Shown: in pieces, positions 1 to 64,000 of the stretch
How positions within the stretch are numbered: position 1 is the first letter of the stretch
Layout of the letters: each line of letters opens with the position of its first letter
Source of the DNA: an uncultured Porticoccus sp.
Lineage (GTDB): Bacteria; Pseudomonadota; Gammaproteobacteria; Pseudomonadales; Porticoccaceae
Length of the DNA stretch: 64,000 nt
Direction: 5' to 3'
Assembly: GCA_947259505.1 (NCBI GenBank)
Contig: CAMYLT010000002.1
Location: 328,598-392,597 of the forward strand
Position numbers and translations under genes: made by a program
Notes under the pieces: model-generated
Databases searched by the model: none
What the model was told of the DNA's origin: nothing
What the model saw: the letters and a program-made list of their open reading frames with translations, nothing else

Positions 1-94
1 CCCCCAGCCCCACAGCCAGCAATAACAATCCGGTGCGCACTCGGTGGCGCAAAAACAGCTGACCGTTAAAGTGCAGTTGATCCCGCAGCAACAT
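1..94 (-). CDS. ABC transporter permease, FtsX/MacB-like (5' end only, runs off the window)
   Basis: Minus-strand ATG at 94 gives MLLRDQLHFNGQLFLRHRVRTGLLLLAVGLG, a basic stretch plus first TM helix typical of FtsX-type permeases. It follows the adaptor and ATPase genes. Confidence 0.5.
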   Translation of the reverse strand, partial: MLLRDQLHFNGQLFLRHRVRTGLLLLAVGLG

Positions 95-770
95 TGTCGT
101 CACCCGTATCAGATTCGATCTGCCCATCCACCATGCGGATTCGCCGCTTGGCACGCTTGCCAAGATTGGCATCGTGGGTCACCACCAGTAGCGTAATGCC
201 CTCACGATTGAGGTTTTCCAACACTTCCACCACCTCGTTACCGGAGGCCTGGTCCAGGTTGCCGGTGGGCTCATCTGCTAACAGAATGCGTGGCTTCATA
301 ACGATTGCCCGGGCAATCGCCACCCGCTGTAACTGTCCACCGGATAGTTGGCCGGGTCGATGCCCGGCCCGGTCTGCCAACCCTACTTGCTCCAACACGG
401 CGAGGGCATTTTGACGGCGCTGTTTCGGCGCAATCCCCCCCAACATCATTGGCAATTCGACGTTTTCCAGCGTGGTGAGTCGGTTGATCAGGTGGAAAGC
501 CTGGAAGATAAAGCCGATATAATCGGCCCGCAGACGTGCTCGCGGCTCTTCACCAAGGGTTTCTGTGGCGACGCCATCAAGGCAGTAGCTGCCGCTGTCC
601 GGGCGATCCAGCAGGCCAATCATATTCAGTAAAGTGGATTTACCTGAGCCGGAAGGCCCCATTACTGACAGGTATTCACCGGCGCCGATGGTCATGTTCA
701 CATCCCGCAAAGCCCGCAGGGGAGCCTCACCCACCAGGTAAGTCTTGTTGACGACACTCAACTCAATCAT
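66..770 (-). CDS. ABC transporter ATP-binding protein (MacB/LolD type)
   Basis: Walker A GPSGSGKST, signature LSGGQLQR, Walker B ILLADEPT, H-loop VVTHD. It overlaps the upstream adaptor gene by 8 nt. Confidence 0.9.
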   Translation of the reverse strand: MIELSVVNKTYLVGEAPLRALRDVNMTIGAGEYLSVMGPSGSGKSTLLNMIGLLDRPDSGSYCLDGVATETLGEEPRARLRADYIGFIFQAFHLINRLTTLENVELPMMLGGIAPKQRRQNALAVLEQVGLADRAGHRPGQLSGGQLQRVAIARAIVMKPRILLADEPTGNLDQASGNEVVEVLENLNREGITLLVVTHDANLGKRAKRRIRMVDGQIESDTGDDNVAAGSTAL

Positions 771-1905
771 CGGCTGATGTGCCTATCCTGACAGGAGCGC
801 CCTCCTCAACACCGGCACTGCCGATATTGCTGACAATCTGCTCTCCTTCCTCCAGTCCTTCGCGCACCTCGGTATAGCGCCAATTGCCCAGCCCCTTGCG
901 GATGGCGCGTCGGCGGAGATAACCGTCTTCATCAACCACCAGTACAAAATTGTCATCCACCACCAGCTCAGAGGGAATGCGCAGGGCAGTCTCAGCGCTG
1001 TCGAGAATGATTTCCATGTCGGCACTGTAGCCAGCCAGCAAATGCACCCCTTCTGGTAATGCGCCCAATTCGGCCTCTACCTCTACGGTGCGCGCCTGTT
1101 TTTCCTGATCGAGGATATAGGGAGAAATTCGTCGTACTGAAGCGGGAAATATCTCGTCCCGGAAGGCATCCAGTGTCACCCGCACCGGCAAACCCAAGGC
1201 AATATCCGAGGCATCCACCTCATCGATGGGGGCACTGATGTAATGGCAGTTGTCCGTCAGCAGATCAATGGCTGGAGGTGTCATCACCCCCGGTGGCGAC
1301 GGCGTGGCGTATTCGCCCACTTCGCCTGTGACCTCTGCTACAGCACCGTCAAAGGGTGCCCTCAGGAAGGTCTGTTCCAGTGTGGCAGCAGCAGCTGAGA
1401 CAGTTGCAGCGGCCTGTGCTTCCCTCGCTTTAGCCGCCTCACAACTGGCGGCGCTGGCTTGTGCTCTTGACCCTGCCAGATCGGCAGACTCTTCTGAAAC
1501 CAGATTCTTCTTGGCCAGATTGGTCAGCCGCCGGGCTTCGCGCAGATCGGATTGCGCAGCGATACAAATGCTCTGCCGTTCACGCTGGGCCGACAACTGG
1601 GATGCTTTGGCTACGTCCAACTGGGCTGCACGGTCCTCGTTCCACAACACCATCAGCAGTTGTCCGGCCTTGACCTGATCGCCTTCTTTCACCAGCAACT
1701 GGTCGATGCGCCCGCCGATGGACAGTGCCAATCGGGAACGCTGGCAGGCTTTGACCGTTCCGGCGCGAGTATTGGCTACGGTGCGTTCCACCAGCCCCCG
1801 TTCAACCGTTGTCACGGTAACGGTCACCGGTTGAGGTCTGGACCAGTAATAGAACAAAGCTGCCAATGTTAAGGCGATTAACAGCGAGACCAACCATTTC
1901 TTCAT
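763..1905 (-). CDS. HlyD-family efflux periplasmic adaptor (MacA-like)
   Basis: N-terminal TM anchor MKKWLVSLLIALTLAALFYYW, a long Ala/Gln-rich coiled-coil middle, and a beta-barrel C-terminus. ATG at 1905 is preceded by GAGGGAG; the ORF track start at 1923 is less likely. Confidence 0.8.
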   Translation of the reverse strand: MKKWLVSLLIALTLAALFYYWSRPQPVTVTVTTVERGLVERTVANTRAGTVKACQRSRLALSIGGRIDQLLVKEGDQVKAGQLLMVLWNEDRAAQLDVAKASQLSAQRERQSICIAAQSDLREARRLTNLAKKNLVSEESADLAGSRAQASAASCEAAKAREAQAAATVSAAAATLEQTFLRAPFDGAVAEVTGEVGEYATPSPPGVMTPPAIDLLTDNCHYISAPIDEVDASDIALGLPVRVTLDAFRDEIFPASVRRISPYILDQEKQARTVEVEAELGALPEGVHLLAGYSADMEIILDSAETALRIPSELVVDDNFVLVVDEDGYLRRRAIRKGLGNWRYTEVREGLEEGEQIVSNIGSAGVEEGAPVRIGTSADD

Positions 1906-2011
1906 CTGGTAAAGCTCCCTCATCAGGTTCCCACTGGGGCTCAGGTTACATCATAGCCGCTCAGTAACAATAGGAGACTTGATCTGGACCATATCACGCT
2001 AACCAGACATT

Positions 2012-2037
2012 AAAAAACGGCCCGCAGGCCGTTTTTT
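2012..2037 (-). terminator. Rho-independent terminator (bidirectional shape)
   Basis: Hairpin acggcc-cgca-ggccgt flanked by an A-run and a T-run, just downstream of the 2061..3701 gene. Confidence 0.6.
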
Positions 2038-2060
2038 GGGTCAACTCATGTAGATAGGCC

Positions 2061-3701
2061 CTAGACGCACTTGGTCGTTGCCGAGGCGTCCATAAAGGGT
2101 CCGTCGACACAGAGCCTTCGCCCATCCGGCGCTGCGCAGGCCCCACAGAGGCCGACACCGCATTTGGTCAGGTAATCAATGGCGCTGTGGATGCGATCAT
2201 CACCACAGAATTCCCGCTCCACGGCAATGGCCGCGTGCACCATCGGTGCTGGCCCACAGTTATAGAACATCAGCTTGCTGCGTTCTGCCTCGGAAAGCTC
2301 CTGCAGGTAATCTCGCAGCAGCTCGGTGACGAAGCCATGGTGGCCTTCACTGCCATCGTCGGTGGCGATATGCACCGGCGCAATTTTTTTGCATTCTTCA
2401 ATAAAGTAAAGTCGCTCCGCAGTGCGCGCCCCGGTGAAGATTTCCGTGTTGGGAAAATCCCGGGCCAGCTGGTACACCGCCGCCAGACCGGTACCACCGC
2501 TGACAGTGATGATTTTCGCACCCTCCGGCGGAGACACAGGGATCCCATGAGGACCGCGCACATAAGCTTCGGTACCCGGCTGAAGAGCCATCAGATCGTG
2601 GGTGAAGATGCCCACATCGATCACCGCCAGGGAGAACGGGTCATCAGTGAGCGCCGAGAATGGCTTCTCCCCCAGTCCCGGAATCCACAGAAAAACAAAC
2701 TCACCGGCCTTTAAGTTGATCTTGCGGTCAAAAGTAAGAATGCAGATGTCATTGCAGACCCGCTCGTTGGACACCAGGGTCACCGGCTGGAACTGCATAT
2801 CCACATCGTAGCGAATCTGGCTCTCAGCACTGTTAGTGCCCTGCTCCATATCCGCCTGCAGAGTTTTGAAATATTGGCCCATCTCGTCGGTTGTCAGACC
2901 AACCAAAGAAGAACCCACACCCACCACTGTGGCACCCGCATCCTGATAGGCGCGCACATCGTCGGCACTGCTGACGCCACCGCAACCGATGATCGGACAA
3001 TCCACTGCCTCAGCCACTTCGCGCACGCATTTCAAGCCGATGGGCAGCACGCCCTTGCCGGACATACCGCCGACACCGTTGCTCAGCACCGGATGGCCGT
3101 GGGCAGAGGTGTAGCCAGGACCCAGAGTATTGATGGCGCAGAGGCCGTCGGCGCCACCGGCCTCTGCGGCTCTGGCGATCTCGGCGATGTTCGACGTATT
3201 GGGGGTCAGCTTGGGAATTACCGGAATATTCACCACCGCTTTCACCGCCGCCGTAATTTCACGCACCAGTTCCGGGTCCTGACCCATGGCCATACCGTAA
3301 CCCTTAGCGTGGGGGCAGGACAGGTTCAGCTCCAGGCCATCCGATACCGGCGCCATGATCTTTGCCACCTCGACAAATTCCTCGACGCTGCCGCCGAAAA
3401 TGGAGGTGAGCAGAAAGCGGTCCTCCGGCACCCGCAGGGTTGCCAACTGGGCGGCCAACTGTTCCGCTCCGGGGTTGGTCAGGCCCACCGCGTTGACGAA
3501 ACAACCGGGGGCATACTGGCTGATCACCGGCTCACGGTAGCCTGCACGAGGAGCCAGACCGACGCTTTTAGTGGTCATCACCCCCACTTCCGGCATGGTG
3601 TCAAAGATGCGCTGGATAATGGAGGTCGCGGTGGTGACGATTCCCGAAGGAATGGTGAGCGGCGAGGTAATCTGCTTGGTAAAAAACGGTATTTTCGACA
3701 T
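2061..3701 (-). CDS. Fusion protein: class-1B-type dihydroorotate dehydrogenase catalytic domain plus PyrK-like FAD/NAD/2Fe-2S electron-transfer domain
   Basis: The N-terminal ~300 aa has a DHOD/DHPD TIM-barrel pattern (GLTNPG, LELNLSCPH, GGMSG, IGCGGV). The C-terminal ~240 aa is ferredoxin-reductase-like (GGTGLA) and ends in the Cys cluster CGVGLCGAC...C. Confidence 0.7.
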   Translation of the reverse strand: MSKIPFFTKQITSPLTIPSGIVTTATSIIQRIFDTMPEVGVMTTKSVGLAPRAGYREPVISQYAPGCFVNAVGLTNPGAEQLAAQLATLRVPEDRFLLTSIFGGSVEEFVEVAKIMAPVSDGLELNLSCPHAKGYGMAMGQDPELVREITAAVKAVVNIPVIPKLTPNTSNIAEIARAAEAGGADGLCAINTLGPGYTSAHGHPVLSNGVGGMSGKGVLPIGLKCVREVAEAVDCPIIGCGGVSSADDVRAYQDAGATVVGVGSSLVGLTTDEMGQYFKTLQADMEQGTNSAESQIRYDVDMQFQPVTLVSNERVCNDICILTFDRKINLKAGEFVFLWIPGLGEKPFSALTDDPFSLAVIDVGIFTHDLMALQPGTEAYVRGPHGIPVSPPEGAKIITVSGGTGLAAVYQLARDFPNTEIFTGARTAERLYFIEECKKIAPVHIATDDGSEGHHGFVTELLRDYLQELSEAERSKLMFYNCGPAPMVHAAIAVEREFCGDDRIHSAIDYLTKCGVGLCGACAAPDGRRLCVDGPFMDASATTKCV

Positions 3702-3792
3702 CGAAGGGGATCTGATCTAAACGGTTGGATGGTTAAGGTGCGAAGGATAAACGTCTGAGGGGGTTAAATCCACTGAGTTCAATAGCCGTTGT

Positions 3793-4425
3793 TTACACCC
3801 CCTGTTTACGAGACATGTCGACTAAATTATTAGTCAACCCTTGTACGGCGTCATGAAACCTCTTAAGCCCCTCGACAGTAATTGTGATCCTATCGTTGCT
3901 CGCTTTGTAGAAGTTAGGTCTAGACTTGAGCAGGCCTTCTAACCCTTCTCGATCTTGTGATAGGGAAATGCGGCCAGCAATGTGGAGCATTGAGTTTCGT
4001 ACAACTTGTGCCTCTCTTATAAATTGATAATCTTGTGAGCTGGATAACTCTTCTCCCAACACGGACTTGATGTAAGGCTTAAATTTCAAGATACCCGATT
4101 TATTTTTCGCCAACGCAATTTCATAAGGGTTAAAGCTCTTTGACAAGAGATAAAGCACCTCCTCTAGATGGCCAAACATTAAAAGAAAAGTTGTTTCTCT
4201 CAACTTTTTTGGAAAATGCTCCTGATAGTTGAGCCTCCAATATTCCTTGTTTCCCTTGTCTAGACCCTCATCTAACTCAATTTCACGAGCCTTTTCTCCA
4301 AGTGCCTTTTTCAGATAATCATGAAATTGAGCCTGAAGCCCCAAATTTGCATCCATAGTCCACTTAAAAAATTGATCATGATCATTCACAGACGGCCCAC
4401 CAAATTCGCATTTTGGTTTATACAA
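3793..4425 (-). CDS. Hypothetical protein with a HEPN-type RNxxxH motif (candidate RNase)
   Basis: AT-rich ORF (one sampled 60-nt line is 37% G+C) containing VVRNSMLHIAG, which fits Rx4H with Asn after the Arg. TTG start at 4425 sits behind GAGGA; an alternative ATG is at 4356. Confidence 0.5.
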   Translation of the reverse strand: MYKPKCEFGGPSVNDHDQFFKWTMDANLGLQAQFHDYLKKALGEKAREIELDEGLDKGNKEYWRLNYQEHFPKKLRETTFLLMFGHLEEVLYLLSKSFNPYEIALAKNKSGILKFKPYIKSVLGEELSSSQDYQFIREAQVVRNSMLHIAGRISLSQDREGLEGLLKSRPNFYKASNDRITITVEGLKRFHDAVQGLTNNLVDMSRKQGV

Positions 4426-4490
4426 GCGATCCTCAGGGAATTGATAAATAAAGGCACATTCGATTCTTTTCGAAAACCAGAATATCTGGG

Positions 4491-5102
4491 CTATTCCAAC
4501 GGCCCCGAGTGAAACCGAAATTCACTGTCCGGCGCTTCCACCAGTTGCTGTTCCTGCTCGCGGAACACGACGATGCGCTTTTCCACTTCCTCCGCACCAC
4601 CCGCCTTGCGCGCCAAATTCAGATAGTCGCGGTAGTGACGGCCTTCGGAGGTGAGCAATGACAGGTAGAATTTCTGCAATTCCGGGTCGAGGTGCGGCGC
4701 CAGCTTGGCGAAACGCTCGCAGGAGCGGGCTTCGATAAAGGCGCCAACGATTAGGGTGTCCACCAGTTTGGCGGGTTCATGGGTGCGCACTTTACTTCTC
4801 AATCCCGCCGCATAGCGGGCGGCACTGATATTGCTGTATTCGATGCCGCGCTGTTTCATGATGGCGATTACCTGCTCGAAGTGACGCATCTCCTCACGCG
4901 CCAGTCGTGACATCTTGTTGAGCAGCTCGAAGTTGTCGATATAGCGATAGATCAGGTTCAGCGCCGTGCTAGCGGCCTTCTTCTCGCAGTTAGCATGGTC
5001 TATCAGCAACAGGTCCTTATTTTCCAGTTTTATTGCCACCTCAACCCATTGGTCGGGTGTGGGACAGGGCAAAAAAGCCTGGATTTCCTCCAGTACAGAC
5101 AT
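4491..5102 (-). CDS. miaE: tRNA-(ms2io6A)-hydroxylase
   Basis: Length is about 200 aa. The block LLLIDHANCEKKAASTALNLIYRY and ferritin-like E..H repeats (REEMRHFE, TSEGRHY) match my memory of MiaE. Confidence 0.8.
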   Translation of the reverse strand: MSVLEEIQAFLPCPTPDQWVEVAIKLENKDLLLIDHANCEKKAASTALNLIYRYIDNFELLNKMSRLAREEMRHFEQVIAIMKQRGIEYSNISAARYAAGLRSKVRTHEPAKLVDTLIVGAFIEARSCERFAKLAPHLDPELQKFYLSLLTSEGRHYRDYLNLARKAGGAEEVEKRIVVFREQEQQLVEAPDSEFRFHSGPLE

Positions 5103-5110
5103 CGGGGCGA

Positions 5111-5767
5111 CTACTCTCCGCTTTGCTTGCTGAAAAAGGACTGTCGCTCATCGGCGATGGTACTGTCCAGCTGGTGCACGATGGGCCTGCTGGCGACGGT
5201 TTCACGCCAACCCCTTAAACCGGGCACTTCGTCCATCACGTTCCAGCCGTAGACCACCTGCATGGTACGCTCCACCGCGCCAAAGGTGTGGTAGGCGACG
5301 ATATCGGCATAACTGAATTCCTTACCTGCCAAGTAAGGATTGAAGTGCGCCAACTTTGCCAGTGCTTTCAAACCCCTTTCGACCAGGGGCCTCACTTCGT
5401 CGATGGTCTGCTGGGAATTATTGCCACCGTAGAACACACCGTTGTAGAGGCGCCGCGAAGGCAATTCGATGTAAAGTTCGCAGACTTTCATCAGCTCACG
5501 CACCTTGGCCCGGGCAAACGGGTCGGCAGGCAGCAACGGCACCTCCGGGATGACATCTTCGAGGAATTCCAGGATAACGGATGTCTCGGTGAGGCAGCCT
5601 TCTCTCGCTTCGAGACAAGGAACCTTCCCCATGGGGCTCATGTTGAGAAACTGTGGCTCCTGACTGGGATAAGTGCGAATTTCTTCAAATTCAAAGCCCT
5701 TTTCCAGCAAGGCCAGTTTGACCATGTTGAAGTAGTTACTGACATGAAATCCGTAGAGCTTGAGCAT
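5111..5767 (-). CDS. Glutathione S-transferase family protein
   Basis: MLKLYGFHVSNYFNMVKLALLEKG thioredoxin-like N-domain followed by a helical C-domain. ATG at 5767; the longer ORF-track start adds a non-GST leader. Confidence 0.8.
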   Translation of the reverse strand: MLKLYGFHVSNYFNMVKLALLEKGFEFEEIRTYPSQEPQFLNMSPMGKVPCLEAREGCLTETSVILEFLEDVIPEVPLLPADPFARAKVRELMKVCELYIELPSRRLYNGVFYGGNNSQQTIDEVRPLVERGLKALAKLAHFNPYLAGKEFSYADIVAYHTFGAVERTMQVVYGWNVMDEVPGLRGWRETVASRPIVHQLDSTIADERQSFFSKQSGE

Positions 5768-6020
5768 GGTGGTTCCCCTTCTGAAATCCACGCCAGACCT
5801 GATTATTGTGCACCAAAGTGTAACAGAGAATTTACCAGATGAATGACGGTTATCCACTTTAGTCACGTTACTCTGGGGGGGGAATTGATGTACTATACTG
5901 TGCCCTTGCGCCCGTGGCCCCAGTGGTCCAGCAGCCGAATAACCCCATCGGTAATGTGTTACCGATAGACCCCGACCGGTGGTGATCCCCCCGTGCCGGG
6001 TAAATCCACAAGATAAGAGG

Positions 6021-8639
6021 ATGCAAATCGTGCTTGAAGCCTATCGCCAACATGTAGCGGAACGTGCCGCACAAGGAATCCCCCCGAAACCCCTGTCCCC
6101 CGAGTGGACTGCCGAACTGGTGGAACTGTTGAAAAACCCACCCGCCGGTGAAGAAGAATTTCTGCTGGACCTGATTGCCAATCGCGTCCCGCCGGGAGTG
6201 GACGAAGCCGCTTATGTTAAAGCCGGTTTCCTCAGCGCCGTTGCCAAAGGCGAAGTGGCCTGCCCGCTGATCGATCAGCTCAACGCGGTGAAACTGCTGG
6301 GCAACATGCACGGTGGCTATAACGTGGCCACACTGGTCGAACTGCTCGACAGTGCAGAACTGAGTGCCCAGTGTGCTGAAGAACTGAAAAGCACTACCCT
6401 CGTATTCGACGCCTTCCACGATGTGGCGGAAAAAGCCGATGCGGGCAACGCCAACGCTAAAGCCGTTATGCAATCCTGGGCCGATGCAGAGTGGTTCACC
6501 AAGCAGGATGCTGTTCCAGAAAGCATCAAGGCCATCGTTTTCAAGGTGACCGGTGAAACGAACACCGATGATCTTTCCCCTGCGCCCGATGCTTGGTCAC
6601 GCCCTGACATCCCGCTGCATGCCCTGGCGGCCTACAAAATGCAACGCGATGGTCTGACGCCTGACGAGCCCGGCAAAATCGGCCCGATGAAACAGATCGA
6701 GGACATCAAGGCCAAAGGCCTGCCAGTCGCCTTCGTCGGTGACGTTGTCGGCACCGGCTCCTCACGCAAATCTGCCACCAACTCGGTACTGTGGTTCTTC
6801 GGTGAAGACATGCCCGGCGTACCAAACAAGCGCTCCGGCGGCATCTGTATTGGTAGCAAAGTAGCCCCCATCTTCTTCAACACCATGGAAGACGCTGGCG
6901 CACTGGTATTTGAAGCACCTGTCGACGAAATCAACATGGGCGACGTGATTGAAATCCGCCCCTATGATGGAAAAATTCTCAGCGAATCCGGCGCAGTATT
7001 GTCCGAGTTTGAATTCAAATCCGACGTTATTCTCGATGAAGTACGCGCCGATGGCCGTATCAACCTGATCGTTGGTCGCGGCCTGACCCAACGTGCCCGC
7101 GAGCACCTCGGTCTGCCCGCTTCTGACCTGTTCCGCCTGCCAGCTCAACCGGTTGACACAGGCAAAGGTTATACCTTGGCTCAGAAGATGGTCGGCAAGG
7201 CATGTGGCGTTGCGGGCGTACGCCCCGGTACCTACTGCGAACCACAAATGACCACTGTCGGCTCCCAGGACACCACTGGCCCGATGACCCGCGACGAGCT
7301 GAAAGATCTGGCTTGTCTGGGCTTCTCTGCAGACCTGGTCATGCAGTCTTTCTGTCACACCGCCGCTTATCCCAAGCCGGTGGATATCGACACCCAGCAC
7401 ACCCTGCCCGATTTCATCATGAACCGCGGCGGCGTCGCCCTGCGTCCTGGTGACGGCATTATCCACAGCTGGCTGAACCGCATGCTGTTGCCCGACACCG
7501 TCGGCACCGGTGGCGACTCACACACCCGCTTCCCGATGGGTATTTCTTTCCCCGGCGGTTCCGGTCTGGTGGCCTTCGCCGCTGCTACCGGAGTGATGCC
7601 GCTGGATATGCCGGAATCCGTACTGGTCCGCTTCAAAGGTAAAATGAAGCCAGGGATTACACTGCGCGATCTGGTACATGCGATTCCTTACTATGGCATC
7701 AAGCAGGGCCTGCTGACCGTAGAGAAAAAAGGCAAGAAGAACTTCTTCTCTGGCCGCGTTCTGGAAATCGAAGGCCTCAACGAGCTGACTGTTGAACAGG
7801 CATTTGAGTTGTCCGATGCCTCTGCCGAGCGCTCTGCCGCCGGTTGTACCATCAAACTCAGCGAAGCCTCTGTGGCCGAATACCTGAACTCCAACATCAC
7901 CCTGCTGCGCTGGATGATCTCTGAAGGTTACGGTGACGTTCGCACACTGGAACGCCGCGTGCGCAAGATGGAAGAGTGGCTGGCCAATCCATCCCTGATG
8001 GAAGCCGATGCCGACGCCGAGTACGCTGCCGTGGTCGAAATCGACCTGAACGATATCAACGAGCCTATTGTTTGCTGCCCGAATGACCCTGATGACGCCA
8101 GACTGTTGTCTGACGTGGCTGGCGACAAGGTCGATGAAGTATTCATCGGTTCCTGTATGACCAACATCGGTCACTTCCGTGCTGCTGGCAAGCTGCTCAA
8201 CGAGGCGACCAGCATCAACACTCGCTTCTGGATCTGCCCGCCAACCCGTATGGACGCCCACACTCTGATGGAAGAGGGCTACTACAACATTTACGGCAAG
8301 GTCGGTGCTCGCACCGAAATGCCCGGTTGTTCTCTGTGTATGGGTAACCAGGCACGAGTGAATTCCGGCACCACCGTACTGTCCACTTCCACCCGGAACT
8401 TCCCCAACCGCCTCGGCGATGGTGCCAATGTGTACCTGACTTCCGCAGAGCTGGCCTCTGTGGGCGGTATTCTGGGACGCCTGCCAACCCCTGCGGAATA
8501 TATGGAATACGCGAGCAAACTCGATTCCATGTCTAGCGAGATTTATCGCTACATGAACTTCGATCAAATCGCCTCTTACCAGAAAGCCGCCGATGAGGGC
8601 AAATTGATCGCCGCTGCACAGATCGTCGATGTCGCCTGA
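6021..8639 (+). CDS. acnB: Bifunctional aconitate hydratase 2 / 2-methylisocitrate dehydratase
   Basis: MQIVLEAYRQHVAERAAQGIPPKPL N-terminus, about 870 aa, and Fe-S ligand regions (GSCMTN, CSLCMGNQARV) typical of AcnB. Confidence 0.95.
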   Translation: MQIVLEAYRQHVAERAAQGIPPKPLSPEWTAELVELLKNPPAGEEEFLLDLIANRVPPGVDEAAYVKAGFLSAVAKGEVACPLIDQLNAVKLLGNMHGGYNVATLVELLDSAELSAQCAEELKSTTLVFDAFHDVAEKADAGNANAKAVMQSWADAEWFTKQDAVPESIKAIVFKVTGETNTDDLSPAPDAWSRPDIPLHALAAYKMQRDGLTPDEPGKIGPMKQIEDIKAKGLPVAFVGDVVGTGSSRKSATNSVLWFFGEDMPGVPNKRSGGICIGSKVAPIFFNTMEDAGALVFEAPVDEINMGDVIEIRPYDGKILSESGAVLSEFEFKSDVILDEVRADGRINLIVGRGLTQRAREHLGLPASDLFRLPAQPVDTGKGYTLAQKMVGKACGVAGVRPGTYCEPQMTTVGSQDTTGPMTRDELKDLACLGFSADLVMQSFCHTAAYPKPVDIDTQHTLPDFIMNRGGVALRPGDGIIHSWLNRMLLPDTVGTGGDSHTRFPMGISFPGGSGLVAFAAATGVMPLDMPESVLVRFKGKMKPGITLRDLVHAIPYYGIKQGLLTVEKKGKKNFFSGRVLEIEGLNELTVEQAFELSDASAERSAAGCTIKLSEASVAEYLNSNITLLRWMISEGYGDVRTLERRVRKMEEWLANPSLMEADADAEYAAVVEIDLNDINEPIVCCPNDPDDARLLSDVAGDKVDEVFIGSCMTNIGHFRAAGKLLNEATSINTRFWICPPTRMDAHTLMEEGYYNIYGKVGARTEMPGCSLCMGNQARVNSGTTVLSTSTRNFPNRLGDGANVYLTSAELASVGGILGRLPTPAEYMEYASKLDSMSSEIYRYMNFDQIASYQKAADEGKLIAAAQIVDVA

Positions 8640-8660
8640 TCAGCTGGTGTGAAGTCCATA

Positions 8661-8690
8661 AAAAAGCCCTTGCAATAGCGGGGCTTTTTT
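8661..8690 (+). terminator. Rho-independent terminator after acnB
   Basis: aaaaagccc / gggcttttt stem followed by a T-run. Confidence 0.6.
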
Positions 8691-8807
8691 ATGCCTGGCA
8701 TCAGGCACCTGAAGTAAGCGGGGCGTTTTAGGTTGCCTATTCTAATTGCCTATGCATAAACTGGTTCCGAACTGTCAGTAACATGCTGATCTCGACAGGT
8801 GACCTAT

Positions 8808-10028
8808 ATGCAATACCATTTTTACGATTTGTACCGCCAGTCCCTCACGCCACTCAACACCGCGCTTGACCTGGCACACGATATTGTTACCCACGAGAAA
8901 AACCCCCTCTCCAAAACCCGTCTCGGACGTGTACGCAAGGCCTTTCTCGAATCCAGCATCCGCCTTCTGAAGCATTACCCCAAGCAGGGCTTTCAATACG
9001 AGCCTGTGGTCATTGATGACGTAGAGTATGCCGTCCACGAAGATATCGTCGTAGACAAACCCTTCTGTCACTTACTGCATTTCCGCCGCGAAGGTCTGCC
9101 GGCCGATGCACCGAAAATGCTCTGTGTTGCTGCCCTTTCCGGCCACCACGCCACACTCTCACGGGAGACCTTCAGGGAGTTTCTGGACACCTACGAGGTG
9201 TACGTTACCGACTGGCTTGATGCCCGCGACGTACCCCTCACAGAAGGCAAATTTGGCTTCGAGGAGTATGTCGAATACCTGATCGAATTCATGGAGTTCA
9301 TGGGTCCCGGCAGTCATATGTTTGCCATCTGTCAGGCTGCCGTGCCCGGCTTAACGGCTGTCGCTCATATGAGCAAACATGATAACCCCGCCAGGCCAAA
9401 ATCCCTGACAATGATGGCTGGTCCCATTGACATACGCGTCAATCCCAACGAATTCACCAAAAAAGTAGACAAGATGTCTGCCAAAGCCCTGAAGCGAGTG
9501 CTCATACACAAAGTTCCCACCCGCTACCCCGGTGCTGGCAGAAAGGTTTATCCCGGCATGCTACAACTGGGTGGTTTCATGTCGATGAACATCAAATCTC
9601 ATATCCAGAAACACATGCAGTTCTTTAAAGATATCGCCCATGGCAATATCGAAGATGCTGACCGTCATCGTGATTTTTACGATGAATACATGGCCGTACT
9701 GGACATGGACGCCGATTACTATATGGAGACCATGGAGCGTATCTTTCTCGACCAGAAATTACCCAAGGGAACCATGACATTCCGAGGTGAACCCGTCAGC
9801 TGTAGCGATATCAAGGACGTTGCCATCTTCACACTTGAGGGTGAAAAAGATGACATGATCAGCCTTGGCCAGACGGAAGCAGCTCTGAACCTGTGCGACA
9901 AACTGCCGAAAAAGCTCAAGAAGCACCATGTGCAACTGGACGTAGGACACTATGGTATTTTTAATGGCAGCAAATACCGAAAATACGTGGCACCGCTGAT
10001 CAAAGACTGGATTGACACCCATAATTGA
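8808..10028 (+). CDS. phaZ: Intracellular polyhydroxyalkanoate (PHB) depolymerase
   Basis: About 400 aa, starting MQYHFYDLYRQSLTPLN. Overall pattern matches the PhaZ intracellular depolymerase family. ATG at 8808 is preceded by AGGTGA. Confidence 0.75.
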   Translation: MQYHFYDLYRQSLTPLNTALDLAHDIVTHEKNPLSKTRLGRVRKAFLESSIRLLKHYPKQGFQYEPVVIDDVEYAVHEDIVVDKPFCHLLHFRREGLPADAPKMLCVAALSGHHATLSRETFREFLDTYEVYVTDWLDARDVPLTEGKFGFEEYVEYLIEFMEFMGPGSHMFAICQAAVPGLTAVAHMSKHDNPARPKSLTMMAGPIDIRVNPNEFTKKVDKMSAKALKRVLIHKVPTRYPGAGRKVYPGMLQLGGFMSMNIKSHIQKHMQFFKDIAHGNIEDADRHRDFYDEYMAVLDMDADYYMETMERIFLDQKLPKGTMTFRGEPVSCSDIKDVAIFTLEGEKDDMISLGQTEAALNLCDKLPKKLKKHHVQLDVGHYGIFNGSKYRKYVAPLIKDWIDTHN

Positions 10029-10050
10029 TCGCTTCACCTGTGTGCGAAAA

Positions 10051-10075
10051 GGCCGACTAAATAGTCGGCCTTTTT
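10051..10075 (+). terminator. Rho-independent terminator after phaZ
   Basis: ggccgact-aaat-agtcggcc followed by ttttt. Confidence 0.7.
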
Positions 10076-10165
10076 ATTGGCCAGAAGTTACCTGGCCTCT
10101 GCCGATATCTGTATAAATCCTGTACAAACATGTAGAATTGCCGGCCTTCCATTCAGGTGATCACT

Positions 10166-11494
10166 ATGAGCGAGCTGCTTTCCCCCGCGGGAACACTCAA
10201 GAATATGCGCTATGCCCTTGCCTACGGTGCCGATGCGGTTTACGCCGGCCAACCGCGCTACAGCCTGCGGGTGCGCAACAATGAGTTCAATCACCTGGAT
10301 GTAATGGCGGGAGCTATTGCCGAGGCCCACGGCCAGGGTAAACAGTTTTATATCGCCAGCAATATCTCCCCCCACAATGACAAGGTGCGCAGTTACCTGC
10401 GGGATATGGAAGCGGTCATTGAGATGCAACCGGACGCGCTGATCATGTCCGATCCCGGGCTGATCATGATGGTGCGTGAAAAGTGGCCCGATATGCCCAT
10501 TCACCTGTCCGTGCAGGCCAATGCGGTGAACTACGCCACGGTGAAATTCTGGCAAACCCAAGGCATCGTGCGGACGATTTTGTCCCGGGAACTGAGCCTC
10601 GATGAAGTGGAAGACATTCGCCAACAGGTGCCAGAGATGGAACTGGAAGTGTTCGTCCACGGCGCACTGTGCATCGCCTATTCCGGCCGCTGCCTGCTGT
10701 CCGGCTACATGAATCACCGCGACCCCAATCAGGGTGCCTGCACCAATGCCTGCCGCTGGAAATACGATGCCCACGAGGCCAAGCAAACCGAAACCGGAGA
10801 CATTATTCCCACCAAAACCTGGGAACCGGAAAAGGCACCGGACAATCACGATGAAGTGCCCCCAATGATGCTGCTGGAAGAACAGGGGCGTCCTGGTGAA
10901 CTGATGCCTGCTTTCGAAGATGAACACGGCACCTACATCATGAACTCCAAAGACCTGCGTGCCGTGCAACACGTGGAGCGACTGGTCAACATGGGTATCC
11001 ACTCCCTCAAGATTGAAGGTCGTACCAAGTCGCACTACTACGTGGCTAGAACTGCCCAGGTTTACCGTCGCGCCATTGATCAGGCACTGGCAGGCAAACC
11101 CTTCGATATGAACCTGATGTTGGAGCTGGATCACCTGGCCAATCGCGGTTACACCGAAGGTTTCTACCGTCGCCATGTGCCGCAGGAATACCAAAATTAC
11201 CAACAGGGTGTTTCCACTAACCCCAACCAACAGTTTGTCGGTGAGATCTGCGGCGTCGAGCGCGACAAGGGCTGGTTCACCGTGGACGTGAAAAACCGTT
11301 TTGAAATGGGCGATACACTGGAATTGATTACCCCCGCGGGCAATATGACCTTCGATCTGGCAGCCTTGGAAAACCGCGACGGCGTAAAGATGGATGCCGC
11401 ACCCGGTTCCGGCCATGTGGTGCGAATTCCCATGCCCGTAGATCTGCCCTTGCCGGAAGATGGCGGTTACGCCATGTTGATGCGCTATATGTAA
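10166..11494 (+). CDS. trhP: U32-family tRNA 5-hydroxyuridine synthase (YegQ/TrhP)
   Basis: Near-colinear with my remembered E. coli YegQ: ELLSPAGTLKNMRYALAYGADAVYAGQPRYSLRVRNNEF, HGALCIAYSGRCLLSGY, CTNACRW. Confidence 0.9.
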   Translation: MSELLSPAGTLKNMRYALAYGADAVYAGQPRYSLRVRNNEFNHLDVMAGAIAEAHGQGKQFYIASNISPHNDKVRSYLRDMEAVIEMQPDALIMSDPGLIMMVREKWPDMPIHLSVQANAVNYATVKFWQTQGIVRTILSRELSLDEVEDIRQQVPEMELEVFVHGALCIAYSGRCLLSGYMNHRDPNQGACTNACRWKYDAHEAKQTETGDIIPTKTWEPEKAPDNHDEVPPMMLLEEQGRPGELMPAFEDEHGTYIMNSKDLRAVQHVERLVNMGIHSLKIEGRTKSHYYVARTAQVYRRAIDQALAGKPFDMNLMLELDHLANRGYTEGFYRRHVPQEYQNYQQGVSTNPNQQFVGEICGVERDKGWFTVDVKNRFEMGDTLELITPAGNMTFDLAALENRDGVKMDAAPGSGHVVRIPMPVDLPLPEDGGYAMLMRYM

Positions 11495-11560
11495 TCGTTC
11501 ACAGCGGGCCGTTATGGCCCGCTCCTGTTAGACTACCCAAATACACCGGGATCAAACACT

Positions 11561-12043
11561 GTGGCGAGACTTTTCCTGCTGTTGGCATTGGGTCTATTGG
11601 CCTATGTTGGCTGGCAGTATTTGCAACAACAACCCCCCGAGAAGCGACGCAAAAACCTTTTGCGCGTTGGCTTCTTTGCCCTGTTAGGACTGGTACTTTT
11701 GCTAGTCGCCACCGGCCGGGTTCACTGGATCGCTGCGGCTATCGCTGCAGCACTGCCAGTGCTCAAGGGCCTGCTCGGATTTCTGCTGCGAACCCTACCC
11801 TTACTGCAAGTCTGGCACAAAAAACATGACACACCTTCCGGTCAGCCCCCCAGTCAAGACCGGATTCTCACCGAGCATGAAGCCTGGCAATTACTGGGGT
11901 TAAAACCGGGCGCCAGCAGGGAAGACATTATTCAGGCCCATAAACGACTGATACAGAAAGTCCACCCTGATCGAGGCGGTAATGATTACCTGGCCTCACA
12001 GCTCAACACTGCCAGGGATTTACTGCTCAAACGCCACGGCTAG
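11561..12043 (+). CDS. Membrane-anchored J-domain protein
   Basis: Two or three N-terminal TM helices and a C-terminal J domain with KVHPDRGG. GTG start. Confidence 0.7.
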   Translation: MARLFLLLALGLLAYVGWQYLQQQPPEKRRKNLLRVGFFALLGLVLLLVATGRVHWIAAAIAAALPVLKGLLGFLLRTLPLLQVWHKKHDTPSGQPPSQDRILTEHEAWQLLGLKPGASREDIIQAHKRLIQKVHPDRGGNDYLASQLNTARDLLLKRHG

Positions 12044-12813
12044 CGATTACCCAGCAGCAGGTGGATGTAACGTCCCAGCCACAGATAGGGCTCGCGACGC
12101 GAATAAGCTAACTCCATTTCCACCACAGATTCCGGCACTGCATTGCCGCCCCGCTGGGTAGTGACATAGTCGGTAAACACTCTGATACCGCTGGTGCCAA
12201 GCACCGCCAATTTCTGCGCTTCCACCCATTCCAGCACTTGCTGCGGATACAACGGATTGCCCGGTGTCAGGCTGCCGGGATCCGGTACAAAGGTTTCTTT
12301 CTTCAGCAGGTTGAAGTTGCCGCGAATCAGGTTGCGGTATTCCAGTGAGTGTCGGTTGTAGTAGGTAAAAGACAACACCCCATTCGGGGATAGAAACCCT
12401 TTCAATGCGGGCAATAACTGTTCAGGCTCCGCCAGCCACTCCACTACCGCGTGACAAAGCACCAGATCAAACTGACCCAGTTCGAGGCTGTCCAGATCTT
12501 GAAACGGTCCGTGGTACCAAGTGATCAGCTCAAAGACACCTGCGGCCCTGGCAGATGACTGGGCAATTGCCAACATCTCAGCCGACACATCGTTTACTAC
12601 CACTTGATGGCCGAGCGCAGCCAGACGAATCGCCAACTGCCCTAACCCTGCGCCGATGTCCAGTACACGCATGGGGCGTTCAGCATGGATTTGCGGCACC
12701 TGCGCCTCCAGATCGCGCCATAGCACGGCCAAACGCACGTCGCCTTTCAAACCACCATAGACCTTGCGCTGAAAACGCTCGGCCAAATCGTCAAAATTTC
12801 GGTCTTTATTCAT
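12040..12813 (-). CDS. cmoM: tRNA uridine 5-oxyacetic acid(34) methyltransferase
   Basis: MNKDRNFDDLAERFQRKVYG..., SAM motif VLDIGAGLGQ, and C-terminal REPYLWLGRYIHL all parallel E. coli CmoM (SmtA). Confidence 0.85.
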   Translation of the reverse strand: MNKDRNFDDLAERFQRKVYGGLKGDVRLAVLWRDLEAQVPQIHAERPMRVLDIGAGLGQLAIRLAALGHQVVVNDVSAEMLAIAQSSARAAGVFELITWYHGPFQDLDSLELGQFDLVLCHAVVEWLAEPEQLLPALKGFLSPNGVLSFTYYNRHSLEYRNLIRGNFNLLKKETFVPDPGSLTPGNPLYPQQVLEWVEAQKLAVLGTSGIRVFTDYVTTQRGGNAVPESVVEMELAYSRREPYLWLGRYIHLLLGNR

Positions 12814-12925
12814 TTACGATCGCTATGCTAAGAATCTTCATGAATTAAATTGGCGTGGACTAGCAAGCCATTTGCCGCTAGCTGACACGGAAGCTAGAAT
12901 ACCCGCGCTGTAACAAGATGTCTCC

Positions 12926-13002
12926 GCCCCGGTAGCTCAGCTGGATAGAGTGGCCCCCTCCTAAGGGGCAGGTCAGAGGTTCGAATCCTCTCCGGGGCGC
13001 CA
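12926..13002 (+). tRNA. tRNA-Arg (anticodon CCU)
   Basis: Cloverleaf folded by hand. Acceptor GCCCCGG/CCGGGGC, anticodon stem gcccc/ggggc, loop cuCCUaa, T-loop GGTTCGAAT, encoded CCA. Confidence 0.9.
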
Positions 13003-13030
13003 TACTTCCTTAACTTTGTCGGCTCTATCC

Positions 13031-13741
13031 ATGAACCTGCTCTTGCTGGAACCTGGCGACTTTATCTCTGCAAAGCGCGTACGCTTGAGCGACCGACGTC
13101 TCAAACACATGCTGGATATACACCAGGCCAAACCGGGCGACAGACTAAAGGCCGGCTTGCTCAATTCACAGATGGGTACAGCAACGTTGTTATCGCTTTC
13201 GGCAGATAGCGCAGAACTGGAAATTTCCCTGACATCGGCACCACCGCCCCCACTCCCTGTAACACTGATTCTGGCACTGCCACGCCCTAAAATGCTGCGG
13301 CGAATCCTGCAAACCATCGCGACAATGGGCGTAAAACAGCTTTATCTGATCAATAGCTGGCGGGTAGAGAAAAGCTATTGGCAAAGCCCCTGGTTATCGC
13401 CCCCGGCCATTCGTGAGCAGCTCATTCTCGGTCTTGAACAGGGCGGTGACACGTTACTGCCCGAGGTATCCCTTGTGCCTCTCTTCAAGCCCTTCGTGGA
13501 GGAAAAACTGCCAGCCATTACCGCCGACAGCCTGGCACTGGTCGCTCACCCCTACGGCAATACAGCCTGCCCCACCACTATCAACGGCGCCGTAACCCTC
13601 GCTATTGGACCCGAAGGCGGCTTTATCGATTACGAAATCCAAAAACTCCGTGAAGCAGGATTCGCTCCCGTCTCGCTCGGCAAGCGTATCCTGCGAGTAG
13701 AAACGGCCATTCCGGCCATCCTGGGGAGAATGTTCCATTGA
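13031..13741 (+). CDS. RsmE-family RNA (uracil-N3) methyltransferase
   Basis: About 236 aa. The C-terminal SPOUT block LAIGPEGGF...ILRVETA resembles E. coli RsmE (LLIGPEGGL...VLRTETT). Confidence 0.75.
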   Translation: MNLLLLEPGDFISAKRVRLSDRRLKHMLDIHQAKPGDRLKAGLLNSQMGTATLLSLSADSAELEISLTSAPPPPLPVTLILALPRPKMLRRILQTIATMGVKQLYLINSWRVEKSYWQSPWLSPPAIREQLILGLEQGGDTLLPEVSLVPLFKPFVEEKLPAITADSLALVAHPYGNTACPTTINGAVTLAIGPEGGFIDYEIQKLREAGFAPVSLGKRILRVETAIPAILGRMFH

Positions 13742-13893
13742 GCTAATAGCTCACCATCACCCGCCACGACCAAAAGCCAATAGTTGCCAAAAACCTCCAT
13801 TATCGCTATCTTGTTTTCTTAACTGATCGGTCAAGAATCCCTGCGTGATATGACCGCTAATCCGTGTCATCACAATAAAAAAGAGAGCGATAC

Positions 13894-14529
13894 ATGAAGC
13901 TTTACGACTGCGCCGTAGCACCAAACCCAAGACGAGCAAGGATGTTTATCGCAGAGAAAGGTCTGGATATTCCTAAGGTGGAAGTGGATATCCTTGGAGG
14001 AGAAAATCTGCAAGAGGCATTTCTTGCCATCAACCCACGTGGGCTGCTTCCCGTGCTTGAGCTTGATGACGGCACGCGATTTGATGAAACCATGGCCATT
14101 TGCCATTATCTGGAAGAACTGTATCCAGACACTCCTCTGCTAGGCACCACACCTGTCGAGCGCGCCCAGATTGAGTGTATGCAACGAAAAATGGAATTCG
14201 ATGGCATGATTGCCACCTCGGAGGTATTCCGCAACCAACCTGACAACGAGAACTTCTGCTACCGCAGCTTGCCAGGTGTGGATGACCTGCCAGCCATTGA
14301 GGGTTTGATTGTGCGGGGCACCAAAACACTGGAGCGCTTTTTCTACTGGTTGGAAAAATTCCTCGACGGCAACCGATTTATCATGGGAGACCGCTTTACC
14401 ATGGTAGACATCACCGCTGTATGCGCAGTGGATTTTGCCAAGTGGGCGGATATTACTATTCCGAAAGAAAATACCAACACCCTTCGCTGGTATGAGGAAG
14501 TCTCTTCAAGACCCAGCGCCAAAGCCTGA
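13894..14529 (+). CDS. Glutathione S-transferase family protein
   Basis: MKLYDCAVAPNPRRARMFIAEKGL N-domain, LPVLELDDG motif, and a helical C-domain. Confidence 0.8.
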   Translation: MKLYDCAVAPNPRRARMFIAEKGLDIPKVEVDILGGENLQEAFLAINPRGLLPVLELDDGTRFDETMAICHYLEELYPDTPLLGTTPVERAQIECMQRKMEFDGMIATSEVFRNQPDNENFCYRSLPGVDDLPAIEGLIVRGTKTLERFFYWLEKFLDGNRFIMGDRFTMVDITAVCAVDFAKWADITIPKENTNTLRWYEEVSSRPSAKA

Positions 14530-14726
14530 TAAAAAATCTGACCCCATTCAAAAGCGGCCGTTAGGCCCTTTGAATGGGAAAAGAGATCTGCTTCCCCGAT
14601 GCAATACTATTAACCAGTAGTATTCATGACGGCATATAGCAGCACCGAACGCTACTCAGCCAATAAAGCCATCCCAGAAAAAACAAAACACCCTAATGAA
14701 CGGCATGAATATTAATGCCTATCCGA

Positions 14727-15659
14727 CTAGGAAATCGGAGCGCGTTTAGGCCATCGCCTCTTCAAGCACATCCACTGTGTAGGGTCTTCTCGTATCCACT
14801 GTTCAAACAAGAGATTCAATTCGGTCGCCATCGCCAAGGCTTTTTCTCCACGGGAAAGACCCTCATCCTTCACCTCAATCGGGGGGCAGACCGTAATACG
14901 AAAACGGCCATGCGGCAGCCTTTCCGCTCTGACAGGCACCAGCTTGCAACCACTGTTCAGCGCCATTCTCGGCACCACTGTGTTTGTAGGAGTGGGCACA
15001 CCAAAAAAAGGCACTAACTCACCAGCATCAAGGCGCGTATCAACAACCAGCCCAACTGAATGGCCCTGGTTTAGCTCTTTGAGCAACTTGCGTATTCCGC
15101 CCTCAGCGGGGACCAATCTGGTACGGAAAGCGCTGCGTAAACGGGCAAAAAGTTTACTGAGATAAGGATTTGTTTCCTCGGCATAGACAGTCGAGATTGA
15201 AATACCGAACTGCGCGCCCACCAGGCAGGTCAATTGCCAAGCGCTAACATGCGCAGAGACAAACACAACCGGTTTGCCTGCAATGATTTCATCCATCACC
15301 GGGTCGACAACAAACTCGAGGTATTTGTCACGTTGGCGCCATATTTTATCCATGGAAACCAGTTCGCCGGCGGCGCGTCCCAGATTAGTAAAAATGGCTT
15401 TGACGGTCTGCTTCAGCTCCCTACCCTGAATACCCGGCACAACAAAGGGCAAATTTTTTCGAACCTTGGTGGCTTTTTGAGTGTAAGGACCCAAGAGGCC
15501 AAAGAGCCACCCCATAAAACCAATACATTGCCGGGGAGGGAGTAAACGAACAAGGCCCAACATCATTCGGAAAAACAATCCCTCTATCCACCAGGTAGTG
15601 CGCTGCAGAAAGGGGTATCGCTTAACCAGCTTTTTTGTAATCAGATAATGGGTAGGCAT
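14727..15659 (-). CDS. LpxL/HtrB-family lipid acyltransferase
   Basis: N-terminal TM segment, 310 aa, and LpxL-like layout: SAHVSAWQ at the HX4(D/E) position, VVDTRLD at the PDQD position, C-terminal EDPTQWMCLKRRW. Confidence 0.75.
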   Translation of the reverse strand: MPTHYLITKKLVKRYPFLQRTTWWIEGLFFRMMLGLVRLLPPRQCIGFMGWLFGLLGPYTQKATKVRKNLPFVVPGIQGRELKQTVKAIFTNLGRAAGELVSMDKIWRQRDKYLEFVVDPVMDEIIAGKPVVFVSAHVSAWQLTCLVGAQFGISISTVYAEETNPYLSKLFARLRSAFRTRLVPAEGGIRKLLKELNQGHSVGLVVDTRLDAGELVPFFGVPTPTNTVVPRMALNSGCKLVPVRAERLPHGRFRITVCPPIEVKDEGLSRGEKALAMATELNLLFEQWIREDPTQWMCLKRRWPKRAPIS

Positions 15660-15686
15660 GGCTATTCGATACTGGCAAAAACCAGT

Positions 15687-16322
15687 CTATTCCTCTTTAT
15701 AGCGAGGGGGTAATGACAAATTACCAGCGGTGGTTCCAAAGGCAAAATCCCAAAGGGGGGAGCTGACACCATAACGTCCATCCTGGCCCGAAAAGTGATG
15801 CAGCATGTGATAGCGTTTTAGGTAACGCAGTACCGGATTCCGCATGGGGAAATGGTGCGTAGCATAGTGAATATAGTCGTAGCAGAGGTAGCCGATAATG
15901 AAAAAGGCTCCAAATGTTTCCAGATATGCGCCGGAAAGAAATAGCGTAAACAACACCCACAATAATGACATGATCAGGATAGCGCCAGCAGGTGGCATCA
16001 CCAGCCGAGTCTTGTCCTGCGGATCATCATGATGCACACCGTGAAACAGGAACACCAATGACTTTCCTAGCTTGCTCGTCGCATCATAGTGGAACACAAA
16101 GCGATGCAGGCTGTATTCCATCAATGTCCAGACCAATAGGCCCAACACTGCCATCAGACTTAATTCCACAATTGGCATCTGATAAACAGCAACACTCCGC
16201 CAGATAAGCACCAGAGCGACCGGCAACCAGAGTAGCAGCGGAATAATCGGGTGGACGTGAGTAAGAGATTCCAACAGTGGATTCTTGAACAGTCTTATCG
16301 ATGAGCTTTCAACAGGTTGCAT
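15687..16322 (-). CDS. Membrane fatty acid hydroxylase / sterol desaturase superfamily (di-iron)
   Basis: Four or so TM helices and histidine boxes HRFVFH, HGVHHDD, HYATHH, HMLHH. Confidence 0.8.
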   Translation of the reverse strand: MQPVESSSIRLFKNPLLESLTHVHPIIPLLLWLPVALVLIWRSVAVYQMPIVELSLMAVLGLLVWTLMEYSLHRFVFHYDATSKLGKSLVFLFHGVHHDDPQDKTRLVMPPAGAILIMSLLWVLFTLFLSGAYLETFGAFFIIGYLCYDYIHYATHHFPMRNPVLRYLKRYHMLHHFSGQDGRYGVSSPLWDFAFGTTAGNLSLPPRYKEE

Positions 16323-16474
16323 GCTTGTATGTTACCAATAATCAATCTGTGTCGTCAGGCTCGTTTAAATTGGCCTACGCAGTTTAAGTTACCTGTCGAT
16401 AAATGCCCTTGCCGGCATTGCCGCTTGTTCCTAATCGGGCCTGGTTCGACCTAATGTAATACGCGTCTGACTGT

Positions 16475-17401
16475 TCAATCCCTAAAATGAGGCAGTGTCA
16501 ATTTCAGACCGTCTTGTAACGACACACGTGGTTGCCAACCAAGTGCCTCCGCGAGAGCGCCACTACCACAGACCCAATCCGGGTGTCTCAATTCTCTCAG
16601 CTTACCGGGCGTCAACATGGGCTGATAGCGAAAAAGAGCCGATATACACAAATTACACTTGGCTATCATATTCAACAGCCAATACGGGATAAACACAGGT
16701 CTCACCTTACGCCGGAATACCTTCGAGGCGACCCCTACAATCTCATCCCAGCTGTATCCGTTGGGAGCTGGGTCAGAGAGAGTAAAGACTTCCCGAGGCA
16801 CTCGCTCTGCACCTAACCAAGCTATCACGGCCGCCACCAGATCATCTATATAGACGAGAGAAACCCGACTATCCGCTGAGCCAGGAATTAATGCTAAGCC
16901 ACGGGACATTAACTGAAATACCGGCAGCATCTCTCGATCACCTGGGCCATATACGGCCGGCGGGCGGAAGACGGTCAGCTCGATCTCTGGGGCGGCTTGG
17001 AGCGCAGCCTGCTCTCCAAGAAACTTGCTTGCAGCATAATGGGAAAGATCAGGTTCTCTCGAAGCCAGTGATGACATGATTAGCACTCTTGGCTTACTGT
17101 CTGACTGACTTACCGCTGCAATCAACTGCTCTACGCCTGTAACATTTGCGGGATAATAATCTTGTAGCGAACGACCGCGCACAGCACCGGCACAGTGAAT
17201 AACGGAATGACATCCAACGAGTAATTGTTCAAGCGCAGCGCCGTCGGTGATAGAACCCTGTACCAGTTGAACGCCGGACTCAGTTAAGCCCTGGGCTTTG
17301 GACGGTGTTCGAACGAGGACTTTCAGCCGGTGCCCCTGTGACAGCAGCTCTCGGCAGATACTGCTCCCGATAAACCCCGTGGCGCCGGTTACCGCAATCA
17401 T
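16475..17401 (-). CDS. NAD(P)-dependent SDR (epimerase/dehydratase fold); candidate ceramide reductase (CerR-like)
   Basis: MIAVTGATGFIGS Rossmann motif and YAASK catalytic motif. The function is inferred from position between the acyl-AMP ligase and the rest of the ceramide set. An alternative TTG start is at 17410. Confidence 0.6.
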   Translation of the reverse strand: MIAVTGATGFIGSSICRELLSQGHRLKVLVRTPSKAQGLTESGVQLVQGSITDGAALEQLLVGCHSVIHCAGAVRGRSLQDYYPANVTGVEQLIAAVSQSDSKPRVLIMSSLASREPDLSHYAASKFLGEQAALQAAPEIELTVFRPPAVYGPGDREMLPVFQLMSRGLALIPGSADSRVSLVYIDDLVAAVIAWLGAERVPREVFTLSDPAPNGYSWDEIVGVASKVFRRKVRPVFIPYWLLNMIAKCNLCISALFRYQPMLTPGKLRELRHPDWVCGSGALAEALGWQPRVSLQDGLKLTLPHFRD

Positions 17402-17475
17402 TTCTGACAAAATTGTGACACCCCCAAGTTACCCGAGCCTCACAGCATAAGCGAATCGGCGAGTATCACCCTATG

Positions 17476-19254
17476 TCAGGCGCTGATACGTAGTGGTTTT
17501 TTTTCAAAAGAATCAACGTGATCATTGGCCGAGCCTGCATTAAGGCTTGCCATAAATTCCAGTCGAGCTTTCGAACGAGATAATTTTCCCGAGGAAGTGA
17601 CCGGCAAGGAATGCGGAGGCACTAGTTCAACGCGGCAATCCAGGCTTAACTCCTCACGAACCAGTCCGGTAAGGCGTTGTAACAGCTCATCCCTTTTGGA
17701 TTCATCTGCCTCCCGACACTGTACCAATACGACACAGTGCTCATCCCCATCCGGCTCAGCTGCGGAAAATGCCAATACATCCCCCACTCTGACTTCCGGC
17801 TGGGTTTCACAGAGATGCTCGATGTCCTGTGGCCAGATATTTCGACCATGAATGATAATAAGATCTTTGATACGGCCGGTTATGGTTAAAGTGCCATTGG
17901 AACGATAACCAAGATCACCGGTGTTGAGCCAACCGTCCTCACTCAACGCATGGCGAGTTTCCTCAGGCATACCAAAGTAACCGGACATGACGCTGGGACC
18001 TGACAAGTGAATAAGCCCGGTACAGTTATCGCCAAGCACATTCCCTTCTTTATCCCGAACCTCCACCTTGTAATCAGGGAGGGGCGCACCACAGTTAACA
18101 AAGTGTCGCCCTAAACGTTTATCGCCCTCATCCATCAATACCACTTTGTGGTGATTCAGGAGCTGCTCATGATCGACGTAATCGGTCGAATAACCTTGCC
18201 CCAAGGGAGAGAAGCTGACGCCAAGGGTACACTCCGCCATACCATAACATGCAAGGAACGCCTTCGGATTAAAGCCCGCAGGAGCCAATGTTTCAGCAAA
18301 CAGGTCCAGGCTGCGGGTGCGAATCATCTCTGCACCGATGCCCGCCACACGCCAATTGCTGAGATCGTAATTATTCGCTTCACCATTGCGCAGGCGCCGC
18401 GCACAGAGGTCGTAACCAAAGCATGGGCTGAAAGAAATCGTTGCACGTGTTTTGGTTAACAGGCTCAACCACTGTCGGGGGCGCATGGCAAATTCAAGCG
18501 TATCCAGGTAATCAACAGACAACTGGGCCGCGACAGGTACAAATACAAAACCAACCAAACCCATATCGTGATAGAACGGTAACCAGGACATACAGCGGTC
18601 TTTCGGCTGCACCTTGACCCCATGAGTGATAATTCCAGCGAGATTGCTCATGGCAGTGCGGTGCCTGATCATGACACCTTTTGGGAAGCGGGTACTGCCA
18701 GAAGTATATTGGAGATAGGCAATATCGTTGGGATCAATCAGCGGAAGCGACACATCAGCCGCCGCTGGCATCTCATCAAAGGTTTCCGGCTTGTCGACCA
18801 TGCGAATGGGAAGCCCTTCCCCGGCCTCCTTGAGGAATGACAAATAGCCCTCAGAAGCAACGGCCAATTGGGCGTCGCAGGCTTTCAGCAGCCGGTGTAA
18901 TTGAGACACGTAAGAGGTATGGGCACCAAGCTTAACGGCGGCGGGGAGCGGTACCGGCACCAGACCGGCGTATTGACTGGCAAAAAAGAAGAGCAGGAAG
19001 TGGGGAGCAGTCTCCGCCACCAAAGCAACCCGGTCTCCCTTCACAAACCCAAGCCCGATCAATTTTTTTGCCAACTCAACTGCATCATCACGCAGCTGGC
19101 GATAGCCCATTTGACTGTAGATTGAACCACGTCCGGTATAAAAATTGACTCCGGTTTCGCCTTGGGCAGCATAATCGAGGGCAGCAGGGAGCGAAGCAAA
19201 GTCAGCAGGGCGAAAAGGTAATTTGTGGGTAGTTGGCGTTGGTTCAAGCTGCAC
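17476..19254 (-). CDS. Fatty acyl-AMP ligase / acyl-ACP synthetase
   Basis: 592-aa adenylate-forming enzyme: YLQYTSGSTRFPKGV, GYGMAE-type block YGMAECT, TGDLGY. GTG start is preceded by GGTGAGG. Confidence 0.85.
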   Translation of the reverse strand: MQLEPTPTTHKLPFRPADFASLPAALDYAAQGETGVNFYTGRGSIYSQMGYRQLRDDAVELAKKLIGLGFVKGDRVALVAETAPHFLLFFFASQYAGLVPVPLPAAVKLGAHTSYVSQLHRLLKACDAQLAVASEGYLSFLKEAGEGLPIRMVDKPETFDEMPAAADVSLPLIDPNDIAYLQYTSGSTRFPKGVMIRHRTAMSNLAGIITHGVKVQPKDRCMSWLPFYHDMGLVGFVFVPVAAQLSVDYLDTLEFAMRPRQWLSLLTKTRATISFSPCFGYDLCARRLRNGEANNYDLSNWRVAGIGAEMIRTRSLDLFAETLAPAGFNPKAFLACYGMAECTLGVSFSPLGQGYSTDYVDHEQLLNHHKVVLMDEGDKRLGRHFVNCGAPLPDYKVEVRDKEGNVLGDNCTGLIHLSGPSVMSGYFGMPEETRHALSEDGWLNTGDLGYRSNGTLTITGRIKDLIIIHGRNIWPQDIEHLCETQPEVRVGDVLAFSAAEPDGDEHCVVLVQCREADESKRDELLQRLTGLVREELSLDCRVELVPPHSLPVTSSGKLSRSKARLEFMASLNAGSANDHVDSFEKKPLRISA

Positions 19255-19791
19255 TAAGAATGCCTCACCTTAATAACATGTTCCCTAAGCCCGCTTGGCG
19301 TTCTGCTAACACAAGTAGCTTACTTTAATTTATTGCGCATTGGGCAACAAATAGAACCGCACTCGTCACCCTAACCGGGCACCGGGATGGCCGATTGCAG
19401 GCTTCACCCTATAAGCCTCACACTCTCGGCATCAAATCCCGACGCACATTAAATGATAACTTGAGACCATACTCATAAAAATAACTAATATTTTCAAGGT
19501 AAAACAGCATTCCCACTGCAAATCAACCATACAGGTGAAGCCTGTCGCAAGTCTAAACAGGGATACTTAAGGAAACCTTAAACGTCGACACAACACCAAA
19601 AAGCTACGCAGCCAGTCACGACGACCACTCCGCCCCCACAAAAGACTCGGTATAAAAACCCAGTTAAATTACAACGTTATGACAATCAACAGATCTACCC
19701 TAAAGTCGTACATGGAGGGTTGGTTGTAGGCTCAAAAACCGGGCTGTATACTCCTGCCTTTTTTAGCATCTGCCATTCCGGACGAGCGCTT

Positions 19792-20931
19792 ATGGGACCT
19801 GATACCGATATCATCGTCACCCCCGTACAGGGCCGGAGCGGCAGACGCGACTTTCTCCGCCTGCCAGGGAGAATCTATCGCAACGATCCCCACTGGATCG
19901 CCCCGCTGGAGCTGGAACAACGCATTCGCGTGTTCGGCAAAAACCCTTTCTTTGAACACGCCCAATGCCAGGCTTGGACCGCAACCAGGCAGGGCAAAAT
20001 CGTGGGCCGCATCACCGCACAAATCGATGAGCACTACCCGCAACACCACGATGGCCACAAACTCGGTTATTTCGGGCTGCTGGAAGCTGAGGACGATGGT
20101 GATGTATTTGCCGCATTGCTCACCACGGCCGAGGACTGGTTACGGCAACGGGGCATGACCGAGGTCCAAGGGCCGTTTAATCTGTCCATCAATGAGGAAG
20201 TCGGTCTGTTGGTGGAGGGTTTTGAGGCCCCACCCTTCGTCATGATGGGCCACGCCCCGCCCCACTATGCCCAACGTGTTGAAGAACAGGGTTACCAAAA
20301 AACGAAAGACCTGCTGACCTACACCATCCATCCGGACTTTGTGACCCCCAGGGTGATGCAAAAACTGGTGGACACCACGGGCAGTGTTGTCACCGTGCGC
20401 TGTTTGCGCCGCAAACAGCTGGTCGAAGAATTCGAGATCATGCGCGACATCTTTAACGACGCCTGGTCCAACAACTGGGGATTTGTCCCTTTTACCGAGG
20501 CGGAGTTCTCGGATATAGCCAAGACCCTGACCTTCCTGCTGGATGATGATTATGTCCAGATCGCGGAAATTGATGGTCGCCCGGTCGCCTTTATTGTTGC
20601 CCTGCCCAATATCAACGAAGCGGCAAAAGATCTGCAAGGTAGACTTTTACCCTTTGGCTGGCTGAAACTCCTGTGGCGCCTCAAGGTACGCTATCCCCTC
20701 TCAGCTCGTGTCCCGTTGATGGGCGTGCGCAAGGAATATCAGCACGCTCGACTAGGTCCCACTTTGGCCTTTATGGTGATTGATGCCGTAAGAACAGCGT
20801 TGGTAAAACGGGGTATTGAAAATGTTGAACTGGGATGGATTCTGGAAAACAACGATGGCATGCGCAATATCATTGAATCGATAGGCGGCAAGCAGTACAA
20901 AAAGTACCGCGTCTATCAAAAGCCGTTATAA
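19792..20931 (+). CDS. GNAT-fold N-acyltransferase, about 380 aa; candidate bacterial ceramide synthase (bCerS-like)
   Basis: The C-terminal half has GNAT features (MGVRKEYQHARLGPTLAF, ELGWILENNDGMRN). The role is inferred from clustering with spt, ACP, the acyl-AMP ligase and the SDR. Confidence 0.55.
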   Translation: MGPDTDIIVTPVQGRSGRRDFLRLPGRIYRNDPHWIAPLELEQRIRVFGKNPFFEHAQCQAWTATRQGKIVGRITAQIDEHYPQHHDGHKLGYFGLLEAEDDGDVFAALLTTAEDWLRQRGMTEVQGPFNLSINEEVGLLVEGFEAPPFVMMGHAPPHYAQRVEEQGYQKTKDLLTYTIHPDFVTPRVMQKLVDTTGSVVTVRCLRRKQLVEEFEIMRDIFNDAWSNNWGFVPFTEAEFSDIAKTLTFLLDDDYVQIAEIDGRPVAFIVALPNINEAAKDLQGRLLPFGWLKLLWRLKVRYPLSARVPLMGVRKEYQHARLGPTLAFMVIDAVRTALVKRGIENVELGWILENNDGMRNIIESIGGKQYKKYRVYQKPL

Positions 20932-20944
20932 CCTGAAGTACGCC

Positions 20945-21760
20945 ATGATCGATTCCCAAAACAACAACACCCTCACCGCAATTGTGCTGGCCGGCGAACG
21001 CTGCAGTACAGACCCCCTGCGCGAATTTCACGGCGCAGCCTGCAAGGCGTTAATCAAAATTGACGGCCAGCCAATGATCCATCGGGTGCTGGACGCATTG
21101 ACCTCCTCCAGTCAGATAGCTGACATCTGGTTATCCGGCCCGCAGCAGACATCGGTGGATGCCGATGATCGACTCAGCCGGGGCCTGGCCAACGGTGAGA
21201 TAACCTGGCGGAGCCCCGAGGCGACGCCCAGCACCAGCGCCTTCCGGGTCATGAGCGAAATACCTGTCGACCGGAAATGTCTGCTGACCACGGCGGATCA
21301 CCCGCTGCTGGACGCCGAAATCATTGACACATTTTGCCGGGAGAGCCTGGCCACGGGCGCCGATGTGGTGGTGGGAATGGCTCCCTATCCGCTAGTTCAC
21401 GCCAGTTTCCCGATGATGAAGAAGACGGTGCTGCGCTTTCAGGACGGCGAATTCTGCAACTGCAACCTGTTTGCTTTCCTGACCCCCGAGGGACGAAAAA
21501 TTGCTGACTTTTGGCGCAAGATCGAAAATCAGCGCAAAAAACCCATCATTTTGATTGGCCTGCTGGGATGGTGGTCGGTACTTCGCTATCGGTTTGGAAT
21601 GTTGTCGCGGGACGAGGCATTAGCTCGCCTGTCGAAGAAACTGGGTTTAAAACTCAAGGCGGTCACCCTGCCCTACGGCCATGCCGCCGTCGATGTGGAT
21701 TCCATTTCAGATTTCACCCTGGTGGAACAAAAACTAGCCGCCGCCCCCGCCAATTCCTAA
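20945..21760 (+). CDS. MobA-like NTP-transferase domain protein
   Basis: N-terminal AIVLAGERCSTDPL...KALIKIDGQPMI matches the LAGG-type nucleotidyltransferase signature. It starts 13 nt after the preceding gene. Confidence 0.6.
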   Translation: MIDSQNNNTLTAIVLAGERCSTDPLREFHGAACKALIKIDGQPMIHRVLDALTSSSQIADIWLSGPQQTSVDADDRLSRGLANGEITWRSPEATPSTSAFRVMSEIPVDRKCLLTTADHPLLDAEIIDTFCRESLATGADVVVGMAPYPLVHASFPMMKKTVLRFQDGEFCNCNLFAFLTPEGRKIADFWRKIENQRKKPIILIGLLGWWSVLRYRFGMLSRDEALARLSKKLGLKLKAVTLPYGHAAVDVDSISDFTLVEQKLAAAPANS

Positions 21761-21808
21761 GACACAAGCCCCAAGACACTTCCCCTAAGATACTTGGCTA
21801 CCTCGCTG

Positions 21809-22732
21809 CTAGCGGGGTATGGCAAATGATTCGGTGCCTACACTCACGAAACATGCCCCATCGTGCTGGTAGCGGCGACTGTCCAGCTGCAATATCCAGC
21901 CAGTTCCCGCGCTCTCCAGACTGTAGCGATTATATAGTGCCGTCTCTCCATGCTGCCCCAGCGCTGAAGAAGAGGGAACGCCGATCACCGGTGCCGTTTT
22001 TCCACCCGGCAGTTCAAGCATTTTATGTTGCCACTTGTGGCTGTGCCCGTGCAGCAACAATTCGACGCCGTGGCGACGGATGACATCGAGCAGTGCCTCC
22101 GCATCGCACAAGCGCTTTCGCCATTTTTCCTGCCCGGGGATCGGCGGATGGTGCAGATAAACCACCCTGAACAGTCCCTGTGAAGCTGTCTCTGCAAGCA
22201 GTGCGGACAGTTTCTTCAGCTGGGCACTGCCCAGTTTTCCTGTGGCGAAAAAAGGCGGTGTCGGCAGCGCACTGTTCAGGCCAATATATGCAATGCCATT
22301 CCGCACCTTCAGGGACGGGAAAGCCTGTGCCAGTGATGTCGGCTCTGCAGCGCCATCGGAGCGCAGATAGGGGAGCCACTGGAAGTAGGTATTCTGCCAG
22401 GACTCAACCACATAGCTGTCGTGATTTCCCGGCGCCACACTGATATCGCCAGCCACCGCCAACTGATCGAGCCAACCGCGAACCTGGGAGAACTCGTCCG
22501 GCAGTCCCAAGTGCGTCAGATCCCCGCTAACCAGCAGGTGGTTTACAGGCAAACTCAGATCGGCACGTAAGGCAGTCAGCACCGCAGTGCTGTGCTCACG
22601 ACGGCGCTTGCGACGCCAGGAAAGATAGCCCAACAATCTCTTGCTGAGCAGCTGTGAAAAAACCACGCCACTGAGATCCGACAGATGGAGATCGGAAAGG
22701 TGGACAAATACCTGTTTTGCTTCAGCACTCAT
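21809..22732 (-). CDS. Calcineurin-like metallophosphoesterase
   Basis: Motifs HLSDLH, SGDLTH, GNHD, LHHPP and GHSH occur in canonical order. Alternative GTG start at 22741. Confidence 0.8.
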   Translation of the reverse strand: MSAEAKQVFVHLSDLHLSDLSGVVFSQLLSKRLLGYLSWRRKRRREHSTAVLTALRADLSLPVNHLLVSGDLTHLGLPDEFSQVRGWLDQLAVAGDISVAPGNHDSYVVESWQNTYFQWLPYLRSDGAAEPTSLAQAFPSLKVRNGIAYIGLNSALPTPPFFATGKLGSAQLKKLSALLAETASQGLFRVVYLHHPPIPGQEKWRKRLCDAEALLDVIRRHGVELLLHGHSHKWQHKMLELPGGKTAPVIGVPSSSALGQHGETALYNRYSLESAGTGWILQLDSRRYQHDGACFVSVGTESFAIPR

Positions 22733-22787
22733 CGCTTGCACTGCCCGTTATCCGCCGATTAGGAAAGAGCCGATGACACCACCACCG

Positions 22788-23987
22788 CTAGGCAACAGGA
22801 ATGCCGACAGGGCGCGCCGCATTAACGGCAGCGAATGCGGCAATGATATGGTCAATCTGCTCGGGACTGTGGGCCGCGCTAACACTGCAACGCAGCATAC
22901 TTTTCTCGGAGGGAGACGCCGGTGGCACCACTAGGTTGACATACACTCCTGCCTCCAAAAGCTTCTGCCAGCTTTGCAGAGCCTCGACCCGATCCTCAAT
23001 GGTGACGGCCACCACCGGGCTGACACTGGGGCCCACAGCCAGCCCCAACTGCTTCAGCCCCGTATAGAGAAGCTGGGCGTTTTCCCACAAACGCTCTCTG
23101 CGCTGCGGCTCGGCAGTGATAATTTTCAGTGCGGTACGCACTGAAGCAATCACACCGGGCGTCGCCGAGGCGGTGAAGATATAAGAACGCACACTGAACC
23201 GGATGGCCTCCAGCAGGGCATGTCGGCTGACACAAAAACCGCCCGTAGCACCAAGACTTTTACTAAACGTGCCCGCAATAAAATCGACGTCATCCTCCAC
23301 GCCCGCCGCTTCGGCAGCACCGCGCCCATGCTCACCCAGAACGCCCATGGAGTGCGCCTCATCTACCAACAAATAACCACCATAGCGTCGCTTCAGTTCG
23401 GCAATTTCTTTCAGTGGGGCAACGTCGCCAAGCATGCTGTAGATGCCTTCTACCACGATCAGAGTGTTACCGGTCCGGTCGCCCAATCGTCTCAGACGTT
23501 TTTCCAGGTCATTGGTATCACTGTGCTTAAAGCGGATAATTTCCGCACCGCTCAGCTGGGCACCCGCGTAGATGCTGGCGTGACTGTCCGCATCCAGCAG
23601 AATGACATCACCGGGTCCCGCCAGAGTTGCGCACATTCCCTGAGTGGCCGCATAGCCGGTGGTAAACACAATGGCCTGGTCCACACCATAAAACTGCGCC
23701 AGTTCCTGCTCCAGGGCGATGTGTTCGGCAAAGGTGCCGTTAGCCATGCGGGAACCCGTCGTTCCCGTGCCCCAGGTTTCTGCCGCAGCCTGCGCGCTGG
23801 CAATGCAGCGGGTATCAAAAGACATACCGAGATAATTATTGGTGCCGGCGAGGATAACCTGATGGCCGTTAACCACCCCCTCAGTTGCCGACGTAATTTT
23901 TTCTGTTACAGCTCCGAATGGAACGATACCAATGGCTTCGAGTTCTGCGCGAACCCCAGCCATAGACTGAAATTTATCGAGAAGCAT
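22788..23987 (-). CDS. spt: Alpha-oxoamine synthase, serine palmitoyltransferase type
   Basis: 399-aa PLP enzyme (AGTNNYLG, DEAHSMG, GTFSKSLG Lys motif) directly downstream of a dedicated ACP. ATG at 23987 is preceded by GGAGG. Confidence 0.8.
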   Translation of the reverse strand: MLLDKFQSMAGVRAELEAIGIVPFGAVTEKITSATEGVVNGHQVILAGTNNYLGMSFDTRCIASAQAAAETWGTGTTGSRMANGTFAEHIALEQELAQFYGVDQAIVFTTGYAATQGMCATLAGPGDVILLDADSHASIYAGAQLSGAEIIRFKHSDTNDLEKRLRRLGDRTGNTLIVVEGIYSMLGDVAPLKEIAELKRRYGGYLLVDEAHSMGVLGEHGRGAAEAAGVEDDVDFIAGTFSKSLGATGGFCVSRHALLEAIRFSVRSYIFTASATPGVIASVRTALKIITAEPQRRERLWENAQLLYTGLKQLGLAVGPSVSPVVAVTIEDRVEALQSWQKLLEAGVYVNLVVPPASPSEKSMLRCSVSAAHSPEQIDHIIAAFAAVNAARPVGIPVA

Positions 23988-24036
23988 GGAAAAGGTATTA
24001 CCTCCTGATGAGGGAACAGGAGCCGGAATGCCCCGG

Positions 24037-24276
24037 CTAGCCGTTGAGTTCTTGCAGCTTGCGAGCCAGATCACCAACGGTATTGATATCAGGCAGAATA
24101 TTCAGGGAGATAGAAATATCAAAATGGTCTTCAATGTGCTCTATCAACTCCATCACTTGCAGTGAGCTCAGTCCCAACTCCGTTACCAAGTCTGTATTCT
24201 CAGTAAACTCAACATCTTGTTTGATCGTACGCAGCACTGTGTAGATGTAATCAACGTAGATATTATAATTTGGCAT
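24037..24276 (-). CDS. Acyl carrier protein (dedicated)
   Basis: 79-aa acidic four-helix pattern with attachment motif LGLSSLQVMEL. Confidence 0.75.
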   Translation of the reverse strand: MPNYNIYVDYIYTVLRTIKQDVEFTENTDLVTELGLSSLQVMELIEHIEDHFDISISLNILPDINTVGDLARKLQELNG

Positions 24277-24449
24277 TGTTTAGAACCTGGCTCGGTTTTC
24301 TGTCGGGCAACGATATCACACCATTCGCCTTGCACCGCAAGCGTCAGTTGGATAGATTGCAGCAACCGGGACTATACCCTAGGGCCATTATTCATTGCCA
24401 TACCAATGCCTCCCCCTTGCGTCCAAACAATTTCTTTCGAGACAAGCTG

Positions 24450-25559
24450 TTGAGTTCATTTCAAAGCACTCCAATCAGCCCCGCCACTAATACTCCCAGG
24501 GTATGGCTGATCAATGCCTATCGTGCCGGTGAACTGAGCCAGATGAGAGCCTTGGCCGATGCCTTAGGTTGGCCTTGGGAAGAAAAGGCGCTGACATACC
24601 GGAAATGGCGTTTCCGTACCAATCTGTTTCGCGGCAGCGACCTCAGTGGAATAGATCTGCCTCAGTCAGCACAGCTGGAAGCGCCCTGGCCTGACTTGAT
24701 TATTTCTGCGGGCATGCGCAATGAGCCCGTGTGCCGCTGGATCAGAAATCAATCTGGCGGAAAAACCCGTATCGTTCACCTCGGCCGACCTTGGGCCGAT
24801 CCGGAACAATTCGACCTGGTCATTACCACCCCCCAATACCGGCTGCCCCTGCGGCCCAATGTGTTGCAGAACACACTCCCTTTGCACAGCATCAACGGCC
24901 AGCTACTCCGCGACGCCAGAGAACAGTGGACCGAGCAGCTGAAAGACCTGCCAAAGCCCTTGATCGCCGTCATTGTTGGCGGCAACAGTGGACCATACAC
25001 CCTGGGGTTAAACGCGGCGCGACGGCTAGCTCGGCAGGCATGTGAACTGGCAAAAGCAAAGGGCGGTTCCCTACTGATCACCACCAGCGCCCGCACACAC
25101 CCCTCTGTAAGCCGCTACCTGAAATCCATTAGCGGTACACCAATGGCCTTTTACCAATGGAAGGCCAACGATAGCAACAACCCCTACCTCGGTTATCTGG
25201 CCATGGCGGATGAACTCATCGTCACAGCAGACAGCGTCTCCATGCTGTCTGAAGCCTGTGCCACAGGAAAACCTGTACACATGTTCGACTTGGGTATCGG
25301 CAAGTACAGCATGCGGGGCGATAGCGATAATTTTGAGGGGGACAATGACTTCTGTCTCCCAACACTGGCTTATCGAGCACTGATGCGCTGGGGATGGCAG
25401 CGGCTGAGCAGGGATATCACCCTGATACACCGACAGCTGGAGCAATCCGGGCGTGCCTGCTGGCTCGGGACGCCAACCCCGGAAACACCCAATAGAGATG
25501 ATAGTGACATGCAACAAGCTGTGAAATGGGTTCGGAAACTAATGGGCCTGGCTGGCTAG
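24450..25559 (+). CDS. ELM1-family protein (mitochondrial-fission-ELM1 / DUF1022 type, putative transferase), paralog 1
   Basis: RVWLINAYRAGELSQ, APWPDLIISAGMRNEPVCRWIRNQSGGKTRIVHLGRPW, FDLVITTPQY, VIVGGNSG. The start is uncertain: the ORF opens at a TTG at 24270 but would overlap the divergent ACP start, and TTG at 24450 gives a length like paralogs 2 and 3. Confidence 0.65.
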   Translation: MSSFQSTPISPATNTPRVWLINAYRAGELSQMRALADALGWPWEEKALTYRKWRFRTNLFRGSDLSGIDLPQSAQLEAPWPDLIISAGMRNEPVCRWIRNQSGGKTRIVHLGRPWADPEQFDLVITTPQYRLPLRPNVLQNTLPLHSINGQLLRDAREQWTEQLKDLPKPLIAVIVGGNSGPYTLGLNAARRLARQACELAKAKGGSLLITTSARTHPSVSRYLKSISGTPMAFYQWKANDSNNPYLGYLAMADELIVTADSVSMLSEACATGKPVHMFDLGIGKYSMRGDSDNFEGDNDFCLPTLAYRALMRWGWQRLSRDITLIHRQLEQSGRACWLGTPTPETPNRDDSDMQQAVKWVRKLMGLAG

Positions 25560-27266
25560 CTCTTCACGACTCACCAACGTAGCTCCCTCTCTGCCCAGCT
25601 CATAAATTCGATCTGCCGCATCCACGATCGCCGTGTCGTGTGAGACGGCCAGGATGGTCAGCTCCGATTTCAACTGCGCCATGGTTTCACAAACCTCTCG
25701 CTCACTGACCGGGTCCAAGGCACTGGTTGCCTCATCCAGGATCAACAGTTGAGGACGTTTTATCAACGCGCGGGCAATAGCAATACGCTGCCTCTGCCCT
25801 CCAGATAGCTTGCCGCCGCGCTCACCAACGACAGTGTGAATGCCGTTAGGAAAAGATGACACGAATCCCCAGGCACCTGCCTGTCGCAAAGCCCTTTCCG
25901 CATCTCCTTCGGTGAGTCCACTCTCCCCAAGGGTGACATTGTGGAGAACGGTATCATGTAGCAATACCGTTTCCTGTGGGACATAGCCAATGGACTGACG
26001 CCAGGCACGAATATCAAGCTTTCCAAGCGGCGTACCCGCCACCAGAATTTCACCGGACGTAGGTTTGAGCAGTGCAATGGTGAGGTCAATAATGGTGGTC
26101 TTGCCCACACCGGAGGGACCAATCAGTGCCGTTATACCGCCCACGGGTATTTCCAGAGATACATCACTGAAGACCTTATTGCCATCGTAGGCGAAACCCA
26201 CACTTCGAAATTCAATTGCATCGGTCAAGCAAGGCGCAACTCCTGCATCCAAGTGCTCTCTGGAGGCAGTCGCTTCATCAATCGATTTCTGGATAGACCA
26301 ATAGGCGCTCTCGCTCTGCACCATACTCTGGTACTGTTTCTGCACCTTCCCCACAAAGGAAAAAGACCGTCCCAACGTCACCACCAACACCATTACCGTA
26401 GCGAACTCCATGGCGTAGGTAACTAACGCCACATACATGCCCAACGCGATGAATACGGTGAACATCACTTCCTGCACAGAATTCAGCAAGGCCTTGCTGA
26501 AAACCTGTCGCCTGAGAGATTTATTGAGGCGCGAGGTCTCCATCGCCAAAACGGAATCGGCGAGGTGCTCACGCGCCATGGCCTTAAGGGGTTTCACCGA
26601 TTGCAAGGTATCAGTCAAACGTGACATCAGGGAACTCATCAGATGAGTCTGCTTTTTTCCGGCTTTTCGAGTAATCATTACCAAAAAGTGAGAAACCCCA
26701 ATAACCAGCAATCCTGCTCCAAGGCTGAGGAGCGCCGCCCGCCAGGAAACGGCAACGGCAACACAGCCGTAGATCAGCGCCTGGATTAAGAACGTAATGG
26801 CGGTAGCGCCACAGACAAATGAATCAGAAGATCGCTGTGCCTCGGTAGCCATGGCATTCGTTAATTGACCGATGGGTTTGTGCAGAAAGTATTCCCACTT
26901 ACTGCGCAGCATGGCGCGCAGCATTTCCAGTCGCAGATCAGTGCCAATCTGGGCCGCGGTGTACCCGACTTGGCGCTGAGCAACAAGCAGCAACAAACTC
27001 TTTAATGCCACCCCGATAACAACTATGACCAACAGAGGTCCGATAGTTGGCTCTATGCCGACATTGGCCAGAAATTCGACAACATACTGCTCGAAAGGGT
27101 TTTGCGACCCTAGATCATTTCCCGATCCGGATTTAATCGCTACGTTCAGCAACGGCAGCAACGCGGATAACCCCACCCCCTCAGCCAGGGCGGATAGAAA
27201 CAATGCCAGCAACATCAATAGCGTTTGCCATCGGTATTTTCTGAAGAAATTGAGCATTAAATGCAT
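25539..27266 (-). CDS. ABC exporter, fused TMD-NBD (MsbA-like lipid flippase type)
   Basis: Six-helix TM domain then NBD with GPSGVGKTT, LSGGQRQRIAIARA and LILDEATSALD. The start is ambiguous (27302 GTG, 27266 or 27257 ATG). Confidence 0.85.
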   Translation of the reverse strand: MHLMLNFFRKYRWQTLLMLLALFLSALAEGVGLSALLPLLNVAIKSGSGNDLGSQNPFEQYVVEFLANVGIEPTIGPLLVIVVIGVALKSLLLLVAQRQVGYTAAQIGTDLRLEMLRAMLRSKWEYFLHKPIGQLTNAMATEAQRSSDSFVCGATAITFLIQALIYGCVAVAVSWRAALLSLGAGLLVIGVSHFLVMITRKAGKKQTHLMSSLMSRLTDTLQSVKPLKAMAREHLADSVLAMETSRLNKSLRRQVFSKALLNSVQEVMFTVFIALGMYVALVTYAMEFATVMVLVVTLGRSFSFVGKVQKQYQSMVQSESAYWSIQKSIDEATASREHLDAGVAPCLTDAIEFRSVGFAYDGNKVFSDVSLEIPVGGITALIGPSGVGKTTIIDLTIALLKPTSGEILVAGTPLGKLDIRAWRQSIGYVPQETVLLHDTVLHNVTLGESGLTEGDAERALRQAGAWGFVSSFPNGIHTVVGERGGKLSGGQRQRIAIARALIKRPQLLILDEATSALDPVSEREVCETMAQLKSELTILAVSHDTAIVDAADRIYELGREGATLVSREELASQAH

Positions 27267-27681
27267 GTGTGGGTAATCTCTGGCCTTAAATCCTGACAGC
27301 ACATTCTAGGCTGACCGACGTTGCAAAATGATAACTTCCTAGACAACGAATGACGTCATCACCAACGCAGCGAGACTCTGCTGTTTCAGCAAAACGATCC
27401 CCCAACAGGGAGTAAAGCGGCCGTCATTTTAGCCCGAATGGATCACTGATGTTGATTCCAGGCAGAAAAAAGGCCGAACAACTTGTCATCTGCCTTTTAA
27501 CCTGCACCGCAAAGCAGGAAAACAACCCTATCTCCCAGTGTAAGGTTCATCACCCAATTCCCGATAGCCCGTGTCAAGGAGGGCCGTCAGCCACTCGCAA
27601 CCCTATCCCCCTCACTGGCCATTTTTGGGGCCTTACTGCATACTTCCGAGCCTTATTTATTAAACAGCGTAATGGTCAAAA

Positions 27682-28608
27682 ATGTTGCAATTGAGTGATG
27701 GGATAAAAAAAGCACTGGTAATTGCCCCCACGGAAATATTACCCAGCAAGTTGAGAGTATCCCTGCGCAAAAAACATCTCGGCCAGCTGGAACTCGCTCG
27801 TGCCCAGCGAGCCAATTTGCTCATTATCGGCCATCCAAAAAGCGGCAACACCTGGCTGAAAGTCATGATGTCCCGCCTCTATCAGGTTCGCTACGGCCTG
27901 CCCAGCTCCAAATTGATCAATACTGACGAGTTAGCCCGGAAACACCCCGGCATTCCTCGCCTGGCCGCCACCAACGGCTGCTACAGCTATGAACAGGTGG
28001 TCGGCAATCTGCTCACGCCCCAGGCCCATGACAACATCCTGAAGCGCAAGCCGGTGCTGTTCCTGGCGCGCCAGCCGATCGATATTGCCGTTTCCTGGTA
28101 CCACCAGTTCACCAAGCGCCAGTCCCGCGCCAAACAGGAGTTGATCAATCACTCTATTGATCATCCGATTGACCGCCACAGCATTGGCCTGTGGGATTTT
28201 GTGCGCCACAGTGATATCGGTTTACCGTTCCTGATCAACTACCTGAATACCTGGTATGACAATGTCCAGGCCCTCGACAGTGCCGCTATCATCCGCTACG
28301 AGGATCTCCGGGCTGAACCGGCAGAAACCCTGGCCAAGGTCTTCCAGCTAATGGGTGAAACCTTTACCGAACAAGAAATCGATGAAGCCGTAGCCTTCGG
28401 CTCGTTTGATAACCTACGTAAACTGGAAACAAGCGGCCACTTCCGGCAGGGCGGCATGCGCTTGCAAAACGCCAACGATCCCACCACCTTTAAAACGCGC
28501 AGAGGCAAGGTCGGCGGCTACAAGGACGACTTCAGCGAGGCACAGGTGGCCGAACTCGAACAGCTGGTACGCGACCACCTCAATCCGGCACTGGGCTATC
28601 GCCTGTAA
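27682..28608 (+). CDS. PAPS-dependent sulfotransferase 1
   Basis: 5'-PSB GHPKSGNTWLKVM, 3'-PB ARQPIDIAVSWY, C-terminal RRGKVGGYKDDF. Confidence 0.85.
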   Translation: MLQLSDGIKKALVIAPTEILPSKLRVSLRKKHLGQLELARAQRANLLIIGHPKSGNTWLKVMMSRLYQVRYGLPSSKLINTDELARKHPGIPRLAATNGCYSYEQVVGNLLTPQAHDNILKRKPVLFLARQPIDIAVSWYHQFTKRQSRAKQELINHSIDHPIDRHSIGLWDFVRHSDIGLPFLINYLNTWYDNVQALDSAAIIRYEDLRAEPAETLAKVFQLMGETFTEQEIDEAVAFGSFDNLRKLETSGHFRQGGMRLQNANDPTTFKTRRGKVGGYKDDFSEAQVAELEQLVRDHLNPALGYRL

Positions 28609-28634
28609 CAACACTTCACTCGAGCCAGACCACC

Positions 28635-29783
28635 ATGGACAAGCCAGCCGACGACCAACGTCCCGATCCTGTTCCCGTTATCTGGCTGATCCTCGGTGAC
28701 AAGCAGGGTGATAACAGCCAGGTAGAAACCCTGATCGAAGGGTTGGGCTGGCCGCACACCCGCAAATACGTGCACATGCGGGATGAATTCGTGCTCGGCA
28801 AACCGAAGTTCGGGGCCACCCTCGACCACCTGGATTTGAGCCACTCCGATGCCCTGGAAGCGCCTTGGCCGGATCTCATCTTCACCGTCGGTCGGCGACC
28901 CTCCATGGTGGCCCTGTGGGTGAGAGAGCAGTCCGGCAACCGCACCCGCATCATCCTGGTGGGCAAACCTACCGGCAACATGCCGGACTTCGACCTGGTC
29001 ATCGCCAGTAGCGAGAACCAACTGCCACCGCTGGACAACCTGGTCCCCATCACTCTGCCCATGATGCAGGTTGATCCCGCGAAGATTGCCGCAGAGGCGG
29101 AACGGTGGAACAGCAGGTTGGCAGCACTGCCGCGGCCACTGGTCGCCATTCTGGTGGGAGGCGAAACCGGGCCATTCGTCATGAATGAAGCCATCGCAGA
29201 CAAGCTGGCGGCTCAGGCCCGCCACATTCAGAACGACTTGGGTGGCACCGCCTATGTCACCACCAGCCGGCGCACCAAACCCGAAGTAGTGCAAGCGATC
29301 AAGCGTGCCCTGCCCCAGGAAACCCCTTTCTTCGCCTGGTCTGCCGATGCCGGGGACAATCCCTACAAAGCCCTGCTGGGTGCGGCGGATGGCTTTATCG
29401 TTACCGGCGACAGTATTTCGATGATGGTGGAGGTGATCCTCATGCGCAAACCGCTCGCCATCTTCCCCCTTTCCCAAGGCTTCGCGGGCACGGTGGATCA
29501 GCTGCGCCGCTCCCTGATCAGGCGACTGTTCAATCCCCGCTGTGAAACAACCCTGGATCGCTTACGCCAGCGTCTGGCGCGATTTATTTTCCGATTTGAT
29601 CGCTTCAAGCTGCTGAGTTCCACTCGGGACTTCAACTACTTTCACAGAATGCTGATCCAGCAGGGACTGGCGGTATGGGCCGGAGAGACTCTCAAGCCCC
29701 CCGTCAATTTCGCAGCAAACGATCTGGATAGGGTGGTAACCCGAATCAACGGACTGTTTGAACCGTCGACGAATGCCGACTGA
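28635..29783 (+). CDS. ELM1-family protein, paralog 2
   Basis: VIWLILGDKQGDNSQ, APWPDLIFTVGRRPSMVALWVREQSGNRTRIILVGKP, FDLVIAS, ILVGGETG. It is the divergent member of the three. Confidence 0.7.
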   Translation: MDKPADDQRPDPVPVIWLILGDKQGDNSQVETLIEGLGWPHTRKYVHMRDEFVLGKPKFGATLDHLDLSHSDALEAPWPDLIFTVGRRPSMVALWVREQSGNRTRIILVGKPTGNMPDFDLVIASSENQLPPLDNLVPITLPMMQVDPAKIAAEAERWNSRLAALPRPLVAILVGGETGPFVMNEAIADKLAAQARHIQNDLGGTAYVTTSRRTKPEVVQAIKRALPQETPFFAWSADAGDNPYKALLGAADGFIVTGDSISMMVEVILMRKPLAIFPLSQGFAGTVDQLRRSLIRRLFNPRCETTLDRLRQRLARFIFRFDRFKLLSSTRDFNYFHRMLIQQGLAVWAGETLKPPVNFAANDLDRVVTRINGLFEPSTNAD

Positions 29784-29823
29784 GATTCGCCAGGGTCACA
29801 CCCCGGCTGGCCAACTCAGCGCC

Positions 29824-30450
29824 TCAGCGCAACCCCAAGACATTTTTGACAAAGCGTGTGGATAAACGGCTCAGCCGTTGACTGGCCACCGACAAGGTGC
29901 TCTGGTCGAGGTAGTTGAGCTGTACCATGCGCCGCTCGCCCACAAAGCGGGTGTGGCCGTGCCAAGAGTGATCGGTGCGGCGAAACGCCAGCAAAGTACC
30001 ACCGATGGGTGCCACCTCGGCGGCGTAGTCTTCAATATCATTACCCGAGCGCAGCATTCGCAGACGACCCTCTGTGGCGGTCCAGTCGGCATTGAAATAC
30101 ACCAGCACGGTCAGCACCTTGCTCTTGTGGTCAGTGTGGATGTTACCGTCCGTGCGCTCGCAAAACTTGCGAACCGTCAGAGTCGTCGGCAGATTGACGA
30201 GGTCCATGTCAAATTTCTCTGCCATCACTTCAGCCAGCTTGCGGCTTCTCATCTCTGCCACAAAGCGGGCGAAGCCGGGGCCGTAGCTGAGAGACTCCAG
30301 ATCGTGATTGGCCGCCGTGTCGATAGCGGGATAATCGGCATTGACCTGCGCCAGGCCGTCGCTGTCAATAAAATTGGGTACGACCAGGAAATCGAAGGGA
30401 TCCCGTTGCAGTTGGCTCTGTTGCACTGATTCGATATTGAGCAGGGGCAC
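29824..30450 (-). CDS. 2OG-Fe(II) oxygenase superfamily protein
   Basis: HxD facial triad in GNIHTDHKS and a distal His in DHSWHGH, with a beta-rich pattern between them. Confidence 0.65.
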   Translation of the reverse strand: MPLLNIESVQQSQLQRDPFDFLVVPNFIDSDGLAQVNADYPAIDTAANHDLESLSYGPGFARFVAEMRSRKLAEVMAEKFDMDLVNLPTTLTVRKFCERTDGNIHTDHKSKVLTVLVYFNADWTATEGRLRMLRSGNDIEDYAAEVAPIGGTLLAFRRTDHSWHGHTRFVGERRMVQLNYLDQSTLSVASQRLSRLSTRFVKNVLGLR

Positions 30451-30919
30451 AGTTGTTCTCTAAGGAATAATGACGACACTGGCGGGCATTCTAAATGCCC
30501 GCCCTCAAGTGCCGCAAGGCAGCTGCAACTCAGTCACAGCAACACTTGATACAGATCATAAACTGAACCCTGCTCAGCTGGCTTCAGACAGGTCTTCAAC
30601 AAAACAGATAGCTGACTACCCAATATTTGCAGCCACGTTTGCCCCTATATAATGAAGGGTACCATTGGAAATGGGACGCTACTGCCGAAACGGATCACAA
30701 TGGCAGATGCTTCAACAAGGATGGCTTAACCTCTCACCATGATATTTCTAATCTTTTACAACGGAGAGACAGGCTTAACGTGGATGATTTCCCGGGTAGT
30801 CATTTTAAAATGACTTAGTCTTATAGCATGGGGCGGACCTTGAAATCACTAAGATTTACAAGCCATACCTCAAAGAGGCTATTATTTCCGAGTATGCCTG
30901 GGGGAAAGCCGGTTCAACC

Positions 30920-31888
30920 CTACAATCCACCGCCATGATCGGACCCAAGCAATTTATCGACGATATCCACAACATATTGCCTATTTCGCTCAAATACTCC
31001 CTGCACATCATCTTCCTTCCTCAAAGGAAAACAGCGAACGTGAAAGCCAAATGGCTTCCCTTTCCAAAAAAACTTCTCCCAATTTTTAAGCCCATCAGAT
31101 TCCCAGCCAAACTTATTAAAATCAGAATCGAAAAAATATCCCTTCTTTTTAGGAATAAAACTCATATTATCTGGATAAAATAAATCTTTTACCTTTTCAA
31201 GAAAACTTGGATTGAAAGCCGGATTAAGGCACTCAACCTTTATTTTTGAGGCATCGAAATAAAGGTCAAATATTCTCCAACCAGTATCTCTAGACGTCCC
31301 AATTTTTTTTCTTTTCTCTAAGAAAATTTTAGCCTTAACTTTCTGCGCTATTGATTTCTTCGATGGTTTTTGATTAACCCAAGATGCATTGCTGTCATAA
31401 TCCGGAGTAAAATCTAGCGTTTCCAACGAGACCTTACTCAGATCGAAAAACACGCAGTGTGCGCACGGAAAATAACGAATTTTTCTGGAACGAGAAGGAT
31501 GCCAAGGAACACCCAATATAGAGACATCATTTTGCTCCATATAATTAATTATCTCGTTTACCCAGTTAGGTTTAATAATGTAAAAATCCGGATCTAAAAC
31601 CAACAAAAATCTGGATCTCACTTTCTTCAATGTTAATTGAAGCCCTGCTGCATGGTGATAGCTAGCTTCAGCATACGGTCTATTTACTGGTGGAGCACCG
31701 CCAAGCAATGAAACATTACGAACTTTTGGTTGTAATTTTTCAGTGGAGTTTTCTGGTGAATTTTCAGCAACAATCCATTCAATATTACACGAGGGGTTTA
31801 ATGCTCCTGCCAATTGAATATTAAGATCAAGCCAGGGGCCAGAATTAAATGATACTGAACAAACAGTTAGATCTTGCTGACCAAGCAT
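30920..31888 (-). CDS. Putative GT-A fold glycosyltransferase (GT2-like), AT-rich
   Basis: LTVCSVSFNSGPWL start, WIVAENSP, and the DxD-like LLVLDPDFYI. Sampled 60-nt lines are 23-33% G+C. Confidence 0.45.
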   Translation of the reverse strand: MLGQQDLTVCSVSFNSGPWLDLNIQLAGALNPSCNIEWIVAENSPENSTEKLQPKVRNVSLLGGAPPVNRPYAEASYHHAAGLQLTLKKVRSRFLLVLDPDFYIIKPNWVNEIINYMEQNDVSILGVPWHPSRSRKIRYFPCAHCVFFDLSKVSLETLDFTPDYDSNASWVNQKPSKKSIAQKVKAKIFLEKRKKIGTSRDTGWRIFDLYFDASKIKVECLNPAFNPSFLEKVKDLFYPDNMSFIPKKKGYFFDSDFNKFGWESDGLKNWEKFFWKGKPFGFHVRCFPLRKEDDVQGVFERNRQYVVDIVDKLLGSDHGGGL

Positions 31889-32101
31889 ACCTTCTCCAAT
31901 TCTTCTAACCCCAATTTATCTTTGATGAAACATCACACTACCGGCGATAAGACAATAGCCACCGGTGGCGGCCGCCAGCATTACATGATTAGCGATATTT
32001 CTCTTGTGCAAATAAGCTACTAATCATCGATTCACCAACATCAATAGAAGCCAAAAAATGTTAGACGTCACTCTCGCTTATCACACTTACAAATAAATAG
32101 T

Positions 32102-32896
32102 TCAATCCGCTCTGGTAAGATTTATTATGAGCGATCTGCGCATATTATCGGGGTTAGCCCCAACCATAGGCCGAACCGAGTGCCAAGAGTTAAATGTTTT
32201 GACAAAAATAACCCCCTGATTTGGCTCGAACTCAAAGGTGTCAACAACATCCATTTCTTCAAATGAAGCTTGCCTGTTCAACCAGTTAAAGTCCTTAGTT
32301 ATATCTTTAGGCTGATTAACATCGGTCCCGCCACCCACAGTCTTATCCCAAGCTTCTGTCATTGAGACAACAATTGTGACAAATTTTGAAGCCGTATCCG
32401 TATGCGGAAAAATATGCCCTCCTGTCTCGGGCATCATCTGAAACTCAAATCTTGCGTTCAGACGAGCACCTCGCTTGGGTGGCTGTCTTTTAATAATACT
32501 TTTCAGATTCTTGTAGAAATATTTCCATTTATTGGCAGGACGCCTGTACCCCAAATCGATACCATGCTCAAACAAAACATCCATTACTGAATAAATAAAA
32601 TCCTCACTTTTTATCCATTTATAGAATGTTTTCCAAACAGGACTGTTTTTTATGAAAGCGTGATACTGTTTTGCATGAAACTTTTCAGAAAGTGCGTACT
32701 TGTTACCGAGACGAGGCATATACAAAAACAAGTCCGTTTGAGGCCAATCTCTCACCATGTCTTTATATACAGAGCTTTCGATAAGATTTTTTGCCACACC
32801 AATCGGATAAGGCCTATACCTGAGCTTTAGGTTACTAAAATTGAAACAACCTTTCACAGGACTTCCTTCCATCTTAAACCTTCCTTTTGCTAACAC
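32102..32896 (-). CDS. Hypothetical protein, 2OG-Fe(II) oxygenase-like, AT-rich
   Basis: GGHIFPHTDT (HxD) and FNSWHSVRP in the same order and spacing logic as the 29824..30450 product. Start may be the internal Met (MEGSPV). Confidence 0.4.
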   Translation of the reverse strand: MLAKGRFKMEGSPVKGCFNFSNLKLRYRPYPIGVAKNLIESSVYKDMVRDWPQTDLFLYMPRLGNKYALSEKFHAKQYHAFIKNSPVWKTFYKWIKSEDFIYSVMDVLFEHGIDLGYRRPANKWKYFYKNLKSIIKRQPPKRGARLNARFEFQMMPETGGHIFPHTDTASKFVTIVVSMTEAWDKTVGGGTDVNQPKDITKDFNWLNRQASFEEMDVVDTFEFEPNQGVIFVKTFNSWHSVRPMVGANPDNMRRSLIINLTRAD

Positions 32897-32928
32897 CCAA
32901 GTTAACCAAAAATTGCACTCACACTCTA

Positions 32929-33684
32929 TTACACTGAACTAACATCCTTAAAAAGGGTGCTTTTAATTCCTTTTCTAAACAACTTCTTAAACAGTTTCCT
33001 ACGATCCGCAAGGACAAAAATGCTTTTTTCCTCTGCACAGAGCACCCAACGGATACCCGGATTTCGTTTGGCAGCCAGTTCCAATTGCCCTTTCCACCAC
33101 TTCGGCGGACGAATCGTACAGTGAGCATTGGTACCGTCAGGCAGCAGCTTTGCCGCCGGATAACAGGCCGCAACAATATAGACAAACTGATTCGCACGAC
33201 TAAACAGATCGTCCAGAAACCAGCTGACATCCTGCTCAGGAATGTGCTCTATGACATCCGTACTGATGACGCCATCGAAACACCCCTCCACTTCACCAGA
33301 AAAGGGCTCGTAGCCTGGGTCATAACAGGTGACAACCACCCCCCCCCACTCCGGCAATGACTTATAACGGGAATCGGTCGGGTATCCTGGCGCGGCGCTG
33401 TATAACCCTCCCTTCCCTGCACCAAAATCGAGAACCGTCTTTGCGCAGGTCTCATCGATCAATGTTGCAATCAATGGAATATGTTTTTCGAGAGAGCCGC
33501 CCCTGAAGGTCTTCTCCGGCCGGCTGGTATCGTCCGGACTGTCGTCCTTATGCATTTTGTCCGGCCTGCCATCCTTGTGCATACTCCCGTACATTTCGAG
33601 CAATTCCTGGTAACGGGGACTTGGAGAATTCTTGGTATAAATCTCCGAATCATTACTGATCGTTCGCGCTTCTACTTCTGTCAT
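32929..33684 (-). CDS. Class I SAM-dependent methyltransferase
   Basis: Motif I VLDFGAGKGG and post-I/II blocks (FDGVISTDVIEHI). It contains a G9 run on the coding strand. Confidence 0.7.
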   Translation of the reverse strand: MTEVEARTISNDSEIYTKNSPSPRYQELLEMYGSMHKDGRPDKMHKDDSPDDTSRPEKTFRGGSLEKHIPLIATLIDETCAKTVLDFGAGKGGLYSAAPGYPTDSRYKSLPEWGGVVVTCYDPGYEPFSGEVEGCFDGVISTDVIEHIPEQDVSWFLDDLFSRANQFVYIVAACYPAAKLLPDGTNAHCTIRPPKWWKGQLELAAKRNPGIRWVLCAEEKSIFVLADRRKLFKKLFRKGIKSTLFKDVSSV

Positions 33685-33959
33685 AACAGCCTACAAACAA
33701 TTATGTTTTGGTCATTCCGTTCACAAAAATCCGTAAACGCCCCGTTTACCAACCTAGCCACTTCCACCCAGAAGCTAGAGCTTTTTATGTTACCACCCAG
33801 AGACTCCAAACGTGCATACCGGGACTCAAATCCGCTATGATAAGCGTCGTTCTGCGCCAACGCCGGAGAGTGCGTTCATCGATGCGCGAAACGACACGAC
33901 ATGCCCTCCACAGGTTATGTTTTAATTGATCTCGGCGCTCTTCGGACATCGTCAACAGC

Positions 33960-34961
33960 ATGAAAGATATGATGCAAGTGGTGTCTCGCCACATCCTTTT
34001 GGCCGTTCTCGGCTTCCTGCCACGGGAGCGCAAAAAACGCCTTGAGCGCTGGTTGCGGGGGCGAGAAGAATACAGCCGCCTGCAGCGGGCCGACTGGGTG
34101 CTGATGTCCTGGGGCAAGAGTGGTCGCACCTGGTTGCGGGTTATGCTGAGCCGCTTCTACCACAACAAATTTGCCATTCCGGGTGACGAGCTGCTGGATT
34201 TCGACAACCTGAAGAAAGCGAACCCCGCGGCCCCCAGCGTATTTTTCACCCACAACAATTACCTGCGCAACTACACCGGCAACTGGCACTCCAAAGCCCA
34301 CTTTGACGGCAAACCCATCGTGCTGTTGGTTCGCGACCCACGAGATGTGGCGGTATCCCAGTTTTTCCAATGGCAGTACCGCATGCGCCCCAACAAGAAA
34401 TTCATCAATGACTACCCGCCCCACGGCGTCGAGATCACCCCCTTCCAGTTCGTGATGGATGTTCAGGCAGGGCTGCCCCGCGTCATTGACTATTTCAACG
34501 GCTGGGTAGAGACCCTGAACGCGCGGAACGATGTGATGATGGTTCGCTACGAAGACATGCGGACCGAACCCGAGCGTGAACTGTCCCGGATCATCGCCTT
34601 CACCGGCACACCGGGCACAGAAGATGAAGTGCGCGACGCGGTGGACTTTGCCGCCTACGACAACATGAAAAAACTCGAGGAAAGCCGCTTCTTCAAGGGC
34701 AGCGGTGCCCGGGTCAAGCCCGGCGACAGCGCGAATCCGCAGTCCTTCAAGGTACGGCGCGCCAAAGTGGGCGGCTACCGGGATTACTTCAGCGACGAGG
34801 AATGCGCGCAGCTCGACACCCTGATGGAAACCCTGCACCCGGTATTCGGTTACGGCCTGTCCAGCAGTATTACCACAGAGATAAGCGAGAGCACCGATAC
34901 TTCCGAAAACGACAATGGGCATGATCTAGCCAAACAAAACACAGGCACCCCCACAGCATGA
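33960..34961 (+). CDS. PAPS-dependent sulfotransferase 2
   Basis: SWGKSGRTWLRVM, LLVRDPRDVAVSQF, RRAKVGGYRDYF. Confidence 0.85.
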   Translation: MKDMMQVVSRHILLAVLGFLPRERKKRLERWLRGREEYSRLQRADWVLMSWGKSGRTWLRVMLSRFYHNKFAIPGDELLDFDNLKKANPAAPSVFFTHNNYLRNYTGNWHSKAHFDGKPIVLLVRDPRDVAVSQFFQWQYRMRPNKKFINDYPPHGVEITPFQFVMDVQAGLPRVIDYFNGWVETLNARNDVMMVRYEDMRTEPERELSRIIAFTGTPGTEDEVRDAVDFAAYDNMKKLEESRFFKGSGARVKPGDSANPQSFKVRRAKVGGYRDYFSDEECAQLDTLMETLHPVFGYGLSSSITTEISESTDTSENDNGHDLAKQNTGTPTA

Positions 34962-35914
34962 ACATGATGATCAATGAGTTTCTGCAAGCACGGCGGATTT
35001 TGTGGAAAAAACTGTCGCGCCGCCTTCTTCACTTACGGATGATACGTAGTGACGAAGCCGAGCGACTGCGCGCCGAGCGGGTGCTGCGCGGCAAGGAGCA
35101 GAACAATACCCTGCAGAAAGCGGATTTCGTGGTGGTCTCCTTCGGTAAAAGCGGCCGCACCTGGCTGCGGGTGATGATGTCCCAGGCACTGCGTCTGCAC
35201 TGGAATATTCCGGGCCATGCCATGCTGGGTTTCGACAACTTCCACAACATGAACCGGCAGGTACCGAAGATCTTCTTCACTCACGACAACTACATCAAGG
35301 ACTACGCCGGCCAGCCGGATTCCAAGTCGCCGTTCTACGGCAAGAAGGTGATCCTGCTGGCACGTGACCCGCGCGACACCTCGGTTTCCAATTACTTCCA
35401 GTGGAAGTTCCGCATGAAACCGAACAAGAAAAAGATCAACAACTATCCCGCTGAAAACTCGGATATCGGCGTGTTCGACTATATGACCAGCCAGCACGGT
35501 GGCAGCCTCGCGGATGTGATCGGCTTTCTGAACATCTGGGCCAAAGAGGCCGACAAAATCACCGATTTCCATCTGGTGCGTTACGAAGATCTGCGCCGCG
35601 ACACCGCAACCGCGCTGCGCGAACTGCTCGACTTTATGGCGATCCCGGTGAGCGACAAACATCTCGCAGCAGCCGTGGAGTTCAGCTCATACGAGAACAT
35701 GAAGAAAATGGAAGAGCGCAATGCCTCTTCGCCCAGCGGTCGGCTGGCGCCGAAGGACAAGGACAATCCGAACAGCTACAAGGTGCGCCGCGCCAAGGTA
35801 GGCGGTTACCGGGATTACCTGGAGGACGATCAGGTAGAGCAGGTGGACAAACTGGTAGTGTCGACACTGGACCCGATGTACCAGTACACCGGGCCCACGT
35901 CAAAACAGGATTAA
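34958..35914 (+). CDS. PAPS-dependent sulfotransferase 3
   Basis: SFGKSGRTWLRVM, LLARDPRDTSVSNY, RRAKVGGYRDYL. ATGA start/stop overlap with sulfotransferase 2. Confidence 0.85.
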   Translation: MNMMINEFLQARRILWKKLSRRLLHLRMIRSDEAERLRAERVLRGKEQNNTLQKADFVVVSFGKSGRTWLRVMMSQALRLHWNIPGHAMLGFDNFHNMNRQVPKIFFTHDNYIKDYAGQPDSKSPFYGKKVILLARDPRDTSVSNYFQWKFRMKPNKKKINNYPAENSDIGVFDYMTSQHGGSLADVIGFLNIWAKEADKITDFHLVRYEDLRRDTATALRELLDFMAIPVSDKHLAAAVEFSSYENMKKMEERNASSPSGRLAPKDKDNPNSYKVRRAKVGGYRDYLEDDQVEQVDKLVVSTLDPMYQYTGPTSKQD

Positions 35915-35937
35915 AGCACTAAGGGTTGCTGCACCCG

Positions 35938-36876
35938 TCAGGATGCAGCCGCCATCTTGGGCGCATCCTTGCCGATGCGCCAACGTTCTACTACTTCGAA
36001 TGCATCACTACGCAAGTGCCCCTGACGCATTTCATCGCGCAGTTGCTGTTCGGTGATGATTCCCTTCTCAAGACATTCACCAACCAGGCTGAAAAAGAAC
36101 CGCTCCTGATTCGGATCGGGATGCTCTTTGTAGCGACCGGCCAAACCATAATCACCAAACAGCGCCCTGCGGGCACGGCGCAACCAGTGCTTTGGCGGGA
36201 ACAGCTGGAACGTATCCGCCGCACGGAAATCCACCTTGAGGCCCGTCTTCCAGGGCTGAGTTTTGCGTTTGGTGTTGTGTAGCATGTGGGTCGCCGGGGT
36301 CAGGCGGTCAAAATCATTCCACTCATTTTCAAACAGGCCGATGGTATCCGGGTCCTCCAGCTTGAGGGATACCCAGTCCATGTAGTCGCGCTGTCCGGTG
36401 AACATCTCGTTGACATTCTCTTCCAGGCGCCAGTGGGTCAGTTTGGCGCAGTCCAGTAACATCACGCTGGAGGCCATGGCACCCCGGCGTCCTTTGTTGC
36501 CGGATTTGGGTCGACACATCAGCGCCGCTCCCTCCATATCCCGGGACAACAAATCCCATACATCACCTACGGCAAACACATCGGGATCGACCACCAACGC
36601 CCGGCCCGTGTAATTCATCAGTTGGGGGGGCGCGAACCGCAGCGGGGTGAACGACTGAAGATCATCATTCAACCAGGCGCGCATTTCGCCATCGCGCAGG
36701 TAGCGCTGCCCTTCACGCTCCTGCAAACAGGGGAAGTCCCGGTTGTGCATGAAGCGCACTTCGAACTTGTCGTTATGGCTGGAGTTGCGGCGGAACGCGT
36801 ATTCGCTGATCAATGCGCCGAGCCATTGCTTATGGTTGGCTTGAATAAAAACGCAGTAGTCCAAGGATGACCTCAC
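35938..36876 (-). CDS. GT8-like nucleotide-sugar transferase, paralog A
   Basis: DxD in ALVVDPDVFA and the GT8-type HxxGxxKPW-like motif LHNTKRKTQPWKTG. Paralogous to 38211..39158. GTG or TTG start. Confidence 0.5.
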   Translation of the reverse strand: MRSSLDYCVFIQANHKQWLGALISEYAFRRNSSHNDKFEVRFMHNRDFPCLQEREGQRYLRDGEMRAWLNDDLQSFTPLRFAPPQLMNYTGRALVVDPDVFAVGDVWDLLSRDMEGAALMCRPKSGNKGRRGAMASSVMLLDCAKLTHWRLEENVNEMFTGQRDYMDWVSLKLEDPDTIGLFENEWNDFDRLTPATHMLHNTKRKTQPWKTGLKVDFRAADTFQLFPPKHWLRRARRALFGDYGLAGRYKEHPDPNQERFFFSLVGECLEKGIITEQQLRDEMRQGHLRSDAFEVVERWRIGKDAPKMAAAS

Positions 36877-37065
36877 AATCGTCTAGAAGTGAAACAAACT
36901 CTATCGCCTGAGTGGTCGAATCCTAGCAGCTTGAAACGGCCAGATCACTCACCCAGATCAAATAATCGGCACTTTCCCCAGCCCGCAAATATCGCCATTC
37001 AAGCAGAATTGGTGGAATACCCCGAATTGGGTAAACTGCCTGTCTCGATCAGTATCGGTCTCCCC

Positions 37066-38151
37066 ATGACGCAATCAGAGCAAACAGCAACTCCACGAGT
37101 CTGGCTCTTATTCGGCCAAAAAGCCGGTGACAATAATCAGGCGCTGGCCCTGGCGGAACAACTGGGCTGGCCTTACACCATCAAGACCATCCACCATCAG
37201 CCCTGGGAACTAGTTACCAATCTGCTGCTGGGGCCCAACTTGAAAGGCGTCAAACTAAGGACTTCCAGTGAACTGGAAGCTCCCTGGCCAGACTTGATCA
37301 TCTCTGCCGGGCGTCGCAATGAGCCTGTGGCACGCTGGATTCGGCACCAATCAAGCGGCCAATCCCGCCTTGTCCATATCGGTCGCCCCTGGGCACCACT
37401 GGCCAGTTGGGACCTGATTGTTACCACGCCGCAATATTTCCTGCCCGCAGCCGACAACGTGCTGCTCAACCGTCTGCCCCTGCATCGGATCACCCCCGAG
37501 CGCCTGGCACTTGAGGCCACTACTGAATCACCCTGGCACAACCTGCCTCGGCCCTATACGGCAGTACTGCTGGGCGGTGACAGCGGACAGTTTGTCTTCA
37601 CGGCAGAGAAAGGACAACGGATGGGCTTGCTGGCGAACACACTGGTAAAAAGAATGGGCGGATCGGTGCTTATTTCCGATAGCCGGCGCACCCCGGCCGC
37701 CGCCAGCGAAGCCTTCTGGAAACAGCTATCTGTACCCGCCTGGCGCCATAACTGGCACGATGGCCAGAACAGCAACCCCTATATGGCCCTTCTCGCCCAA
37801 GCAGACCAGCTGGTGGTCACAGGGGAAAGCATGTCCATGCTCACTGAAGCCACCGCCACCGGCAAACCGCTGTTTATCTTCGACATGTCTGACCGGGACA
37901 GCCGCTGGTGGCGGCAATGCCACAATTACCGTCACAAACCCCTCAGCCATCGGCTCGCCATGGCACTGGGGCCGCGACGCATGCGCAGGGATATCGCCAG
38001 GATACAGGAAGCGTTGGTAGCGGATGGTCGGGCCGTCTGGCTCGATGACGAAAGCATCGGTCAGGGTGAATTATTTTCCGGGAAGAATGTTGCCCCGCGC
38101 GAGGCGGAGTGCCGGACCGCGGCACAGCGCATCAGAGATATGTTTGGCTAA
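37066..38151 (+). CDS. ELM1-family protein, paralog 3
   Basis: RVWLLFGQKAGDNNQ, APWPDLIISAGRRNEPVARWIRHQSSGQSRLVHIGRPW, WDLIVTTPQY, VLLGGDSG. ATG at 37066; the ORF-track GTG at 36889 adds a non-homologous leader. Confidence 0.7.
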   Translation: MTQSEQTATPRVWLLFGQKAGDNNQALALAEQLGWPYTIKTIHHQPWELVTNLLLGPNLKGVKLRTSSELEAPWPDLIISAGRRNEPVARWIRHQSSGQSRLVHIGRPWAPLASWDLIVTTPQYFLPAADNVLLNRLPLHRITPERLALEATTESPWHNLPRPYTAVLLGGDSGQFVFTAEKGQRMGLLANTLVKRMGGSVLISDSRRTPAAASEAFWKQLSVPAWRHNWHDGQNSNPYMALLAQADQLVVTGESMSMLTEATATGKPLFIFDMSDRDSRWWRQCHNYRHKPLSHRLAMALGPRRMRRDIARIQEALVADGRAVWLDDESIGQGELFSGKNVAPREAECRTAAQRIRDMFG

Positions 38152-38210
38152 AGCGTTTGTAAAACAAAGCACCGTAACCAGCACACTGCGGGTTACGGTG
38201 AGGGGCGGAC

Positions 38211-39158
38211 TCAAGCGGCTTTGGCCTGCATACCCGACAGTGGGTGGCGGTCCGGCGGCGGTAAATCCGGGGTGCGGGCCAGCACCTCAAAAGCGTCGTG
38301 GCGCACATGGTTCTGGCGCATTTCCCCGCGCAGGAATTCCTCGCTGATTTTGCCCTGCTCCACACACTCCTTGAGCAGCCCGAAAAAGAACAATTCCTGG
38401 TGCTTGTCCGGGTGGACCTTGTAGTTGCCCAATAGGCCGTACTCGCCGAACACGTGACGACGGGCGCGCATCAGCCAGCCGATGGGCGGGAACGCCCGGA
38501 ATTTTTCCGCCGGGCGCCAGTCGGTGGGCAGTCCGGTTTTCCAGGGCTGGGTCTTGCGCCGGGTGGTGTGAAGCATTTTGGTATCAAGGGAAAGCTTATC
38601 GAAGTCATTCCACTCATTTTCCAGAAAACCAATGGTCTCAGGGTCCTCAGTTTTGAGGCCGATCCACGGCTGATAGTCCCAAGCCGAATCAAACATGGCA
38701 TTGAACTGCTGCTCCACCTTCCAGTGGGTGAGCTGGCTGCAATCGAGCAACATCACGCTGCTGGCGACCATCTTGTCGATATACCCTTTCGGACCCGAGC
38801 GCATCCTCGCCATAATGGCCTTGCCCTGCATATCCCGGGACAGCAGTTCCCAGATGTCCACCGCAGCAAAAACATCCGGATCGATCACTACCGCACGACC
38901 TTCATAATCCATCAATTCCGGTGGCATAAAGCGCGTCGGGGTGAAGGACTGGAGGTCCTCATTCAGCCATACCCGCTTGACGCCATCGCGCAGATAGGAC
39001 TGTCCCTCACGGGCAGCAAAATACGGGTAGTCACGGGTATCCATGATGGTGACGTCAAACAACTCATTGTGCCGGGAATAGCGGCGCAGCGCGTGCTCCG
39101 CCACAATGGCACCCGTTATCTGCTTATGATTGGTCTGGATAAATACACCGTACTTCAT
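38211..39158 (-). CDS. GT8-like nucleotide-sugar transferase, paralog B
   Basis: AVVIDPDVFA and LHTTRRKTQPWKTG. It aligns along its whole length with paralog A (roughly half the residues identical by eye). Confidence 0.5.
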   Translation of the reverse strand: MKYGVFIQTNHKQITGAIVAEHALRRYSRHNELFDVTIMDTRDYPYFAAREGQSYLRDGVKRVWLNEDLQSFTPTRFMPPELMDYEGRAVVIDPDVFAAVDIWELLSRDMQGKAIMARMRSGPKGYIDKMVASSVMLLDCSQLTHWKVEQQFNAMFDSAWDYQPWIGLKTEDPETIGFLENEWNDFDKLSLDTKMLHTTRRKTQPWKTGLPTDWRPAEKFRAFPPIGWLMRARRHVFGEYGLLGNYKVHPDKHQELFFFGLLKECVEQGKISEEFLRGEMRQNHVRHDAFEVLARTPDLPPPDRHPLSGMQAKAA

Positions 39159-39308
39159 GGCAAAACAACCCGACTGATTAGACCACCGCATAATAAGTCA
39201 ACACCGCCGATGGAATCCATCCGGCCCACCGGATCATTGCGCTTCAATTGATCCGGATCGGATTGCCACCACAGTGAAAACTGCTGCTAGCTGTGGCTCT
39301 CCTGCTGA

Positions 39309-39319
39309 GGGGGGGGGGG
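39309..39319. repeat. Homopolymeric G11 (C11 on the gene strand) tract abutting an 8-bp palindrome
   Basis: Counted directly: g at 39309-39319, then gtatcccc-aa-ggggatac (39319-39336). It lies between the stop of the Tam41-like gene and the start of GT8-like paralog B. Confidence 0.9.
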
Positions 39320-39440
39320 TATCCCCAAGGGGATACTGATCAGACCATTGAGCCAGAATAAAGAAAGTCGCGGTGTCAGCTCCAGAGACAAACGGCGGTT
39401 TGACCGTTGATCCCCTACACCCGCTTTATGTGAATACCGC

Positions 39441-40370
39441 TTACTTAAATACACCCTGGCGATAGAGGCGCCAGAACAGCCCCCAGGAATAGATCAGGGG
39501 ATGGCGGCGCACCTTGTCGGGTATCTCCACCCGCTGTCCCGAATGCCGCTCCAATTTCCAGGCAAGGTAGTCGAGGCCACCGTCGAAGGTGAACAAGGCC
39601 TTGAGCAGCCTCAACACCGAAAACGACTTTCCCCACAACTTGCGAAATTTCCAGCGCAGGGGGGCCAGCTTGCGCGACAGCTTGCCGATGTCTGCTTGGT
39701 AGTGCAGTTCACCGTCCCGCTCTTCAACCTTCAGTTGAGGCAGAACGCCGCCGGCTAGTTGCAGGGCCTGCTGTGCGTAGAAGTCCCTGGAAAAATGTAC
39801 CAACTCACGCGCCCTGCCCGCCCGCTCGGTGCGCAACTCGGTGCCGTAGCTCAGCGATAGCCCCTGCTGCCACAACTGCTCGACCGTACCACTGGCGGGC
39901 AGTGCCGGCAGCACCTGGGCCAGGAAGGTAGCGCGGGCATCCGCCAGGCACTGTTGCAGAAACGCGCGATCCGGCTCACTGCGACTGTAGACAATGTCGG
40001 TAGGCTGGGCGAAACGGCCCCAGAAATAGGATTCGAAACGGCGCAAGGAGTTGTAACGGGCAAAGTCGCGCGCCGACACCACGGCATACTTGCTGCGCAC
40101 CGAGCGCTCCCCGCTCCCCGCCTCGATGTAAAACACATTGGGTGGCAACAACCAGTTGCCCAATGCCAGGACTCTGCGGCCATAACAGGCCCGGTAGCTG
40201 TCGACGATGACATACAAGTCCACCAGCCCTTCATAAAAATCGCCGCTGCGCAAACAGGAGCCGTAGACAATGGCACTGCTCATGGCGGCACCATACTTTT
40301 GCCGCAGCTGTGCCAGCAGTGGTTCCAGTGCCTCAAAATGGCTGCTTGTAATAGTCGGAGACTCCGTCAT
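39441..40370 (-). CDS. Tam41/Mmp37-like nucleotidyltransferase family protein (candidate CTP-dependent lipid-phosphate cytidylyltransferase)
   Basis: Blocks parallel my remembered yeast Tam41. Ours versus Tam41: IVYGSC...VDLYVIVDSY; SKYAVVSARDF vs VKYGVVS; ESYFWGRFAQP vs TFYLAGRLQKP; LSYGTELR vs LSYAGDIR; LLKALFTFDGGLDYLAWKLER vs IKGVFTAGITKSIKYAWAKKLK. Confidence 0.5.
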   Translation of the reverse strand: MTESPTITSSHFEALEPLLAQLRQKYGAAMSSAIVYGSCLRSGDFYEGLVDLYVIVDSYRACYGRRVLALGNWLLPPNVFYIEAGSGERSVRSKYAVVSARDFARYNSLRRFESYFWGRFAQPTDIVYSRSEPDRAFLQQCLADARATFLAQVLPALPASGTVEQLWQQGLSLSYGTELRTERAGRARELVHFSRDFYAQQALQLAGGVLPQLKVEERDGELHYQADIGKLSRKLAPLRWKFRKLWGKSFSVLRLLKALFTFDGGLDYLAWKLERHSGQRVEIPDKVRRHPLIYSWGLFWRLYRQGVFK

Positions 40371-40381
40371 AAGCGCCGTCG

Positions 40382-41416
40382 CTATAGGGCCAGGAATGAC
40401 AGTGGCCCGGCGGCGGTAATCACCACCGGCCCGTCTTCCCGGCGCACCGGCACAATTTCCCCATCCAGATTGAAACTGCCATCCATCAGCAGGGTAATTT
40501 GCCCCGCGCGGTGGCTGTGGTAGCCATCTGCGGCAGCGGGTTGAGCTTTGCGATTGCGCCGCAGGATGGACAGGAAAGTGCGCAGGAAACGCTTGGCATC
40601 GGAGGTGATCAGGCTCATTTTCAAGGGCGCCTCCCCGCTCCCCCAGAAGGGGTGAATGCCCAGAAACAGGCGCTCAAGACTGCTGATGGCGAGAATACGG
40701 GCATGAAACTCGCCATACCGCTCACCGTCCAGGGTGACATCCACGGGCAGTGGCTGATTGAATTCCGGGTGGCCACGGACAATGCCCCACAGGGTGCGCA
40801 CCAATCCCAGCCCCAAGCTGAAATCGTCTCGCAAGCCCCGAGAATGTATTTCCCGGTGAGCGTATTCGCTGGCCTGAATAATTGCCCCGCTGCCAAAAAA
40901 CATGCCGAAATGCGGCGCCCCGCCAGCGCCCACCTCCACCCGCAACACGTGTCGCTGTACCACCCTGCCCGCGATAAGCCGCTCACCGTGGCTCCAGAGG
41001 CAAAGCCGTTCCAGCGCCCGCAGCAGGGAGCCTTTTACCCCCACGTCACCGGCCGTCATATTGGCGGTGCCGCCGGGCAGCAGGGCTATCAGCGGCGGCG
41101 TCTTGAATGGGCTGTCCTGCAGCAGGTGGGCAAAGATATGCGCGGCGGTGCCGTCGCCCCCGTTGATCGCCAGCACTTCAACCGACTGACGGGCGATGTT
41201 TTCGAGTATCGTGGGAATTTCCGCAGCGGAAGAAGTCCGGTAGTGGAGCAAGCCGGGGCAACGCGAAACCAGTTCATCGACGCGACGTCGCTGGTCGCGG
41301 TTGTGGCCACTGTTGCAATTGCTGATCACAGCAATGGGGGTGGTGCGGCAAACCGCCTGCGGAGTCATCATGCTGGTCATACTATTACAAAGAAAGAAGA
41401 GGGACATGCCACGCAA
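40382..41416 (-). CDS. DAGK-catalytic-domain lipid kinase (YegS/LCB5 type); candidate ceramide kinase
   Basis: VLAINGGDGTAAHIF and LPGGTANMTAGD motifs. Its stop is 11 nt before the Tam41-like start. Own start uncertain (TTG 41416, ATG 41407 or 41380). Confidence 0.75.
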   Translation of the reverse strand: MRGMSLFFLCNSMTSMMTPQAVCRTTPIAVISNCNSGHNRDQRRRVDELVSRCPGLLHYRTSSAAEIPTILENIARQSVEVLAINGGDGTAAHIFAHLLQDSPFKTPPLIALLPGGTANMTAGDVGVKGSLLRALERLCLWSHGERLIAGRVVQRHVLRVEVGAGGAPHFGMFFGSGAIIQASEYAHREIHSRGLRDDFSLGLGLVRTLWGIVRGHPEFNQPLPVDVTLDGERYGEFHARILAISSLERLFLGIHPFWGSGEAPLKMSLITSDAKRFLRTFLSILRRNRKAQPAAADGYHSHRAGQITLLMDGSFNLDGEIVPVRREDGPVVITAAGPLSFLAL

Positions 41417-41498
41417 TTTACCACCCAGTTCTCAGGGCCGATTTTTCCTTGCTGGCCACCGATTCGGCCTTGTTGCAGCGCGCATCATACCGTAGCCG

Positions 41499-42425
41499 CT
41501 ACGGCAAAGTCGCCCGCCGGTCAGGGATGACTGCCCGAATCAGGTCGATGGCGGTTTCCCCCATCCTGGGCGCGGTACCCCTTATCTGTAGCGGCAGTCC
41601 TATGACGGGGTCCAGCAGGATACTGACAGGGCCCGTCAGTCCCATCAGTTCGAACTCATCCTCGGGCGCGGCGCCGACAGGCTGCACCTGCAATGACACC
41701 ACCAGTGCCGCCACAGGTTCCTTTACCTCGCGGGTGGTATTGCCGCTCAGCAGGCGGTAATCAACGGCCACCTCTTCCACGCCGGTCACCGCCATCTCCA
41801 CCCGCAGGTAATCCACATCGGTATAGAGATATTGAGTCCAGCTGTCTCCCAGTTTGTTGAGCGGTCCCGAGCTGACCGCCACCAGCAGGGCATAGGGAGA
41901 CAGCAGGGGTGGAGAAGCGGACAACGCTTCCGGGAATAGCCGCTGCATCGCGGAGGATTTGGACCAGAGCTCCGGCGACAAGCCACGCTCGGCGGCCAGC
42001 GGTTCCCGGCGCACCCGGTAAATACCCTGTTCCAACAGACGGTACTGTTTCATCCGCCGCTGTTTGCCCTCGCTGATGCGCGAACGCTGGTAGACCTGCA
42101 GATTATCCGGGTCCATCCAGATCGACACCTGCTCACGGCTGTTGCCGAGTTGACTCTGCACCCTCAACTGCCAGAGGGTGTCCCCCCCGGGGCAGACCGG
42201 TTTCATTCGCTCAGGAGATAACCATGTGTCGGCGACACTCGCAGCGGTCACCGGGCTGAGGGAGAGCGATGTCGAGGCCTTTAGCCACAAGTAATTCTTT
42301 GCGTAGGCCAATTCCGTCCACGGCGGGGTTGCGGGCTGCTGGCCGGCGAGAACCGACGACGAGCCAACCGCGCCTTGGGTCAGTGCCAGCGCTAACAATC
42401 CAACTTGTAACAAGCTTCTCAACAT
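41499..42425 (-). CDS. Secreted protein of unknown function
   Basis: ATG at 42425 gives the signal peptide MLRSLLQVGLLALALTQGAVG. I recognise no motif. The 450-aa ORF-track version adds an implausible Cys/Arg-rich leader. Confidence 0.55.
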   Translation of the reverse strand: MLRSLLQVGLLALALTQGAVGSSSVLAGQQPATPPWTELAYAKNYLWLKASTSLSLSPVTAASVADTWLSPERMKPVCPGGDTLWQLRVQSQLGNSREQVSIWMDPDNLQVYQRSRISEGKQRRMKQYRLLEQGIYRVRREPLAAERGLSPELWSKSSAMQRLFPEALSASPPLLSPYALLVAVSSGPLNKLGDSWTQYLYTDVDYLRVEMAVTGVEEVAVDYRLLSGNTTREVKEPVAALVVSLQVQPVGAAPEDEFELMGLTGPVSILLDPVIGLPLQIRGTAPRMGETAIDLIRAVIPDRRATLP

Positions 42426-42621
42426 GGAGAACTTCCCACCCTCTCGGCACACGGATGCCGATATCCTGACGATTTCAGCTTGAAAACGCCAGCGGCCCCG
42501 GGAGCACCCGGTGACCCCGGAAGCAGCCCGATAACATTCCACTGACACCATTACCCCGATACCATGACATAGTATGCTCAGCATCCAAGCTTTGTGTGGC
42601 AACACAATAATCCCGAGAAAA

Positions 42622-43425
42622 ATGAATCCCGAGAAATCCGCAACCCATCGCAACAGTGACCGACTTTCGTTACCAAAAAGCGGGACTGTCCACCTGTGGC
42701 TAATGGCGAGCGATGAAATCCACTGCGGTGCGAAACAATCCAACTGGGTCAGCCTCCTACCTACAGGGGAGCGCGAGCGGGTTTTGCGCCAACTGGCGCC
42801 GGAGGATAAACAACAGGCCCTAGCCACCCGGGTGCTCATTCGTGCAGTCATCTCCGCTTACCTGGGAGAAAACCCCGGTGACTGGCGTTTCGACGCCTCG
42901 CCAACTGGCAAACCCTTTCTGATCGATGCCCCAGAACCTGTGGCATTCAACCTTTCCCATTCCGGTAATCTGGTGGCCTGTGTCATAAGCGGGGAGCAGG
43001 TAATCGGGGTGGATATCGAAGATAGTCGTGTGGAACGCAACTTCCTCGCTCTTGCCAGGCGCTTTTTTGCCCCGCAGGAGTACACAGAATTAGCCAGCCT
43101 GCCCGCCGCTGCGCAGGCCGACTACTTCTACCATCTCTGGACCCTGAAAGAATCCTGCCTAAAGGCCAGGGGACGGGGATTGGCCAACGGACTGGACAGT
43201 TACCGCTTCCAGCGGGACAGCCACGGCAAATACCACCTCTCCGCCCCGCCGGATACATCAGGACAATGGCAGCACCAGTTACTCGCCGAACAGCCCGGAT
43301 ATCAAATTGCCATTAGCCAGCGCAGTACCCACCAGCGGCCTCCCGACATGTGCGTTGAAACCTACCGTATGGACTCGGAGCGGTTGTTAACATTATGGCG
43401 GGGACAACACTCACCCCATCTGTAA
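42622..43425 (+). CDS. Sfp-type 4'-phosphopantetheinyl transferase
   Basis: FNLSHSGNLV, VGVDIE and WTLKESCLKARG motifs. Start uncertain (42574-42700). Confidence 0.8.
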   Translation: MNPEKSATHRNSDRLSLPKSGTVHLWLMASDEIHCGAKQSNWVSLLPTGERERVLRQLAPEDKQQALATRVLIRAVISAYLGENPGDWRFDASPTGKPFLIDAPEPVAFNLSHSGNLVACVISGEQVIGVDIEDSRVERNFLALARRFFAPQEYTELASLPAAAQADYFYHLWTLKESCLKARGRGLANGLDSYRFQRDSHGKYHLSAPPDTSGQWQHQLLAEQPGYQIAISQRSTHQRPPDMCVETYRMDSERLLTLWRGQHSPHL

Positions 43426-43511
43426 CAGTTGACTCGACTCCCTTGTAGGCATAAGACGTATAATGGTCAACCTTCACCACAGATTCTGAAGTCGTAGAGG
43501 CTTACCGTTGT

Positions 43512-44381
43512 ATGAAAACCACTGAGTCTGTTTGTCTGGCCGACGTTATTGAGCTGATGCTCGACGCAGTCTGTGTGGTCGACCGGCTGGGACATTTTGT
43601 GTTCGTGAATAAGGCGTTCGAACGCATCTTTGGCTACCGAGCCAATGAAGTGATCGGCAAGCCTATGCTTGATCTGGTGTTCCATGAGGACAGGGAAAAT
43701 ACGCTCCAAACGGTCGAGACACTCCTGACTGGCGAACCTAAACCCTGTTTCGAGAACCGCTGGATTCGCAAGGATGGACAGGTGGTTCATGTACTCTGGT
43801 CTGCACGCTGGTCGGAGGAGCATCAAGTCAGAATTGCCGTGGCCCACGATATTACCGAGCGCAAGCAGATGGAAGAGCGGCTTCAGCATATGGCCGGGCA
43901 TGACCCACTAACGGGTTTACCCAATCGCGCGCTGCTGCTGGATCGCATACAAACTGCGCTAACACTAACGCGCCGTGACCAAACCCATCTTTCTTTATTG
44001 TTTATCGATATTGATGGCTTCAAGCATATCAATGACAATTATGGCCACTTTGTCGGCGACGCGCTGCTACACAAGATCGCACAGCGGCTCCGAAGTTGTG
44101 TACGGGAATCCGACACGGTGGGACGCCTGGGTGGTGATGAGTTTCTCGTCATGTTAAACAGAATCCGTATGCTTGATGACGCACTCATGATCGCAGAAAA
44201 AATCCGCGCTGAGCTTGAACAACCTTTTGAGCTGGAGAGCCTTCATTTGTGCATCGCCCCAAGCATTGGTATCGCGAATTACCCCGATAGTGGAGAAGAT
44301 TACCAACAATTAATACACAACGCAGATCAAGCCATGTATCGGGCAAAAAATGCCGGCGGAAACCAAATTGCTGTTTTTTGA
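43512..44381 (+). CDS. PAS-GGDEF diguanylate cyclase
   Basis: PAS block (DAVCVVDRLGHFVFVNKAFERIFGY), then GGDEF domain with RLGGDEFLVM and an RxxD I-site candidate (RRDQ). Confidence 0.9.
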   Translation: MKTTESVCLADVIELMLDAVCVVDRLGHFVFVNKAFERIFGYRANEVIGKPMLDLVFHEDRENTLQTVETLLTGEPKPCFENRWIRKDGQVVHVLWSARWSEEHQVRIAVAHDITERKQMEERLQHMAGHDPLTGLPNRALLLDRIQTALTLTRRDQTHLSLLFIDIDGFKHINDNYGHFVGDALLHKIAQRLRSCVRESDTVGRLGGDEFLVMLNRIRMLDDALMIAEKIRAELEQPFELESLHLCIAPSIGIANYPDSGEDYQQLIHNADQAMYRAKNAGGNQIAVF

Positions 44382-44570
44382 ACACCATGGGCTTAGCCGT
44401 AGCTGTGTTGAACATTTTGAGCGATCCAGCAGTGGCCGCAAGCCGTCATTTTATATTCAGGGCATTCCCTACCCCACTGTCACAAACCAAGTCCGCCAAC
44501 GCTTAAAAAGTCGGCGACCGAACGTGACAGGTTGATTTAAACCCAGATTAATTACGAAGAGGCAAAACCG

Positions 44571-44939
44571 ATGTCAGGCTACGTACCTGAAGAATTTGTA
44601 ATGTTAAAAGGAGAAATATTGGACGGGATGGTTGATGCTCTTGAGTCTGCCGGAGAAGATGCAGATTACACTGTTGTAGCAATCGATACCTGTGCAACCA
44701 TTCTTGAAGATTATCTTGAAGAAGTATTTTCGCCATCCATCTATGGCCGATCAAAAAAGATTATGGACGTGGTCAAGTTTACGATAAACGAACTCAATGA
44801 ACTCAATGATGACTGCAACCAAAGCCTTATCGAGAGCGAACAGCGCGATCAACTTCGTGAACTGATTGTTGCCTCTGCGGCCTATGCCGGACTCGAAACA
44901 GATAAGCAGGACATAACTGAGGACTGGCGTGCGTGGTAG
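44571..44939 (+). CDS. Small acidic hypothetical protein
   Basis: 122-aa ORF behind AAGAGG, very Asp/Glu-rich, with no motif I recognise. Confidence 0.5.
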   Translation: MSGYVPEEFVMLKGEILDGMVDALESAGEDADYTVVAIDTCATILEDYLEEVFSPSIYGRSKKIMDVVKFTINELNELNDDCNQSLIESEQRDQLRELIVASAAYAGLETDKQDITEDWRAW

Positions 44940-45056
44940 CATATCGTAGGTACTATGTGGGTTTGTAGAAATTTATAACGATGGATAAATTGAAGACTGA
45001 ACTAGCATCACTTTATTGGACAGTCACTCAAATTAACGTTAGACGCATGGGTCCCA

Positions 45057-45905
45057 ATGGCTTACAGCTGGTCAGAAACGGAAGTCGAAGCGGCGGTTGA
45101 AGACTACTTCAACATGCTCCGCTTGGAACTAACTGGAAGAAAATACAACAAGGCAAAACATCGCCGGGCACTGATGGAGCGCCTCAATGGCCGCTCGGAT
45201 GGGTCGGTTGAATTGAAGCACCAAAATATCAGCGCAGTAATGATCGAAATGGGCATTCCCTACATTGATGGCTACAAGCCCCGCTCAAATTACCAACGCA
45301 CACTATTGCCAAAAATGGTGGCTAATTACCTAACCAACAATCCTGAACTTCAAACCTTATTTCAACAGGATTCAGACGTGGTGCCATCCATTCCATCGGT
45401 CATGGACTTTTTGGCAGCGTTTGAGGATCCACCCAATAGTGAAGAAAAAAGGACTCCGGTAACAGCTGAGCCACAAGCAATCTACAACCCAGCCGGTGTG
45501 AATTACCTCGAACGGGAAGCCCAGAACCATTTCCTTGGTGATGCAGGGGAAGAGTTCGTCATAAATTACGAAAAAGCTAGGCTCATCTACGCAGGGAAAA
45601 CAGCACTTGCTGATCGTATTGAGCAAATTTCCTTCACGATCGGTCCGTCCGCAGGCTTCGACATCCTTTCGTTTGAGAAAAATGGAACAGATCGCTTTAT
45701 CGAGGCGAAGACAACTAAATATGGCAAGAACACACCGTTCTTCGTTACACCCAACGAACTGGAGTTTTCACGAAAGAATTCAGATCGTTACTTTTTGTAT
45801 CGAGTGTTCAAGTTTCGTGCAGATCCCCGCATGTATACCTTGCATGGACACCTACAGGACCAGTGCAAATTAAAGCCTTCGCAATTCTTAGCAAGCCCGG
45901 TATGA
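45057..45905 (+). CDS. DUF3883-type (restriction-endonuclease-like fold) protein with an N-terminal YSWSE...NISAV domain
   Basis: The C-terminal block GFDILSFEKNGTDRFIEAKTTK...FFVTPNELEF...YFLYRVF fits the D..(D/E)xK-like DUF3883 / NO VEIN C-terminal pattern. Confidence 0.6.
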   Translation: MAYSWSETEVEAAVEDYFNMLRLELTGRKYNKAKHRRALMERLNGRSDGSVELKHQNISAVMIEMGIPYIDGYKPRSNYQRTLLPKMVANYLTNNPELQTLFQQDSDVVPSIPSVMDFLAAFEDPPNSEEKRTPVTAEPQAIYNPAGVNYLEREAQNHFLGDAGEEFVINYEKARLIYAGKTALADRIEQISFTIGPSAGFDILSFEKNGTDRFIEAKTTKYGKNTPFFVTPNELEFSRKNSDRYFLYRVFKFRADPRMYTLHGHLQDQCKLKPSQFLASPV

Positions 45906-46092
45906 AACCTAATAAAAGCGATAGATTAATCGTGGAATTTTAATTTGGCGACAAGGGAAGGTTTGACTCTCCGCAAGCGGCTCTGGTCTTGTAAGAGCGG
46001 CACCCCACCGTCGCAGGCTCCGGCGCTCAAAACAGCTTGCGCCGTTTTGTCGAACCGGGATACGTTATATCCATTGCACTTATTTAAGCCAT

Positions 46093-46125
46093 AAAAAAAA
46101 CCCGGCATTGAGCCGGGCTTTTTAT
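46093..46125 (-). terminator. Rho-independent terminator downstream of tRNA-Ser
   Basis: cccggc-attga-gccggg hairpin, with a T8 run on the minus strand directly after the tRNA 3' end. Confidence 0.7.
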
Positions 46126-46128
46126 AAA

Positions 46129-46216
46129 TGGCGGTGAGGGAGGGATTCGAACCCTCGATACGTTTCCGTATACACACTTTCCAGGCGTGCTCCTTCGGCC
46201 ACTCGGACACCTCACC
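46129..46216 (-). tRNA. tRNA-Ser (anticodon GGA)
   Basis: Hand fold: acceptor GGTGAGG/CCTCACC, anticodon loop cuGGAaa, long variable arm atacg-gaaa-cgtat, T-loop GGTTCGAAT, encoded CCA. Confidence 0.9.
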
Positions 46217-46417
46217 GTGTATAAACTTTCACTTGTATTTCACCTTTGGGGCAGCACGCCTGTGTGCTCGTTACTTGGGGCAAACCCCTCGCCCTGCAGG
46301 TCGCCGTCACAAGTTCCGGCGCTCTCTGCGGCAAAGCCTCGGAGTCTGACACCCCGGCACTTCAGCGCTTATTTTGAGGGGCGCAACTGTACACAAGCAC
46401 CCTCAAAAAAGCAATTC

Positions 46418-46975
46418 TCAAGGCCAGCTTTGAAAGTACTCTGAAACAGCGGCTTCCGGTGCGGGTGGCGGCATAAAATCCATGGTTCCCAGATAGAGAA
46501 AACCAACGATTTTCTCTGCTTCCTGTAATCCGAGACCTGCCATCACTACTTTATCGTAAGCGTAATCACCTGTACGCCAGATCGCGCCAACATTCTGTGC
46601 ATAGGCAGCGGTAATCATGTTCTGCACCGCAGCGCCGGTAGAGATCACTTGTTCAATTTCAGGTACTTTTTGGTTCGATTTAGGACTCGCGATTGCCACA
46701 ACCACCATTGGCGCTCGCAAGGGTCTGGCCAGGGCACGCTCCCGCTCTTTGTCACTCAGGGCGCCATTTTTGGTTTCTTCGGCACGGACAAATAGCTCTC
46801 CCAGTGCATTCAGGCCCTCGCCCTCCAACACCAGGAAGCGCCAAGGGCGCATGCGGCCATGGTCCGCTGCGCGGAAAGCGGCTTTCTGGATATTGGCCAA
46901 CACATCGCCGGAAGGTGGTGGCGCAGATAATCTCGGTGCCGAGACCCGCTCGTGCAATGCTTTAAGTGCATCCAT
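46418..46975 (-). CDS. NAD(P)H nitroreductase family protein (YdjA-like)
   Basis: 185 aa, with RAADHGRMRPWRF and the nitroreductase-fold pattern. Confidence 0.8.
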   Translation of the reverse strand: MDALKALHERVSAPRLSAPPPSGDVLANIQKAAFRAADHGRMRPWRFLVLEGEGLNALGELFVRAEETKNGALSDKERERALARPLRAPMVVVAIASPKSNQKVPEIEQVISTGAAVQNMITAAYAQNVGAIWRTGDYAYDKVVMAGLGLQEAEKIVGFLYLGTMDFMPPPAPEAAVSEYFQSWP

Positions 46976-47075
46976 CTGTGAACCCTTGTTTGAGGCTGGC
47001 TTGAATAACGTCTGCCACGCCGGGGATCATGGACATTTAGCGCCAGACATCGTGTAATTAGCGGCACTGATCGAC

Positions 47076-48476
47076 ATGCCGGGGGCAATATCTTACAGGA
47101 TGAATGCTGAGAGTTCGAAAGAGACCGCAAGGTTTTTACATTATCAAGGGCTGTTTCGCTTTCTCACTGGTTTTGCTGGTATTGCATCACTGGCGGTCAA
47201 TTATCGGGAATTAAGCCATGATCTGAACAAAGCAGTGCCGCTGTTGATGGTGGTGGTATACATCGCCCTCGCCCCGGTTATTTTGCAACGCATCAGCCAA
47301 CCGACAAAAGCCCGTGCCTGCCAATTGTTGGCCCTGATAGACGCCCTGCTGCTAGGTTGTTTGATAGCCCTACTGCACCTTAGCCCACTGCCCTCTTTGC
47401 TGTTCTTTCTGGCGCTACAATTCAATGCCCTTGCCATTGGTGGTTGGCGAAAATTAATCGCCGACGATGTTGCGCTGTTTATCGGATTACTGGCAGTGGT
47501 GTTGGCCTATTCGTTTCCCTGGACGATGGAGGTAGACCTTTTTACCAGTCTGCCCCCCATGATCGCTCTCGGTCTATATACCTGCATTTATGGACGCAAT
47601 ACCTCGACTGAAATACTCAGCGATGGCAAAAAAATCAAGGAACTGGAAAGGCAGCAGATTCAGCTCAAACTGCGCAACTATCGGCTGTCAAAATATTTAT
47701 CGCCCACCCTATTGAAAGCCATCCAGTCAGGCAAAGACGTCAAGCTGGAAACACACCGCCGCAAGCTGACTATATTTTTCTCTGACATTAAGGGCTTTAG
47801 CGAATTAGCTGAAGAGATGGAAGGTCAGCCACTGACCAACCTGCTCAACAATTACCTGACGGAAATGTCCCAAATTGCCATCAAGCATGGAGGGACCATC
47901 GACAAGTTCATTGGTGACGCGGTAATGGTCTTTTTTGGCGACCCCAGCACCAAGGGCGTTAAAGAAGATTGTGTCGCGGCCGTCTCCATGGCCATTGCCA
48001 TGAAAAAACACATGAAAGAGTTGCAGCAGCGATGGGTTAGTCAGGGCATTCAGAAGCCGCTGGAAATTCGCATGGGCATCAATACCGGTTACTGTGCGGT
48101 GGGCAACTTTGGCACAGAGGACCGACTCGACTACACGCTGCTCGGCACTGAAGTCAATCTGGCTAGCCGCCTGGAATCTGCTGCCCAGCCCGGTGAAATT
48201 CTCATCTCACACGAAACCTATTCGCTGGTGAAGGAATTGATTCTTTGCGAGGATCGGGGTGACATTCAGATTAAGGGCTTTCAGCACCCCGTGAAGGCCT
48301 ATGCCGCCATTGATTTACGTAGAAACCTGGGCGGTGCGCACCAGTACTTCGAGCACATCACTGACGGATTTTCCTTCTACATGGATACCGACCGCATCCG
48401 CAATTATGATCAGGACAAGATTCTCCAGTCGCTGATTGATGCAGCCAATCACCTGCAAAGCCGGAAGAAAAAATAG
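47076..48476 (+). CDS. Membrane-anchored class III adenylate/guanylate cyclase
   Basis: About 5-6 N-terminal TM helices, a coiled linker, and a cyclase homology domain (LTIFFSDIKGFS, FIGDAVMVFFG, LGTEVNLASRLE). Confidence 0.85.
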   Translation: MPGAISYRMNAESSKETARFLHYQGLFRFLTGFAGIASLAVNYRELSHDLNKAVPLLMVVVYIALAPVILQRISQPTKARACQLLALIDALLLGCLIALLHLSPLPSLLFFLALQFNALAIGGWRKLIADDVALFIGLLAVVLAYSFPWTMEVDLFTSLPPMIALGLYTCIYGRNTSTEILSDGKKIKELERQQIQLKLRNYRLSKYLSPTLLKAIQSGKDVKLETHRRKLTIFFSDIKGFSELAEEMEGQPLTNLLNNYLTEMSQIAIKHGGTIDKFIGDAVMVFFGDPSTKGVKEDCVAAVSMAIAMKKHMKELQQRWVSQGIQKPLEIRMGINTGYCAVGNFGTEDRLDYTLLGTEVNLASRLESAAQPGEILISHETYSLVKELILCEDRGDIQIKGFQHPVKAYAAIDLRRNLGGAHQYFEHITDGFSFYMDTDRIRNYDQDKILQSLIDAANHLQSRKKK

Positions 48477-48525
48477 CACCTGCGGCTTTACCCGATGAGC
48501 AGCCCTATCCTTCCACCGACGAAAC

Positions 48526-49344
48526 TTACTGTCGGGACATCCTTAGCCGCGGCGCTTCGGTATTGCTGGAACTGCGATAGGGGTTGATATCCAGGCCACC
48601 ACGCCGGGTGTACCGGGCGTAGACTTCCAGATGTTCCGGTGCACAGAGTTCACTGATCTCGGTGAAAATCCGCTCCACACACTGCTCATGAAAATCCTGG
48701 TGGTTGCGGAAAGAGATCAAGTAACGGAGCAATCCCTCCCGATCTATTGGCCAGCCGGTATAGCGAATCAGGATACTTGCCCAGTCCGGCTGCCCGGTGA
48801 CCGGGCAGTTGGTTTTCAGCAGGTGACTGTAGAGAGACTCGGTTACCACCGTCTCCCGGCTCGCAAATCCCAGCAAGCTGGCATCCGGCAGGTAGGTATC
48901 CACCTCGATGGGCAAGTCGTCCAGGCATATGCCGTGAAATGTGCCGATACCACGGTGGCGGAAACTGTCTGCCATATGGATACCCACCTGCACGGGGCCC
49001 ACCACGCACTTGGCAATATCCTCCTCCAGCAGTGCCGAGATATCCTGAGCAGAACGATAGCGTTCCTGATTGAGAGAGTTCAGATACAGCTTGAGGGATT
49101 TGGACTCAACCAAATTGACGGTATCGCAAGGCATGGAAATTTCCGCCACTGCGACCACAGGCTTGCCCCTCATATCCAGCCAGGACAACTCATAGCCCGT
49201 CCACAGGTCAAAGCCAAAGAATTTCGGCTCGCCGGAGATACCCAACACCTGACGCCCTTCGCTACGAGGAATGGCGTGCAGTACTTCCGGGCTATAGCGC
49301 GATGGGTACTCGGTAACAGCGCCCAGCAATAGGGATTTATCCAC
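48526..49344 (-). CDS. queF: NADPH-dependent 7-cyano-7-deazaguanine reductase (two-domain type)
   Basis: ESKSLKLYLNS, HLLKTNCPVTGQPDW, HEQCVERIF and YTRRGGLDINPYR parallel E. coli QueF. GTG start behind GAGGTG. Confidence 0.9.
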   Translation of the reverse strand: MDKSLLLGAVTEYPSRYSPEVLHAIPRSEGRQVLGISGEPKFFGFDLWTGYELSWLDMRGKPVVAVAEISMPCDTVNLVESKSLKLYLNSLNQERYRSAQDISALLEEDIAKCVVGPVQVGIHMADSFRHRGIGTFHGICLDDLPIEVDTYLPDASLLGFASRETVVTESLYSHLLKTNCPVTGQPDWASILIRYTGWPIDREGLLRYLISFRNHQDFHEQCVERIFTEISELCAPEHLEVYARYTRRGGLDINPYRSSSNTEAPRLRMSRQ

Positions 49345-49360
49345 CTCAGTTCACCTCAAC

Positions 49361-50134
49361 TCAACTGCGCAGCTTCTTGCCGCGCTCCAACAGGTACAGC
49401 GAATAGACAAACAGTGCCACACAAAACGCAATCACGATCACGAAGGCCCACACCACATCAATATCAGACACACCGAGAAGACCATAGCGAAAGGCATTCA
49501 CCATATACAGCACTGGATTAGCTTGAGACACACCCTGCCAAAAGGCTGGCAGCATGCTAATAGAGTAGAACACACCGCCCAGGTAGGTGAGCGGCGTCAA
49601 CACAAAGGTCGGGATAATAGAGATATCGTCAAAACTGCTGGCGTAAACAGCGTTGATAAATCCTGCCAGCGAAAACAGCACTGCGGTGAGAAACACAATG
49701 GCCACCGTGACCCCCATATGGCTTACCTGAAGATGGGTAAAGAACAGTGACAGTAATGTCACGATCACCCCCACCGCCAGACCACGGGCCACACCACCGA
49801 TGATGTAGCCAACCAAAATGACATAATTGGGCACCGGGGAAACCAGCAACTCCTCAATACTGCGCTGGAACTTGGTGCCAAAAAACGAGGACACCACATT
49901 GGCATAAGAGTTGGTGATCACCGACATCATGATCAAGCCGGGCACCACAAATTCGATATAGCTGAATCCGGACATCTCACCAATGCGCGGGCCGATCAAC
50001 CGACCAAAGATGACAAAATACAGCGCGATGGTAATCGCCGGCGGCAGCAGGGTTTGTTGCCAGATCCGCATAAAACGACGAATTTCTTTTACCACGATGG
50101 TGCAAAATGCCACCCATTGCTGCTGAGCATTCAT
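49361..50134 (-). CDS. yadH: ABC-2 type transporter permease
   Basis: Six-TM ABC-2 permease pattern, overlapping yadG by 4 nt. Confidence 0.8.
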   Translation of the reverse strand: MNAQQQWVAFCTIVVKEIRRFMRIWQQTLLPPAITIALYFVIFGRLIGPRIGEMSGFSYIEFVVPGLIMMSVITNSYANVVSSFFGTKFQRSIEELLVSPVPNYVILVGYIIGGVARGLAVGVIVTLLSLFFTHLQVSHMGVTVAIVFLTAVLFSLAGFINAVYASSFDDISIIPTFVLTPLTYLGGVFYSISMLPAFWQGVSQANPVLYMVNAFRYGLLGVSDIDVVWAFVIVIAFCVALFVYSLYLLERGKKLRS

Positions 50135-51072
50135 ACTTGCATCTCCTCACCATTTTCGCTGTGAGGTTCCACTAGGGACACAAACAGCTCCTCCAGGCGG
50201 TTGGCCTTGTTCCGCATACTGAGCACATGGATGCCCCGCTCACTAAGGCTGGCAAACAGTTCGTTCAGGGATTGGTGTTTTTCCACCGCCACCTCAAAGC
50301 TGTGGTCATCGATCAGCTGCCCGGGATAACCCTCAATGGCCGGAAATTCTTTCAGCACCTCCCGGGTATCCATAATGAACACCTCCTTGTTCAATTGCCG
50401 CAGCAATTCCTTTACCGAGGTATTCTGGATGATATGGCCACGATCAATAATCGCCACATTGCGGCACAGGCTTTCCGCCTCTTCCAGGTAATGGGTGGTG
50501 AGGATAATGGTGGTTCCTCGAGCATTGATCTCTTTCAGGAACTGCCACATGGAACGACGCAATTCAATGTCCACGCCCGCCGTTGGCTCATCAAGAATCA
50601 GTAACCTCGGCTCATGGACCAGTGCTCGGGCAATCATCAGGCGGCGCTTCATCCCACCGGACAACGTCCGTGAGCGCTGCTCCCGCTTATCCCACAACCC
50701 CAGTTGCCTGAGGTATTTTTCAGTGCGCTGTGCCGCCAGTTTTGCTGGCAAGCCATAGTAACCCGCCTGGGTTTTGACGATATCAAACACCTTTTCAAAC
50801 TGGTTGAAATTGAATTCCTGCGGCACCACACCGATGTTCTGTTTGGCCAGGGAAAAGTTTTCATCGATATCGGTGCCAAAAACGGATACCTGCCCACTGG
50901 TCTTCTTCACCAGAGAGCAGATCACCCCAATAGTGGTGGACTTGCCCGCTCCGTTGGGGCCGAGCACGGCAAAAAAGTCGCCGGGCTGGACATCCAGGCT
51001 GATGCCTTTCAGCGCTTCAAAACCGTTGTCGTACTGCTTATGCAGATTGCTAATGGATAGTGCGGCGGTCAT
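50131..51072 (-). CDS. yadG: ABC transporter ATP-binding protein
   Basis: Near-colinear with remembered E. coli YadG (GPNGAGKSTTIG, LSGGMKRRLMIARAL, LILDEPTAGVDIELRRSMW, SMRNKANRLEELFVSLV). Confidence 0.9.
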   Translation of the reverse strand: MTAALSISNLHKQYDNGFEALKGISLDVQPGDFFAVLGPNGAGKSTTIGVICSLVKKTSGQVSVFGTDIDENFSLAKQNIGVVPQEFNFNQFEKVFDIVKTQAGYYGLPAKLAAQRTEKYLRQLGLWDKREQRSRTLSGGMKRRLMIARALVHEPRLLILDEPTAGVDIELRRSMWQFLKEINARGTTIILTTHYLEEAESLCRNVAIIDRGHIIQNTSVKELLRQLNKEVFIMDTREVLKEFPAIEGYPGQLIDDHSFEVAVEKHQSLNELFASLSERGIHVLSMRNKANRLEELFVSLVEPHSENGEEMQV

Positions 51073-51204
51073 AACATCTCAACTTATCGTATTCTGGAGC
51101 TTGTCGTCAGATGCCAGGGATGGGTAATGGCTGGTATGTTTCGGATCTGGGTGACAAGGAGGCTGCTAGTCTAAATGACTTTGCAAGAATTTGCGGGGAC
51201 AAAA

Positions 51205-51238
51205 CCAAAAAAGCGCAGGCCACGAATGACACTGCGCT
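51205..51238 (-). terminator. Rho-independent terminator after the tRNA-Glu/tRNA-Gly pair
   Basis: Minus-strand hairpin agcgcag/ctgcgct followed by a T-run. Confidence 0.6.
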
Positions 51239-51244
51239 TGAATT

Positions 51245-51320
51245 TGGAGCGGGAAACCGGGTTCGAACCGGCGACCTCAACCTTGGCAAGGTTGCGCTCT
51301 ACCAACTGAGCTATTCCCGC
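51245..51320 (-). tRNA. tRNA-Gly (anticodon GCC)
   Basis: Hand fold: GCGGGAA acceptor, anticodon loop uuGCCaa, T-loop GGTTCGAAC, CCA. Confidence 0.9.
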
Positions 51321-51348
51321 ATTTTTCACCACGAAGGGCGATAAAAAT

Positions 51349-51424
51349 TGGCGTCCCGTAGGGGAGTCGAACCCCTGTTACCGCCGTGAAAGGGCGGTGT
51401 CCTAGGCCTCTAGACGAACGGGAC
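51349..51424 (-). tRNA. tRNA-Glu (anticodon UUC)
   Basis: Hand fold: GTCCCGT acceptor, anticodon loop cuUUCac, T-loop GGTTCGACT, CCA. Confidence 0.9.
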
Positions 51425-51566
51425 AATTGCTTCTCATCAAGAGAGGCGCGCATTCTATGAAGCCGAATCTGCCCTGTCAACCCTGCATTTGTTTTTTCTA
51501 ACGTCTCACAAAGCAGAACGGCACCACAATAAAAGAGACTCCGTTTCTGCACATTGAATAAAAGGC

Positions 51567-51965
51567 TCAGACTTTCTTTTTCAGGGTTAGAGAGGCTGAA
51601 TTGACACAATAACGCAGGCCCGTAGGTGCCGGGCCATCTTCAAACACATGGCCAAGGTGGCAGCCACAGTGAGCACAGGTGATTTCGGTACGAATCATCC
51701 CGTGACTGACATCGGGATGTTCGGCGATATCACCCTCAGACAACCCCTGATAAAAGCTCGGCCAACCACAACCAGCATCGTATTTACTGGCTGCATCAAA
51801 CAACGGGTGACCACAGCACTTGCAAGCGTAAGTGCCGTCGGCCTTTTCATGGCAATACTCACCGGTAAACGGTCGCTCCGTACCTTTTTCACGGCAAATC
51901 CGATATTCCTCGGGGCTTAGTTTGGCTCGCCACTGCGCTTCATCATCCTTTTGGCTATCCGCCAT
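51567..51965 (-). CDS. msrB: Peptide-methionine (R)-S-oxide reductase
   Basis: 132 aa with two CxxC zinc motifs (CKCCG, CAHCG) and catalytic RYCVNS. Confidence 0.9.
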
Positions 51966-52054
51966 GTTGCCACCTCACAGATTGCTTAGTTATGACAGGG
52001 TTTTGATATACAATGAGTTTTTTCTCAGGGTTTGACAACCAACAACGGCAATTT

Positions 52055-53311
52055 ATGCAACATATCAAGAAATCCGACAAACTGGATAACGTCTGCTACG
52101 ACATTCGCGGGCCGGTGCTCGACCACGCCAACCGGCTGGAAGAAGAGGGCCTGCGCATCCTCAAGCTGAATATCGGCAACCCGGCACCTTTTGGTCTGGA
52201 AGCCCCCGACGAAATCATTCACGACGTGATTCATAACTTGGCCAATGCCCAGGGGTATTGCCACGCCAAGGGGCTTTACAGTGCCCGCAAGGCGGTGATG
52301 CAGCGCTGCCAGATTATGGGTATTCCCAACGTTGAAATTGATGATGTGTTTCTCGGCAACGGTGTCAGTGAACTGATTGTCATGGCCATGCAAGCGTTGC
52401 TGAATAATGGCGACGAAATTCTGGTACCAGCTCCCGACTACCCTCTGTGGACCGCCGCGGTCACCCTCGCAGGGGGCAAAGCCGTGCACTATCTGTGCGA
52501 CGAGGCCAACGAATGGCAGCCGAACATTGAAGATATCGCCCGAAAAATCACCCCGAAAACCCGCGGTATTGTGGTGATCAACCCCAACAACCCGACGGGG
52601 GCTGTCTACAGCGAAGACGTTCTGAAACAGGTTGTTGAGCTGGCCCGCAAGCATGACCTGATTATTTACGCCGACGAAATCTACGACCGGATTCTCTACG
52701 ATGACGCAGTGCATATTCCACTGGGCAGTCTGGCTACTGACGTGCTCTGCATCACCTTTAACGGGCTGTCTAAAACCTACCGGCTGGCTGGTTTCCGCTC
52801 CGGCTGGCTGATTGTCAGTGGCGCCAAGCACCGCGCCCGCAGTTATATTCAGGGTATTGAAATGCTGGCCTCCATGCGCCTGTGCGCCAATGTGCCGGCC
52901 ATGTACGCTATCCAGACCGCACTGGGAGGCTACCAAAGCATTAAGGATCTGGTCGTACCTGGCGGGCGGCTTTACCAGCAACGGGAAAAAGCCTGGTCGC
53001 TACTGAGTGCCATTCCCGGTGTCAGCTGCGTCAAGCCAAAAGCAGCGATGTACCTGTTTCCACGCCTCGACCCGGAGATCTACCCCATTGAGGACGACGA
53101 ACAACTGGTGCTGGATTTGTTACTGGAAGAACGGATTCTGCTGGTACAGGGCACCGCATTTAACTGGCCCGATCCGGATCACTTCCGCATTGTGTTCCTG
53201 CCCCGGGAGGACGATCTGGAAGAAGCCATCAATCGGCTCGCTCGCTTTCTGGAAAAATACCGTCTCAGCCATCCGGTGACCAAGCCGAAACTGACTCAGG
53301 TCGCGCCGTAA
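52055..53311 (+). CDS. alaA: Glutamate-pyruvate aminotransferase
   Basis: Near-colinear with remembered E. coli AlaA (KLDNVCYDIRGPV, LNIGNPAPFG, NPNNPTGAVY, SKTYRLAGFR, LLVQGTAFNWP). Confidence 0.9.
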   Translation: MQHIKKSDKLDNVCYDIRGPVLDHANRLEEEGLRILKLNIGNPAPFGLEAPDEIIHDVIHNLANAQGYCHAKGLYSARKAVMQRCQIMGIPNVEIDDVFLGNGVSELIVMAMQALLNNGDEILVPAPDYPLWTAAVTLAGGKAVHYLCDEANEWQPNIEDIARKITPKTRGIVVINPNNPTGAVYSEDVLKQVVELARKHDLIIYADEIYDRILYDDAVHIPLGSLATDVLCITFNGLSKTYRLAGFRSGWLIVSGAKHRARSYIQGIEMLASMRLCANVPAMYAIQTALGGYQSIKDLVVPGGRLYQQREKAWSLLSAIPGVSCVKPKAAMYLFPRLDPEIYPIEDDEQLVLDLLLEERILLVQGTAFNWPDPDHFRIVFLPREDDLEEAINRLARFLEKYRLSHPVTKPKLTQVAP

Positions 53312-54468
53312 CTGGTCGAGTAGATACCGTGACCTACCGGATAAAGGATACGGTCACGGTAACCGGTCAATACCGGGATATAGCCCGCCAGTGCTTCATC
53401 GAGCTGCGGATCGTTACTGTCCACCAGTAACGGTCTGCCGCTGAGATCGGTGATCTTGGTCTTGGTCGCCACCACGATAAGATTATCTCGCCCGACCCGA
53501 TTGAGAATACTGGGGGTCAGTTGCTGATTGCCCCGCCCAAGCAATATGCCCTGCCCGCCGATGGGGGTAATAACAATTTTTACAGCACCTTGATGCTCTT
53601 CAAGTGTCCGTTCAATACCTGAGGCCGCCACATCGGAAGCCAATAGTTGCCGGTTCCGTATCAGGTCCACCCCCAGCAAAGTGTTATCAAGCCCCATTAC
53701 CTCCATCAATCCCGCTGTGGTGGAGCCAGGACCGATGATATAGAGACAGTCATCCTCCATTTCTTCGAGAAGCGTTTCAGCGATATCCTGCAGCACCAGC
53801 TCTTCTACCTCCCGGCCACCAGATTTCACCTGCTGCACAAACTGCCCCGCCTGTGGCACGAGCAACTCCCCGTAATAGCGAGATGTTACCTTGCCCCGAC
53901 GGAGTGCCTCTTCATCGATATCCCGCACTTCCTGCAAACGGATATCAACCAGGTTTCCGCGAATCAACTGAACAATGAGTTCTCCTGCCGCTTCCGGCGT
54001 AACCGCGTAAACCCCGGACTGCATTTTCACCCCCGCTGGCACACCCAGCACAGGCTGACTTGCTGGCACGGCATTGCAGATATTGCGGGCAGTTCCGTCC
54101 CCACCGACAAACAACAACAGGTCGACACCCTGATCAACCATCGCCCTAGCGGCCTGTTCGGTATCCTCAGGTGTGGTTTGCCCGGTGTGTTGCTCACCAA
54201 CTAGTCGGGGACTAAAGCCACAATCCCTGGCAACGTCTTCACCCATACTCCCGATACCTGTCACCAGGGCAATACTGCTGTTGTCGAACGTTTTGGCCAC
54301 CCACTGCAACGCTCTCTGCGCCCGATCCGATGCGCGCAGCTCACTGCCGCGCCTCAGCGCCTCTGCAGCGGTATCGGCTCCATCGCTACCCTTGAGGCCG
54401 GCGGGTCCGCCAACACCAGCCAGAGGATTAATAATCAAGCCCAGTCTAAACACACACCACTCCATCAA
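53296..54468 (-). CDS. ATP-NAD kinase family protein
   Basis: LLFVGGDGTARN motif and two-domain NAD-kinase-like layout. Convergent 16-nt overlap with alaA. Confidence 0.7.
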   Translation of the reverse strand: MMEWCVFRLGLIINPLAGVGGPAGLKGSDGADTAAEALRRGSELRASDRAQRALQWVAKTFDNSSIALVTGIGSMGEDVARDCGFSPRLVGEQHTGQTTPEDTEQAARAMVDQGVDLLLFVGGDGTARNICNAVPASQPVLGVPAGVKMQSGVYAVTPEAAGELIVQLIRGNLVDIRLQEVRDIDEEALRRGKVTSRYYGELLVPQAGQFVQQVKSGGREVEELVLQDIAETLLEEMEDDCLYIIGPGSTTAGLMEVMGLDNTLLGVDLIRNRQLLASDVAASGIERTLEEHQGAVKIVITPIGGQGILLGRGNQQLTPSILNRVGRDNLIVVATKTKITDLSGRPLLVDSNDPQLDEALAGYIPVLTGYRDRILYPVGHGIYSTSYGAT

Positions 54469-54557
54469 TCAGGCAAAAATTTTACGCTGAGACTTGCCCT
54501 AACGGTCAATCATGGTATGTTCAGGGAAAATAAACATAACCACTAGCAATAAAGATT

Positions 54558-54728
54558 ATGAACCAGCATTCCAAAAATAAGACGACAGTGTCAGAACCCC
54601 ATCCGGATTTCCACGGCGCAGCGGTCATTGATGAAGATGGCAATGAAATCCCCATCACTGAAGGCATGCTGCAAGAAGCCTTTGAAGAACTGGAAGAATC
54701 CGCGCCGAATGATTTAACGGACGACTGA
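54558..54728 (+). CDS. Small conserved-looking hypothetical protein (56 aa)
   Basis: Below the 60-aa cutoff of the ORF track. ATG at 54558 gives MNQHSKNKTTVSEPHPDFHGAAVIDEDGNEIPITEGMLQEAFEELEESAPNDLTDD and fills an otherwise empty 320-bp gap. Confidence 0.4.
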   Translation: MNQHSKNKTTVSEPHPDFHGAAVIDEDGNEIPITEGMLQEAFEELEESAPNDLTDD

Positions 54729-54795
54729 TACCCACCACGTCGTCACCGTTTTAACGACATGGCTAACGCATGGAACGGGGCTGTCTGATCGGACA

Positions 54796-55887
54796 TCAAG
54801 CTATTTTGAATTTCAGCGCGGACAGTTGATCAGCCAACATCTTGTCACCAACACCCCGGACGCGGTAATGGGAGAACTCGAGCCGCTGAGGGTAGTCTTT
54901 TCGCAACTGGTCAAAAGCCACAGCGCTAGCACCCACATCCGCGAGCAGCGTCTCCCGCATTTTCCGGTCATCTTCAGCCACGTCGTAAACAGCCAACACG
55001 GCTTTCGCCAGAGAAGCCCGTTTAATGAGCTCTATCATCTCCTTTGGTTCTTGCTGTTCCGGTACAGGTCGGCCCAACCAACGGCAGAAGGCATCTCGCA
55101 CCATTCGCGTACCATTGACCTTGCCGTCCCAACTATAACCGGCAATATGCGGCGTGCCGATGTTCACCTGTTCCAGTAAAGCCAGGGAAATCTCTGGTTC
55201 GTTCTCCCATACATCCAACACCACCTGCCAAGCCTGCTCGGGCATCAACCGCAACAACGCAGCGTTGTCCACTACAGCGCCGCGACCGGCATTCAAGAGC
55301 AGGCATCCCGGCGAAAAGCGTCGCAGTGCCTGTTCGTCGAGCAAGTGATAGGTGGGGTGAGGGCCAGCGGTTGTCAGCGGCGTGTGCAGGCAGAGAATAC
55401 TGGCTTCAAGCACCTCATCAAATGAACACAGGTCAGGAATTTGCTCAACGCTGAGAAATGGGTCATAACAGCGGCAAGGTACCCCGAGGGCTTTGAGGGT
55501 ACGATAGAGCCTCCCACCAACATTGCCACAACCGATAATACCCACCGTTTGCCGCAACCAGTCCGGGCGAACACGGAATAAAGCAGAGAGTACATACTGC
55601 ACGACGGCGTCGGCATTACAGCCCGGCGCACTGGCAAAGGCTATATTGCGATTGGCCAGATAATGCTGGTCGATATGATCGATACCAATGGTGGCGGAAC
55701 CCACAAAGCGCACGGAGCTGCCTTCCAGCAGCGCTGAATTGACCCGGGTGACTGATCGCACCAGTAACACATCCGCATCCTTCACCTGAGCAGCATGAAG
55801 CTCTCGACCGGGATACGTCACCACCTCTCCGTAGGGCGCAAAGAATTCACGCACCAACGGCATATTTTCGTCTGCAACAATTTTCAT
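54796..55887 (-). CDS. pdxB: 4-phosphoerythronate dehydrogenase
   Basis: MKIVADENMPLVREFF N-terminus like E. coli PdxB, with a D-2-hydroxyacid dehydrogenase NAD motif GIIGCGNVGG. Confidence 0.9.
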   Translation of the reverse strand: MKIVADENMPLVREFFAPYGEVVTYPGRELHAAQVKDADVLLVRSVTRVNSALLEGSSVRFVGSATIGIDHIDQHYLANRNIAFASAPGCNADAVVQYVLSALFRVRPDWLRQTVGIIGCGNVGGRLYRTLKALGVPCRCYDPFLSVEQIPDLCSFDEVLEASILCLHTPLTTAGPHPTYHLLDEQALRRFSPGCLLLNAGRGAVVDNAALLRLMPEQAWQVVLDVWENEPEISLALLEQVNIGTPHIAGYSWDGKVNGTRMVRDAFCRWLGRPVPEQQEPKEMIELIKRASLAKAVLAVYDVAEDDRKMRETLLADVGASAVAFDQLRKDYPQRLEFSHYRVRGVGDKMLADQLSALKFKIA

Positions 55888-55893
55888 CAATAT

Positions 55894-56787
55894 TTACGGA
55901 TCAGGTTGATTCAACTTGATGGCGCGGCCCAATGGAGCTTTACCAAAACCCATACGCTGGCAGAAATCTGCCAATCCATCCAGCATTATCGGTTTGCGCT
56001 CTGATTGCGCCTCACCAATCAGTACATTTTCGTCAATCGGCGTCAGGCGTCGTGCAATATCCAGCTGCTCGCGCCCGGCAGTGATTTTGGCTGAAAGTTT
56101 GGCGGCTCCGCGTACCGGAATCTCGGCCACCTTTTCTCCGGCAGCCAGTATGGCATCCAGATTACCGAAATGTGCCAGCAAGGCTAAGGCTGTCTTTGCC
56201 CCAACCCCCGGCACACCGGGAATATTGTCCACGGGGTCACCCACCAGCGCCAGATAATCTGCCAGCTGTTCCGGCCAGATGCCCATCTCTTGCCGCACAC
56301 CCTCCCGATCACGAGCATCGCTACGTCCGAAATCCCATATCAGATCTTCGTGACGTAACAGTTGCGCCAGGTCCTTGTCGCGGCTTACCACAATCACCTG
56401 ATGACCATCTGTACGACCCCTGCGGGCCAACGTGCCGATAATGTCATCCGCCTCATGGCTGTTGCTTGCCAATCCGCTAATCCCTAAAAGTTCGGTCACC
56501 TCGGCACAGGCATTCAGCTGAAATGCCAACGCTTCATCCGGTAACGCCCGGTTAGCTTTGTAAGCAGGGTAGATGTCGTTGCGAAAACAACTGCCAAGAC
56601 TCTCGTCGAAGGCCGCGACAATAAATTGTGGCTGCTGCTGTTCCAACAAGCTCAGCAAAAAACTCAGATAGCCGTAAACCGCTTGGGTGGGGTAACCCTC
56701 TTCACTATGCCAACGCTCAGGCAAGACGAAGTAATGACGAAAAATGTAAATGGAGGCATCGACCAAGTAGAGCGGTGCCAACATCAT
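55894..56787 (-). CDS. xni: 5'-3' exonuclease / flap endonuclease (Xni-like)
   Basis: PIN-like N-domain (LVDASIYIFR, EADD) and H3TH motif (DNIPGVPGVGAKTA). Confidence 0.8.
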   Translation of the reverse strand: MMLAPLYLVDASIYIFRHYFVLPERWHSEEGYPTQAVYGYLSFLLSLLEQQQPQFIVAAFDESLGSCFRNDIYPAYKANRALPDEALAFQLNACAEVTELLGISGLASNSHEADDIIGTLARRGRTDGHQVIVVSRDKDLAQLLRHEDLIWDFGRSDARDREGVRQEMGIWPEQLADYLALVGDPVDNIPGVPGVGAKTALALLAHFGNLDAILAAGEKVAEIPVRGAAKLSAKITAGREQLDIARRLTPIDENVLIGEAQSERKPIMLDGLADFCQRMGFGKAPLGRAIKLNQPDP

Positions 56788-57296
56788 AGATTGGCCGAGC
56801 TGAAGTGGCTGGCATCTCGATAACCGTTGCCACCAAATTCCTCTGCAAGCGCTACCGCCAGCAATGCCGCCCTTGATGGCAAGGGTGAATCACACCACTG
56901 ACGCGCCTGTTCGGCCACCGCATCGACAAAGGTATCACTGGCGCCAACCTCCCCCGCCAGGTTATCGGCGCTGATCCGAAAACGGTGGTCGGCGGCGCGG
57001 GATAATATCCACTCAAGCGCCTGTGGTTTGACCTCCACTTGCTCAAAAGAGCACTGTTGCTGCACAGTGCGGCCATCCGGGTTGTACCAGTAGCCGAAGT
57101 CCACCAACTGGCGACGTTGCTCACCGGCAAGACACCAGTGGGCGATTTCATGCAAGGCACTGGAAAAATAGTCATGTCGAAAGATCAGCCGGTGATGGCC
57201 ACACTGATCATCAGCTGGCAGATAGATGGGTTCGTCCCCCTCGGCAATGAGGTGGGTATTACAGGACCCGGAGAACAGTCGATTGAAAACATCCAT
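56784..57296 (-). CDS. epmC: Elongation factor P hydroxylase
   Basis: DEPIYLPAD, HEIAHWCLAGEQRRQLVDFGYWYNPDGR and VEVKPQALEW parallel E. coli EpmC (YfcM). The start may be a GTG at 57323. Confidence 0.8.
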   Translation of the reverse strand: MDVFNRLFSGSCNTHLIAEGDEPIYLPADDQCGHHRLIFRHDYFSSALHEIAHWCLAGEQRRQLVDFGYWYNPDGRTVQQQCSFEQVEVKPQALEWILSRAADHRFRISADNLAGEVGASDTFVDAVAEQARQWCDSPLPSRAALLAVALAEEFGGNGYRDASHFSSANL

Positions 57297-57330
57297 CAAC
57301 CGCCTGGTCCGCGGATCAAACACTTCATGC

Positions 57331-57798
57331 CTACCAGACAATATCCACGTCCTCACGGCAGCGGGTGCTATCAATGCGTTGCAGATAATCCAGAGAAAGA
57401 AACTCGCGACCGGCCAGCAAATGCTCCACATACCAGCGAGCTGGCCGGATGTTATTGTCAATCACAGCGGGGTTGGCGATATAGATCCAGGCGGGAATTT
57501 CACCGATAGCAGTCTGAACCCGGAACAGTTCTCGACTGTACATAAATGGCGTGCCTTCATGGGGATCGAGCTTGGCAATTTCGCCAGGATTTGCCAAACG
57601 ATATAAGACTCCCTCTACTCGTTCGCCACGGGAAAATACAATATTGGCACATGCGAGTTCCGCATCGCGACGTGAACGTTTATTGAAACGTAACCCAAAG
57701 CCATCGAGCCAACCGGGGCAAAGATCGATTACTTTCAATGCCCGCTCCGCCATTCTCTGCGGATTCATATTAGAACCATAAGCAAAATAGTAGCTCAC
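57331..57798 (-). CDS. Gamma-glutamylcyclotransferase (AIG2-like) family protein
   Basis: YYFAYGSNMN signature near the N-terminus when started at the GTG at 57798. The ORF-track start (57912) adds an unlikely leader. Confidence 0.65.
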   Translation of the reverse strand: MSYYFAYGSNMNPQRMAERALKVIDLCPGWLDGFGLRFNKRSRRDAELACANIVFSRGERVEGVLYRLANPGEIAKLDPHEGTPFMYSRELFRVQTAIGEIPAWIYIANPAVIDNNIRPARWYVEHLLAGREFLSLDYLQRIDSTRCREDVDIVW

Positions 57799-57950
57799 AA
57801 AATACACCCAAGGTATTGTGCTTAGAAATAATCGGTAGTACCTTATCTTGTGTGGGCGCGCTATAGCTTTCAGCGCCCTACAAGGTCCAGGCCCGACCCG
57901 GACGCAGTCCATCAGGCCCTGATCGAACTGCCATTTGAGGAGGCTGTATT

Positions 57951-58646
57951 ATGACTACCTCAACATCCGATCTCAACACGGACAACGTGATCGATCTCTT
58001 CACGGGTAAACCCTACTCTTCCCGCTCCAATCACCGCATCATTCGTCTCGCCCCTGAGCTCGATGGCTTGGAAATGATTTACTCCAACGAAGCTCACCCC
58101 ACTAAATTTTTCAGTATCAAAGTACTGTGCTGGGCATTGCGGGCAGATGGTGAAGTGGTGGGTCTGGTGCCTTGGCTTGATGACATCATGCCCTGCACCG
58201 AAATCCAGGACCCACTGAATGGCCACTGGGAAGGTTATTACGACCCGGGTATCGACGAAGTGTTTTTCGAAGCCCCTATCCACAAAGTCCTTGAGTTGGA
58301 AACCGCCGCCGAATACTACGACTTCGAGTGCGAAACCGACTGCGATGTGGTTCAGGAACTTCCAGACACCATTGGCACCCATGCAGTGCTTTCCAGCGAT
58401 GGTTTCAAGAGCATTACGCTGAAAGAAGTTGTCAGCTGGCGCCTGCTACACAACGGCGAAGTGTTGGGCATGCTGATTGACGATGAAAAGGTGGTCAGCA
58501 CTCCGGTACTACCCGGTGATGAATGCCTTTATCACGCCAAGGATGAAGAGACATTTCGCTACTTCTTCCAGCATCACATCGCCAACAAGATCAAGGCGAA
58601 AGATCCGGAAGCTCTCGCTGCCATTTCGATGTTAGTTGAGTCTTGA
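57951..58646 (+). CDS. Hypothetical protein (acidic, 231 aa)
   Basis: Clean ORF with typical codon look, behind GAGGAGG. No motif recognised. Confidence 0.55.
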   Translation: MTTSTSDLNTDNVIDLFTGKPYSSRSNHRIIRLAPELDGLEMIYSNEAHPTKFFSIKVLCWALRADGEVVGLVPWLDDIMPCTEIQDPLNGHWEGYYDPGIDEVFFEAPIHKVLELETAAEYYDFECETDCDVVQELPDTIGTHAVLSSDGFKSITLKEVVSWRLLHNGEVLGMLIDDEKVVSTPVLPGDECLYHAKDEETFRYFFQHHIANKIKAKDPEALAAISMLVES

Positions 58647-58790
58647 GTAGTTCGCTGACCGGCGACTGACGCTGGTCGGATAGAAAGCCCGCCCACAGTG
58701 GTGGTGGTTTTTCACCCCCCTAAAAATCCGGAAAAAATATTTTTCTCCGGGAAGGTTTCTTTCCCCCTCTTGTTTTTATGACCCTCGAAC

Positions 58791-59858
58791 TCAGTCCGGT
58801 AACCGACGCACGTGCCCGGTGACTTCTTCCCGGTCGTGATAAAGCTGCCTAAAATTCAACTCATAGCGAAAAACACCCGCCTCTTCGAGCCGCGCTTCAA
58901 TTCTGGCTTTGCAGTCCAGCACAACCTGATAGCGCTGCTTCATCGGTAGTTTGAGGTTAAAAACCGCCTCCCGACACCAACCCTTTGCCAGCCAGCGTCC
59001 CACCAGTTCTGCTACCCGTGCCGGTTTGTCCGCAATATCACTGACAAGCCATTGCACCGGTTTACGCGGCTCATAGAGGAATGCATCCGCACGAACGTGC
59101 TCGACCATACCAGTAGACATCAGTTCTGGAGCCATGGGGCCGTTGTCCACGGCATAAACAGTCAAACCTCGAGCCACTAACTGATAGGTCCAACCACCGG
59201 GGGCTGCGCCCAAATCGACGGCGCGGGTGCGTGCTTTGAGCCGATCCGCCCATTCTTCTGCCGGGATAAAAAAGTGCCAAGCCTCTTCCAGTTTCAGTGT
59301 GGCCCTGCTGGGGGCATCGCGAGGCACCTTCAATCGGGGAATACCCATTGCCCAGTTGCTACTGTTTTCCATTGTGCTGATACCGACCCAAGCTTCCCTG
59401 CCAGATAGAAACAACAAGTGAAGTCGATATTTGGCGGCGGGCTTCATCAATCCCCGCTTTTTGAGAGCCTGACGGAGAGGCACGGTGATCTTCCGACAAA
59501 ATGCCGACAGCTCCTTGCCTTCATTGGTATCCACATATTCGACACTGAATTCTGCCAGTTTGCCAGGTGCAATTTCCGCCGCTAATTCCACCAAGGGTGC
59601 AACGCGGTTCTGTTCCGGCAAGTTGTCCAGTAAGGGCACTGCAGCAAACCACTGTCGTGTGAAAATCAGCTGATTAAAATCCAGCTGCCGCATCAGTTGC
59701 CAAGCGCCATCATCGTCGTGTGTGACGTAACTAACCAGGCCGCTGCCTTCGGTAGTTTTGGCGTAACCATAAACCCCAACCGGACCGGCCAGGTCAGTAA
59801 TCTCGGCCGCTGCTTCTTTCTCAAAACCGGGACGGCAATAAAGTATCAGGTGATTCAA
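58791..59858 (-). CDS. rlmM: 23S rRNA (cytidine2498-2'-O)-methyltransferase
   Basis: LYCRPGFEKE, MGIPRLK, APSRATLKLEEA, VDLGAAPGGWTYQL and LYHDREEVTGHVRR parallel E. coli RlmM. Confidence 0.9.
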   Translation of the reverse strand: MNHLILYCRPGFEKEAAAEITDLAGPVGVYGYAKTTEGSGLVSYVTHDDDGAWQLMRQLDFNQLIFTRQWFAAVPLLDNLPEQNRVAPLVELAAEIAPGKLAEFSVEYVDTNEGKELSAFCRKITVPLRQALKKRGLMKPAAKYRLHLLFLSGREAWVGISTMENSSNWAMGIPRLKVPRDAPSRATLKLEEAWHFFIPAEEWADRLKARTRAVDLGAAPGGWTYQLVARGLTVYAVDNGPMAPELMSTGMVEHVRADAFLYEPRKPVQWLVSDIADKPARVAELVGRWLAKGWCREAVFNLKLPMKQRYQVVLDCKARIEARLEEAGVFRYELNFRQLYHDREEVTGHVRRLPD

Positions 59859-60493
59859 CGAGTCAGACTCCGTGCAAATGCCACCACATCAGTGGCAACG
59901 GTGTGTAAGTGGTCATCATGATGTAACCCCGAGGCTTTGCGGGGTTTCAGGTCGTGATCGCCATCCTCAAGCCACTGCACCGTAACAGCCGGGCTGAAGG
60001 CGACGGCTTCCAGTTCGCAGGGCTTGCCAAACGGATCACGAGTACCCTGAAAAATTTTCGCAGGCGTTATCATGTTTTGGAATTGCTCGACACGCAGCTT
60101 TTCCGGCTTACCTGGTGCGTGAAATGGAAAACCAACACAACAAAGCCCATCGGCTCGCAGTTCATCCGCCACTAAGCTGGCCATGCGGCCGCCCATGGAT
60201 TTCCCACCGATCAACAGGGGCCTTGGCAAATCGTTGCGCTCACTGATTTCCGCAAACACCTGATGCCAGCAGTCCAGCAGTAGAGGCTGTCGATCCGGCG
60301 GTCGCTTGCTGCCACCAACGCGGCGCTGCGCCATGTAGGGGAATTCAAACCGCACCACGGTAATGCCCGCCCTAGCCAACCACTGGGCAAATGAAGCCAT
60401 AAAGTCGCTATCCATTGGCGCACCGGCGCCGTGGGCGAGGATCAGAGTACCGCAGGAACGGTCTTCCGCTCCCCGGTCGATCAAGTAATTCAT
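59855..60493 (-). CDS. Alpha/beta hydrolase family protein
   Basis: GKSMGG nucleophile elbow, about 210 aa. 4-nt overlaps with both neighbours. Confidence 0.7.
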   Translation of the reverse strand: MNYLIDRGAEDRSCGTLILAHGAGAPMDSDFMASFAQWLARAGITVVRFEFPYMAQRRVGGSKRPPDRQPLLLDCWHQVFAEISERNDLPRPLLIGGKSMGGRMASLVADELRADGLCCVGFPFHAPGKPEKLRVEQFQNMITPAKIFQGTRDPFGKPCELEAVAFSPAVTVQWLEDGDHDLKPRKASGLHHDDHLHTVATDVVAFARSLTR

Positions 60494-60720
60494 GATGCTA
60501 ACTGTCGGAACTGATGTCGGGTGAGGAGGTTACAGGTTTCCGTGACTGGGTCAAAGGTAATCACTACGTCTCCTTTGGTGATTTGCAGCCTGACCTGCTG
60601 CACCTTCACCTGGAAATCTATCTCTTCAACGCCATAGTCGGTGGCTTCTCGTGAGACAAAGTCTTCTACCAGGGCATCCAACAATTCTGCGGATAAACGG
60701 TCCGGAGGAATTTCGATCAC
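60490..60720 (-). CDS. yheU: YheU-family protein (UPF0270)
   Basis: 76 aa. LDALVEDFVSREATDYG parallels E. coli YheU LENLIESFVLREGTDYG. Confidence 0.8.
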   Translation of the reverse strand: MIEIPPDRLSAELLDALVEDFVSREATDYGVEEIDFQVKVQQVRLQITKGDVVITFDPVTETCNLLTRHQFRQLAS

Positions 60721-61514
60721 GGGGCAGCAGGCTTCCTGAATTTCAGTGTCATACGATCACTTTCACCAATATCCAGATAGGTTGACCGATCCTTGTTCCC
60801 CAGGCGCAACGTCGGAGGCAGGGTCCAGACGCCAGCTGGATGTATCGTCAAATCTTTCGGATTGGCATTGATCTCACTTTTGGCTTCCAGCACGAAACCG
60901 GCTTTTTGGGCCAATTCAATCACATATTTTTCCGTCATATAGCCACTGGTCAGCATGGATGCGCGGCAGGTATCCGCTTTGGCACGGTGTTCAACCACCC
61001 CCAGAATCCCTCCCGGCTTTAGAACGCGATAGAACAATTCAAATGCCATCGCTTCGCTGTCTGTTTTCAGCCAATTGTGAACATTGCGAAAAGTTAGCAC
61101 CCGGTCAACGTTACCCTCAGGCACGTCCAGCTGATGGCGGGAAGGATCAAAAGTCGCCATCTGGACGTGCTTATAGGTGTCGGGATCAGATGAGAGCTTG
61201 GCCTCAAACTCCTGGCGCGACAAATCAAAAAAAGTCACACCAATACCGCGGGGAAAATGCGCCGCATAAAAAATGCCATCGGACAAAAGTGGCGCCAGAA
61301 TCTCGGTGTACCAACCTGCTCCAGGCCAGATTTCCACCACCGTCATTCCAGGCTGAACCTCAAAAAAGGACAGTGTTTCCTGTGGATGACGCCAGACATC
61401 CCGCTCGACATACGCAGGGGTGCGGTGGACACCCTCAAAAGGTGATGCGAAGACGTCTGTCACGGAAAACGTAGTCAGGAGAATGATCAGGTACAGTGGA
61501 AACTTATTGGTCAT
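60717..61514 (-). CDS. Secreted class I SAM-dependent methyltransferase
   Basis: Signal peptide MTNKFPLYLIILLTTFSVTDVFA, then VVEIWPGAGWYT motif I. Confidence 0.7.
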   Translation of the reverse strand: MTNKFPLYLIILLTTFSVTDVFASPFEGVHRTPAYVERDVWRHPQETLSFFEVQPGMTVVEIWPGAGWYTEILAPLLSDGIFYAAHFPRGIGVTFFDLSRQEFEAKLSSDPDTYKHVQMATFDPSRHQLDVPEGNVDRVLTFRNVHNWLKTDSEAMAFELFYRVLKPGGILGVVEHRAKADTCRASMLTSGYMTEKYVIELAQKAGFVLEAKSEINANPKDLTIHPAGVWTLPPTLRLGNKDRSTYLDIGESDRMTLKFRKPAAP

Positions 61515-61610
61515 GTCAGCACCTCGTGAAATCCTTTTAACCGCTTGTCACCGTGGTCTGATCCAGGGTGATAGGCCATAATACGCTCATAACCCTGAAG
61601 GGATACCACC

Positions 61611-62129
61611 ATGAAACATTACCTGGTTCTGACGATTATAGCTGACGATCGCCCCGGCATCGTTGAACGCATCGCCGATACAGTGGCCGCGGCAGGCGGC
61701 AACTGGCTGGAAAGTAATATGTCCCGTCTGGCGGGGAAATTTGCTGGCATCCTGCTGGTGGATATCGCCGAAGAAAAACAAAGCAGCCTATTGGCATCAT
61801 TAGAGCAGCTACGCTCACTGGGTATTCGTGTCAGCGGGGAGCCCTGCTCCACGACACAAGCAGCGGCAGGAGAACAATTAGTACTGACGGTGGTAGGGAA
61901 TGACCGTCCCGGTATCGTTGGCGAAATCTCGGCTATTCTGGCCAGCCTGCACGTCAACATGGAAGAGCTGGATACGTGCTGTGAAGATGCACCGATGAGC
62001 TCTGAAATATTGTTCCGAGCGACAGCCACCCTACAGCTTCCTGCAGACCTCGACCGCTATCGGTTACAAGCGGCACTGGAAGGGGTATCGGATGACCTGA
62101 TGGTCGAACTGGAACACCCGACCACTTAG
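61611..62129 (+). CDS. gcvR: Glycine cleavage system regulator-like tandem ACT-domain protein
   Basis: Two ACT-like repeats, each beginning with DRPGIV. Confidence 0.7.
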   Translation: MKHYLVLTIIADDRPGIVERIADTVAAAGGNWLESNMSRLAGKFAGILLVDIAEEKQSSLLASLEQLRSLGIRVSGEPCSTTQAAAGEQLVLTVVGNDRPGIVGEISAILASLHVNMEELDTCCEDAPMSSEILFRATATLQLPADLDRYRLQAALEGVSDDLMVELEHPTT

Positions 62130-62139
62130 TTAGGATGGG

Positions 62140-62910
62140 TTATCCCACCAGTCCTTTAAGCAGCACACCAATGCCATAGGCCATACTGGCTGCGATGCCA
62201 CCGATGACAACGGTTTCAAGACCAGAGATCAACCAGTGCTGATCGACAAAGCGCCCTTTCATGGCACCCACCCAGAAAAAGGCGACAACGGTTAAACCGG
62301 CTGACCAGATAAACGGATCGGCAACCGCCCCCGGCATGATCCAGTTTGCCACATAGGTGATAAGCGGGATGAATCCCACCACGCAGAACGCCACAAAAGT
62401 GGCCAGGCCTGCCTTGAATGCATTATGGGTCTGCAGAGATAAACCAAATTCTTCCTGCACCATGGTGTCCACCCACTTTTCCCGGTCGGAGACAATGACC
62501 TCTACCGCGTCTTCCAGAAGGTTGCCTTCAAAACCCTTGCGAGCATAAATCTGGCGCACTTCTTCAACTTCACCCTCCGGAAATTTATCGATCTCATCAA
62601 ATTCCCGCTGGCGAATCTTCTGGCGGTGCTGATTTTCCGCTCGGGTACCCAAATAGTTACTGACGGCCATACTGAAGCCATCAGCCAGCAGGTTGGCAAA
62701 GCCAAGGATAATGATGACCCCAGCGGACATTCCCGCGCCTGCCACACCGGCCACAATGGCAAAGGTGGTGATCGCACCGTCGACAGCACCGTAGATAAAT
62801 TCTTTCAGATAAATAGAATCAGGGCCTTCTTCCAGCCGCTGTGCGATCAGGTGGGGGTGGTGGTGAGCTCTAAACTCTTCCAGCTCACTCAAATCATCAT
62901 GACTTTCCAT
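62140..62910 (-). CDS. VIT1/CCC1-family iron/manganese transporter
   Basis: YGAVDGAITTFAIVAGVAG, a soluble Glu-rich helical insert, and three C-terminal TM helices. Confidence 0.8.
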   Translation of the reverse strand: MESHDDLSELEEFRAHHHPHLIAQRLEEGPDSIYLKEFIYGAVDGAITTFAIVAGVAGAGMSAGVIIILGFANLLADGFSMAVSNYLGTRAENQHRQKIRQREFDEIDKFPEGEVEEVRQIYARKGFEGNLLEDAVEVIVSDREKWVDTMVQEEFGLSLQTHNAFKAGLATFVAFCVVGFIPLITYVANWIMPGAVADPFIWSAGLTVVAFFWVGAMKGRFVDQHWLISGLETVVIGGIAASMAYGIGVLLKGLVG

Positions 62911-63051
62911 TACAACTCCTGGCCATTACAACTTATGGGGCGCCGATAGGTCATATAGGCGGGATCCATCGCAACGGGGTGCAGGTGCAGGCTGGCCAAG
63001 CGACGAATCCAGTTGCATGATAGCGCACACCGAAATATATGTACTGACATC

Positions 63052-63516
63052 ATGCTGAATATCGTCCTTTTTGAACCGGAAATACCGCCTAATACTGGCA
63101 ACATTATACGTCTCTGTGCCAATACAGGATTTGCCCTCCACCTGATTGAACCCCTCGGCTTTGAGCTGGATGACAAACGTCTGCGGCGGGCAGGGCTGGA
63201 TTATCGGGAATGGCAGGATGCTAAAGTCCATGCCAACTGGTCTGCCTTTGTCGAAAGTGAAAACCCCCAACGGATCTTTGCCATTAGCACCAAGGGCCAA
63301 CACCGCTATACCGATATCGCCTACCAGCGCGGGGATACGCTGGTATTTGGCCCAGAAACCCGTGGCCTGCCGACGGCATTTCGAGAGGCTTTGCCCCCTG
63401 ATCACGTACTGCGGATTCCTATGCAGCGTGAAAGCCGCAGCCTCAATCTATCCAATGCTGCAGCACTGATCGTTTACGAAGCCTGGCGACAGCTCGGCTT
63501 TGAGGGTGCAGTCTAG
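63052..63516 (+). CDS. trmL: tRNA (cytidine/uridine34-2'-O)-methyltransferase
   Basis: [37 protein letters not shown] and [15 protein letters not shown] (SPOUT, YibK type). Confidence 0.9.
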
Positions 63517-63566
63517 GGATAATGACCGTAAAATCACTCGCCGACGGCAACCAACTCTCTCAGCAG

Positions 63567-64000
63567 ATGAATCCAGCTCCCATTGGCCTGTTCTACGGCT
63601 CCTCCACCTGCTACACCGAAATGGTGGCGGAAAAAATCGCCACCGAGTTCGGTGATGCCATGGTGGACGTTCATAACGTGGCGGACGTGCCGGTATCCAC
63701 CATGGCGGATTATCGACTACTCATTCTCGGCATCCCCACCTGGGATTACGGAGAACTCCAGGAAGATTGGGAAAACTGCTGGGACGACATCGACCAGTTG
63801 GATTTCACGGGTAAAACGGTGGCGCTATTCGGCCTGGGAGATCAGATAGGCTACCCAGAGTGGTTCCTGGATGCACTCGGCTACCTGTGGGCCAAGGTGC
63901 GCAATCTCGGGGCCAACACCATCGGCTATTGGCCGGTGGACGGCTTTGAGTTCGAAGACTCCAAGGCACTTACTGAAGATGGCCAGCATTTTGTCGGTCT
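63567..64000 (+). CDS. fldB: Long-chain flavodoxin (3' end beyond the window)
   Basis: My own translation, MNPAPIGLFYGSSTCYTEMVAEKI...LILGIPTWDYGELQEDWE...ALFGLGDQIGYPEWFLDALG, parallels E. coli FldB. It is absent from the ORF track because there is no stop in the window. An in-frame upstream ATG lies at 63522. Confidence 0.85.
   Translation, partial: MNPAPIGLFYGSSTCYTEMVAEKIATEFGDAMVDVHNVADVPVSTMADYRLLILGIPTWDYGELQEDWENCWDDIDQLDFTGKTVALFGLGDQIGYPEWFLDALGYLWAKVRNLGANTIGYWPVDGFEFEDSKALTEDGQHFVG

Follow-up and report, generated by a model that had tools for sequence, protein, structure and literature searches.

A lineage-wide Porticoccus gene cluster predicted to build a sulfated, glycosylated sphingolipid

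Which product is made by a block of 26 open reading frames in which ceramide-type genes stand beside three sulfotransferases and several glycosyltransferases? The block (positions 14727-43425) lies in a stretch of 64,000 nucleotides from an uncultured Porticoccus, referred to here as the window. An earlier note, made from the letters alone, had placed it between housekeeping genes, with GST and tRNA-Arg on one side and a GGDEF gene on the other, and the ORF calls and flanking genes agree:

12926-13002: tRNA-Arg, flank
13894-14529: GST, flank, which also holds an RsmE-type methyltransferase
43512-44381: PAS-GGDEF gene, flank

The six functional groups proposed at that time cover 24 of these genes, but leave out an NTP_transf_3 nucleotidyltransferase and a Metallophos phosphoesterase. 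Family assignments were judged against Pfam and NCBIfam cut-offs; profile HMMs or fold comparison put the ORFs in the families named, a few of them weakly or below cut-off. Co-conservation was counted over 46 loci of Halieaceae/Porticoccaceae, each complete over ±10 kb around one of the sulfotransferases (ST1), and the gene set proved to be co-conserved among relatives rather than juxtaposed by chance. Both checks support the suggested sulfated sphingolipid, the chemistry of which is still inferred. Judging from orthologue lengths, the first-start-codon ORFs of Spt, ELM1a, ELM1c, bCerS, Unk and the PPTase are probably overextended at their 5′ ends.

Candidate ceramide and phospho head-group genes

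The ceramide set had been described as complete. Spt, ACP, the acyl-AMP ligase and the Epimerase/SDR reductase exceed their cut-offs, but the GNAT match of the bCerS candidate is weak:

22788-24077 (-): serine palmitoyltransferase Spt; NF047599, 598 bits against a cut-off of 500; true start probably near 23987
24037-24276 (-): dedicated ACP, AcpR-type; PP-binding, 44.6 bits; serine motif GLSSL
17476-19254 (-): fatty acyl-AMP ligase (FAAL)/acyl-ACP synthetase, AasR-type; NF006624, 780.6 bits against 600
16475-17410 (-): SDR reductase, CerR candidate; Pfam Epimerase, 96.6 bits
19720-20931 (+): GNAT-like N-acyltransferase, bCerS candidate; weak Acetyltransf_1 match, 27.4 bits; true start probably near 19792
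42574-43425 (+): Sfp-type phosphopantetheinyl transferase (PPTase); ACPS, 79.4 bits; AASDHPPT_N, 49.2 bits

Spt also matches Aminotran_1_2 (211 bits) and its translation contains the PLP-lysine motif GTFSKSLG, while the ligase matches AMP-binding (192.6 bits). The CerR candidate, with motifs GATGFIG and YAASK, lies directly downstream of the ligase both here and in a related locus, L087. The bCerS candidate ORF encodes 403 aa, with no single stretch of its GNAT match above cut-off; its orthologues (382-387 aa) adjoin the nucleotidyltransferase in loci L003 and L085, and this placement resembles that of Caulobacter CC_1154 beside CC_1153/1152. The PPTase, whose two matches exceed their cut-offs and which also forms the cluster edge in L086 and L088, is proposed to serve the dedicated ACP. 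The ACP is the gene listed above, not an 81-aa ORF at 27449-27694.

The candidate genes for a phosphorylated head group are the following:

40382-41416 (-): DAGK-type lipid kinase, ceramide kinase CpgB candidate; DAGK_cat, 48.4 bits
39441-40370 (-): Tam41/Mmp37-like protein, CpgC (CC_1161) counterpart; orthologues match Tam41_Mmp37
20945-21760 (+): MobA-like nucleotidyltransferase, CC_1153/CpgD-type; NTP_transf_3, 49.3 bits; CTP_transf_3, 27.7 bits
21809-22741 (-): calcineurin-like metallophosphoesterase, CC_1158-type; Metallophos, 46.9 bits

The kinase exceeds the DAGK_cat cut-off and its translation contains a GGDG motif; its matches to NCBIfam models of YegS-like lipid kinases are below cut-off. 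As the earlier note had stated, the Tam41-like gene follows 11 nt downstream, an adjacency like that of Caulobacter CC_1160 and CC_1161. The window copy of the Tam41-like protein has no Pfam match; 15 of 23 orthologues match Tam41_Mmp37, the best with E 9.3e-7, and have no match to another family. The nucleotidyltransferase, whose Caulobacter counterparts are needed for CPG2 (PMC11324152, PMC12275187), occurs in 36/46 loci, and the metallophosphoesterase, which here follows ACP-Spt in the same orientation, in 39/46. By analogy, the four genes match the known ceramide-phosphoglycerate (CPG) head-group module of Caulobacter (PMC11324152, PMC12275187). The CDP-alcohol transferase CpgA of that module is missing from the cluster, which leaves the CPG2 route incomplete; the head group must be completed by something else. 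Since this module is already described in Caulobacter, the new part of the locus is its layer of ELM1, GT8-like and sulfotransferase genes.

Glycosyltransferases, sulfotransferases and lipid-modifying enzymes

This layer comprises:

24270-25559 (+): ELM1-family GT-B transferase a; Mito_fiss_Elm1, 212.6 bits against 27; true start probably downstream of 24270
28635-29783 (+): ELM1-family GT-B transferase b, paired with ST1; 178.5 bits against 27
36889-38151 (+): ELM1-family GT-B transferase c; 207.5 bits against 27; true start probably near 37066
35938-36876 (-): GT8-like GT-A glycosyltransferase a (GTXa), without Pfam family; paralogue of 38211-39191
38211-39191 (-): GT8-like GT-A glycosyltransferase b (GTXb), without Pfam family; placed by AF2 model and Foldseek
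27682-28608 (+): sulfotransferase ST1; Sulfotransfer_1, 77.7 bits against 22
33960-34961 (+): sulfotransferase ST2; 79.3 bits against 22
34958-35914 (+): sulfotransferase ST3; 85.6 bits against 22

All three genes previously assigned to the ELM1 family score far above the cut-off. ELM1a, divergent from ACP-Spt, is found in 41/46 loci, ELM1b in 45 and ELM1c in 34. The AF2 model of ELM1b (pLDDT 87.7) has GT-B proteins as top Foldseek matches (EarP, UGTs, MurG, WaaF and TarL). The sequence of GT8-like b finds no match in Pfam, NCBIfam or PDB, and none of its 5782 homologues bears a name; D103-P104-D105 is invariant. Among the Foldseek matches of its AF2 model (pLDDT 78, pTM 0.82), GT8/GT-A glycosyltransferases come first, including WbbM, the GT8 protein 3tzt, LARGE1, XXYLT1, GlyE, LgtC, UGGT and glycogenin (E 6e-7 to 4e-4). 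GT8-like a is its 58%-identical paralogue with the invariant D-P-D motif in common, and the proposed pair of GT8-like genes is thus retained; each occurs in 37/46 loci.

The three predicted PAPS-type sulfotransferases are likewise borne out, with Sulfotransfer_1 scores above cut-off and 5′-PSB and 3′-PB motifs invariant in ST1, ST2 and ST3. ST1, about 70% identical across Halieaceae/Porticoccaceae, is related to cytosolic SULT structures (1q44, 2.4e-14), and its orthologues lack at the aligned position the His of ST2 and ST3. ST1 is paired with ELM1b in 45/46 loci; ST2 (37/46) and ST3 (35/46), whose reading frames overlap by 4 nt, adjoin GT8-like a. In the variant L088 the ELM1, GT8-like, kinase, Tam41-like, ABC, LptFG and ACP genes are kept with no sulfotransferase, and the sulfotransferases accordingly look like an optional layer. 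It is gene neighbourhood that suggests their link to ceramide; the literature searched yielded nothing connecting sulfotransferases to a bacterial spt locus.

Enzymes that may modify the lipid, an exporter and a secreted protein complete the conserved part:

14727-15659 (-): LpxL-like (LPLAT) acyltransferase; Pfam Lip_A_acyltrans, 140.7 bits
15687-16322 (-): membrane di-iron fatty acid/sphingoid hydroxylase; Pfam FA_hydroxylase, 78.8 bits
29824-30450 (-): 2OG-Fe(II) oxygenase a, conserved; 2OG-FeII_Oxy_3, 32.4 bits against 27
25539-27302 (-): MsbA-like ABC half-transporter, candidate dedicated lipid flippase; ABC_membrane and ABC_tran
41499-42428 (-): conserved secreted protein (Unk), about 309 aa, signal-peptide-like N-terminus

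The hydroxylase, the acyltransferase and this 2OG oxygenase (39/46 loci) exceed their cut-offs, but a second 2OG protein and a methyltransferase named with them do not. The hydroxylase has three TM-like segments and is kept beside LpxL-like genes in L085 and L087; in L087 LpxL-like copies share a same-strand run with AasR, CerR, the fatty acid hydroxylase (FAH) and the ceramide kinase (CerK). The grouping of exporter, Sfp-type PPTase and secreted protein also stood. The ABC half-transporter (41/46 loci) exceeds the cut-offs of both its families and has six TM-like segments. It was rejected as MsbA (TIGR02203, 250 bits against 602), as was the acyltransferase as canonical LpxL (72 bits on the LpxL/LpxP model TIGR02207 against 297.8), and scores so far below cut-off argue that neither is a housekeeping LPS enzyme. 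Unk had no match in family searches; its orthologues (267-317 aa, 32-34% identity across families) adjoin the kinase in L003, L086, L087 and L088.

Conservation, proposed product and competing readings

The proteins of the window share 95-97% identity with Porticoccus MAG proteins. ST1 has relatives in 194 matching stretches of a one-genome-per-species collection; almost all of the best 80 of the 194 bear the label Halieaceae, Porticoccaceae or unclassified Gammaproteobacteria, and a few that of Alteromonadaceae or Chromatiaceae. Within 10 kb of ST1, Spt is found in 40 and ACP in 41 of the 46 loci, the individual ELM1 and GT8-like genes and the two other sulfotransferases in 34-45; all 46 have one or more genes of the ceramide set or the CPG module there. 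Gene order is kept across these loci. One strand of L087 bears the run AasR-CerR-LpxL-FAH-LpxL-Unk-CerK-Tam41-GT8-like, in which no gap exceeds 68 nt. A Chromatiales MAG (L085) has the same content in shuffled order; there ELM1-Tam41-kinase-Unk-GT8-like share a strand, and a sulfotransferase adjoins the nucleotidyltransferase and bCerS. The cluster is a biosynthetic locus of lineage-wide occurrence in Porticoccaceae/Halieaceae (Cellvibrionales), present in the window in a Porticoccus-type genome.

The functions of CC_1152-1168 have been described in Caulobacter, where sphingolipid export depends on LptF2/G2, and lptF2/lptG2 are stated to occur in many gammaproteobacterial sphingolipid loci (PMC11324152; PMC12275187; bioRxiv 10.64898/2026.04.12.717747, the last also for the gammaproteobacterial loci). 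LptF/LptG-type genes lie within the cluster in most relatives but not in the Porticoccus type. Those of relatives score 250-277 against canonical equivalog cut-offs of 230/240, just above, and a bona fide murA lies in the Halieaceae cluster (29/46 loci), so the neighbourhood may in part be a region of general envelope genes. Two cluster variants contain Wzy_C ligase/polymerase-like genes.

From gene content and Caulobacter precedent, it is fairly likely that the product of the locus is an anionic lipid of the outer membrane, anchored by ceramide, glycosylated and O-sulfated, which is assembled in the cytoplasm and flipped by the ABC protein. The order of steps follows family membership, operon links and Caulobacter. 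The ACP, activated by the PPTase, would be loaded by the acyl-AMP ligase, and Spt would condense acyl-ACP with serine; the bCerS-like GNAT would add the N-acyl chain and the SDR reduce the 3-keto group, giving ceramide. The di-iron hydroxylase and the conserved 2OG oxygenase would hydroxylate the lipid part, to which the LpxL-like enzyme possibly adds an O-acyl chain. The kinase would form ceramide-1-phosphate, and the Tam41-like protein, nucleotidyltransferase and metallophosphoesterase a phospho-linked first head-group unit comparable to Caulobacter CPG, whose second, CpgA-dependent unit is lacking here. Three ELM1 and two GT8-like transferases would then extend an oligosaccharide, a strain-variable cassette would decorate it, and the three cytosolic-type sulfotransferases would add sulfate esters. 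Topology prediction found no TM-like segments in the ELM1, sulfotransferase, GT8-like, 2OG, kinase or Tam41-like proteins, which suggests that these enzymes work at the inner membrane, on its cytoplasmic side. Caulobacter CerR is reportedly periplasmic, which would complicate a purely cytoplasmic order. After flipping, LptF/LptG-type permeases, encoded in this genome outside the cluster if at all, would pass the product to the Lpt bridge. Such a sulfated, sugar-bearing sphingolipid would be a lipid type without a described bacterial pathway; sulfated ceramides of presumed bacterial origin are found in seawater, their genes not assigned (PMC11334938).

The main competitor, though unlikely, is a sulfated LPS/LOS core built on lipid A and exported by the transferase, sulfotransferase, LpxL-like, ABC and LptFG genes, while a less elaborate pathway to ceramide or ceramide phosphate shares the envelope neighbourhood (one locus, two products). 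ELM1, GT8 and LpxL-type are classic LPS/LOS core families. Only one bacterial member of the ELM1 family has been characterised, 2903/GtrOC1 of A. baumannii; it acts on the LOS inner core and is needed there for the third Kdo/GlcNAcA (PMC10936431). ELM1-family GtrOC proteins recur in Acinetobacter OC loci; GT8 includes many LPS outer-core transferases, with LgtC among the GT8-like fold matches and the heptosyltransferase WaaF among those of ELM1b. The LptF/LptG scores, murA and Wzy_C genes of relatives point the same way, and S. meliloti LpsS (named in PMC12445080) is a precedent for sulfated LPS. Yet WaaA, GT9 heptosyltransferase, LpxK and Kds genes occur in no annotated cluster copy, the ABC and LpxL-like proteins are far under the MsbA and LpxL cut-offs, and the Porticoccus-type cluster has all the transferases without in-cluster LptFG or murA. 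The same-strand runs of L087 (GT8-like with AasR, CerR, kinase and Tam41-like) and L085 (ELM1 with Tam41-kinase-Unk-GT8-like) also argue against this reading.

It is more doubtful still that the lipid is just a Caulobacter-like anionic phosphosphingolipid, with sulfotransferases and glycosyltransferases acting on some other acceptor, soluble or secreted, that has nothing to do with it (exopolysaccharide, small molecule or protein). The kinase, Tam41-like, nucleotidyltransferase and metallophosphoesterase genes match the CPG module, ST1 is closest to small-molecule cytosolic SULTs, and L088 implies that the core system can do without sulfotransferases; but CpgA is absent and the CPG2 route incomplete, the ST1-ELM1b pairing and the position of ST2/ST3 beside GT8-like a are against it, and Wza/Wzc/KpsMT, a Wzx flippase and an undecaprenyl-phosphate priming transferase were not found in the window's block. 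A non-ceramide product, such as a sulfonolipid-like or acylated amino-alcohol natural product made by a Spt-like enzyme using an amino acid other than serine, is very improbable: alpha-oxoamine synthases are hard to assign from sequence, but Spt exceeds its curated equivalog cut-off (598 against 500) and scores far lower on BioF, Kbl and CqsA-type models, and the surrounding genes correspond one by one, CpgA excepted, to those of the Caulobacter locus for ceramide and CPG.

A low-GC cassette within the cluster

The term island, in the sense of horizontal transfer, does not hold for a lineage-wide locus. The sole strain-specific part is a three-gene cassette (30920-33684, minus strand; GC 0.38-0.45 against about 0.55 in the neighbourhood); the rest is not a mobile island:

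30920-31888 (-): GT2-like; Pfam, 21.6 bits against 23.3
32102-32896 (-): second 2OG-like protein; 24.5 bits against 27
32929-33684 (-): methyltransferase-like; 16.7 bits against 27

All three are below cut-off, and the GT2-like transferase named earlier is a weak assignment. The cassette occurs in 0/46 loci, and a search for flanking repeats around it found none. At the equivalent site, the sister Porticoccus MAG (L086) carries a different cassette, which includes a UDP-galactopyranose mutase.

Organization of the locus and its predicted ceramide genes

The locus comprises 26 consecutive genes between positions 14727 and 43425, as delimited by ORF listing and translation. Judged from its sequence, it is rated as a Caulobacter-type sphingolipid locus with a new, conserved layer of glycosylation and sulfation. 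The earlier note had described a contiguous block of 26 genes between housekeeping flanks, and this is borne out by the ORF listing, the profiles and the tRNA call. The neighbouring and main internal features are the following.

12926-13002, tRNA-Arg, left flank
Left flank, RsmE-type methyltransferase gene
Left flank, GST gene
14727-43425, 26-gene cluster
20945-21760, MobA-like nucleotidyltransferase
21809-22741, calcineurin-like phosphoesterase
24037-24276, minus strand, acyl carrier protein (ACP)
27682-28608, sulfotransferase ST1
33960-34961, sulfotransferase ST2
34958-35914, sulfotransferase ST3
35938-36876, GT8-like protein a (GT8a)
38211-39191, GT8-like protein b (GT8b)
41499-42428, secreted protein Unk
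Right flank, PAS-GGDEF protein gene

Both outer flanks are ordinary housekeeping DNA, with genes for aconitase B, PHB depolymerase, MiaE, a dihydroorotate-dehydrogenase-family protein, QueF, an ABC-2 transporter, an aminotransferase, NAD kinase, a 2-hydroxyacid dehydrogenase and RlmM. At 10088-11494, two long opposite-strand ORFs overlap (442 aa on the minus strand, 445 aa on the plus strand), the minus-strand ORF being without a Pfam match. To the right of the GGDEF gene, a stretch of low GC content (∼0.46; 44000-46300) carries an ORF of 122 aa and the gene of a NOV_C-domain protein (45057-45905), ends at a tRNA-Ser (46129-46216) and may represent a small accessory islet. Within the cluster, the first-start ORFs of Unk and of the phosphopantetheinyl transferase (PPTase), at 41499-42851 and 42574-43425, overlap head to head by ∼280 nt; their orthologues in a sister Porticoccus MAG (317 and 265 aa) indicate that the real genes are probably shorter, with a divergent promoter region between them.

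The six functional groups proposed previously cover 24 of the genes but omit the MobA-like nucleotidyltransferase and the calcineurin-like phosphoesterase. Most ORFs are placed by profile search in the families assigned to them earlier, while matches are weak for the bCerS-like GNAT protein, the GT2-like protein, the second 2OG protein and the methyltransferase. Curated Pfam or NCBIfam cut-offs are exceeded by Spt, the ACP, the fatty acyl-AMP ligase (FAAL), the SDR/Epimerase protein, three Sulfotransfer_1 and three Mito_fiss_Elm1 proteins, as well as by the DAGK_cat, Lip_A_acyltrans and FA_hydroxylase proteins, the ABC half-transporter, the Sfp-type PPTase and one 2OG oxygenase. Spt is of the proteobacterial type (equivalog NF047599, 598 bits versus a cut-off of 500) and has the PLP-lysine motif GTFSKSLG. 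The ACP gene lies directly upstream of spt (PP-binding, 44.6 bits); an 81-aa ORF in the gap between the ABC gene and ST1 (27449-27694), also considered as the ACP, was ruled out by translation. The fatty acyl-AMP ligase scores 780.6 bits against NF006624 (cut-off 600), and the Sfp-type PPTase accompanies this enzyme and the dedicated ACP within the cluster.

The other candidates, named after their Caulobacter counterparts, are assigned with varying ease. The CerR candidate gives a clear SDR/Epimerase match in Pfam, and the bCerS candidate has the expected size and neighbours, a weak GNAT match and no PDB match. A candidate CpgB-type ceramide kinase (DAGK_cat, 48.4 bits) is separated by an 11-nt gap from the gene of the Tam41-like protein; the window copy of the latter has no Pfam match, and 15 of its 23 orthologues match Tam41_Mmp37 and no other family. 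Candidates for the CpgD/CC_1153-type nucleotidyltransferase and the CC_1158-type phosphoesterase score above cut-off (NTP_transf_3 and Metallophos), with a single nucleotidyltransferase present. The latter cannot be equated with CpgD, as the PDB search returned only an uncharacterised Thermus protein (2dpw). Pfam searches of all island ORFs found no CpgA (PF01066), and a six-frame search detected no CDP-alcohol phosphotransferase motif of the CpgA type in the window or in 85 related loci. As CpgA is required to add the second phosphoglycerate, CPG2 was rejected as the product.

In Caulobacter, the region CC_1152-CC_1168 (CCNA_01210-01226) encodes AasR, CerR, AcpR, Spt, bCerS and CpgB beside the Tam41-like CpgC, together with the CDP-alcohol transferase CpgA, a calcineurin-like phosphoesterase, LptF2, LptG2, LptC2 and two nucleotidyltransferases, one of which is CpgD, the CTP:phosphoglycerate cytidylyltransferase (PMC11324152, PMC12275187). 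Gammaproteobacterial copies of this locus occur in Azotobacter vinelandii and Pseudomonas luteola. Common to Caulobacter and the window are Spt, a dedicated ACP, an acyl-ACP synthetase, a candidate SDR reductase, a candidate GNAT-type ceramide synthase with a neighbouring MobA/NTP_transf_3 nucleotidyltransferase, a DAGK-type kinase adjoining a Tam41-like protein, and a calcineurin-like phosphoesterase. The match of the ceramide set to the Caulobacter logic, as the earlier note had it, is upheld by the Spt, ACP and acyl-AMP ligase profiles. Since the window reproduces the Caulobacter set with the exceptions of CpgA, LptC2 and LptF/G, its kinase-dependent anionic module is already known. A periplasmic location has been reported for CerR of Caulobacter (PMC11087976), so that reduction may precede or follow head-group assembly.

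The two loci also differ. CpgA, LptC2 and the HIT protein are missing from the window, which has one nucleotidyltransferase, and LptF/LptG lie inside the locus in Caulobacter and most relatives but not in the window. As candidate flippase, the window encodes an MsbA-like ABC protein, and Caulobacter the Wzx-like CC_1166. The window adds three ELM1 proteins, two GT8-like proteins, three sulfotransferases, a 2OG oxygenase, the LpxL-like acyltransferase, a hydroxylase and a variable cassette. From this gene content, the ELM1, GT8-like and sulfotransferase proteins form the predicted new layer, to which the LpxL-like acyltransferase and the MsbA-like ABC protein come as further additions.

Enzymes of the predicted glycosylation and sulfation layer

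The three ELM1 proteins, a, b and c, belong to Mito_fiss_Elm1 (PF06258), with scores of 212.6, 178.5 and 207.5 bits versus a cut-off of 27. For ELM1b, an AF2 model (pLDDT 87.7) has GT-B proteins as top matches in a fold search. The two GT8-like paralogues match neither Glyco_transf_8 nor any other Pfam or NCBIfam model and form an unnamed family with 5782 homologues at E ≤ 0.001. In the AlphaFold model (pLDDT 78, pTM 0.82), GT8/GT-A glycosyltransferases rank first in Foldseek, namely WbbM, the GT8 protein 3tzt, LARGE1, XXYLT1, GlyE, LgtC and glycogenin, with probabilities of 0.99-1.00 and TM scores of only 0.3-0.5. The residues D103-P104-D105 are invariant in 24 sequences. The GT8-like label given earlier is therefore retained for the modelled fold, which appears to be GT-A near GT8 with a DxD motif, but not as membership of the sequence family. 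PDB sequence searches with ELM1b, GT8b, the Tam41-like protein and bCerS yielded nothing usable.

The sulfotransferases match Sulfotransfer_1 with 77.7 (ST1), 79.3 (ST2) and 85.6 bits (ST3) versus a cut-off of 22. All three keep the PAPS-binding motifs 5'-PSB (PKSGxTW) and 3'-PB (RxPxD..S), and residues K53, S54, G55, T57, W58, R130, P132, D134 and S138 are invariant across the ST1 orthologues, ST2 and ST3. PDB sequence matches liken them to cytosolic SULTs, and they are soluble and SULT-like. ST1 orthologues carry AATNG where ST2 and ST3 read FFTH[ND]NY; the histidine of ST2 and ST3, which may be the catalytic base, is thus an asparagine in ST1. Despite this change, conservation among the three is highest for ST1, with ∼70% identity across families. 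ST1 is paired with ELM1b in 45 of 46 related loci, and the ST2 and ST3 genes overlap by 4 nt and adjoin GT8a, which suggests that each sulfotransferase acts on a sugar set by the neighbouring transferase. As for PAPS supply (APS kinase), a profile search of the 64-kb window found no cys genes.

All ELM1, sulfotransferase, GT8-like, 2OG, kinase and Tam41-like proteins are devoid of TM-like segments, and the ABC protein has six. The latter scores 250 bits against the MsbA model TIGR02203 (cut-off 602), and the LpxL-like acyltransferase scores 72 bits against TIGR02207 (297.8) and 56.7 bits against TIGR02208 (336). By these scores, the ABC and LpxL-like proteins of the island are not the housekeeping MsbA and LpxL/LpxM.

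Conservation and variants of the cluster

The proteins ST1, ELM1b and GT8b are 95-97% identical to proteins of Porticoccus sp. MAGs. Scanning a collection of one genome per species with the ST1 alignment gave 194 matching stretches. Of the best 80, nearly all carry the label Halieaceae, Porticoccaceae or unclassified Gammaproteobacteria, and a few that of Alteromonadaceae or Chromatiaceae. Cultured carriers include Halioglobus japonicus, Pseudohaliea rubra DSM 19751, Mangrovimicrobium sediminis, Haliea sp. E17 and Halioglobus sp. Uisw_031. All window proteins were then compared by tblastn with related loci.

Table. Occurrence of window proteins in the 46 related loci having full ±10 kb flanks (tblastn); flank length limits the counts of distal genes.
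Protein, loci
Spt, 40/46
ACP, 41/46
ELM1a, 41/46
ABC protein, 41/46
ELM1b, 45/46
2OGa (2OG protein), 39/46
ST2, 37/46
ST3, 35/46
GT8-like a, 37/46
ELM1c, 34/46
GT8-like b, 37/46

The conserved order is bCerS-NTase-phosphoesterase-Spt-ACP-ELM1a-ABC-(LptG-LptF)-ST1-ELM1b-2OG-ST2-ST3-GT8a-ELM1c-GT8b-Tam41-kinase-Unk. In a Porticoccaceae MAG the whole set is contiguous, and AasR-CerR-LpxL-FAH-LpxL-Unk-kinase-Tam41-GT8b follow one another on a single strand, no gap between them exceeding 68 nt. In a Chromatiales MAG the content is kept and the order shuffled, with ELM1-Tam41-kinase-Unk-GT8b on the same strand and a sulfotransferase adjoining the nucleotidyltransferase and bCerS. A further variant keeps all but the sulfotransferases and GT8a. 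The counts and order in the 46 loci, together with these three variants, point to a single system, conserved as a unit, in which optional layers are added to a core, and the possibility of several unrelated loci, left to be checked by the earlier note, is thereby answered in favour of co-conservation.

A pair of LptF and LptG genes lies between the ABC gene and ST1 in most Halieaceae loci (36 of 46 loci; for example at 7734-9868 in locus L066), and narrowly passes the canonical NCBIfam equivalog cut-offs (250-277 versus 230/240). In one Porticoccaceae MAG (L003), LptF and LptG are fused into a 712-aa protein. The in-cluster pair is missing from the window (27303-27681) and from other Porticoccus-like loci, where the gap measures 250-400 nt. 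An EPSP_synthase-family gene separates the phosphoesterase gene from spt in 29 of 46 loci (2078-3328 in L066) and is absent from the window cluster; considered as an enolpyruvyl- or glycerate-type head-group enzyme, it proved to be plain murA (TIGR01072, 585 bits versus 392.7). Wzy_C genes, resembling O-antigen ligases/polymerases, occur in two variants, at 1761-3101 in the Chromatiales MAG and at 8589-9806 in the variant lacking sulfotransferases (on a 5.3-Mb contig), which hints that a polymer may be ligated to the lipid in some lineages.

No integrase or other mobility gene was found by Pfam among the 26 ORFs. The term island, in the sense of horizontal acquisition, is not sustained, and a mobile island is ruled out by the lack of mobility genes and the synteny across two families, the cassette itself being variable. 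Only the segment at 30.5-33.7 kb is atypical (GC 0.38-0.45), with three genes encoding GT2-like, 2OG-like and methyltransferase-like proteins. None of the 46 related loci has this low-GC cassette, and a search for repeats flanking it was negative. In the sister Porticoccus MAG, which shares the right flank, another cassette occupies the site (15645-18920) and includes a bona fide UDP-galactopyranose mutase, and the site looks like the hypervariable slot of a surface-glycan locus. In a Halieaceae MAG (L001, 8568-9812) and a second contig from the same sample (L002, 2158-9442), the region upstream of ST1 has given way to genes for integrase/transposase and a reverse transcriptase of the group II intron type, so that the sulfotransferase half is split from the spt half.

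Candidate product and relation to known lipids

In the simplest model, the ceramide reading, the ceramide anchor would be made and then phosphorylated, and at the cytoplasmic face it would undergo as many as five glycosyl (or related) transfers and as many as three sulfations. The dedicated ABC protein would then flip the product, and Lpt-type machinery would export it. In Caulobacter, LptF2 and LptG2 are required for sphingolipid export, and they are reportedly present in many gammaproteobacterial sphingolipid loci (bioRxiv 10.64898/2026.04.12.717747). It is conceivable, if on the doubtful side, that the locus goes further and amounts to a full, parallel assembly line of the ‘LPS-like’ kind, with ceramide in the role of lipid A and sulfate in that of phosphate. 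Ceramide and the kinase would then stand in for the lipid A phosphates, the LpxL-like enzyme would provide secondary acylation, ELM1 (GT-B) and GT8-like (GT-A) proteins would build the core oligosaccharide, and sulfate esters would take the place of phosphate as anionic cross-linking groups. The MsbA-like protein would be the dedicated flippase alongside LptF/G permeases, a WaaL/Wzy_C-type ligase could add polymer in some relatives, and the strain-variable cassette would correspond to the variable region of O-antigen or outer core. If so, abundant coastal bacterioplankton (Halieaceae/OM60-NOR5, Porticoccaceae) would carry the product as a major lipid of their surface, and its economy of sulfur for phosphorus would suit phosphate-poor seawater.

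Decoration of the LPS/LOS core by the same transferases, the main rival reading, is regarded as unlikely. It would agree with the only studied bacterial ELM1-family protein, A. baumannii 2903/GtrOC1, which is needed for the third Kdo/GlcNAcA of the LOS core and whose substrate is a membrane-anchored glycolipid on the cytoplasmic side, with GT8-family enzymes alongside in OC loci (PMC10936431, PMC4172580). This protein and the window ELM1 proteins share the Pfam family Mito_fiss_Elm1 and the GT-B fold, but its acceptor is Kdo2-lipid A, whereas the window ELM1 genes have ceramide genes as neighbours, and neither WaaA nor Kds genes lie close by. WaaA, GT9, LpxK and Kds genes are absent from every annotated cluster copy, and the GT8-like and ELM1 genes are operon-linked to those of the kinase, the Tam41-like protein, AasR and CerR. 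GT8 and LpxL-type enzymes are nevertheless classic LPS families, and LPS sulfation has a precedent in LpsS, named as the LPS sulfotransferase of S. meliloti (PMC12445080). The true murA inside Halieaceae clusters, the LptF/LptG of the same clusters, which narrowly pass the canonical cut-offs, and the Wzy_C-type genes of two variants also speak for a link to LPS; Porticoccus-type clusters, however, keep all the transferases without LptFG or murA.

Under the preferred ceramide reading, the locus physically couples a sphingolipid pathway to three PAPS sulfotransferases, to ELM1 and to an unnamed GT8-like family with thousands of members. Bacterial sphingolipid synthesis has been worked out only recently; sugars, phosphoglycerate, phosphoinositol and related groups are known as heads. 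To our knowledge, the function of the ELM1 and unnamed GT8-like families is barely known. The prediction, if true, would define a new lipid class and provide an acceptor for both families, and would suggest how marine Gammaproteobacteria gain negative surface charge without spending phosphorus. It bears on how sphingolipids reach the outer membrane and, given the strain-variable cassette, on recognition by phages and grazers. With several cultured carriers, it is directly testable.

The sphingomonad glycosphingolipids GSL-1 to GSL-4, which replace LPS, resemble the predicted product as ceramide-anchored, sugar-bearing, anionic lipids of the outer membrane. Their charge comes from uronic acids and they carry no sulfate. 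Their glycosyltransferases are of other families than those of the window. Lpt-type machinery is their suspected carrier (bioRxiv 10.64898/2026.04.12.717747), and sphingomonad sphingolipid genes are scattered over the genome (PMC11324152).

The predicted sulfations compare with three bacterial systems that differ in their anchors (trehalose esters, lipid A and chitooligosaccharide) and use a single sulfotransferase each. These are mycobacterial sulfolipid-1 (Stf0), the LPS of S. meliloti (LpsS) and the Nod factor (NodH), in which a cytoplasmic PAPS sulfotransferase acts on a lipid-linked sugar before export. We know of none that is linked to spt. Among sulfur-bearing sphingoid lipids, the sulfonolipids of Bacteroidota (capnine, sulfobacins) contain a C-S sulfonate derived from cysteate via an Spt-like enzyme, with no PAPS step, and eukaryotic sulfatide, a glycosyl-ceramide bearing an O-linked sulfate, is formed in the Golgi by a type-II membrane sulfotransferase that belongs to another family. 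The predicted product would likewise be a sulfur-bearing sphingoid lipid, but the three enzymes of the window are soluble and SULT-like.

Literature searches combining bacterial sphingolipids or spt with sulfotransferases or sulfated products, or addressing sphingolipids in Halieaceae, found nothing relevant in the library searched; in agreement with the earlier note, no described bacterial sphingolipid pathway with a sulfotransferase tied to spt was encountered. Sulfate-1-deoxyceramides of presumed bacterial origin have been described by metalipidomics of the Black Sea, in a text that makes no mention of sulfotransferase, Gammaproteobacteria, Halieaceae or Cellvibrionales (PMC11334938). These lipids have 1-deoxy bases, carry the sulfate on the fatty-acyl chain and are attributed to anaerobes (PMC11334938).

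Follow-up and report, generated by a model that had tools for sequence, protein, structure and literature searches.

A marine gammaproteobacterium resembling Porticoccus very probably carries the functional core of a sphingolipid pathway of the Caulobacter type at positions 14727–24276 of the window (the whole 64,000-nucleotide stretch of DNA analyzed here); we put the probability at approximately 85%. As a sequence-only reading of the window had proposed, all five Caulobacter-type genes (aasR, acpR, spt, bcerS, and cerR) are encoded, cerR being recognized by synteny and a two-step similarity. The mechanism is deduced from orthology to characterized enzymes. AasR would adenylate a free fatty acid and load it onto the dedicated carrier AcpR, and the PLP enzyme Spt would convert L-serine and acyl-AcpR to 3-ketosphinganine. 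This product would be N-acylated in the cytoplasm by bCerS, and dihydroceramide would result from reduction of the 3-keto group by CerR. The order is adopted from the Klein-lab model, in which acylation reportedly precedes reduction; the reverse order is said to have been proposed as well, and sequence cannot decide between them.

Gene layout and divergent spacer

The predicted features of the core region are as follows; the earlier family assignments of the cluster genes were all confirmed by Pfam and NCBIfam.

14727–15659, minus: LpxL/PatA-family acyltransferase, last in the aasR unit (Pfam Lip_A_acyltrans, 1e-41)
15687–16322, minus: Scs7/FA2H-like membrane fatty-acid hydroxylase (Pfam FA_hydroxylase)
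16475–17410, minus: CerR-like extended SDR, putative ceramide/3-ketosphinganine reductase (Pfam Epimerase/NmrA); start possibly 17401
17476–19254, minus: AasR, dedicated acyl-ACP synthetase, a fatty acyl-AMP ligase (NCBIfam NF006624)
19255–19791, no strand: aasR/bcerS divergent intergenic spacer, 537 bp
19792–20931, plus: bCerS, bacterial ceramide synthase, about 380 aa, GNAT-related (similarity to Caulobacter bCerS and YghO)
20945–21760, plus: MobA/CofC-like nucleotidyltransferase, CC_1153 orthologue (Pfam NTP_transf_3)
21809–22741, minus: calcineurin-like metallophosphoesterase, CC_1158 orthologue (Pfam Metallophos)
22788–23987, minus: Spt, serine palmitoyltransferase (NCBIfam NF047599); the ORF opens at TTG 24077
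24037–24276, minus: AcpR, dedicated acyl carrier protein (Pfam PP-binding)

The coordinates, the strands, and the 537-bp gap of the earlier layout were retained, but its Spt start and its "AT-rich hub" were not. Spt had been started at TTG 24077; alignments with the E. coli and Sphingomonas enzymes and the gene calls of relatives indicate that ATG 23987 (399 aa) is the most likely start. Therefore, 49 bp lie between the Spt and ACP genes, and they do not overlap. The bCerS start at ATG 19792 was supported, although the ORF opens at TTG 19720. Independent gene calls in two assemblies of approximately 97% identity gave lengths of 379 (bCerS), 592 (AasR), 399 (Spt), and 79 aa (ACP).

Solely from the strand changes and short gaps, we infer three transcription units. 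Scans for promoters and terminators remained at chance level, and the fold of the convergent junction (21761–21808) did not surpass that of shuffled sequence. Clusters commonly have two units, with spt-acpR-cerR-aasR diverging from bcerS-NTase. The three units seen here are a lineage-specific rearrangement of that layout, and acpR-spt would have been shifted beyond bcerS-NTase in Porticoccus.

We regard the 537-bp spacer as an ordinary promoter region between divergent genes. Its GC content is 0.454, compared with 0.536 in the window, but this is normal among the other local spacers (0.43–0.49), and the term "AT-rich hub" was thus overstated; the acpR gene has a value of 0.417. The spacer (19255–19791) contains neither an Rfam match nor an ORF of at least 45 aa, and it shares no sequence blocks with other families beyond chance. 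It is 91–93% identical to those of close relatives, while the flanking genes are 97% identical. A putative extended −10 box, TGTATACT, is located at 19745–19752, and a TGTATACT or GCTATACT box is also found approximately 40–55 nt upstream of bcerS in the Halieaceae loci.

Core enzymes and intactness of the cluster

The evidence supports identification of the oxoamine synthase as a serine palmitoyltransferase rather than as BioF or Kbl. With 598 bits, Spt exceeds the cut-off (500) of NF047599, the equivalog model for serine palmitoyltransferase, and the NCBIfam models for BioF, Kbl, and ALAS all scored below their cut-offs. Among PDB entries, Sphingomonas SPT structures gave 416–418 bits, compared with about 220 for Kbl and about 188 for BioF. 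The PLP-lysine motif TFSKS and the DEAH and DADSHAS motifs are retained. The phylogenetic check suggested earlier gave the expected result: in a neighbor-joining tree, the protein falls in the Spt clade, together with bCerS-linked sequences such as the E. coli Spt, at a distance from Kbl (33% identity) and BioF (29%) of E. coli. A near-identical protein in NCBI is named "serine palmitoyltransferase [Porticoccus sp.]".

An Spt-like enzyme using alanine, glycine, or cysteate would lead to 1-deoxyceramide-type or sulfonolipid-like lipids and not to true ceramide. Three sulfotransferases in the same island, a cysteate-C-fatty acyltransferase structure among the PDB relatives (186 bits), and the finding in marine water columns of sulfated and sulfono-1-deoxyceramides whose origin is unknown (PMC11334938) are compatible with such an enzyme. 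However, we regard it as quite improbable, given the equivalog match, the 56% identity to E. coli Spt and 57–58% to Caulobacter-type Spt, and the much higher score for SPT than for the cysteate enzyme. No cysteate synthase was seen, and the CpgB-like kinase described below would require a C1 hydroxyl, which only serine provides. Moreover, biochemical assays exist for the BL21 versions of Spt, AcpR, and AasR from E. coli, with labelled serine in the case of Spt (PMC9386255).

AasR matches NF006624 with 780 bits (cut-off 600) and aligns with its E. coli orthologue over 560 aa; the BL21 counterpart of the latter, ECD_02851, is the enzyme that was assayed (PMC9386255). In AcpR, the serine of the GL(S/E)S motif is aligned with that of the E. 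coli acpR product. A comparison of the GNAT protein with Caulobacter bCerS, also suggested earlier, gave 49% identity over its full length (378 aa, E 9e-127), the reference being the ORF that lies between the two Caulobacter NA1000 bcerS primers; more than 7,900 homologues of bCerS were found. The CerR-like SDR carries GxxGxxG and YxxxK motifs, and NDUFA9-type complex I subunits are among its PDB relatives, a likeness reported for Caulobacter CerR (PMC11087976). Its assignment is supported by synteny, a homologue adjoining aasR in 44 of 81 loci, and by a two-step similarity: the protein is 45% identical to its Azotobacter counterpart, and Avin_44260 is 38% identical to CC_1164 (PMC11324152 S2E).

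Two further genes follow in the aasR unit. The best solved relative of the hydroxylase, over the whole domain, is yeast Scs7p (E 1.8e-30), the hydroxylase of ceramide very-long-chain fatty acids. The protein has three hydrophobic segments and His boxes, and it probably 2-hydroxylates the amide-linked acyl chain of ceramide; counterparts in Halieaceae loci are 59–66% identical. The LpxL-like protein shows weak similarity to mycobacterial PatA and to LpxM of A. baumannii, and more speculatively, it may attach another acyl chain. In 11 of 81 loci, among them those of Halieaceae, Salinisphaera, and Nitrospirales, its gene lies close to bCerS, and it is also present in the Chromatiales locus L090.

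Clusters of this kind have decayed in some gammaproteobacteria: pseudogenes are found for cerR in E. coli O55:H7 and for aasR in A. vinelandii DJ (PMC11324152 S2E). Gene presence is therefore no guarantee of activity, and the cluster could be a silent or decaying remnant without a lipid product, like those of E. coli K-12 and O55:H7. Here, however, each of three independent assemblies has the nine ORFs intact, and these are under constraint. The dN/dS values of the core enzymes against the two near-identical assemblies are about 0.03–0.14, while the spacer diverges at approximately the synonymous-site rate. The GC content of the cluster matches that of the genome, and the three-unit layout is preserved across Halieaceae and Porticoccaceae; Litorirhabdus singularis IMCC14734 has it too. 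A remnant is accordingly given very little probability.

Predicted head-group genes and the wider island

The nucleotidyltransferase and metallophosphoesterase had been treated as passengers, but they are orthologues of the head-group genes CC_1153 and CC_1158. In these comparisons, the Caulobacter-type reference contigs carry exact NA1000 primer sites. The former protein is 34% identical over its full length to the product of the gene that immediately follows bcerS in Caulobacter (E 2e-39) and comes after bCerS in 64 of 81 loci; the latter is 40–42% identical to a 306-aa ORF at the CC_1158 position (E 5e-62) and occurs in 35. CC_1153 is required for CPG2 formation (PMC11324152). Both enzymes would act after ceramide, in the assembly of an anionic head group, as in Caulobacter.

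The bounds first given for the locus were too narrow, and it reaches far outside them. An island of approximately 29 kb (14.7–43.4 kb) adds CpgB- and CpgC-like genes, an MsbA-like exporter, six putative glycosyltransferases, and three sulfotransferases, and it recurs in further gammaproteobacterial orders. The predicted features beyond the core are as follows.

24270–25559, plus: ELM1/GtrOC1-like putative glycosyltransferase 1 (Pfam Mito_fiss_Elm1, 9e-63)
25539–27302, minus: MsbA/HepA-like ABC exporter, candidate sphingolipid flippase (Pfam ABC_membrane and ABC_tran)
27682–28608, plus: SULT-like PAPS sulfotransferase 1 (Pfam Sulfotransfer_1)
28635–29783, plus: ELM1-like putative glycosyltransferase 2 (Pfam Mito_fiss_Elm1, 2e-52)
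29824–30450, minus: 2OG-Fe(II) oxygenase (Pfam 2OG-FeII_Oxy_3), also in loci L082, L083, and L091
30920–31888, minus: GT2-like protein, weak match (Pfam Glycos_transf_2, E 2e-4, under gathering score)
32102–32896, minus: second 2OG-Fe(II) oxygenase, weak match (Pfam 2OG-FeII_Oxy_3, E 5e-5, under gathering score)
32929–33684, minus: protein with faint methyltransferase similarity (homologue in Thiogranum locus L014)
33960–35914, plus: two tandem sulfotransferases, 33960–34961 and 34958–35914 (Pfam Sulfotransfer_1, E 4e-22 and 5e-24)
35938–36876, minus: GT8-like putative glycosyltransferase, paralogue of 38211–39158 (58% identical, DPD motif in both)
36889–38151, plus: ELM1-like putative glycosyltransferase 3 (Pfam Mito_fiss_Elm1, 3e-61)
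38211–39158, minus: highly conserved family, predicted GT8-like (retaining GT-A) fold (AlphaFold2 and Foldseek)
39441–40370, minus: CpgC-like protein, CC_1161 orthologue, Tam41-like (similarity to an ORF of L087)
40382–41416, minus: CpgB-like lipid kinase, candidate ceramide kinase, CC_1160 orthologue (Pfam DAGK_cat)
41499–42395, minus: protein with signal-peptide-like N-terminus (sequence inspection)
42574–43425, plus: Sfp-type 4'-phosphopantetheinyl transferase, right edge of the island (Pfam ACPS and AASDHPPT_N)

From the CpgB- and CpgC-like genes (39.4–41.4 kb), ceramide-1-phosphate and a head group of the phosphoglycerate type would be expected. Over about 300 aa, the CpgC-like protein, which has a faint Tam41_Mmp37 match, shares 29–30% identity (E about 2e-34) with the ORF occupying the CC_1161 position in the Caulobacter-type contig L087; the kinase is 29% identical to a Caulobacter-type ORF over 279 aa (E 4e-20). 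Of 81 loci, 36 encode the CpgC-like protein close to bCerS and 31 have the kinase. The Sfp-type transferase may activate AcpR. The 41499–42395 protein has no family match; its ORF reaches 42851, and the Met preceding the hydrophobic leader is the likely start.

More speculatively, the ELM1-, GT8-, and GT2-like proteins and the sulfotransferases would modify the head group, and the exporter would flip the sphingolipid. ELM1-like protein 1 is at the same position in Halieaceae and Porticoccaceae loci, and a relative's gene call begins at the equivalent of 24450. Sulfotransferase 1 is 69–70% identical in Porticoccaceae loci, and the PDB structures related to it are those of cytosolic sulfotransferases for alcohols, steroids, and phenols. 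The 38211–39158 protein has no Pfam match but more than 5,700 homologues (70–85% identical, in several gammaproteobacterial orders, all labelled "hypothetical"), and its family is present in the sphingolipid-type islands of L090 and L091. The top Foldseek matches of its AlphaFold2 model (pLDDT 78.7, pTM 0.81) are all GT8: 3tzt, LgtC, glycogenin, and LARGE1.

Alternatively, the island could be mainly an LPS/LOS core and lipid A late-acylation locus, with interleaved ceramide genes making plain ceramide or a simple phosphoceramide; the LpxL-, MsbA-, GtrOC1/ELM1-, and LgtC-like GT8 proteins and the sulfotransferases would then act on lipid A-core. These families are typical of LPS/LOS biosynthesis, and a Wzy_C O-antigen-ligase-like gene is present in the Chromatiales island L090. 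Both products reach the outer leaflet of the outer membrane, and co-location for co-regulation is therefore plausible. However, the LpxL-like protein is below all NCBIfam LpxL/LpxM cut-offs (at best 166 bits versus 273) and the exporter is below that of MsbA (250 bits versus 602), suggesting that they are paralogues and not housekeeping enzymes. The decorating genes are flanked on both sides by sphingolipid genes (14.7–24.3 and 39.4–41.4 kb), and the same gene mix is found in Thiogranum, Chromatiales, and other gammaproteobacterial loci. The exporter gene is near spt in 24 of 81 loci; in Azotobacter, Pseudomonas, a betaproteobacterial MAG, and Desulfobacterota, it is directly downstream of spt on the aasR-cerR-acpR-spt strand. 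In Caulobacter, the LPS-machinery paralogues LptF2/G2 serve sphingolipids (10.64898/2026.04.12.717747). An LPS/LOS island thus seems rather unlikely, although it deserves consideration.

Comparison with known clusters

The gammaproteobacterial context was confirmed by the Porticoccus-like source, but this does not make the gene set notable, as had been thought. Azotobacter, Pseudomonas, and E. coli B all have published clusters of this kind, those of Azotobacter vinelandii and Pseudomonas luteola being contiguous (PMC11324152), and the ceramide core is therefore ordinary. Relatives of bCerS were found at 596 places at least in species-representative genomes, and at least 42 of the 80 best loci in species genomes bear gammaproteobacterial titles. 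The uncharacterized island of sugar-, sulfate-, and acyl-adding genes is of more interest than the core.

Compared with the E. coli cluster, the core shows identities of 48% (YghO, the bCerS homologue), 46% (AasR), 56% (Spt), and 44% (AcpR). As in other alpha-, beta-, and gammaproteobacteria, acpR is located directly upstream of spt (PMC9386255), and the gene order and three-unit layout of Porticoccus are the same in the Halieaceae loci.

Gene map and the ceramide core

The open reading frame map of the window agrees with the gene layout that had been proposed from the sequence alone, and the families are backed by Pfam and NCBIfam. Identical genes with identical lengths were called on two independent assemblies that are ~97% identical to the window. 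Gaps within the units are 13–152 bp on the ORF map.

Table. Ceramide genes and their immediate neighbors (window positions, strand, assignment and basis)
14727–15659, minus strand: LpxL-like gene; Pfam superfamily only
15687–16322, minus strand: hydroxylase; family confirmed by Pfam/NCBIfam
16475–17410, minus strand: SDR (CerR-like); family confirmed by Pfam/NCBIfam
17476–19254, minus strand: acyl-AMP ligase (AasR); NF006624
19792–20931, plus strand: GNAT-related gene (bCerS); similarity to Caulobacter bCerS and YghO
20945–21760, plus strand: NTP-transferase (CC_1153-type); similarity to CC_1153
21809–22741, minus strand: metallophosphoesterase (CC_1158-type); similarity to the ORF at the CC_1158 position
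22788–24077 (ORF), minus strand: oxoamine synthase (Spt); NF047599
24037–24276, minus strand: ACP (AcpR); PP-binding protein of 79 aa

The oxoamine synthase had been read as Spt and not as a BioF or Kbl paralog; the family model, the structure ranking, the motifs and the tree all agree with this. It scores 598 bits against NF047599, the NCBI serine palmitoyltransferase equivalog (cut-off 500), and stays under the cut-offs of the models for bioF, for Kbl and for 5-aminolevulinate synthase (HemA). Among solved structures, Sphingomonas SPT scores 416–418 bits, Kbl ~220 and BioF ~188. The PLP-lysine and the adjacent motifs are kept. A neighbor-joining tree places the protein among bCerS-linked Spt sequences, including the E. 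coli enzyme; Kbl and BioF of E. coli (33% and 29% identity) are both distant. The identity is 57–58% to Spt of the Caulobacter-type contigs L087 and L089 and 56% to that of E. coli O55:H7. With 364 bits, the protein is under the cut-off (640) of the Bacteroidota-type CFB Spt model. Relatives in the same 90% protein cluster are named "serine palmitoyltransferase [Porticoccus sp.]" by NCBI. Alignments to the E. coli and Sphingomonas enzymes, together with the gene calls of relatives, indicate that translation probably starts at the ATG at 23987, giving 399 aa.

With this start, spt follows the AcpR gene on the same strand after 49 bp. AcpR and the E. coli acpR product share 44% identity, and the serine is aligned. 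AasR scores 780 bits against NF006624 (cut-off 600) and is 46% identical to its E. coli orthologue over 560 aa. Spt, AcpR and AasR of E. coli BL21 have already been assayed biochemically (PMC9386255).

To find Caulobacter-type metagenome contigs, we took as queries the NA1000 cloning primers given in the supplementary material of PMC11087976. L087 (66.7% GC) has both spt primer sites and the forward site for bcerS, and both bcerS primer sites are on L089. Of the four primer matches, L088 (GC 0.405) was dropped because it has no bCerS ORF at the match. The window GNAT protein is 49% identical over 378/379 residues (E 9e-127) to the L089 ORF between the two bcerS primers, so that its proposed specific similarity to Caulobacter bCerS (CCNA_01212) extends over the full length. 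It is also 48% identical to E. coli YghO. A sequence search against solved structures gave no usable match, and the protein collection holds more than 7,900 homologues.

The CerR-like SDR has the SDR motifs, and its PDB relatives are of the NDUFA9 type; Caulobacter CerR is likewise NDUFA9-like (PMC11087976). Among 81 compared bCerS neighborhoods, a cerR homologue adjoins aasR in 44. The protein is 45% identical to Azotobacter CerR, and, as the Caulobacter-type contigs stop at acpR, its link to Caulobacter CerR is made in two steps: Avin_44260 is 38% identical to CC_1164 (PMC11324152 S2E), to which the E. coli cerR orthologue is similar as well (PMC9386255 supplement). We infer the CerR assignment of 16475–17410 from the motifs, the NDUFA9-like relatives, the adjacency to aasR and the published two-step similarity.

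By orthology to the assayed enzymes, AasR would load AcpR, and Spt would condense acyl-AcpR with serine. Orthology to genetically defined Caulobacter genes suggests that bCerS would N-acylate and CerR would reduce; the order of acylation and reduction is disputed (PMC11087976 versus PMC9386255). The core enzymes have dN/dS values of ~0.03–0.14 relative to two close relatives, and purifying selection acts on all core genes.

Two features lie outside this region. The two ~97% identical assemblies (L082, 1701–3251; L083) carry a ~1 kb PAS-HD-domain gene between a methyltransferase gene and tRNA-Arg(CCT); it is missing from the window, which indicates a strain-level indel beside the tRNA gene (window 12814–13015). 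A 442-aa ORF of odd composition (10088–11416, minus strand), antisense to a U32 peptidase gene (10157–11494, plus strand), is almost certainly a mirror ORF and not a gene.

Gene order, taxonomic spread and the aasR/bcerS spacer

The taxonomic lineage of Porticoccus is Gammaproteobacteria, Cellvibrionales, Porticoccaceae. The window also has EpmC, RlmM and PdxB-like dehydrogenase genes, which we take to be typical of gammaproteobacteria. Both the ceramide function and the taxon assigned by the sequence-only reading are supported at the sequence level; the 90% cluster mates of window proteins are named Porticoccus sp., in line with the gammaproteobacterial context. The same reading held a gammaproteobacterial copy to be notable. 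This part is not upheld, because the same pathway has been published there, is annotated automatically and is widespread by bCerS count. The five-gene set has been described in alpha-, beta- and gammaproteobacteria (PMC9386255), and Spt-like genes have been reported from MAGs of 38 phyla (PMC11334938). We found bCerS at no fewer than 596 (≥596) confirmed places in species-representative genomes, and the best 80 of these include Porticoccaceae, Halieaceae, Thiogranum, Rhodanobacter, Salinisphaera, Azotobacter, Pseudomonas, Klebsiella, Citrobacter and Escherichia. The ceramide core thus adds one lineage to a known gammaproteobacterial pathway. In the literature searched, no paper ties Porticoccaceae or Halieaceae to sphingolipids.

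The commonest layout in the 81 loci is spt-acpR-cerR-aasR diverging from bcerS and the nucleotidyltransferase (NTase) gene, and this two-unit layout was seen in Azotobacter, Pseudomonas, Nitrospirales, Salinisphaera and E. coli. In the window variant, acpR-spt lies beyond bcerS-NTase and is joined to the phosphoesterase gene. Six Halieaceae-type loci, including that of Litorirhabdus singularis, share this three-unit layout gene for gene, and judging from gene order it is a lineage variant that is not peculiar to the Porticoccus genome. Recent horizontal acquisition is not favored, because the GC content and skew of the cluster are the same as in the rest of the window and Porticoccaceae cluster with Halieaceae in the Spt tree. 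The cluster is decaying in some gammaproteobacteria, unlike in the window: the cerR homologue of E. coli O55:H7 (L001, 8675–9589) has an internal stop and is marked as a pseudogene in the annotation, and aasR of A. vinelandii DJ is given as a pseudogene (PMC11324152 S2E).

The proposed 537-bp non-coding gap between the ligase and GNAT genes is present, but its description as an "AT-rich hub" does not stand. The GC content of the spacer (19255–19791) is 0.454 versus 0.536 for the window, which is ordinary for local spacers (0.43–0.49 in the others). Up to E 1, Rfam gives no match for the spacer, which also has no ORF of ≥45 aa and only short repeats at chance level, and its comparison with the equivalents at ten other loci gave no common block beyond the shuffled expectation. 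It is less conserved than the flanking genes and diverges approximately as fast as synonymous sites. In all taxa examined, the aasR/bcerS spacer is ~400–750 bp long and AT-richer. A TGTATACT box is located at 19745–19752, ~40 nt upstream of the bcerS start, and a TGTATACT or GCTATACT box is found ~40–55 nt upstream of bcerS in six Halieaceae loci (L007–L009, L013, L015, L017). We read this box as a probable extended -10 promoter element, overlooked by the consensus scan. Promoter and terminator scans were at background level, as was folding of the convergent junction and of the 3' end of the aasR unit; the putative unit boundaries are placed by strand logic.

Head-group genes and the wider island

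The sphingolipid locus runs ~19 kb past 24276 (24270–43425). Between the core and the CpgB/CpgC-like genes, there are three ELM1/GtrOC1-like proteins, three SULT-like sulfotransferases, two 2OG oxygenases, a weak GT2-like protein and an MsbA/HepA-like exporter.

Table. Further genes of the island (window positions, strand, assignment and basis)
25539–27302, minus strand: MsbA/HepA-like ABC exporter; under the MsbA cut-off
35938–36876, minus strand: GT8-like paralogue; no Pfam/NCBIfam match
38211–39158, minus strand: GT8-like paralogue, 58% identical to the preceding one; no Pfam/NCBIfam match
39441–40370, minus strand: CpgC-like gene; 29–30% identical, E ~2e-34, to the ORF of L087 at the CC_1161 position
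40382–41416, minus strand: CpgB-like lipid kinase; 29% identical, E 4e-20, to the CC_1160 ORF of L087
42574–43425, plus strand: Sfp-type 4'-phosphopantetheinyl transferase (PPTase); right edge of the island

Over its full length, the NTP-transferase has 34% identity (E 2e-39) with CC_1153, whose gene is directly downstream of Caulobacter bcerS, and its gene follows bCerS in 64 of the 81 loci. For the metallophosphoesterase, the counterpart is the ORF that occupies the CC_1158 position, with 40–42% full-length identity (E 5e-62). Caulobacter needs CC_1153 to make CPG2, a second-stage anionic lipid, and CC_1158 contributes (PMC11324152). Therefore, these two genes are assigned to head-group chemistry and not to the ceramide core. 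The CpgB- and CpgC-like genes are neighbors, as in Caulobacter. By orthology to the genetically defined Caulobacter genes, the CpgB-like kinase would phosphorylate ceramide, and the CpgC-, CC_1153- and CC_1158-like proteins would elaborate the phosphate head group. CpgA (CC_1159, a CDP-alcohol phosphatidyltransferase) and CC_1152, which are needed for CPG2 in Caulobacter, found no counterpart when the 64-kb window was searched at E 1e-5, and they could be elsewhere in the genome. The Azotobacter/Pseudomonas genes between the NTase and kinase genes have no match in the window.

The hydroxylase is closest to yeast Scs7p, a ceramide acyl-chain 2-hydroxylase (E 1.8e-30), and its family suggests that it would 2-hydroxylate. 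The LpxL/PatA-family acyltransferase gene follows after 27 bp. Its product is under the cut-offs of all 16 LpxL/LpxM/LpxP models (best NF005120, 166 versus 273 bits), and the identification of 14727–15659 as a lipid A late acyltransferase LpxL/LpxM was rejected because it fails all curated cut-offs. The hydroxylase-acyltransferase pair accompanies bCerS in distant taxa, and two acyltransferases occur with the hydroxylase in Halieaceae and Chromatiales. The pair suggests a 2-hydroxy-acyl ceramide that is later O-acylated. The literature searched held nothing relevant on LpxL-like enzymes in sphingolipid loci or on sulfotransferase-linked bacterial sphingolipid clusters.

The MsbA/HepA-like exporter gene is near spt in 24 of the 81 loci. 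Azotobacter, Pseudomonas, betaproteobacterial MAG and Desulfobacterota loci (L033, L039, L044, L074, L024 and L034) have it as the closing gene of a co-directional aasR-cerR-acpR-spt series, and this position makes it a candidate sphingolipid flippase. No inner-membrane sphingolipid flippase has yet been identified (PMC11087976). E. coli and Caulobacter-type queries found no lptF/lptG paralogues in the window, where the MsbA-like exporter is present instead.

The GT8-like family has more than 5,700 homologues that are 70–85% identical across Porticoccaceae, Halieaceae, Chromatiales, Thiohalobacter and Arenicellales; this identity over several gammaproteobacterial orders makes it more conserved than the core ceramide enzymes. 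All structural matches of an AlphaFold2 model (pLDDT 78.7) are retaining glycosyltransferases of family GT8, such as LgtC and glycogenin, with moderate TM-scores, and a GT8-like fold is predicted for this unannotated family. A sequence search with the second ELM1-like protein gave no usable match among solved structures. The PPTase may activate AcpR. ORF 41499–42851, whose product has a signal-peptide-like N-terminus, runs with its upstream extension into the PPTase ORF, and its true start is probably near 42395.

We give a probability of roughly one in three to the proposal that the ~29 kb island (14.7–43.4 kb) makes an undescribed class of outer-membrane lipid, in which the ceramide core would provide the anchor and paralogues of the LPS machinery would complete the molecule. 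The lipid would be a 2-hydroxylated, possibly secondarily O-acylated ceramide with a phosphorylated head group, extended by a LOS-core-like oligosaccharide and sulfate esters. The paralogues recruited would be the LpxL-like acyltransferase, the GtrOC1/ELM1-like and LgtC-like GT8 transferases and the MsbA-like exporter, the last of which would be the missing inner-membrane flippase. The steps of secondary acylation, glycosylation and sulfation are speculative, and so is flipping by the exporter. The main rival, to which we give a slightly lower probability, supposes that the outer island genes serve LPS or LOS and not ceramide. The island recurs in Porticoccaceae and in Thiogranum, in Chromatiales and at further gammaproteobacterial loci. 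The same gene mixture is next to bCerS in Thiogranum (L014) and other gammaproteobacterial loci (L025), and it surrounds the GT8-like gene in a Chromatiales MAG (L090) and another gammaproteobacterial MAG (L091). In L091, a sulfate/molybdate-type ABC importer (6600–9134; substrate-binding protein, permease and an ATPase with a TOBE domain) is located amid sulfotransferase and ELM1-like genes, and it is consistent with a demand for sulfate.

These genes would place sphingolipid capacity in Porticoccaceae and Halieaceae, which papers on both families describe as seasonally abundant coastal bacterioplankton clades. This is useful for reading marine lipidomes, in which many sphingolipids still lack an assigned producer (PMC11334938). 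The surrounding island is of larger value than the core and is worth experimental follow-up. Its recurrent set of glycosyltransferases, sulfotransferases, hydroxylases and acyltransferases predicts novel head groups; further leads are the very conserved, unannotated GT8-like family and the MsbA-like exporter as a concrete flippase candidate.

Comparison with known systems

The sphingolipid systems of Bacteroidota and myxobacteria and the sulfonolipid (capnine) pathway of Bacteroidota resemble the window in making the long-chain base with a PLP-dependent alpha-oxoamine synthase. Some of their products carry hydroxylated and acyloxyacyl amide chains. However, their Spt enzymes form another subgroup, a dedicated AcpR/AasR pair of the window type is missing, and the genes are usually unclustered (PMC9386255, PMC11334938).

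Caulobacter crescentus CC_1152–CC_1168 (CCNA_01210–01226) has the five ceramide genes in common with the window, where cerR is a putative assignment, as well as a CC_1153-type gene directly after bcerS and CC_1158-, CpgB- and CpgC-type genes. The identities between the window and the primer-verified Caulobacter-type contigs are 29%–58% over the full length. The 64-kb window lacks CpgA, CC_1152, the HIT protein CC_1157 and LptF2/LptG2 of Caulobacter, and none of the window ORFs scanned had a Pfam LptC or flippase-family match. Unlike Caulobacter, the window has the Scs7-like hydroxylase, the LpxL-like acyltransferase, the MsbA-like exporter, two 2OG oxygenases, three ELM1-like, two GT8-like and one GT2-like proteins, and three sulfotransferases. 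In addition, acpR-spt is on the other side of bcerS.

The yghO-spt cluster of E. coli B/BL21(DE3)/O55:H7 (ECD_02850–02854) shares the gammaproteobacterial host, and the bCerS homologue yghO diverges from aasR over a long AT-richer spacer (403 bp). The annotated order in O55:H7 is yghO <- -> FAAL-SDR-ACP-spt, and identities to the window are 44–56%. In contrast to the window, aasR-cerR-acpR-spt forms one unit that is followed by lptF/lptG paralogues, and there is no CC_1153-type gene after yghO, no hydroxylase and no LpxL-like gene.

Azotobacter vinelandii and Pseudomonas luteola (PMC11324152) are also gammaproteobacteria, with aasR-cerR-acpR-spt diverging from bcerS-NTase and with CpgB/CpgC-type genes, and the related loci L033 and L039 also share the MsbA-like exporter with the window. 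They differ from the window in that aasR-cerR-acpR-spt(-ABC) remains one unit and CpgA, CC_1152 and LptF2/G2 are present, whereas the CC_1158-type phosphoesterase, hydroxylase, LpxL-like gene and sulfotransferases, all of which the window has, are absent.

The Halieaceae loci (Litorirhabdus singularis IMCC14734 and Halioglobus MAGs) differ in a second LpxL-like paralogue between the hydroxylase gene and cerR, an extra ~1.3 kb gene between the phosphoesterase gene and spt, and no sulfotransferase within 10 kb, compared with three in the window. Nevertheless, they have the same three-unit order as the window (LpxL-like, hydroxylase, cerR, aasR / bcerS, NTase / phosphoesterase, spt, acpR / ELM1-like / ABC), with identities of 41–72%.

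Follow-up and report, generated by a model that had tools for sequence, protein, structure and literature searches.

Three sulfotransferase-fold proteins in a ceramide locus of an uncultured Porticoccus species and their possible role in head-group sulfation

The nearest solved relatives of the three sulfotransferases (ST1, ST2, and ST3) encoded by a marine, uncultured Porticoccus species are plant and human cytosolic SULTs. SULT1E1 is inactivated by mutation of His108, and glutamate acts as the base in several sulfotransferase families, for example heparan sulfate NST, 3-OST, and TPST. Among bacteria, LPS sulfation is known in rhizobia and sulfated polysaccharides are common in marine species; we found no literature precedent for a bacterial sulfated glycosphingolipid pathway of the kind considered here. 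The window, a stretch of 64,000 nucleotides, carries the ST genes among genes of ceramide synthesis (Table 1). On the basis of gene content and sequence relationships, we consider it somewhat probable that sulfate is added in the cytoplasm, before export, to the glycan head group of a lipid anchored by ceramide.

Table 1. Features of the locus, in window coordinates
Feature	Coordinates	Strand	Assignment
LpxL-like acyltransferase	14727-15659	-	Below NCBIfam equivalog cutoffs
Fatty-acid hydroxylase	15687-16322	-	Pfam
CerR-like SDR	16475-17410	-	Pfam
Fatty acyl-AMP ligase	17476-19254	-	NCBIfam PRK09192, 780 bits (cutoff 600)
bCerS-like GNAT	19720-20931	+	Pfam
CpgD-like NTP transferase	20945-21760	+	Pfam
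Serine palmitoyltransferase (Spt)	22788 to about 23987	-	NCBIfam NF047599 equivalog
ACP	24037-24276	-	ACP models
ELM1a	24270..25559	+	First ELM1-family protein, between ACP and ABC exporter; Pfam E 9e-63; real start probably near 24450
ABC exporter, MsbA/HepA-like	25539..27302	-	Pfam ABC_membrane and ABC_tran
ST1	27682..28608	+	Sulfotransfer_1 protein, 308 aa
ELM1b	28635..29783	+	ELM1-family (PF06258) GT-B-fold transferase, immediately 3' of ST1; Pfam E 2.2e-52
2OGa, 2OG-Fe(II) oxygenase	29824..30450	-	Pfam 2OG-FeII_Oxy_3, E 1.8e-7; conserved cassette member
Strain-variable segment	30920..33684	-	Low GC (0.44); outside conserved module
Weak GT2 match	30920-31888	-	In strain-variable segment
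2OGb, second 2OG-like gene	32102-32896	-	In strain-variable segment
Methyltransferase-like ORF	32929-33684	-	In strain-variable segment
ST2	33960..34961	+	Sulfotransfer_1 protein, 333 aa; canonical catalytic His98; PAPS motifs complete
ST3	34958..35914	+	Sulfotransfer_1 protein, 318 aa; canonical His109; start overlaps ST2 stop
unk312	35938..36876	-	GT8-like GT-A-fold protein (predicted); invariant DPD motif
ELM1c	36889..38151	+	Third ELM1-family GT-B protein; Pfam E 3.3e-61; real start probably near 37030
unk326	38211..39191	-	GT8-like GT-A-fold protein (predicted); most conserved gene of the module
Tam41-like protein	39441-40370	-	Nucleotidyltransferase fold; always adjoins DAGK_cat gene
DAGK_cat lipid kinase	40382-41416	-	CpgB/ceramide-kinase-like; Pfam DAGK_cat, E 9e-13

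Family, motifs, and paralogy of the sulfotransferases

The three open reading frames that a sequence-only reading had proposed as sulfotransferases are present, and each product exceeds the gathering score of Pfam Sulfotransfer_1 (PF00685; 22 bits), with 77.7 bits for ST1 (E 1.3e-21), 79.3 bits for ST2 (E 3.9e-22), and 85.6 bits for ST3 (E 4.6e-24). Three matches of this strength in 8 kb go far beyond what chance would give. The signature blocks named in that reading occur in all three proteins: the 5'-PSB loop is HPKSGNTW in ST1, WGKSGRTW in ST2, and FGKSGRTW in ST3; the 3'-PB block is RQPIDIAVS, RDPRDVAVS, and RDPRDTSVS, respectively; and the C-terminal block is RRGKVGGYKD in ST1 and RRAKVGGYRD in both ST2 and ST3. 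A single letter needs correction, as the serine said to open the third loop is the residue preceding its phenylalanine. Across 152 sequences, the PSB-loop lysine, the 3'-PB arginine and serine, and the RRxKVGGY block are conserved at about 100%. That ST1 to ST3 are all sulfotransferase-fold proteins with intact PAPS-binding motifs is supported at the sequence level.

The best PDB match of ST1 is the plant SOT 1q44 (phmmer, E 2.4e-14) and that of ST3 is plant SOT16 8k9y (E 1.3e-10), with human SULT2A1 next; the likeness to SULT2 lies only at the level of fold and motif, at about 20–25% identity. Relatives of the STs are named "alcohol sulfotransferase" by JGI. No TM-like segment was detected in the STs, the ELM1 proteins, or the GT8-like proteins. 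The STs would be soluble, cytoplasmic enzymes of the cytosolic SULT type that use PAPS, and we hold this reading as a whole, head-group sulfation of a ceramide glycolipid included, with moderate confidence. Neither a Pfam search of the approximately 55 window ORFs nor a six-frame motif search detected ATP sulfurylase, APS kinase, or CysQ, in agreement with the earlier remark that the window has no PAPS-synthesis genes; the donor must come from outside it, as that remark had also concluded.

Identity ranges from 57% to 66% within the ST orthogroups and from 31% to 46% between them, and each of the three is separately under purifying selection. ST2 and ST3 are 46% identical and belong to different orthogroups, whose conservation extends across classes, and the duplication that produced them is thus ancient; their description as a tandem duplication is apt in this sense, but not as a recent event. 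The ATGA overlap reported for the pair is in the DNA (ATG at 34958-60, TGA at 34959-61), overlaps of 4 nt (ATGA or GTGA) persist in 26 of 27 related loci, and the two genes are probably translationally coupled. The ELM1 paralog that had been noticed 26 nt after ST1 is likewise there (ELM1b). The proposal of several sulfation steps or acceptor positions is consistent with three separately conserved orthogroups.

The catalytic position of ST1

The catalytic histidine is invariant in orthologs of ST2 (100%, n=57) and ST3 (100%, n=36), both of which would follow the standard His-base mechanism. In ST1, Asn98 occupies the expected position in 62 of 62 orthologs, within an invariant TNGxYSYE motif ending at E104 (N98, Y101, S102, Y103, and E104 all at 100%). 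An independent BLASTP alignment, which pairs T97-N98 of ST1 with T97-H98 of ST2, confirms the change from His to Asn. Since every ST1 ortholog has Asn for the catalytic His, a standard O-sulfotransferase role should not be assumed for this protein. In the reading that we favor, ST1 would employ another base, for which Glu104 is a candidate given that Glu-base families exist, or would take a different type of acceptor.

It is also conceivable, although in our view unlikely, that ST1 is not a conventional O-sulfotransferase at all, serving instead as a non-catalytic PAPS/PAP-binding partner of ELM1b or performing other chemistry (e.g., N-sulfation or an acidic acceptor). Apart from the substitution itself, this is suggested by the wider subfamily, where His is present in roughly three of every four representatives at 50% identity and Asn is almost confined to those nearest ST1, and by the constant adjacency of ELM1b (the two are neighbors in 47 loci). 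However, ST1 keeps all of its PAPS-binding motifs and has 69 invariant residues, among which Y101, S102, Y103, and E104 lie beside the active-site strand. The question bears on ST1 alone and does not conflict with cytoplasmic head-group sulfation, standard His-base sulfation then being left to ST2 and ST3.

The ceramide locus and the fixed module

Spt scores 598 bits against the NF047599 cutoff of 500, and with the ACP, acyl-AMP ligase, CerR-like, bCerS-like, and DAGK-type genes it bears out the earlier placement of the STs inside a lipid island, here a complete ceramide locus around the ST module; the bCerS-like and ceramide-kinase-like names apply at the family level only. A PP-binding gene occupies the place of the ACP in loci L001–L003. 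Tam41_Mmp37 is the sole family matched by the Tam41-like proteins (7 of 11 members, best E 3.5e-5), with a faint match in L085. The ABC exporter reaches 294 bits for HepA (cutoff 725) and 250 bits for MsbA (cutoff 602), so that it is not a canonical MsbA; with the LpxL-like protein also under its equivalog cutoff, both are dedicated paralogs. The exporter, co-located in 26 of 44 loci, is a putative flippase for the finished lipid.

The fixed module around the STs consists of three ELM1-family GT-B proteins, two unannotated GT8-like GT-A proteins, and one 2OG oxygenase. No characterized bacterial member of the ELM1 family was found. The AF2 model of ELM1b (pLDDT 88) matches the GT-B glycosyltransferases YjiC, EarP, MGD1, MurG, and TarL in Foldseek (E about 3e-7); the position of ELM1a is matched in L001–L003 and that of ELM1c is conserved in related loci. 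unk326 retains 53–83% identity across loci, and its 5782 homologs are all "hypothetical" and lack a Pfam domain. For its AF2 model (pLDDT 80, pTM 0.83), the Foldseek matches are GlyE, LARGE1, WbbM, LgtC, and glycogenin at probability 1.0 (E about 3e-8), and the GT-A and GT-B folds of the partner proteins are predicted at moderate TM-scores (0.35–0.5). unk312 matched none of the Pfam families scanned; it is 61% identical to unk326, whose model suggests the same fold for it. 2OGa is found in 37 of 44 fully flanked loci and is missing from the ST-less locus L085. Within the strain-variable segment, the GT2 and 2OGb genes are essentially missing from other loci (one 2OGb-like match, in L022); of the three ORFs, the 99% relative L003 has just the methyltransferase-like one, and similarity to L003 is lost from about 30560.

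Conservation across genomes and the probable acceptor

The order ST1-ST2-ST3 is shared by at least 80 species genomes, most of them from Halieaceae and Porticoccaceae and others from Thiohalobacter, Roseovarius, and further MAGs. Cultured carriers include Halioglobus japonicus, Chromatocurvus halotolerans DSM 23344, Mangrovimicrobium sediminis, and Thiohalobacter thiocyanaticus. Distant relatives preserve the arrangement ST1-ELM1b-2OG-ST2-ST3-GT8-ELM1c-GT8 between Spt/ACP/ELM1a/ABC and the DAGK gene, and in L017 a FAAL-CerR-LpxL-like group is joined directly to ST1. Locus L085, without STs and 2OG, retains ELM1, GT8, DAGK, Lpt, ABC, and ACP genes, so the STs and 2OG look like an addition to a glycosyl-sphingolipid pathway. 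In some relatives, LptF/G genes lie within the locus or Wzy_C (WaaL-like) genes and an extra ST lie beside it; neighbors of the LpxL-like, LptF/G, and Wzy_C kinds are just as typical for LPS loci. Of the 44 fully flanked loci, 32 have one or more ceramide-pathway genes within 10 kb and 12 have none, a count that covers the 10-kb neighborhoods. These 12 carry a compact cassette (LpxL-like, ST1, ELM1b, 2OG, ST2, GT8-like) flanked by unrelated or general envelope genes, and a lipid acceptor is therefore something that we infer.

Those 12 loci make decoration of the LPS core the main rival, whereby the STs, ELM1, GT8-like, and 2OG proteins put sugars and sulfate on the lipid A inner-core region and cluster with sphingolipid genes merely as outer-membrane lipid genes. 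A Lip_A_acyltrans gene (E 1.6e-43) often comes before the ceramide-free cassette, LptF/G, Wzy_C, and MsbA-like genes occur in or beside the locus, the NCBI name for the ELM1 family derives from GtrOC1, which we take to be a gene of the Acinetobacter LOS outer-core locus, and rhizobial LPS sulfation offers a precedent. We nevertheless judge this rather unlikely: in loci from Roseovarius, Thiohalobacter, and Chromatiales the ST genes are intermingled with DAGK (ceramide-kinase-like), Tam41-like, bCerS-like, and NTP-transferase genes, the exporter and acyltransferase fall short of the MsbA and LpxL equivalog cutoffs, Pfam detected no Kdo, heptose, or lpx core genes in the window, and the LpxL-like proteins linked to the cassette are related over their full length (35–39% identity) to the copy in the window's ceramide operon.

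Sulfate could instead be placed on the lipid moiety, at hydroxyls of the long-chain base or of a hydroxy fatty acid made by the fatty-acid hydroxylase or 2OG, to give ceramide sulfates rather than sulfated sugars. The hydrophobic alcohols accepted by SULT2A1-type hydroxysteroid/alcohol SULTs and plant SOTs, the JGI label, the presence of both hydroxylating enzymes in the island, and the co-travel of 2OG with the STs would fit, but the similarity to SULT2 is distant, ceramide has few free hydroxyls to offer three enzymes, and sulfation of bare ceramide would not call for the strict co-inheritance of the STs with ELM1b and a GT8-like gene, which holds down to the minimal cassette; we regard this as improbable. 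With five GT-fold proteins and a 2OG in a fixed module, a sugar or hydroxylated head group of a glycosyl-ceramide is a likelier acceptor than bare ceramide. A secreted or capsular polysaccharide or O-antigen is a very improbable substrate despite the five GT-fold proteins, the commonness of sulfated polysaccharides in marine bacteria, and the flanking Wzy_C and extra ST genes of some relatives, as the module has no Wzx, Wza, Wzc, initiating phosphoglycosyl transferase, or polysaccharide ABC-2 exporter, is tightly interleaved with lipid enzyme genes, and in its minimal form has just two GTs and an acyltransferase.

Therefore, we hypothesize that the locus assembles the head group of a ceramide-anchored glycolipid step by step, with the STs as the decoration layer, and the use of PAPS, acceptor, step order, topology, and destination given here are those that we infer. 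Spt and its ACP, together with the acyl-AMP ligase, CerR-like reductase, and bCerS-like GNAT, would make ceramide, which the DAGK-type kinase and its Tam41-like neighbor would probably phosphorylate and activate. The three ELM1-type GT-B and two GT8-like GT-A transferases would extend the head group, with possible hydroxylation by the 2OG oxygenase, before ST1, ST2, and ST3 sulfate up to three distinct positions at the inner face of the cytoplasmic membrane. The polyanionic product would then be flipped by the MsbA/HepA-like exporter on its way to the outer membrane. If this is true, the product would be a sulfated glycosphingolipid of a kind so far undescribed from bacteria, yet apparently common among marine Gammaproteobacteria.

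Sulfotransferase family and its three orthogroups

The three open reading frames that the sequence-only reading had picked out as PAPS-type sulfotransferases (ST1, ST2 and ST3) are present exactly where it placed them, and all three match Sulfotransfer_1 far above the Pfam gathering threshold of 22 bits. The motif blocks it quoted are all found, apart from a small slip in the ST3 loop, where the sequence is FGKSGRTW. The DNA confirms that ST2 and ST3 overlap by ATGA, and the gene 26 nt downstream of ST1 does belong to the ELM1 family (PF06258, E 2.2e-52). Across an alignment of 152 homologs from 80 genome loci, the PAPS-binding residues are essentially invariant in the ST1, ST2 and ST3 groups alike: the 5'-phosphosulfate-binding (PSB) loop reads PKSGNTW or GKSGRTW, with K, S, G, T and W conserved in 98–100% of sequences, R, P, D, V and S of the 3'-phosphate-binding (3'PB) motif R..P.D..VS are conserved in 100%, and the C-terminal block RRxKVGGY(R/K)D is conserved at about 95–100% in all three groups. 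The catalytic His that precedes the 3'PB motif is H98 in ST2 and H109 in ST3, and each is found in 100% of orthologs. In sequence, ST2 and ST3 carry every hallmark of the SULT-like family, whereas ST1 lacks the catalytic His. The closest solved structures by sequence in the PDB are plant SOT12/16/18 and human SULT1A1 and SULT2A1 (E 1e-8 to 2e-14); Teg12 and StaL are far weaker matches than these cytosolic SULTs, and structures of the Stf0, NodH or related types are not among the matches. An exact-sequence look-up of ST3 returned nothing on record, and neither the STs nor the ELM1 proteins are covered by an NCBIfam model. A 335-aa open reading frame antisense to ST2 (33915-34922, minus strand) with high first-position GC was rejected as a codon-bias artefact of the coding strand.

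The sulfate donor would come from elsewhere, as had been noted from the sequence. Neither Pfam searches covering almost all ORFs of the window nor a six-frame motif search revealed an ATP sulfurylase, an APS kinase or a PAP phosphatase, and the PAPS donor pathway is therefore encoded outside the window.

The homologs split into three orthogroups, with a mean identity of 0.57–0.66 within groups, 0.31–0.33 between ST1 and ST2 or ST3, and 0.46 between ST2 and ST3. ST1, ST2 and ST3 are thus ancient paralogs, each retained separately in Gamma- and Alphaproteobacteria. The proposal that ST2 and ST3 arose by a recent tandem duplication is ruled out by these identity levels and by the separate orthogroups; they are paralogs, but old ones. 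A 4-nt overlap of the two genes, either ATGA or GTGA, persists in 26 of 27 loci.

ST1 is peculiar in that Asn occupies the catalytic-His position in 62 of 62 orthologs, a column that is supported by an independent BLASTP alignment. The residue lies in an invariant T-N98-G-x-Y-S-Y-E104 motif with a five-residue insert (YSYE), and 69 residues of ST1 are invariant. To place this motif in the wider subfamily, 1.84 billion 50%-identity representatives were searched exhaustively; of the full-length sequences within the top 150 matches, roughly three quarters carry His at the catalytic position, and the TNGxYSYE form is limited to the clusters nearest ST1. ST1 is strongly constrained yet cannot use the textbook His base, because Asn replaces it in every ortholog, and Glu104 would be the obvious candidate for a replacement base. 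It is possible, though rather unlikely, that ST1 is non-canonical or non-catalytic, and this holds independently of how the rest of the module is read.

The ceramide island and its partner proteins

The island spans approximately 14.7–42.9 kb of the window. It runs, in order, through an LpxL-like acyltransferase, a fatty-acid hydroxylase, a CerR-like SDR and a fatty acyl-AMP ligase; a GNAT-like (bCerS-like) protein, a CpgD-like NTP transferase and a metallophosphoesterase; serine palmitoyltransferase (Spt) and ACP; ELM1a, an ABC exporter, ST1, ELM1b and a 2OG oxygenase, followed by a low-GC insert; ST2, ST3, unk312, ELM1c and unk326; and a Tam41-like protein (unk309), a DAGK-type kinase and a probable secreted protein. 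Each of the five kinds of gene that bacteria need for making ceramide appears to be present, so the lipid island of the earlier interpretation is real; that interpretation is on the whole partly supported and sharpened. The names CerR-like and bCerS-like denote family-level matches.

Features of the island, with positions in the window and family evidence
Feature	Position	Strand	Assignment and evidence
CerR-like SDR	16475-17410		Epimerase family match
Fatty acyl-AMP ligase			PRK09192, 780 bits vs cutoff 600
bCerS-like protein			403 aa; weak GNAT match, E 4e-6; kept beside NTP transferase
CpgD-like NTP transferase			NTP_transf_3, E 8e-13; family level only
Spt			NCBIfam equivalog NF047599, 598 bits vs cutoff 500
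ACP	24037-24276		ACP models; adjoins Spt
ELM1a	24270-25559	+	PF06258
ST1	27682-28608	+	Sulfotransfer_1 (Pfam), 77.7 bits, E 1.3e-21
ELM1b	28635-29783	+	PF06258
2OG oxygenase	29824-30450	-	
ST2	33960-34961	+	Sulfotransfer_1 (Pfam), 79.3 bits, E 3.9e-22
ST3	34958-35914	+	Sulfotransfer_1 (Pfam), 85.6 bits, E 4.6e-24
unk312	35938-36876	-	GT8-like, predicted GT-A fold
ELM1c	36889-38151	+	PF06258
unk326	38211-39191	-	GT8-like, predicted GT-A fold
unk309	39441-40370	-	Tam41-like, 309 aa
DAGK-type kinase (CpgB-like)	40382-41416	-	DAGK_cat, E 9e-13; family level only
Probable secreted protein	41499-42851	-	

Because the ABC exporter and the LpxL-like acyltransferase score well under the NCBIfam equivalog cutoffs (MsbA 250 vs 602 and HepA 294 vs 725 for the exporter; 166 vs 273 with the best LpxL model for the acyltransferase), they are dedicated paralogs and not the housekeeping lipid A enzymes. 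The STs, ELM1s and GT8-like proteins contain no TM-like segments. Hydrophobic segments are also lacking in these proteins and in the 2OG oxygenase, the DAGK-type kinase, the bCerS-like protein and the unassigned ORFs checked, the sole exception being a doubtful N-terminal extension of the ORF at the island end (41499-42851). The longest form of this ORF encodes 450 aa and is probably too long, as relatives measure about 250–310 aa; a stretch resembling a signal peptide, MLRSLLQVGLLALALTQGAVG, comes after an internal Met. Its product is a conserved, probably exported protein outside the known families.

The low-GC (0.44) segment at approximately 30560-33900, between the 2OG oxygenase and ST2, contains a weak GT2 match, a second 2OG-like gene and a methyltransferase-like ORF, and only the last of these is present in a 99%-identical relative (L003). 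The segment is a strain-variable insertion that may alter the head group. Downstream of the island lie signalling genes (43512-48476: PAS-GGDEF, NOV_C-domain and MASE2 adenylate/guanylate cyclase) and, at 52013-54468, a second class I/II aminotransferase and an NAD-kinase/DAGK_cat-like protein. A scan of 27.2–38.3 kb was uninformative, with fewer promoter-like sites than expected from shuffled sequence and terminator-like sites only modestly over that expectation.

The STs are embedded among five GT-fold proteins and one 2OG oxygenase. Two of the former, unk312 and unk326, are 61% identical paralogs from a family that comprises at least 5782 clusters (90% identity), all annotated as hypothetical and without a Pfam domain, and the GT8-like gene is the most conserved of the island (identity between genera reaches 83%). 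Modelled with AlphaFold2, unk326 (pLDDT 80, pTM 0.83) matches GlyE, LARGE1, WbbM, LgtC and glycogenin in Foldseek with probability 1.0 and E ~3e-8, at moderate TM-scores of 0.35–0.5. The family is predicted to adopt a GT8-type retaining GT-A glycosyltransferase fold, in agreement with its invariant DPD motif; no Glyco_transf_8 or other Pfam match and no PDB match by sequence profile was obtained for unk312 or unk326. The ELM1b model (pLDDT 88) resembles YjiC, EarP, the galactolipid synthase MGD1, MurG and TarL, again with moderate TM-scores, and is best described as a predicted generic GT-B fold of nucleotide-sugar or CDP-alcohol transferases. Both folds are read from predicted models and not from sequence profiles, as profile searches of the PDB with the GT8-like, ELM1 and unk309 families gave chance-level matches only.

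The unk309 gene, found also at L085:7672-8607 in a related locus, always adjoins the ceramide-kinase-like gene and encodes a nucleotidyltransferase-type motif (YGSxxR...D). The only Pfam family matched by its relatives is Tam41_Mmp37 (7 of 11, best E 3.5e-5; E 0.019 for the window copy), the mitochondrial CDP-diacylglycerol synthase family. It could be a ceramide-1-phosphate cytidylyltransferase that makes CDP-ceramide, and is perhaps the counterpart of the domain-less Caulobacter CpgC.

Locus types and the probable product

ST relatives amount to over 5000 clusters (90% identity), most of them in Halieaceae (Haliea, Halioglobus and Chromatocurvus) and Porticoccaceae, and each component family has thousands of metagenome homologs. 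The closest genome is a Porticoccus sp. MAG with an ST1 that is 95% identical. At least 80 species-level genomes keep the gene order, and three distant relatives with called genes share the order of the window. Cultured carriers include Halioglobus japonicus, Halioglobus sp. Uisw_031, Chromatocurvus halotolerans DSM 23344, Haliea sp. E17, Mangrovimicrobium sediminis, Thiohalobacter thiocyanaticus Hrh1 and Roseovarius autotrophicus SHN287. These comparisons are made at the level of loci; the genes there were called by a codon-position GC score, and both the calls and the counts of genes per locus are approximate.

The unit ST1-ELM1b-2OG-ST2-ST3-GT8-ELM1c-GT8 co-travels across the 80 genome loci in three contexts. 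In Cellvibrionales-type loci, it stands between Spt/ACP/ELM1a/ABC and the DAGK gene. The second context, seen in Roseovarius autotrophicus, Thiohalobacter thiocyanaticus and a Chromatiales MAG, has DAGK, Tam41-like, bCerS-like and NTP-transferase genes interspersed with the STs. The third context is a minimal cassette, (LpxL-like)-ST1-ELM1b-2OG-ST2(±ST3)-GT8-like, found in alpha, gamma, Myxococcota and Spirochaetales MAGs with flanks of unrelated or general envelope genes. The LpxL-like proteins linked to such cassettes are full-length and 35–39% identical to the LpxL-like protein of the window's ceramide operon, and in one locus (L017) FAAL-CerR-LpxL-like is directly joined to ST1. A further relative, L085 (ENA ERZ28763718, a 5.3-Mb contig), carries DAGK, Tam41-like, Wzy_C and GT8-like genes, three ELM1s, LptF/G, an ABC exporter and ACP, but neither an ST nor a 2OG oxygenase lies within 21 kb. 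Since these glycosyl and lipid genes occur there without either, L085 points to a glycosyl part that is proper to the sphingolipid pathway and to the STs and the 2OG oxygenase as an added decoration layer.

On balance, we think it probable that the island makes a sulfated, glycosylated, ceramide-anchored outer-membrane lipid. Once ceramide is made, the DAGK-type kinase would probably phosphorylate it, and the Tam41-like protein might activate it (a speculative step). The ELM1 and GT8-like enzymes would then add sugars, and the 2OG oxygenase might hydroxylate the product. ST1–3 would next sulfate up to three positions with cytoplasmic PAPS, and the dedicated exporter would flip the product for delivery to the outer membrane. 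The family, the motifs, the gene linkage and the predicted folds are what the data show, and from these the use of PAPS, the acceptor and the topology are inferred. Among the 44 loci with full 10-kb flanks, Spt lies within 10 kb in 26 and at least one ceramide-pathway gene in 32. The main rival, that the module decorates the LPS core, draws support from the other 12 loci (OZ252006 and L059 among them), in which no ceramide-pathway gene is found within 10 kb, and from the LpxL-like, Lpt and WaaL-like neighbours; we nevertheless consider it unlikely. Direct sulfation of ceramide hydroxyls is less likely than the LPS core and appears improbable, and sulfation of a polysaccharide, also less likely than the LPS core, still more so.

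Several genes accompany the related loci. LptF/LptG lie between the MsbA/HepA-like exporter and ST1 or ELM1 genes (L001:3971-6165, L002:3660-5798 and L085:13307-15444), are inserted between exporter and ST1 in two of the three distant relatives, and are absent from the corresponding place in the window. Their position inside these loci is a hint that the Lpt bridge takes over the product. A Wzy_C (O-antigen ligase/WaaL-like) gene stands at the edge of or inside several related loci (L001:19601-20779, L084:1761-3101 and L085:8589-9806), and in L001 and L084 another sulfotransferase comes after it; the lipid may thus have a polymer ligated to it. In 24 Halieaceae-type loci, a MurA-like gene (UDP-GlcNAc enolpyruvyl transferase), identified by reading the sequence and not by a family search, lies between the metallophosphoesterase and Spt (e.g., L019:2015-3268, minus strand). 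It is missing from the window and could be a housekeeping murA or a head-group enzyme.

Relation to known systems and significance

The STs share with cytosolic SULTs the fold family (by HMM), the PSB loop, the 3'PB motif, an RKGxxGxW-type C-terminal block, solubility and a length of about 300 aa, and ST2 and ST3 also share the catalytic His. However, they are bacterial and only about 20–25% identical, ST1 has Asn in place of the catalytic His together with the YSYE insert, and they are embedded in a lipid/glycan assembly operon, whereas cytosolic SULTs act on small soluble molecules. The closest functional analogue of the proposed module is the mammalian cerebroside sulfotransferase Gal3ST1, which makes sulfatide by PAPS-dependent O-sulfation of the sugar on glycosyl-ceramide, to our knowledge the only widely known pathway that yields sulfated glycosphingolipids. 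Gal3ST1 belongs to the unrelated Gal-3-O-sulfotransferase family and is a Golgi type II membrane protein that adds one sulfate on the lumenal side, whereas the window enzymes are SULT-type, three in number and presumably cytoplasmic.

Functional precedents for bacterial glycolipid sulfation exist in the PAPS-dependent enzymes Stf0 of mycobacteria (trehalose, for SL-1) and NodH (Nod factor) and LpsS (LPS) of rhizobia, which act on a glycolipid precursor, a lipo-oligosaccharide and LPS. They differ in family, acceptor and taxon, their anchors being acyl-trehalose, a chitin oligomer and lipid A, and none is known to be linked to Spt. The sphingomonad glycosphingolipids GSL-1 to GSL-4, which substitute for LPS, are likewise acidic, ceramide-anchored glycolipids of a Gram-negative outer membrane. 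However, they belong to Alphaproteobacteria and take their charge from uronic acids, an ST/ELM1/GT8-like module is unreported for them, and we know of no sulfate on them.

Closest in biological logic is the CPG/CPG2 system of Caulobacter crescentus, in which CpgA–D lie beside spt, acp, cerR, acps and bcerS and the anionic sphingolipid sustains the outer membrane upon lipid A loss (PMC9393093, PMC12275187). CpgA has a PgsA domain and CpgC no domain, and sulfotransferase, ELM1 and GT8-like genes are unmentioned there (PMC9393093, PMC12275187). Caulobacter CpgA and CpgC were rejected as ELM1 proteins on these domain assignments. In both systems, a ceramide core locus is joined to head-group genes for what is in Caulobacter, and would be here, a strongly anionic sphingolipid, and both include, in the window at family level only, a DAGK/LCB5-type kinase (CpgB-like) and an NTP transferase/cytidylyltransferase type (CpgD-like). 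Unlike Caulobacter, the window offers no PgsA/CDP-alcohol phosphatidyltransferase domain of the CpgA type in any island ORF scanned with Pfam, and the charge, phosphoglycerate in CPG, would here come from sulfate esters on the glycan. In the searchable literature, bacterial sphingolipids are nowhere linked to sulfotransferases or ELM1 proteins, and the Caulobacter CPG papers were the sole relevant match.

A bolder reading joins these points into a ceramide-anchored, sulfate-charged analogue of lipopolysaccharide, and we offer it tentatively, as it is unlikely to hold in all of its parts together. The product would be an oligoglycosyl (phospho)ceramide with up to three sulfate esters, acylated further by LpxL-like enzymes, moved by its own MsbA/HepA-like exporter and by Lpt to the outer membrane, and extended in some lineages by a WaaL-like ligase. 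Its users would be abundant marine Gammaproteobacteria (Halieaceae/OM60-NOR5 and Porticoccaceae), in which sulfate might replace phosphate-based outer-membrane charge in phosphorus-poor, sulfate-rich seawater, and ST1 would represent a new mechanistic SULT subclass without the catalytic His.

The STs are new members of a known enzyme family; what sets their module apart is its coupling to bacterial sphingolipid synthesis. O-sulfated sphingolipids occur in animals as sulfatide, and we know of none in bacteria, the searchable literature included; the known sulfur-containing, sphingolipid-like lipids of bacteria are sulfonolipids, whose biosynthesis follows another route. The module is widespread, not a curiosity of a single genome, and some of its carriers are in culture. 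If the proposal is true, marine bacteria of ecological importance would possess an anionic outer-membrane lipid of a new class, and both the bacterial ELM1 family and a large GT8-like family that lacks annotation would gain a function. It would also broaden the result from Caulobacter that the role of lipid A can be shared by anionic sphingolipids, and would provide a concrete case of sulfur-for-phosphorus substitution in the cell envelope.
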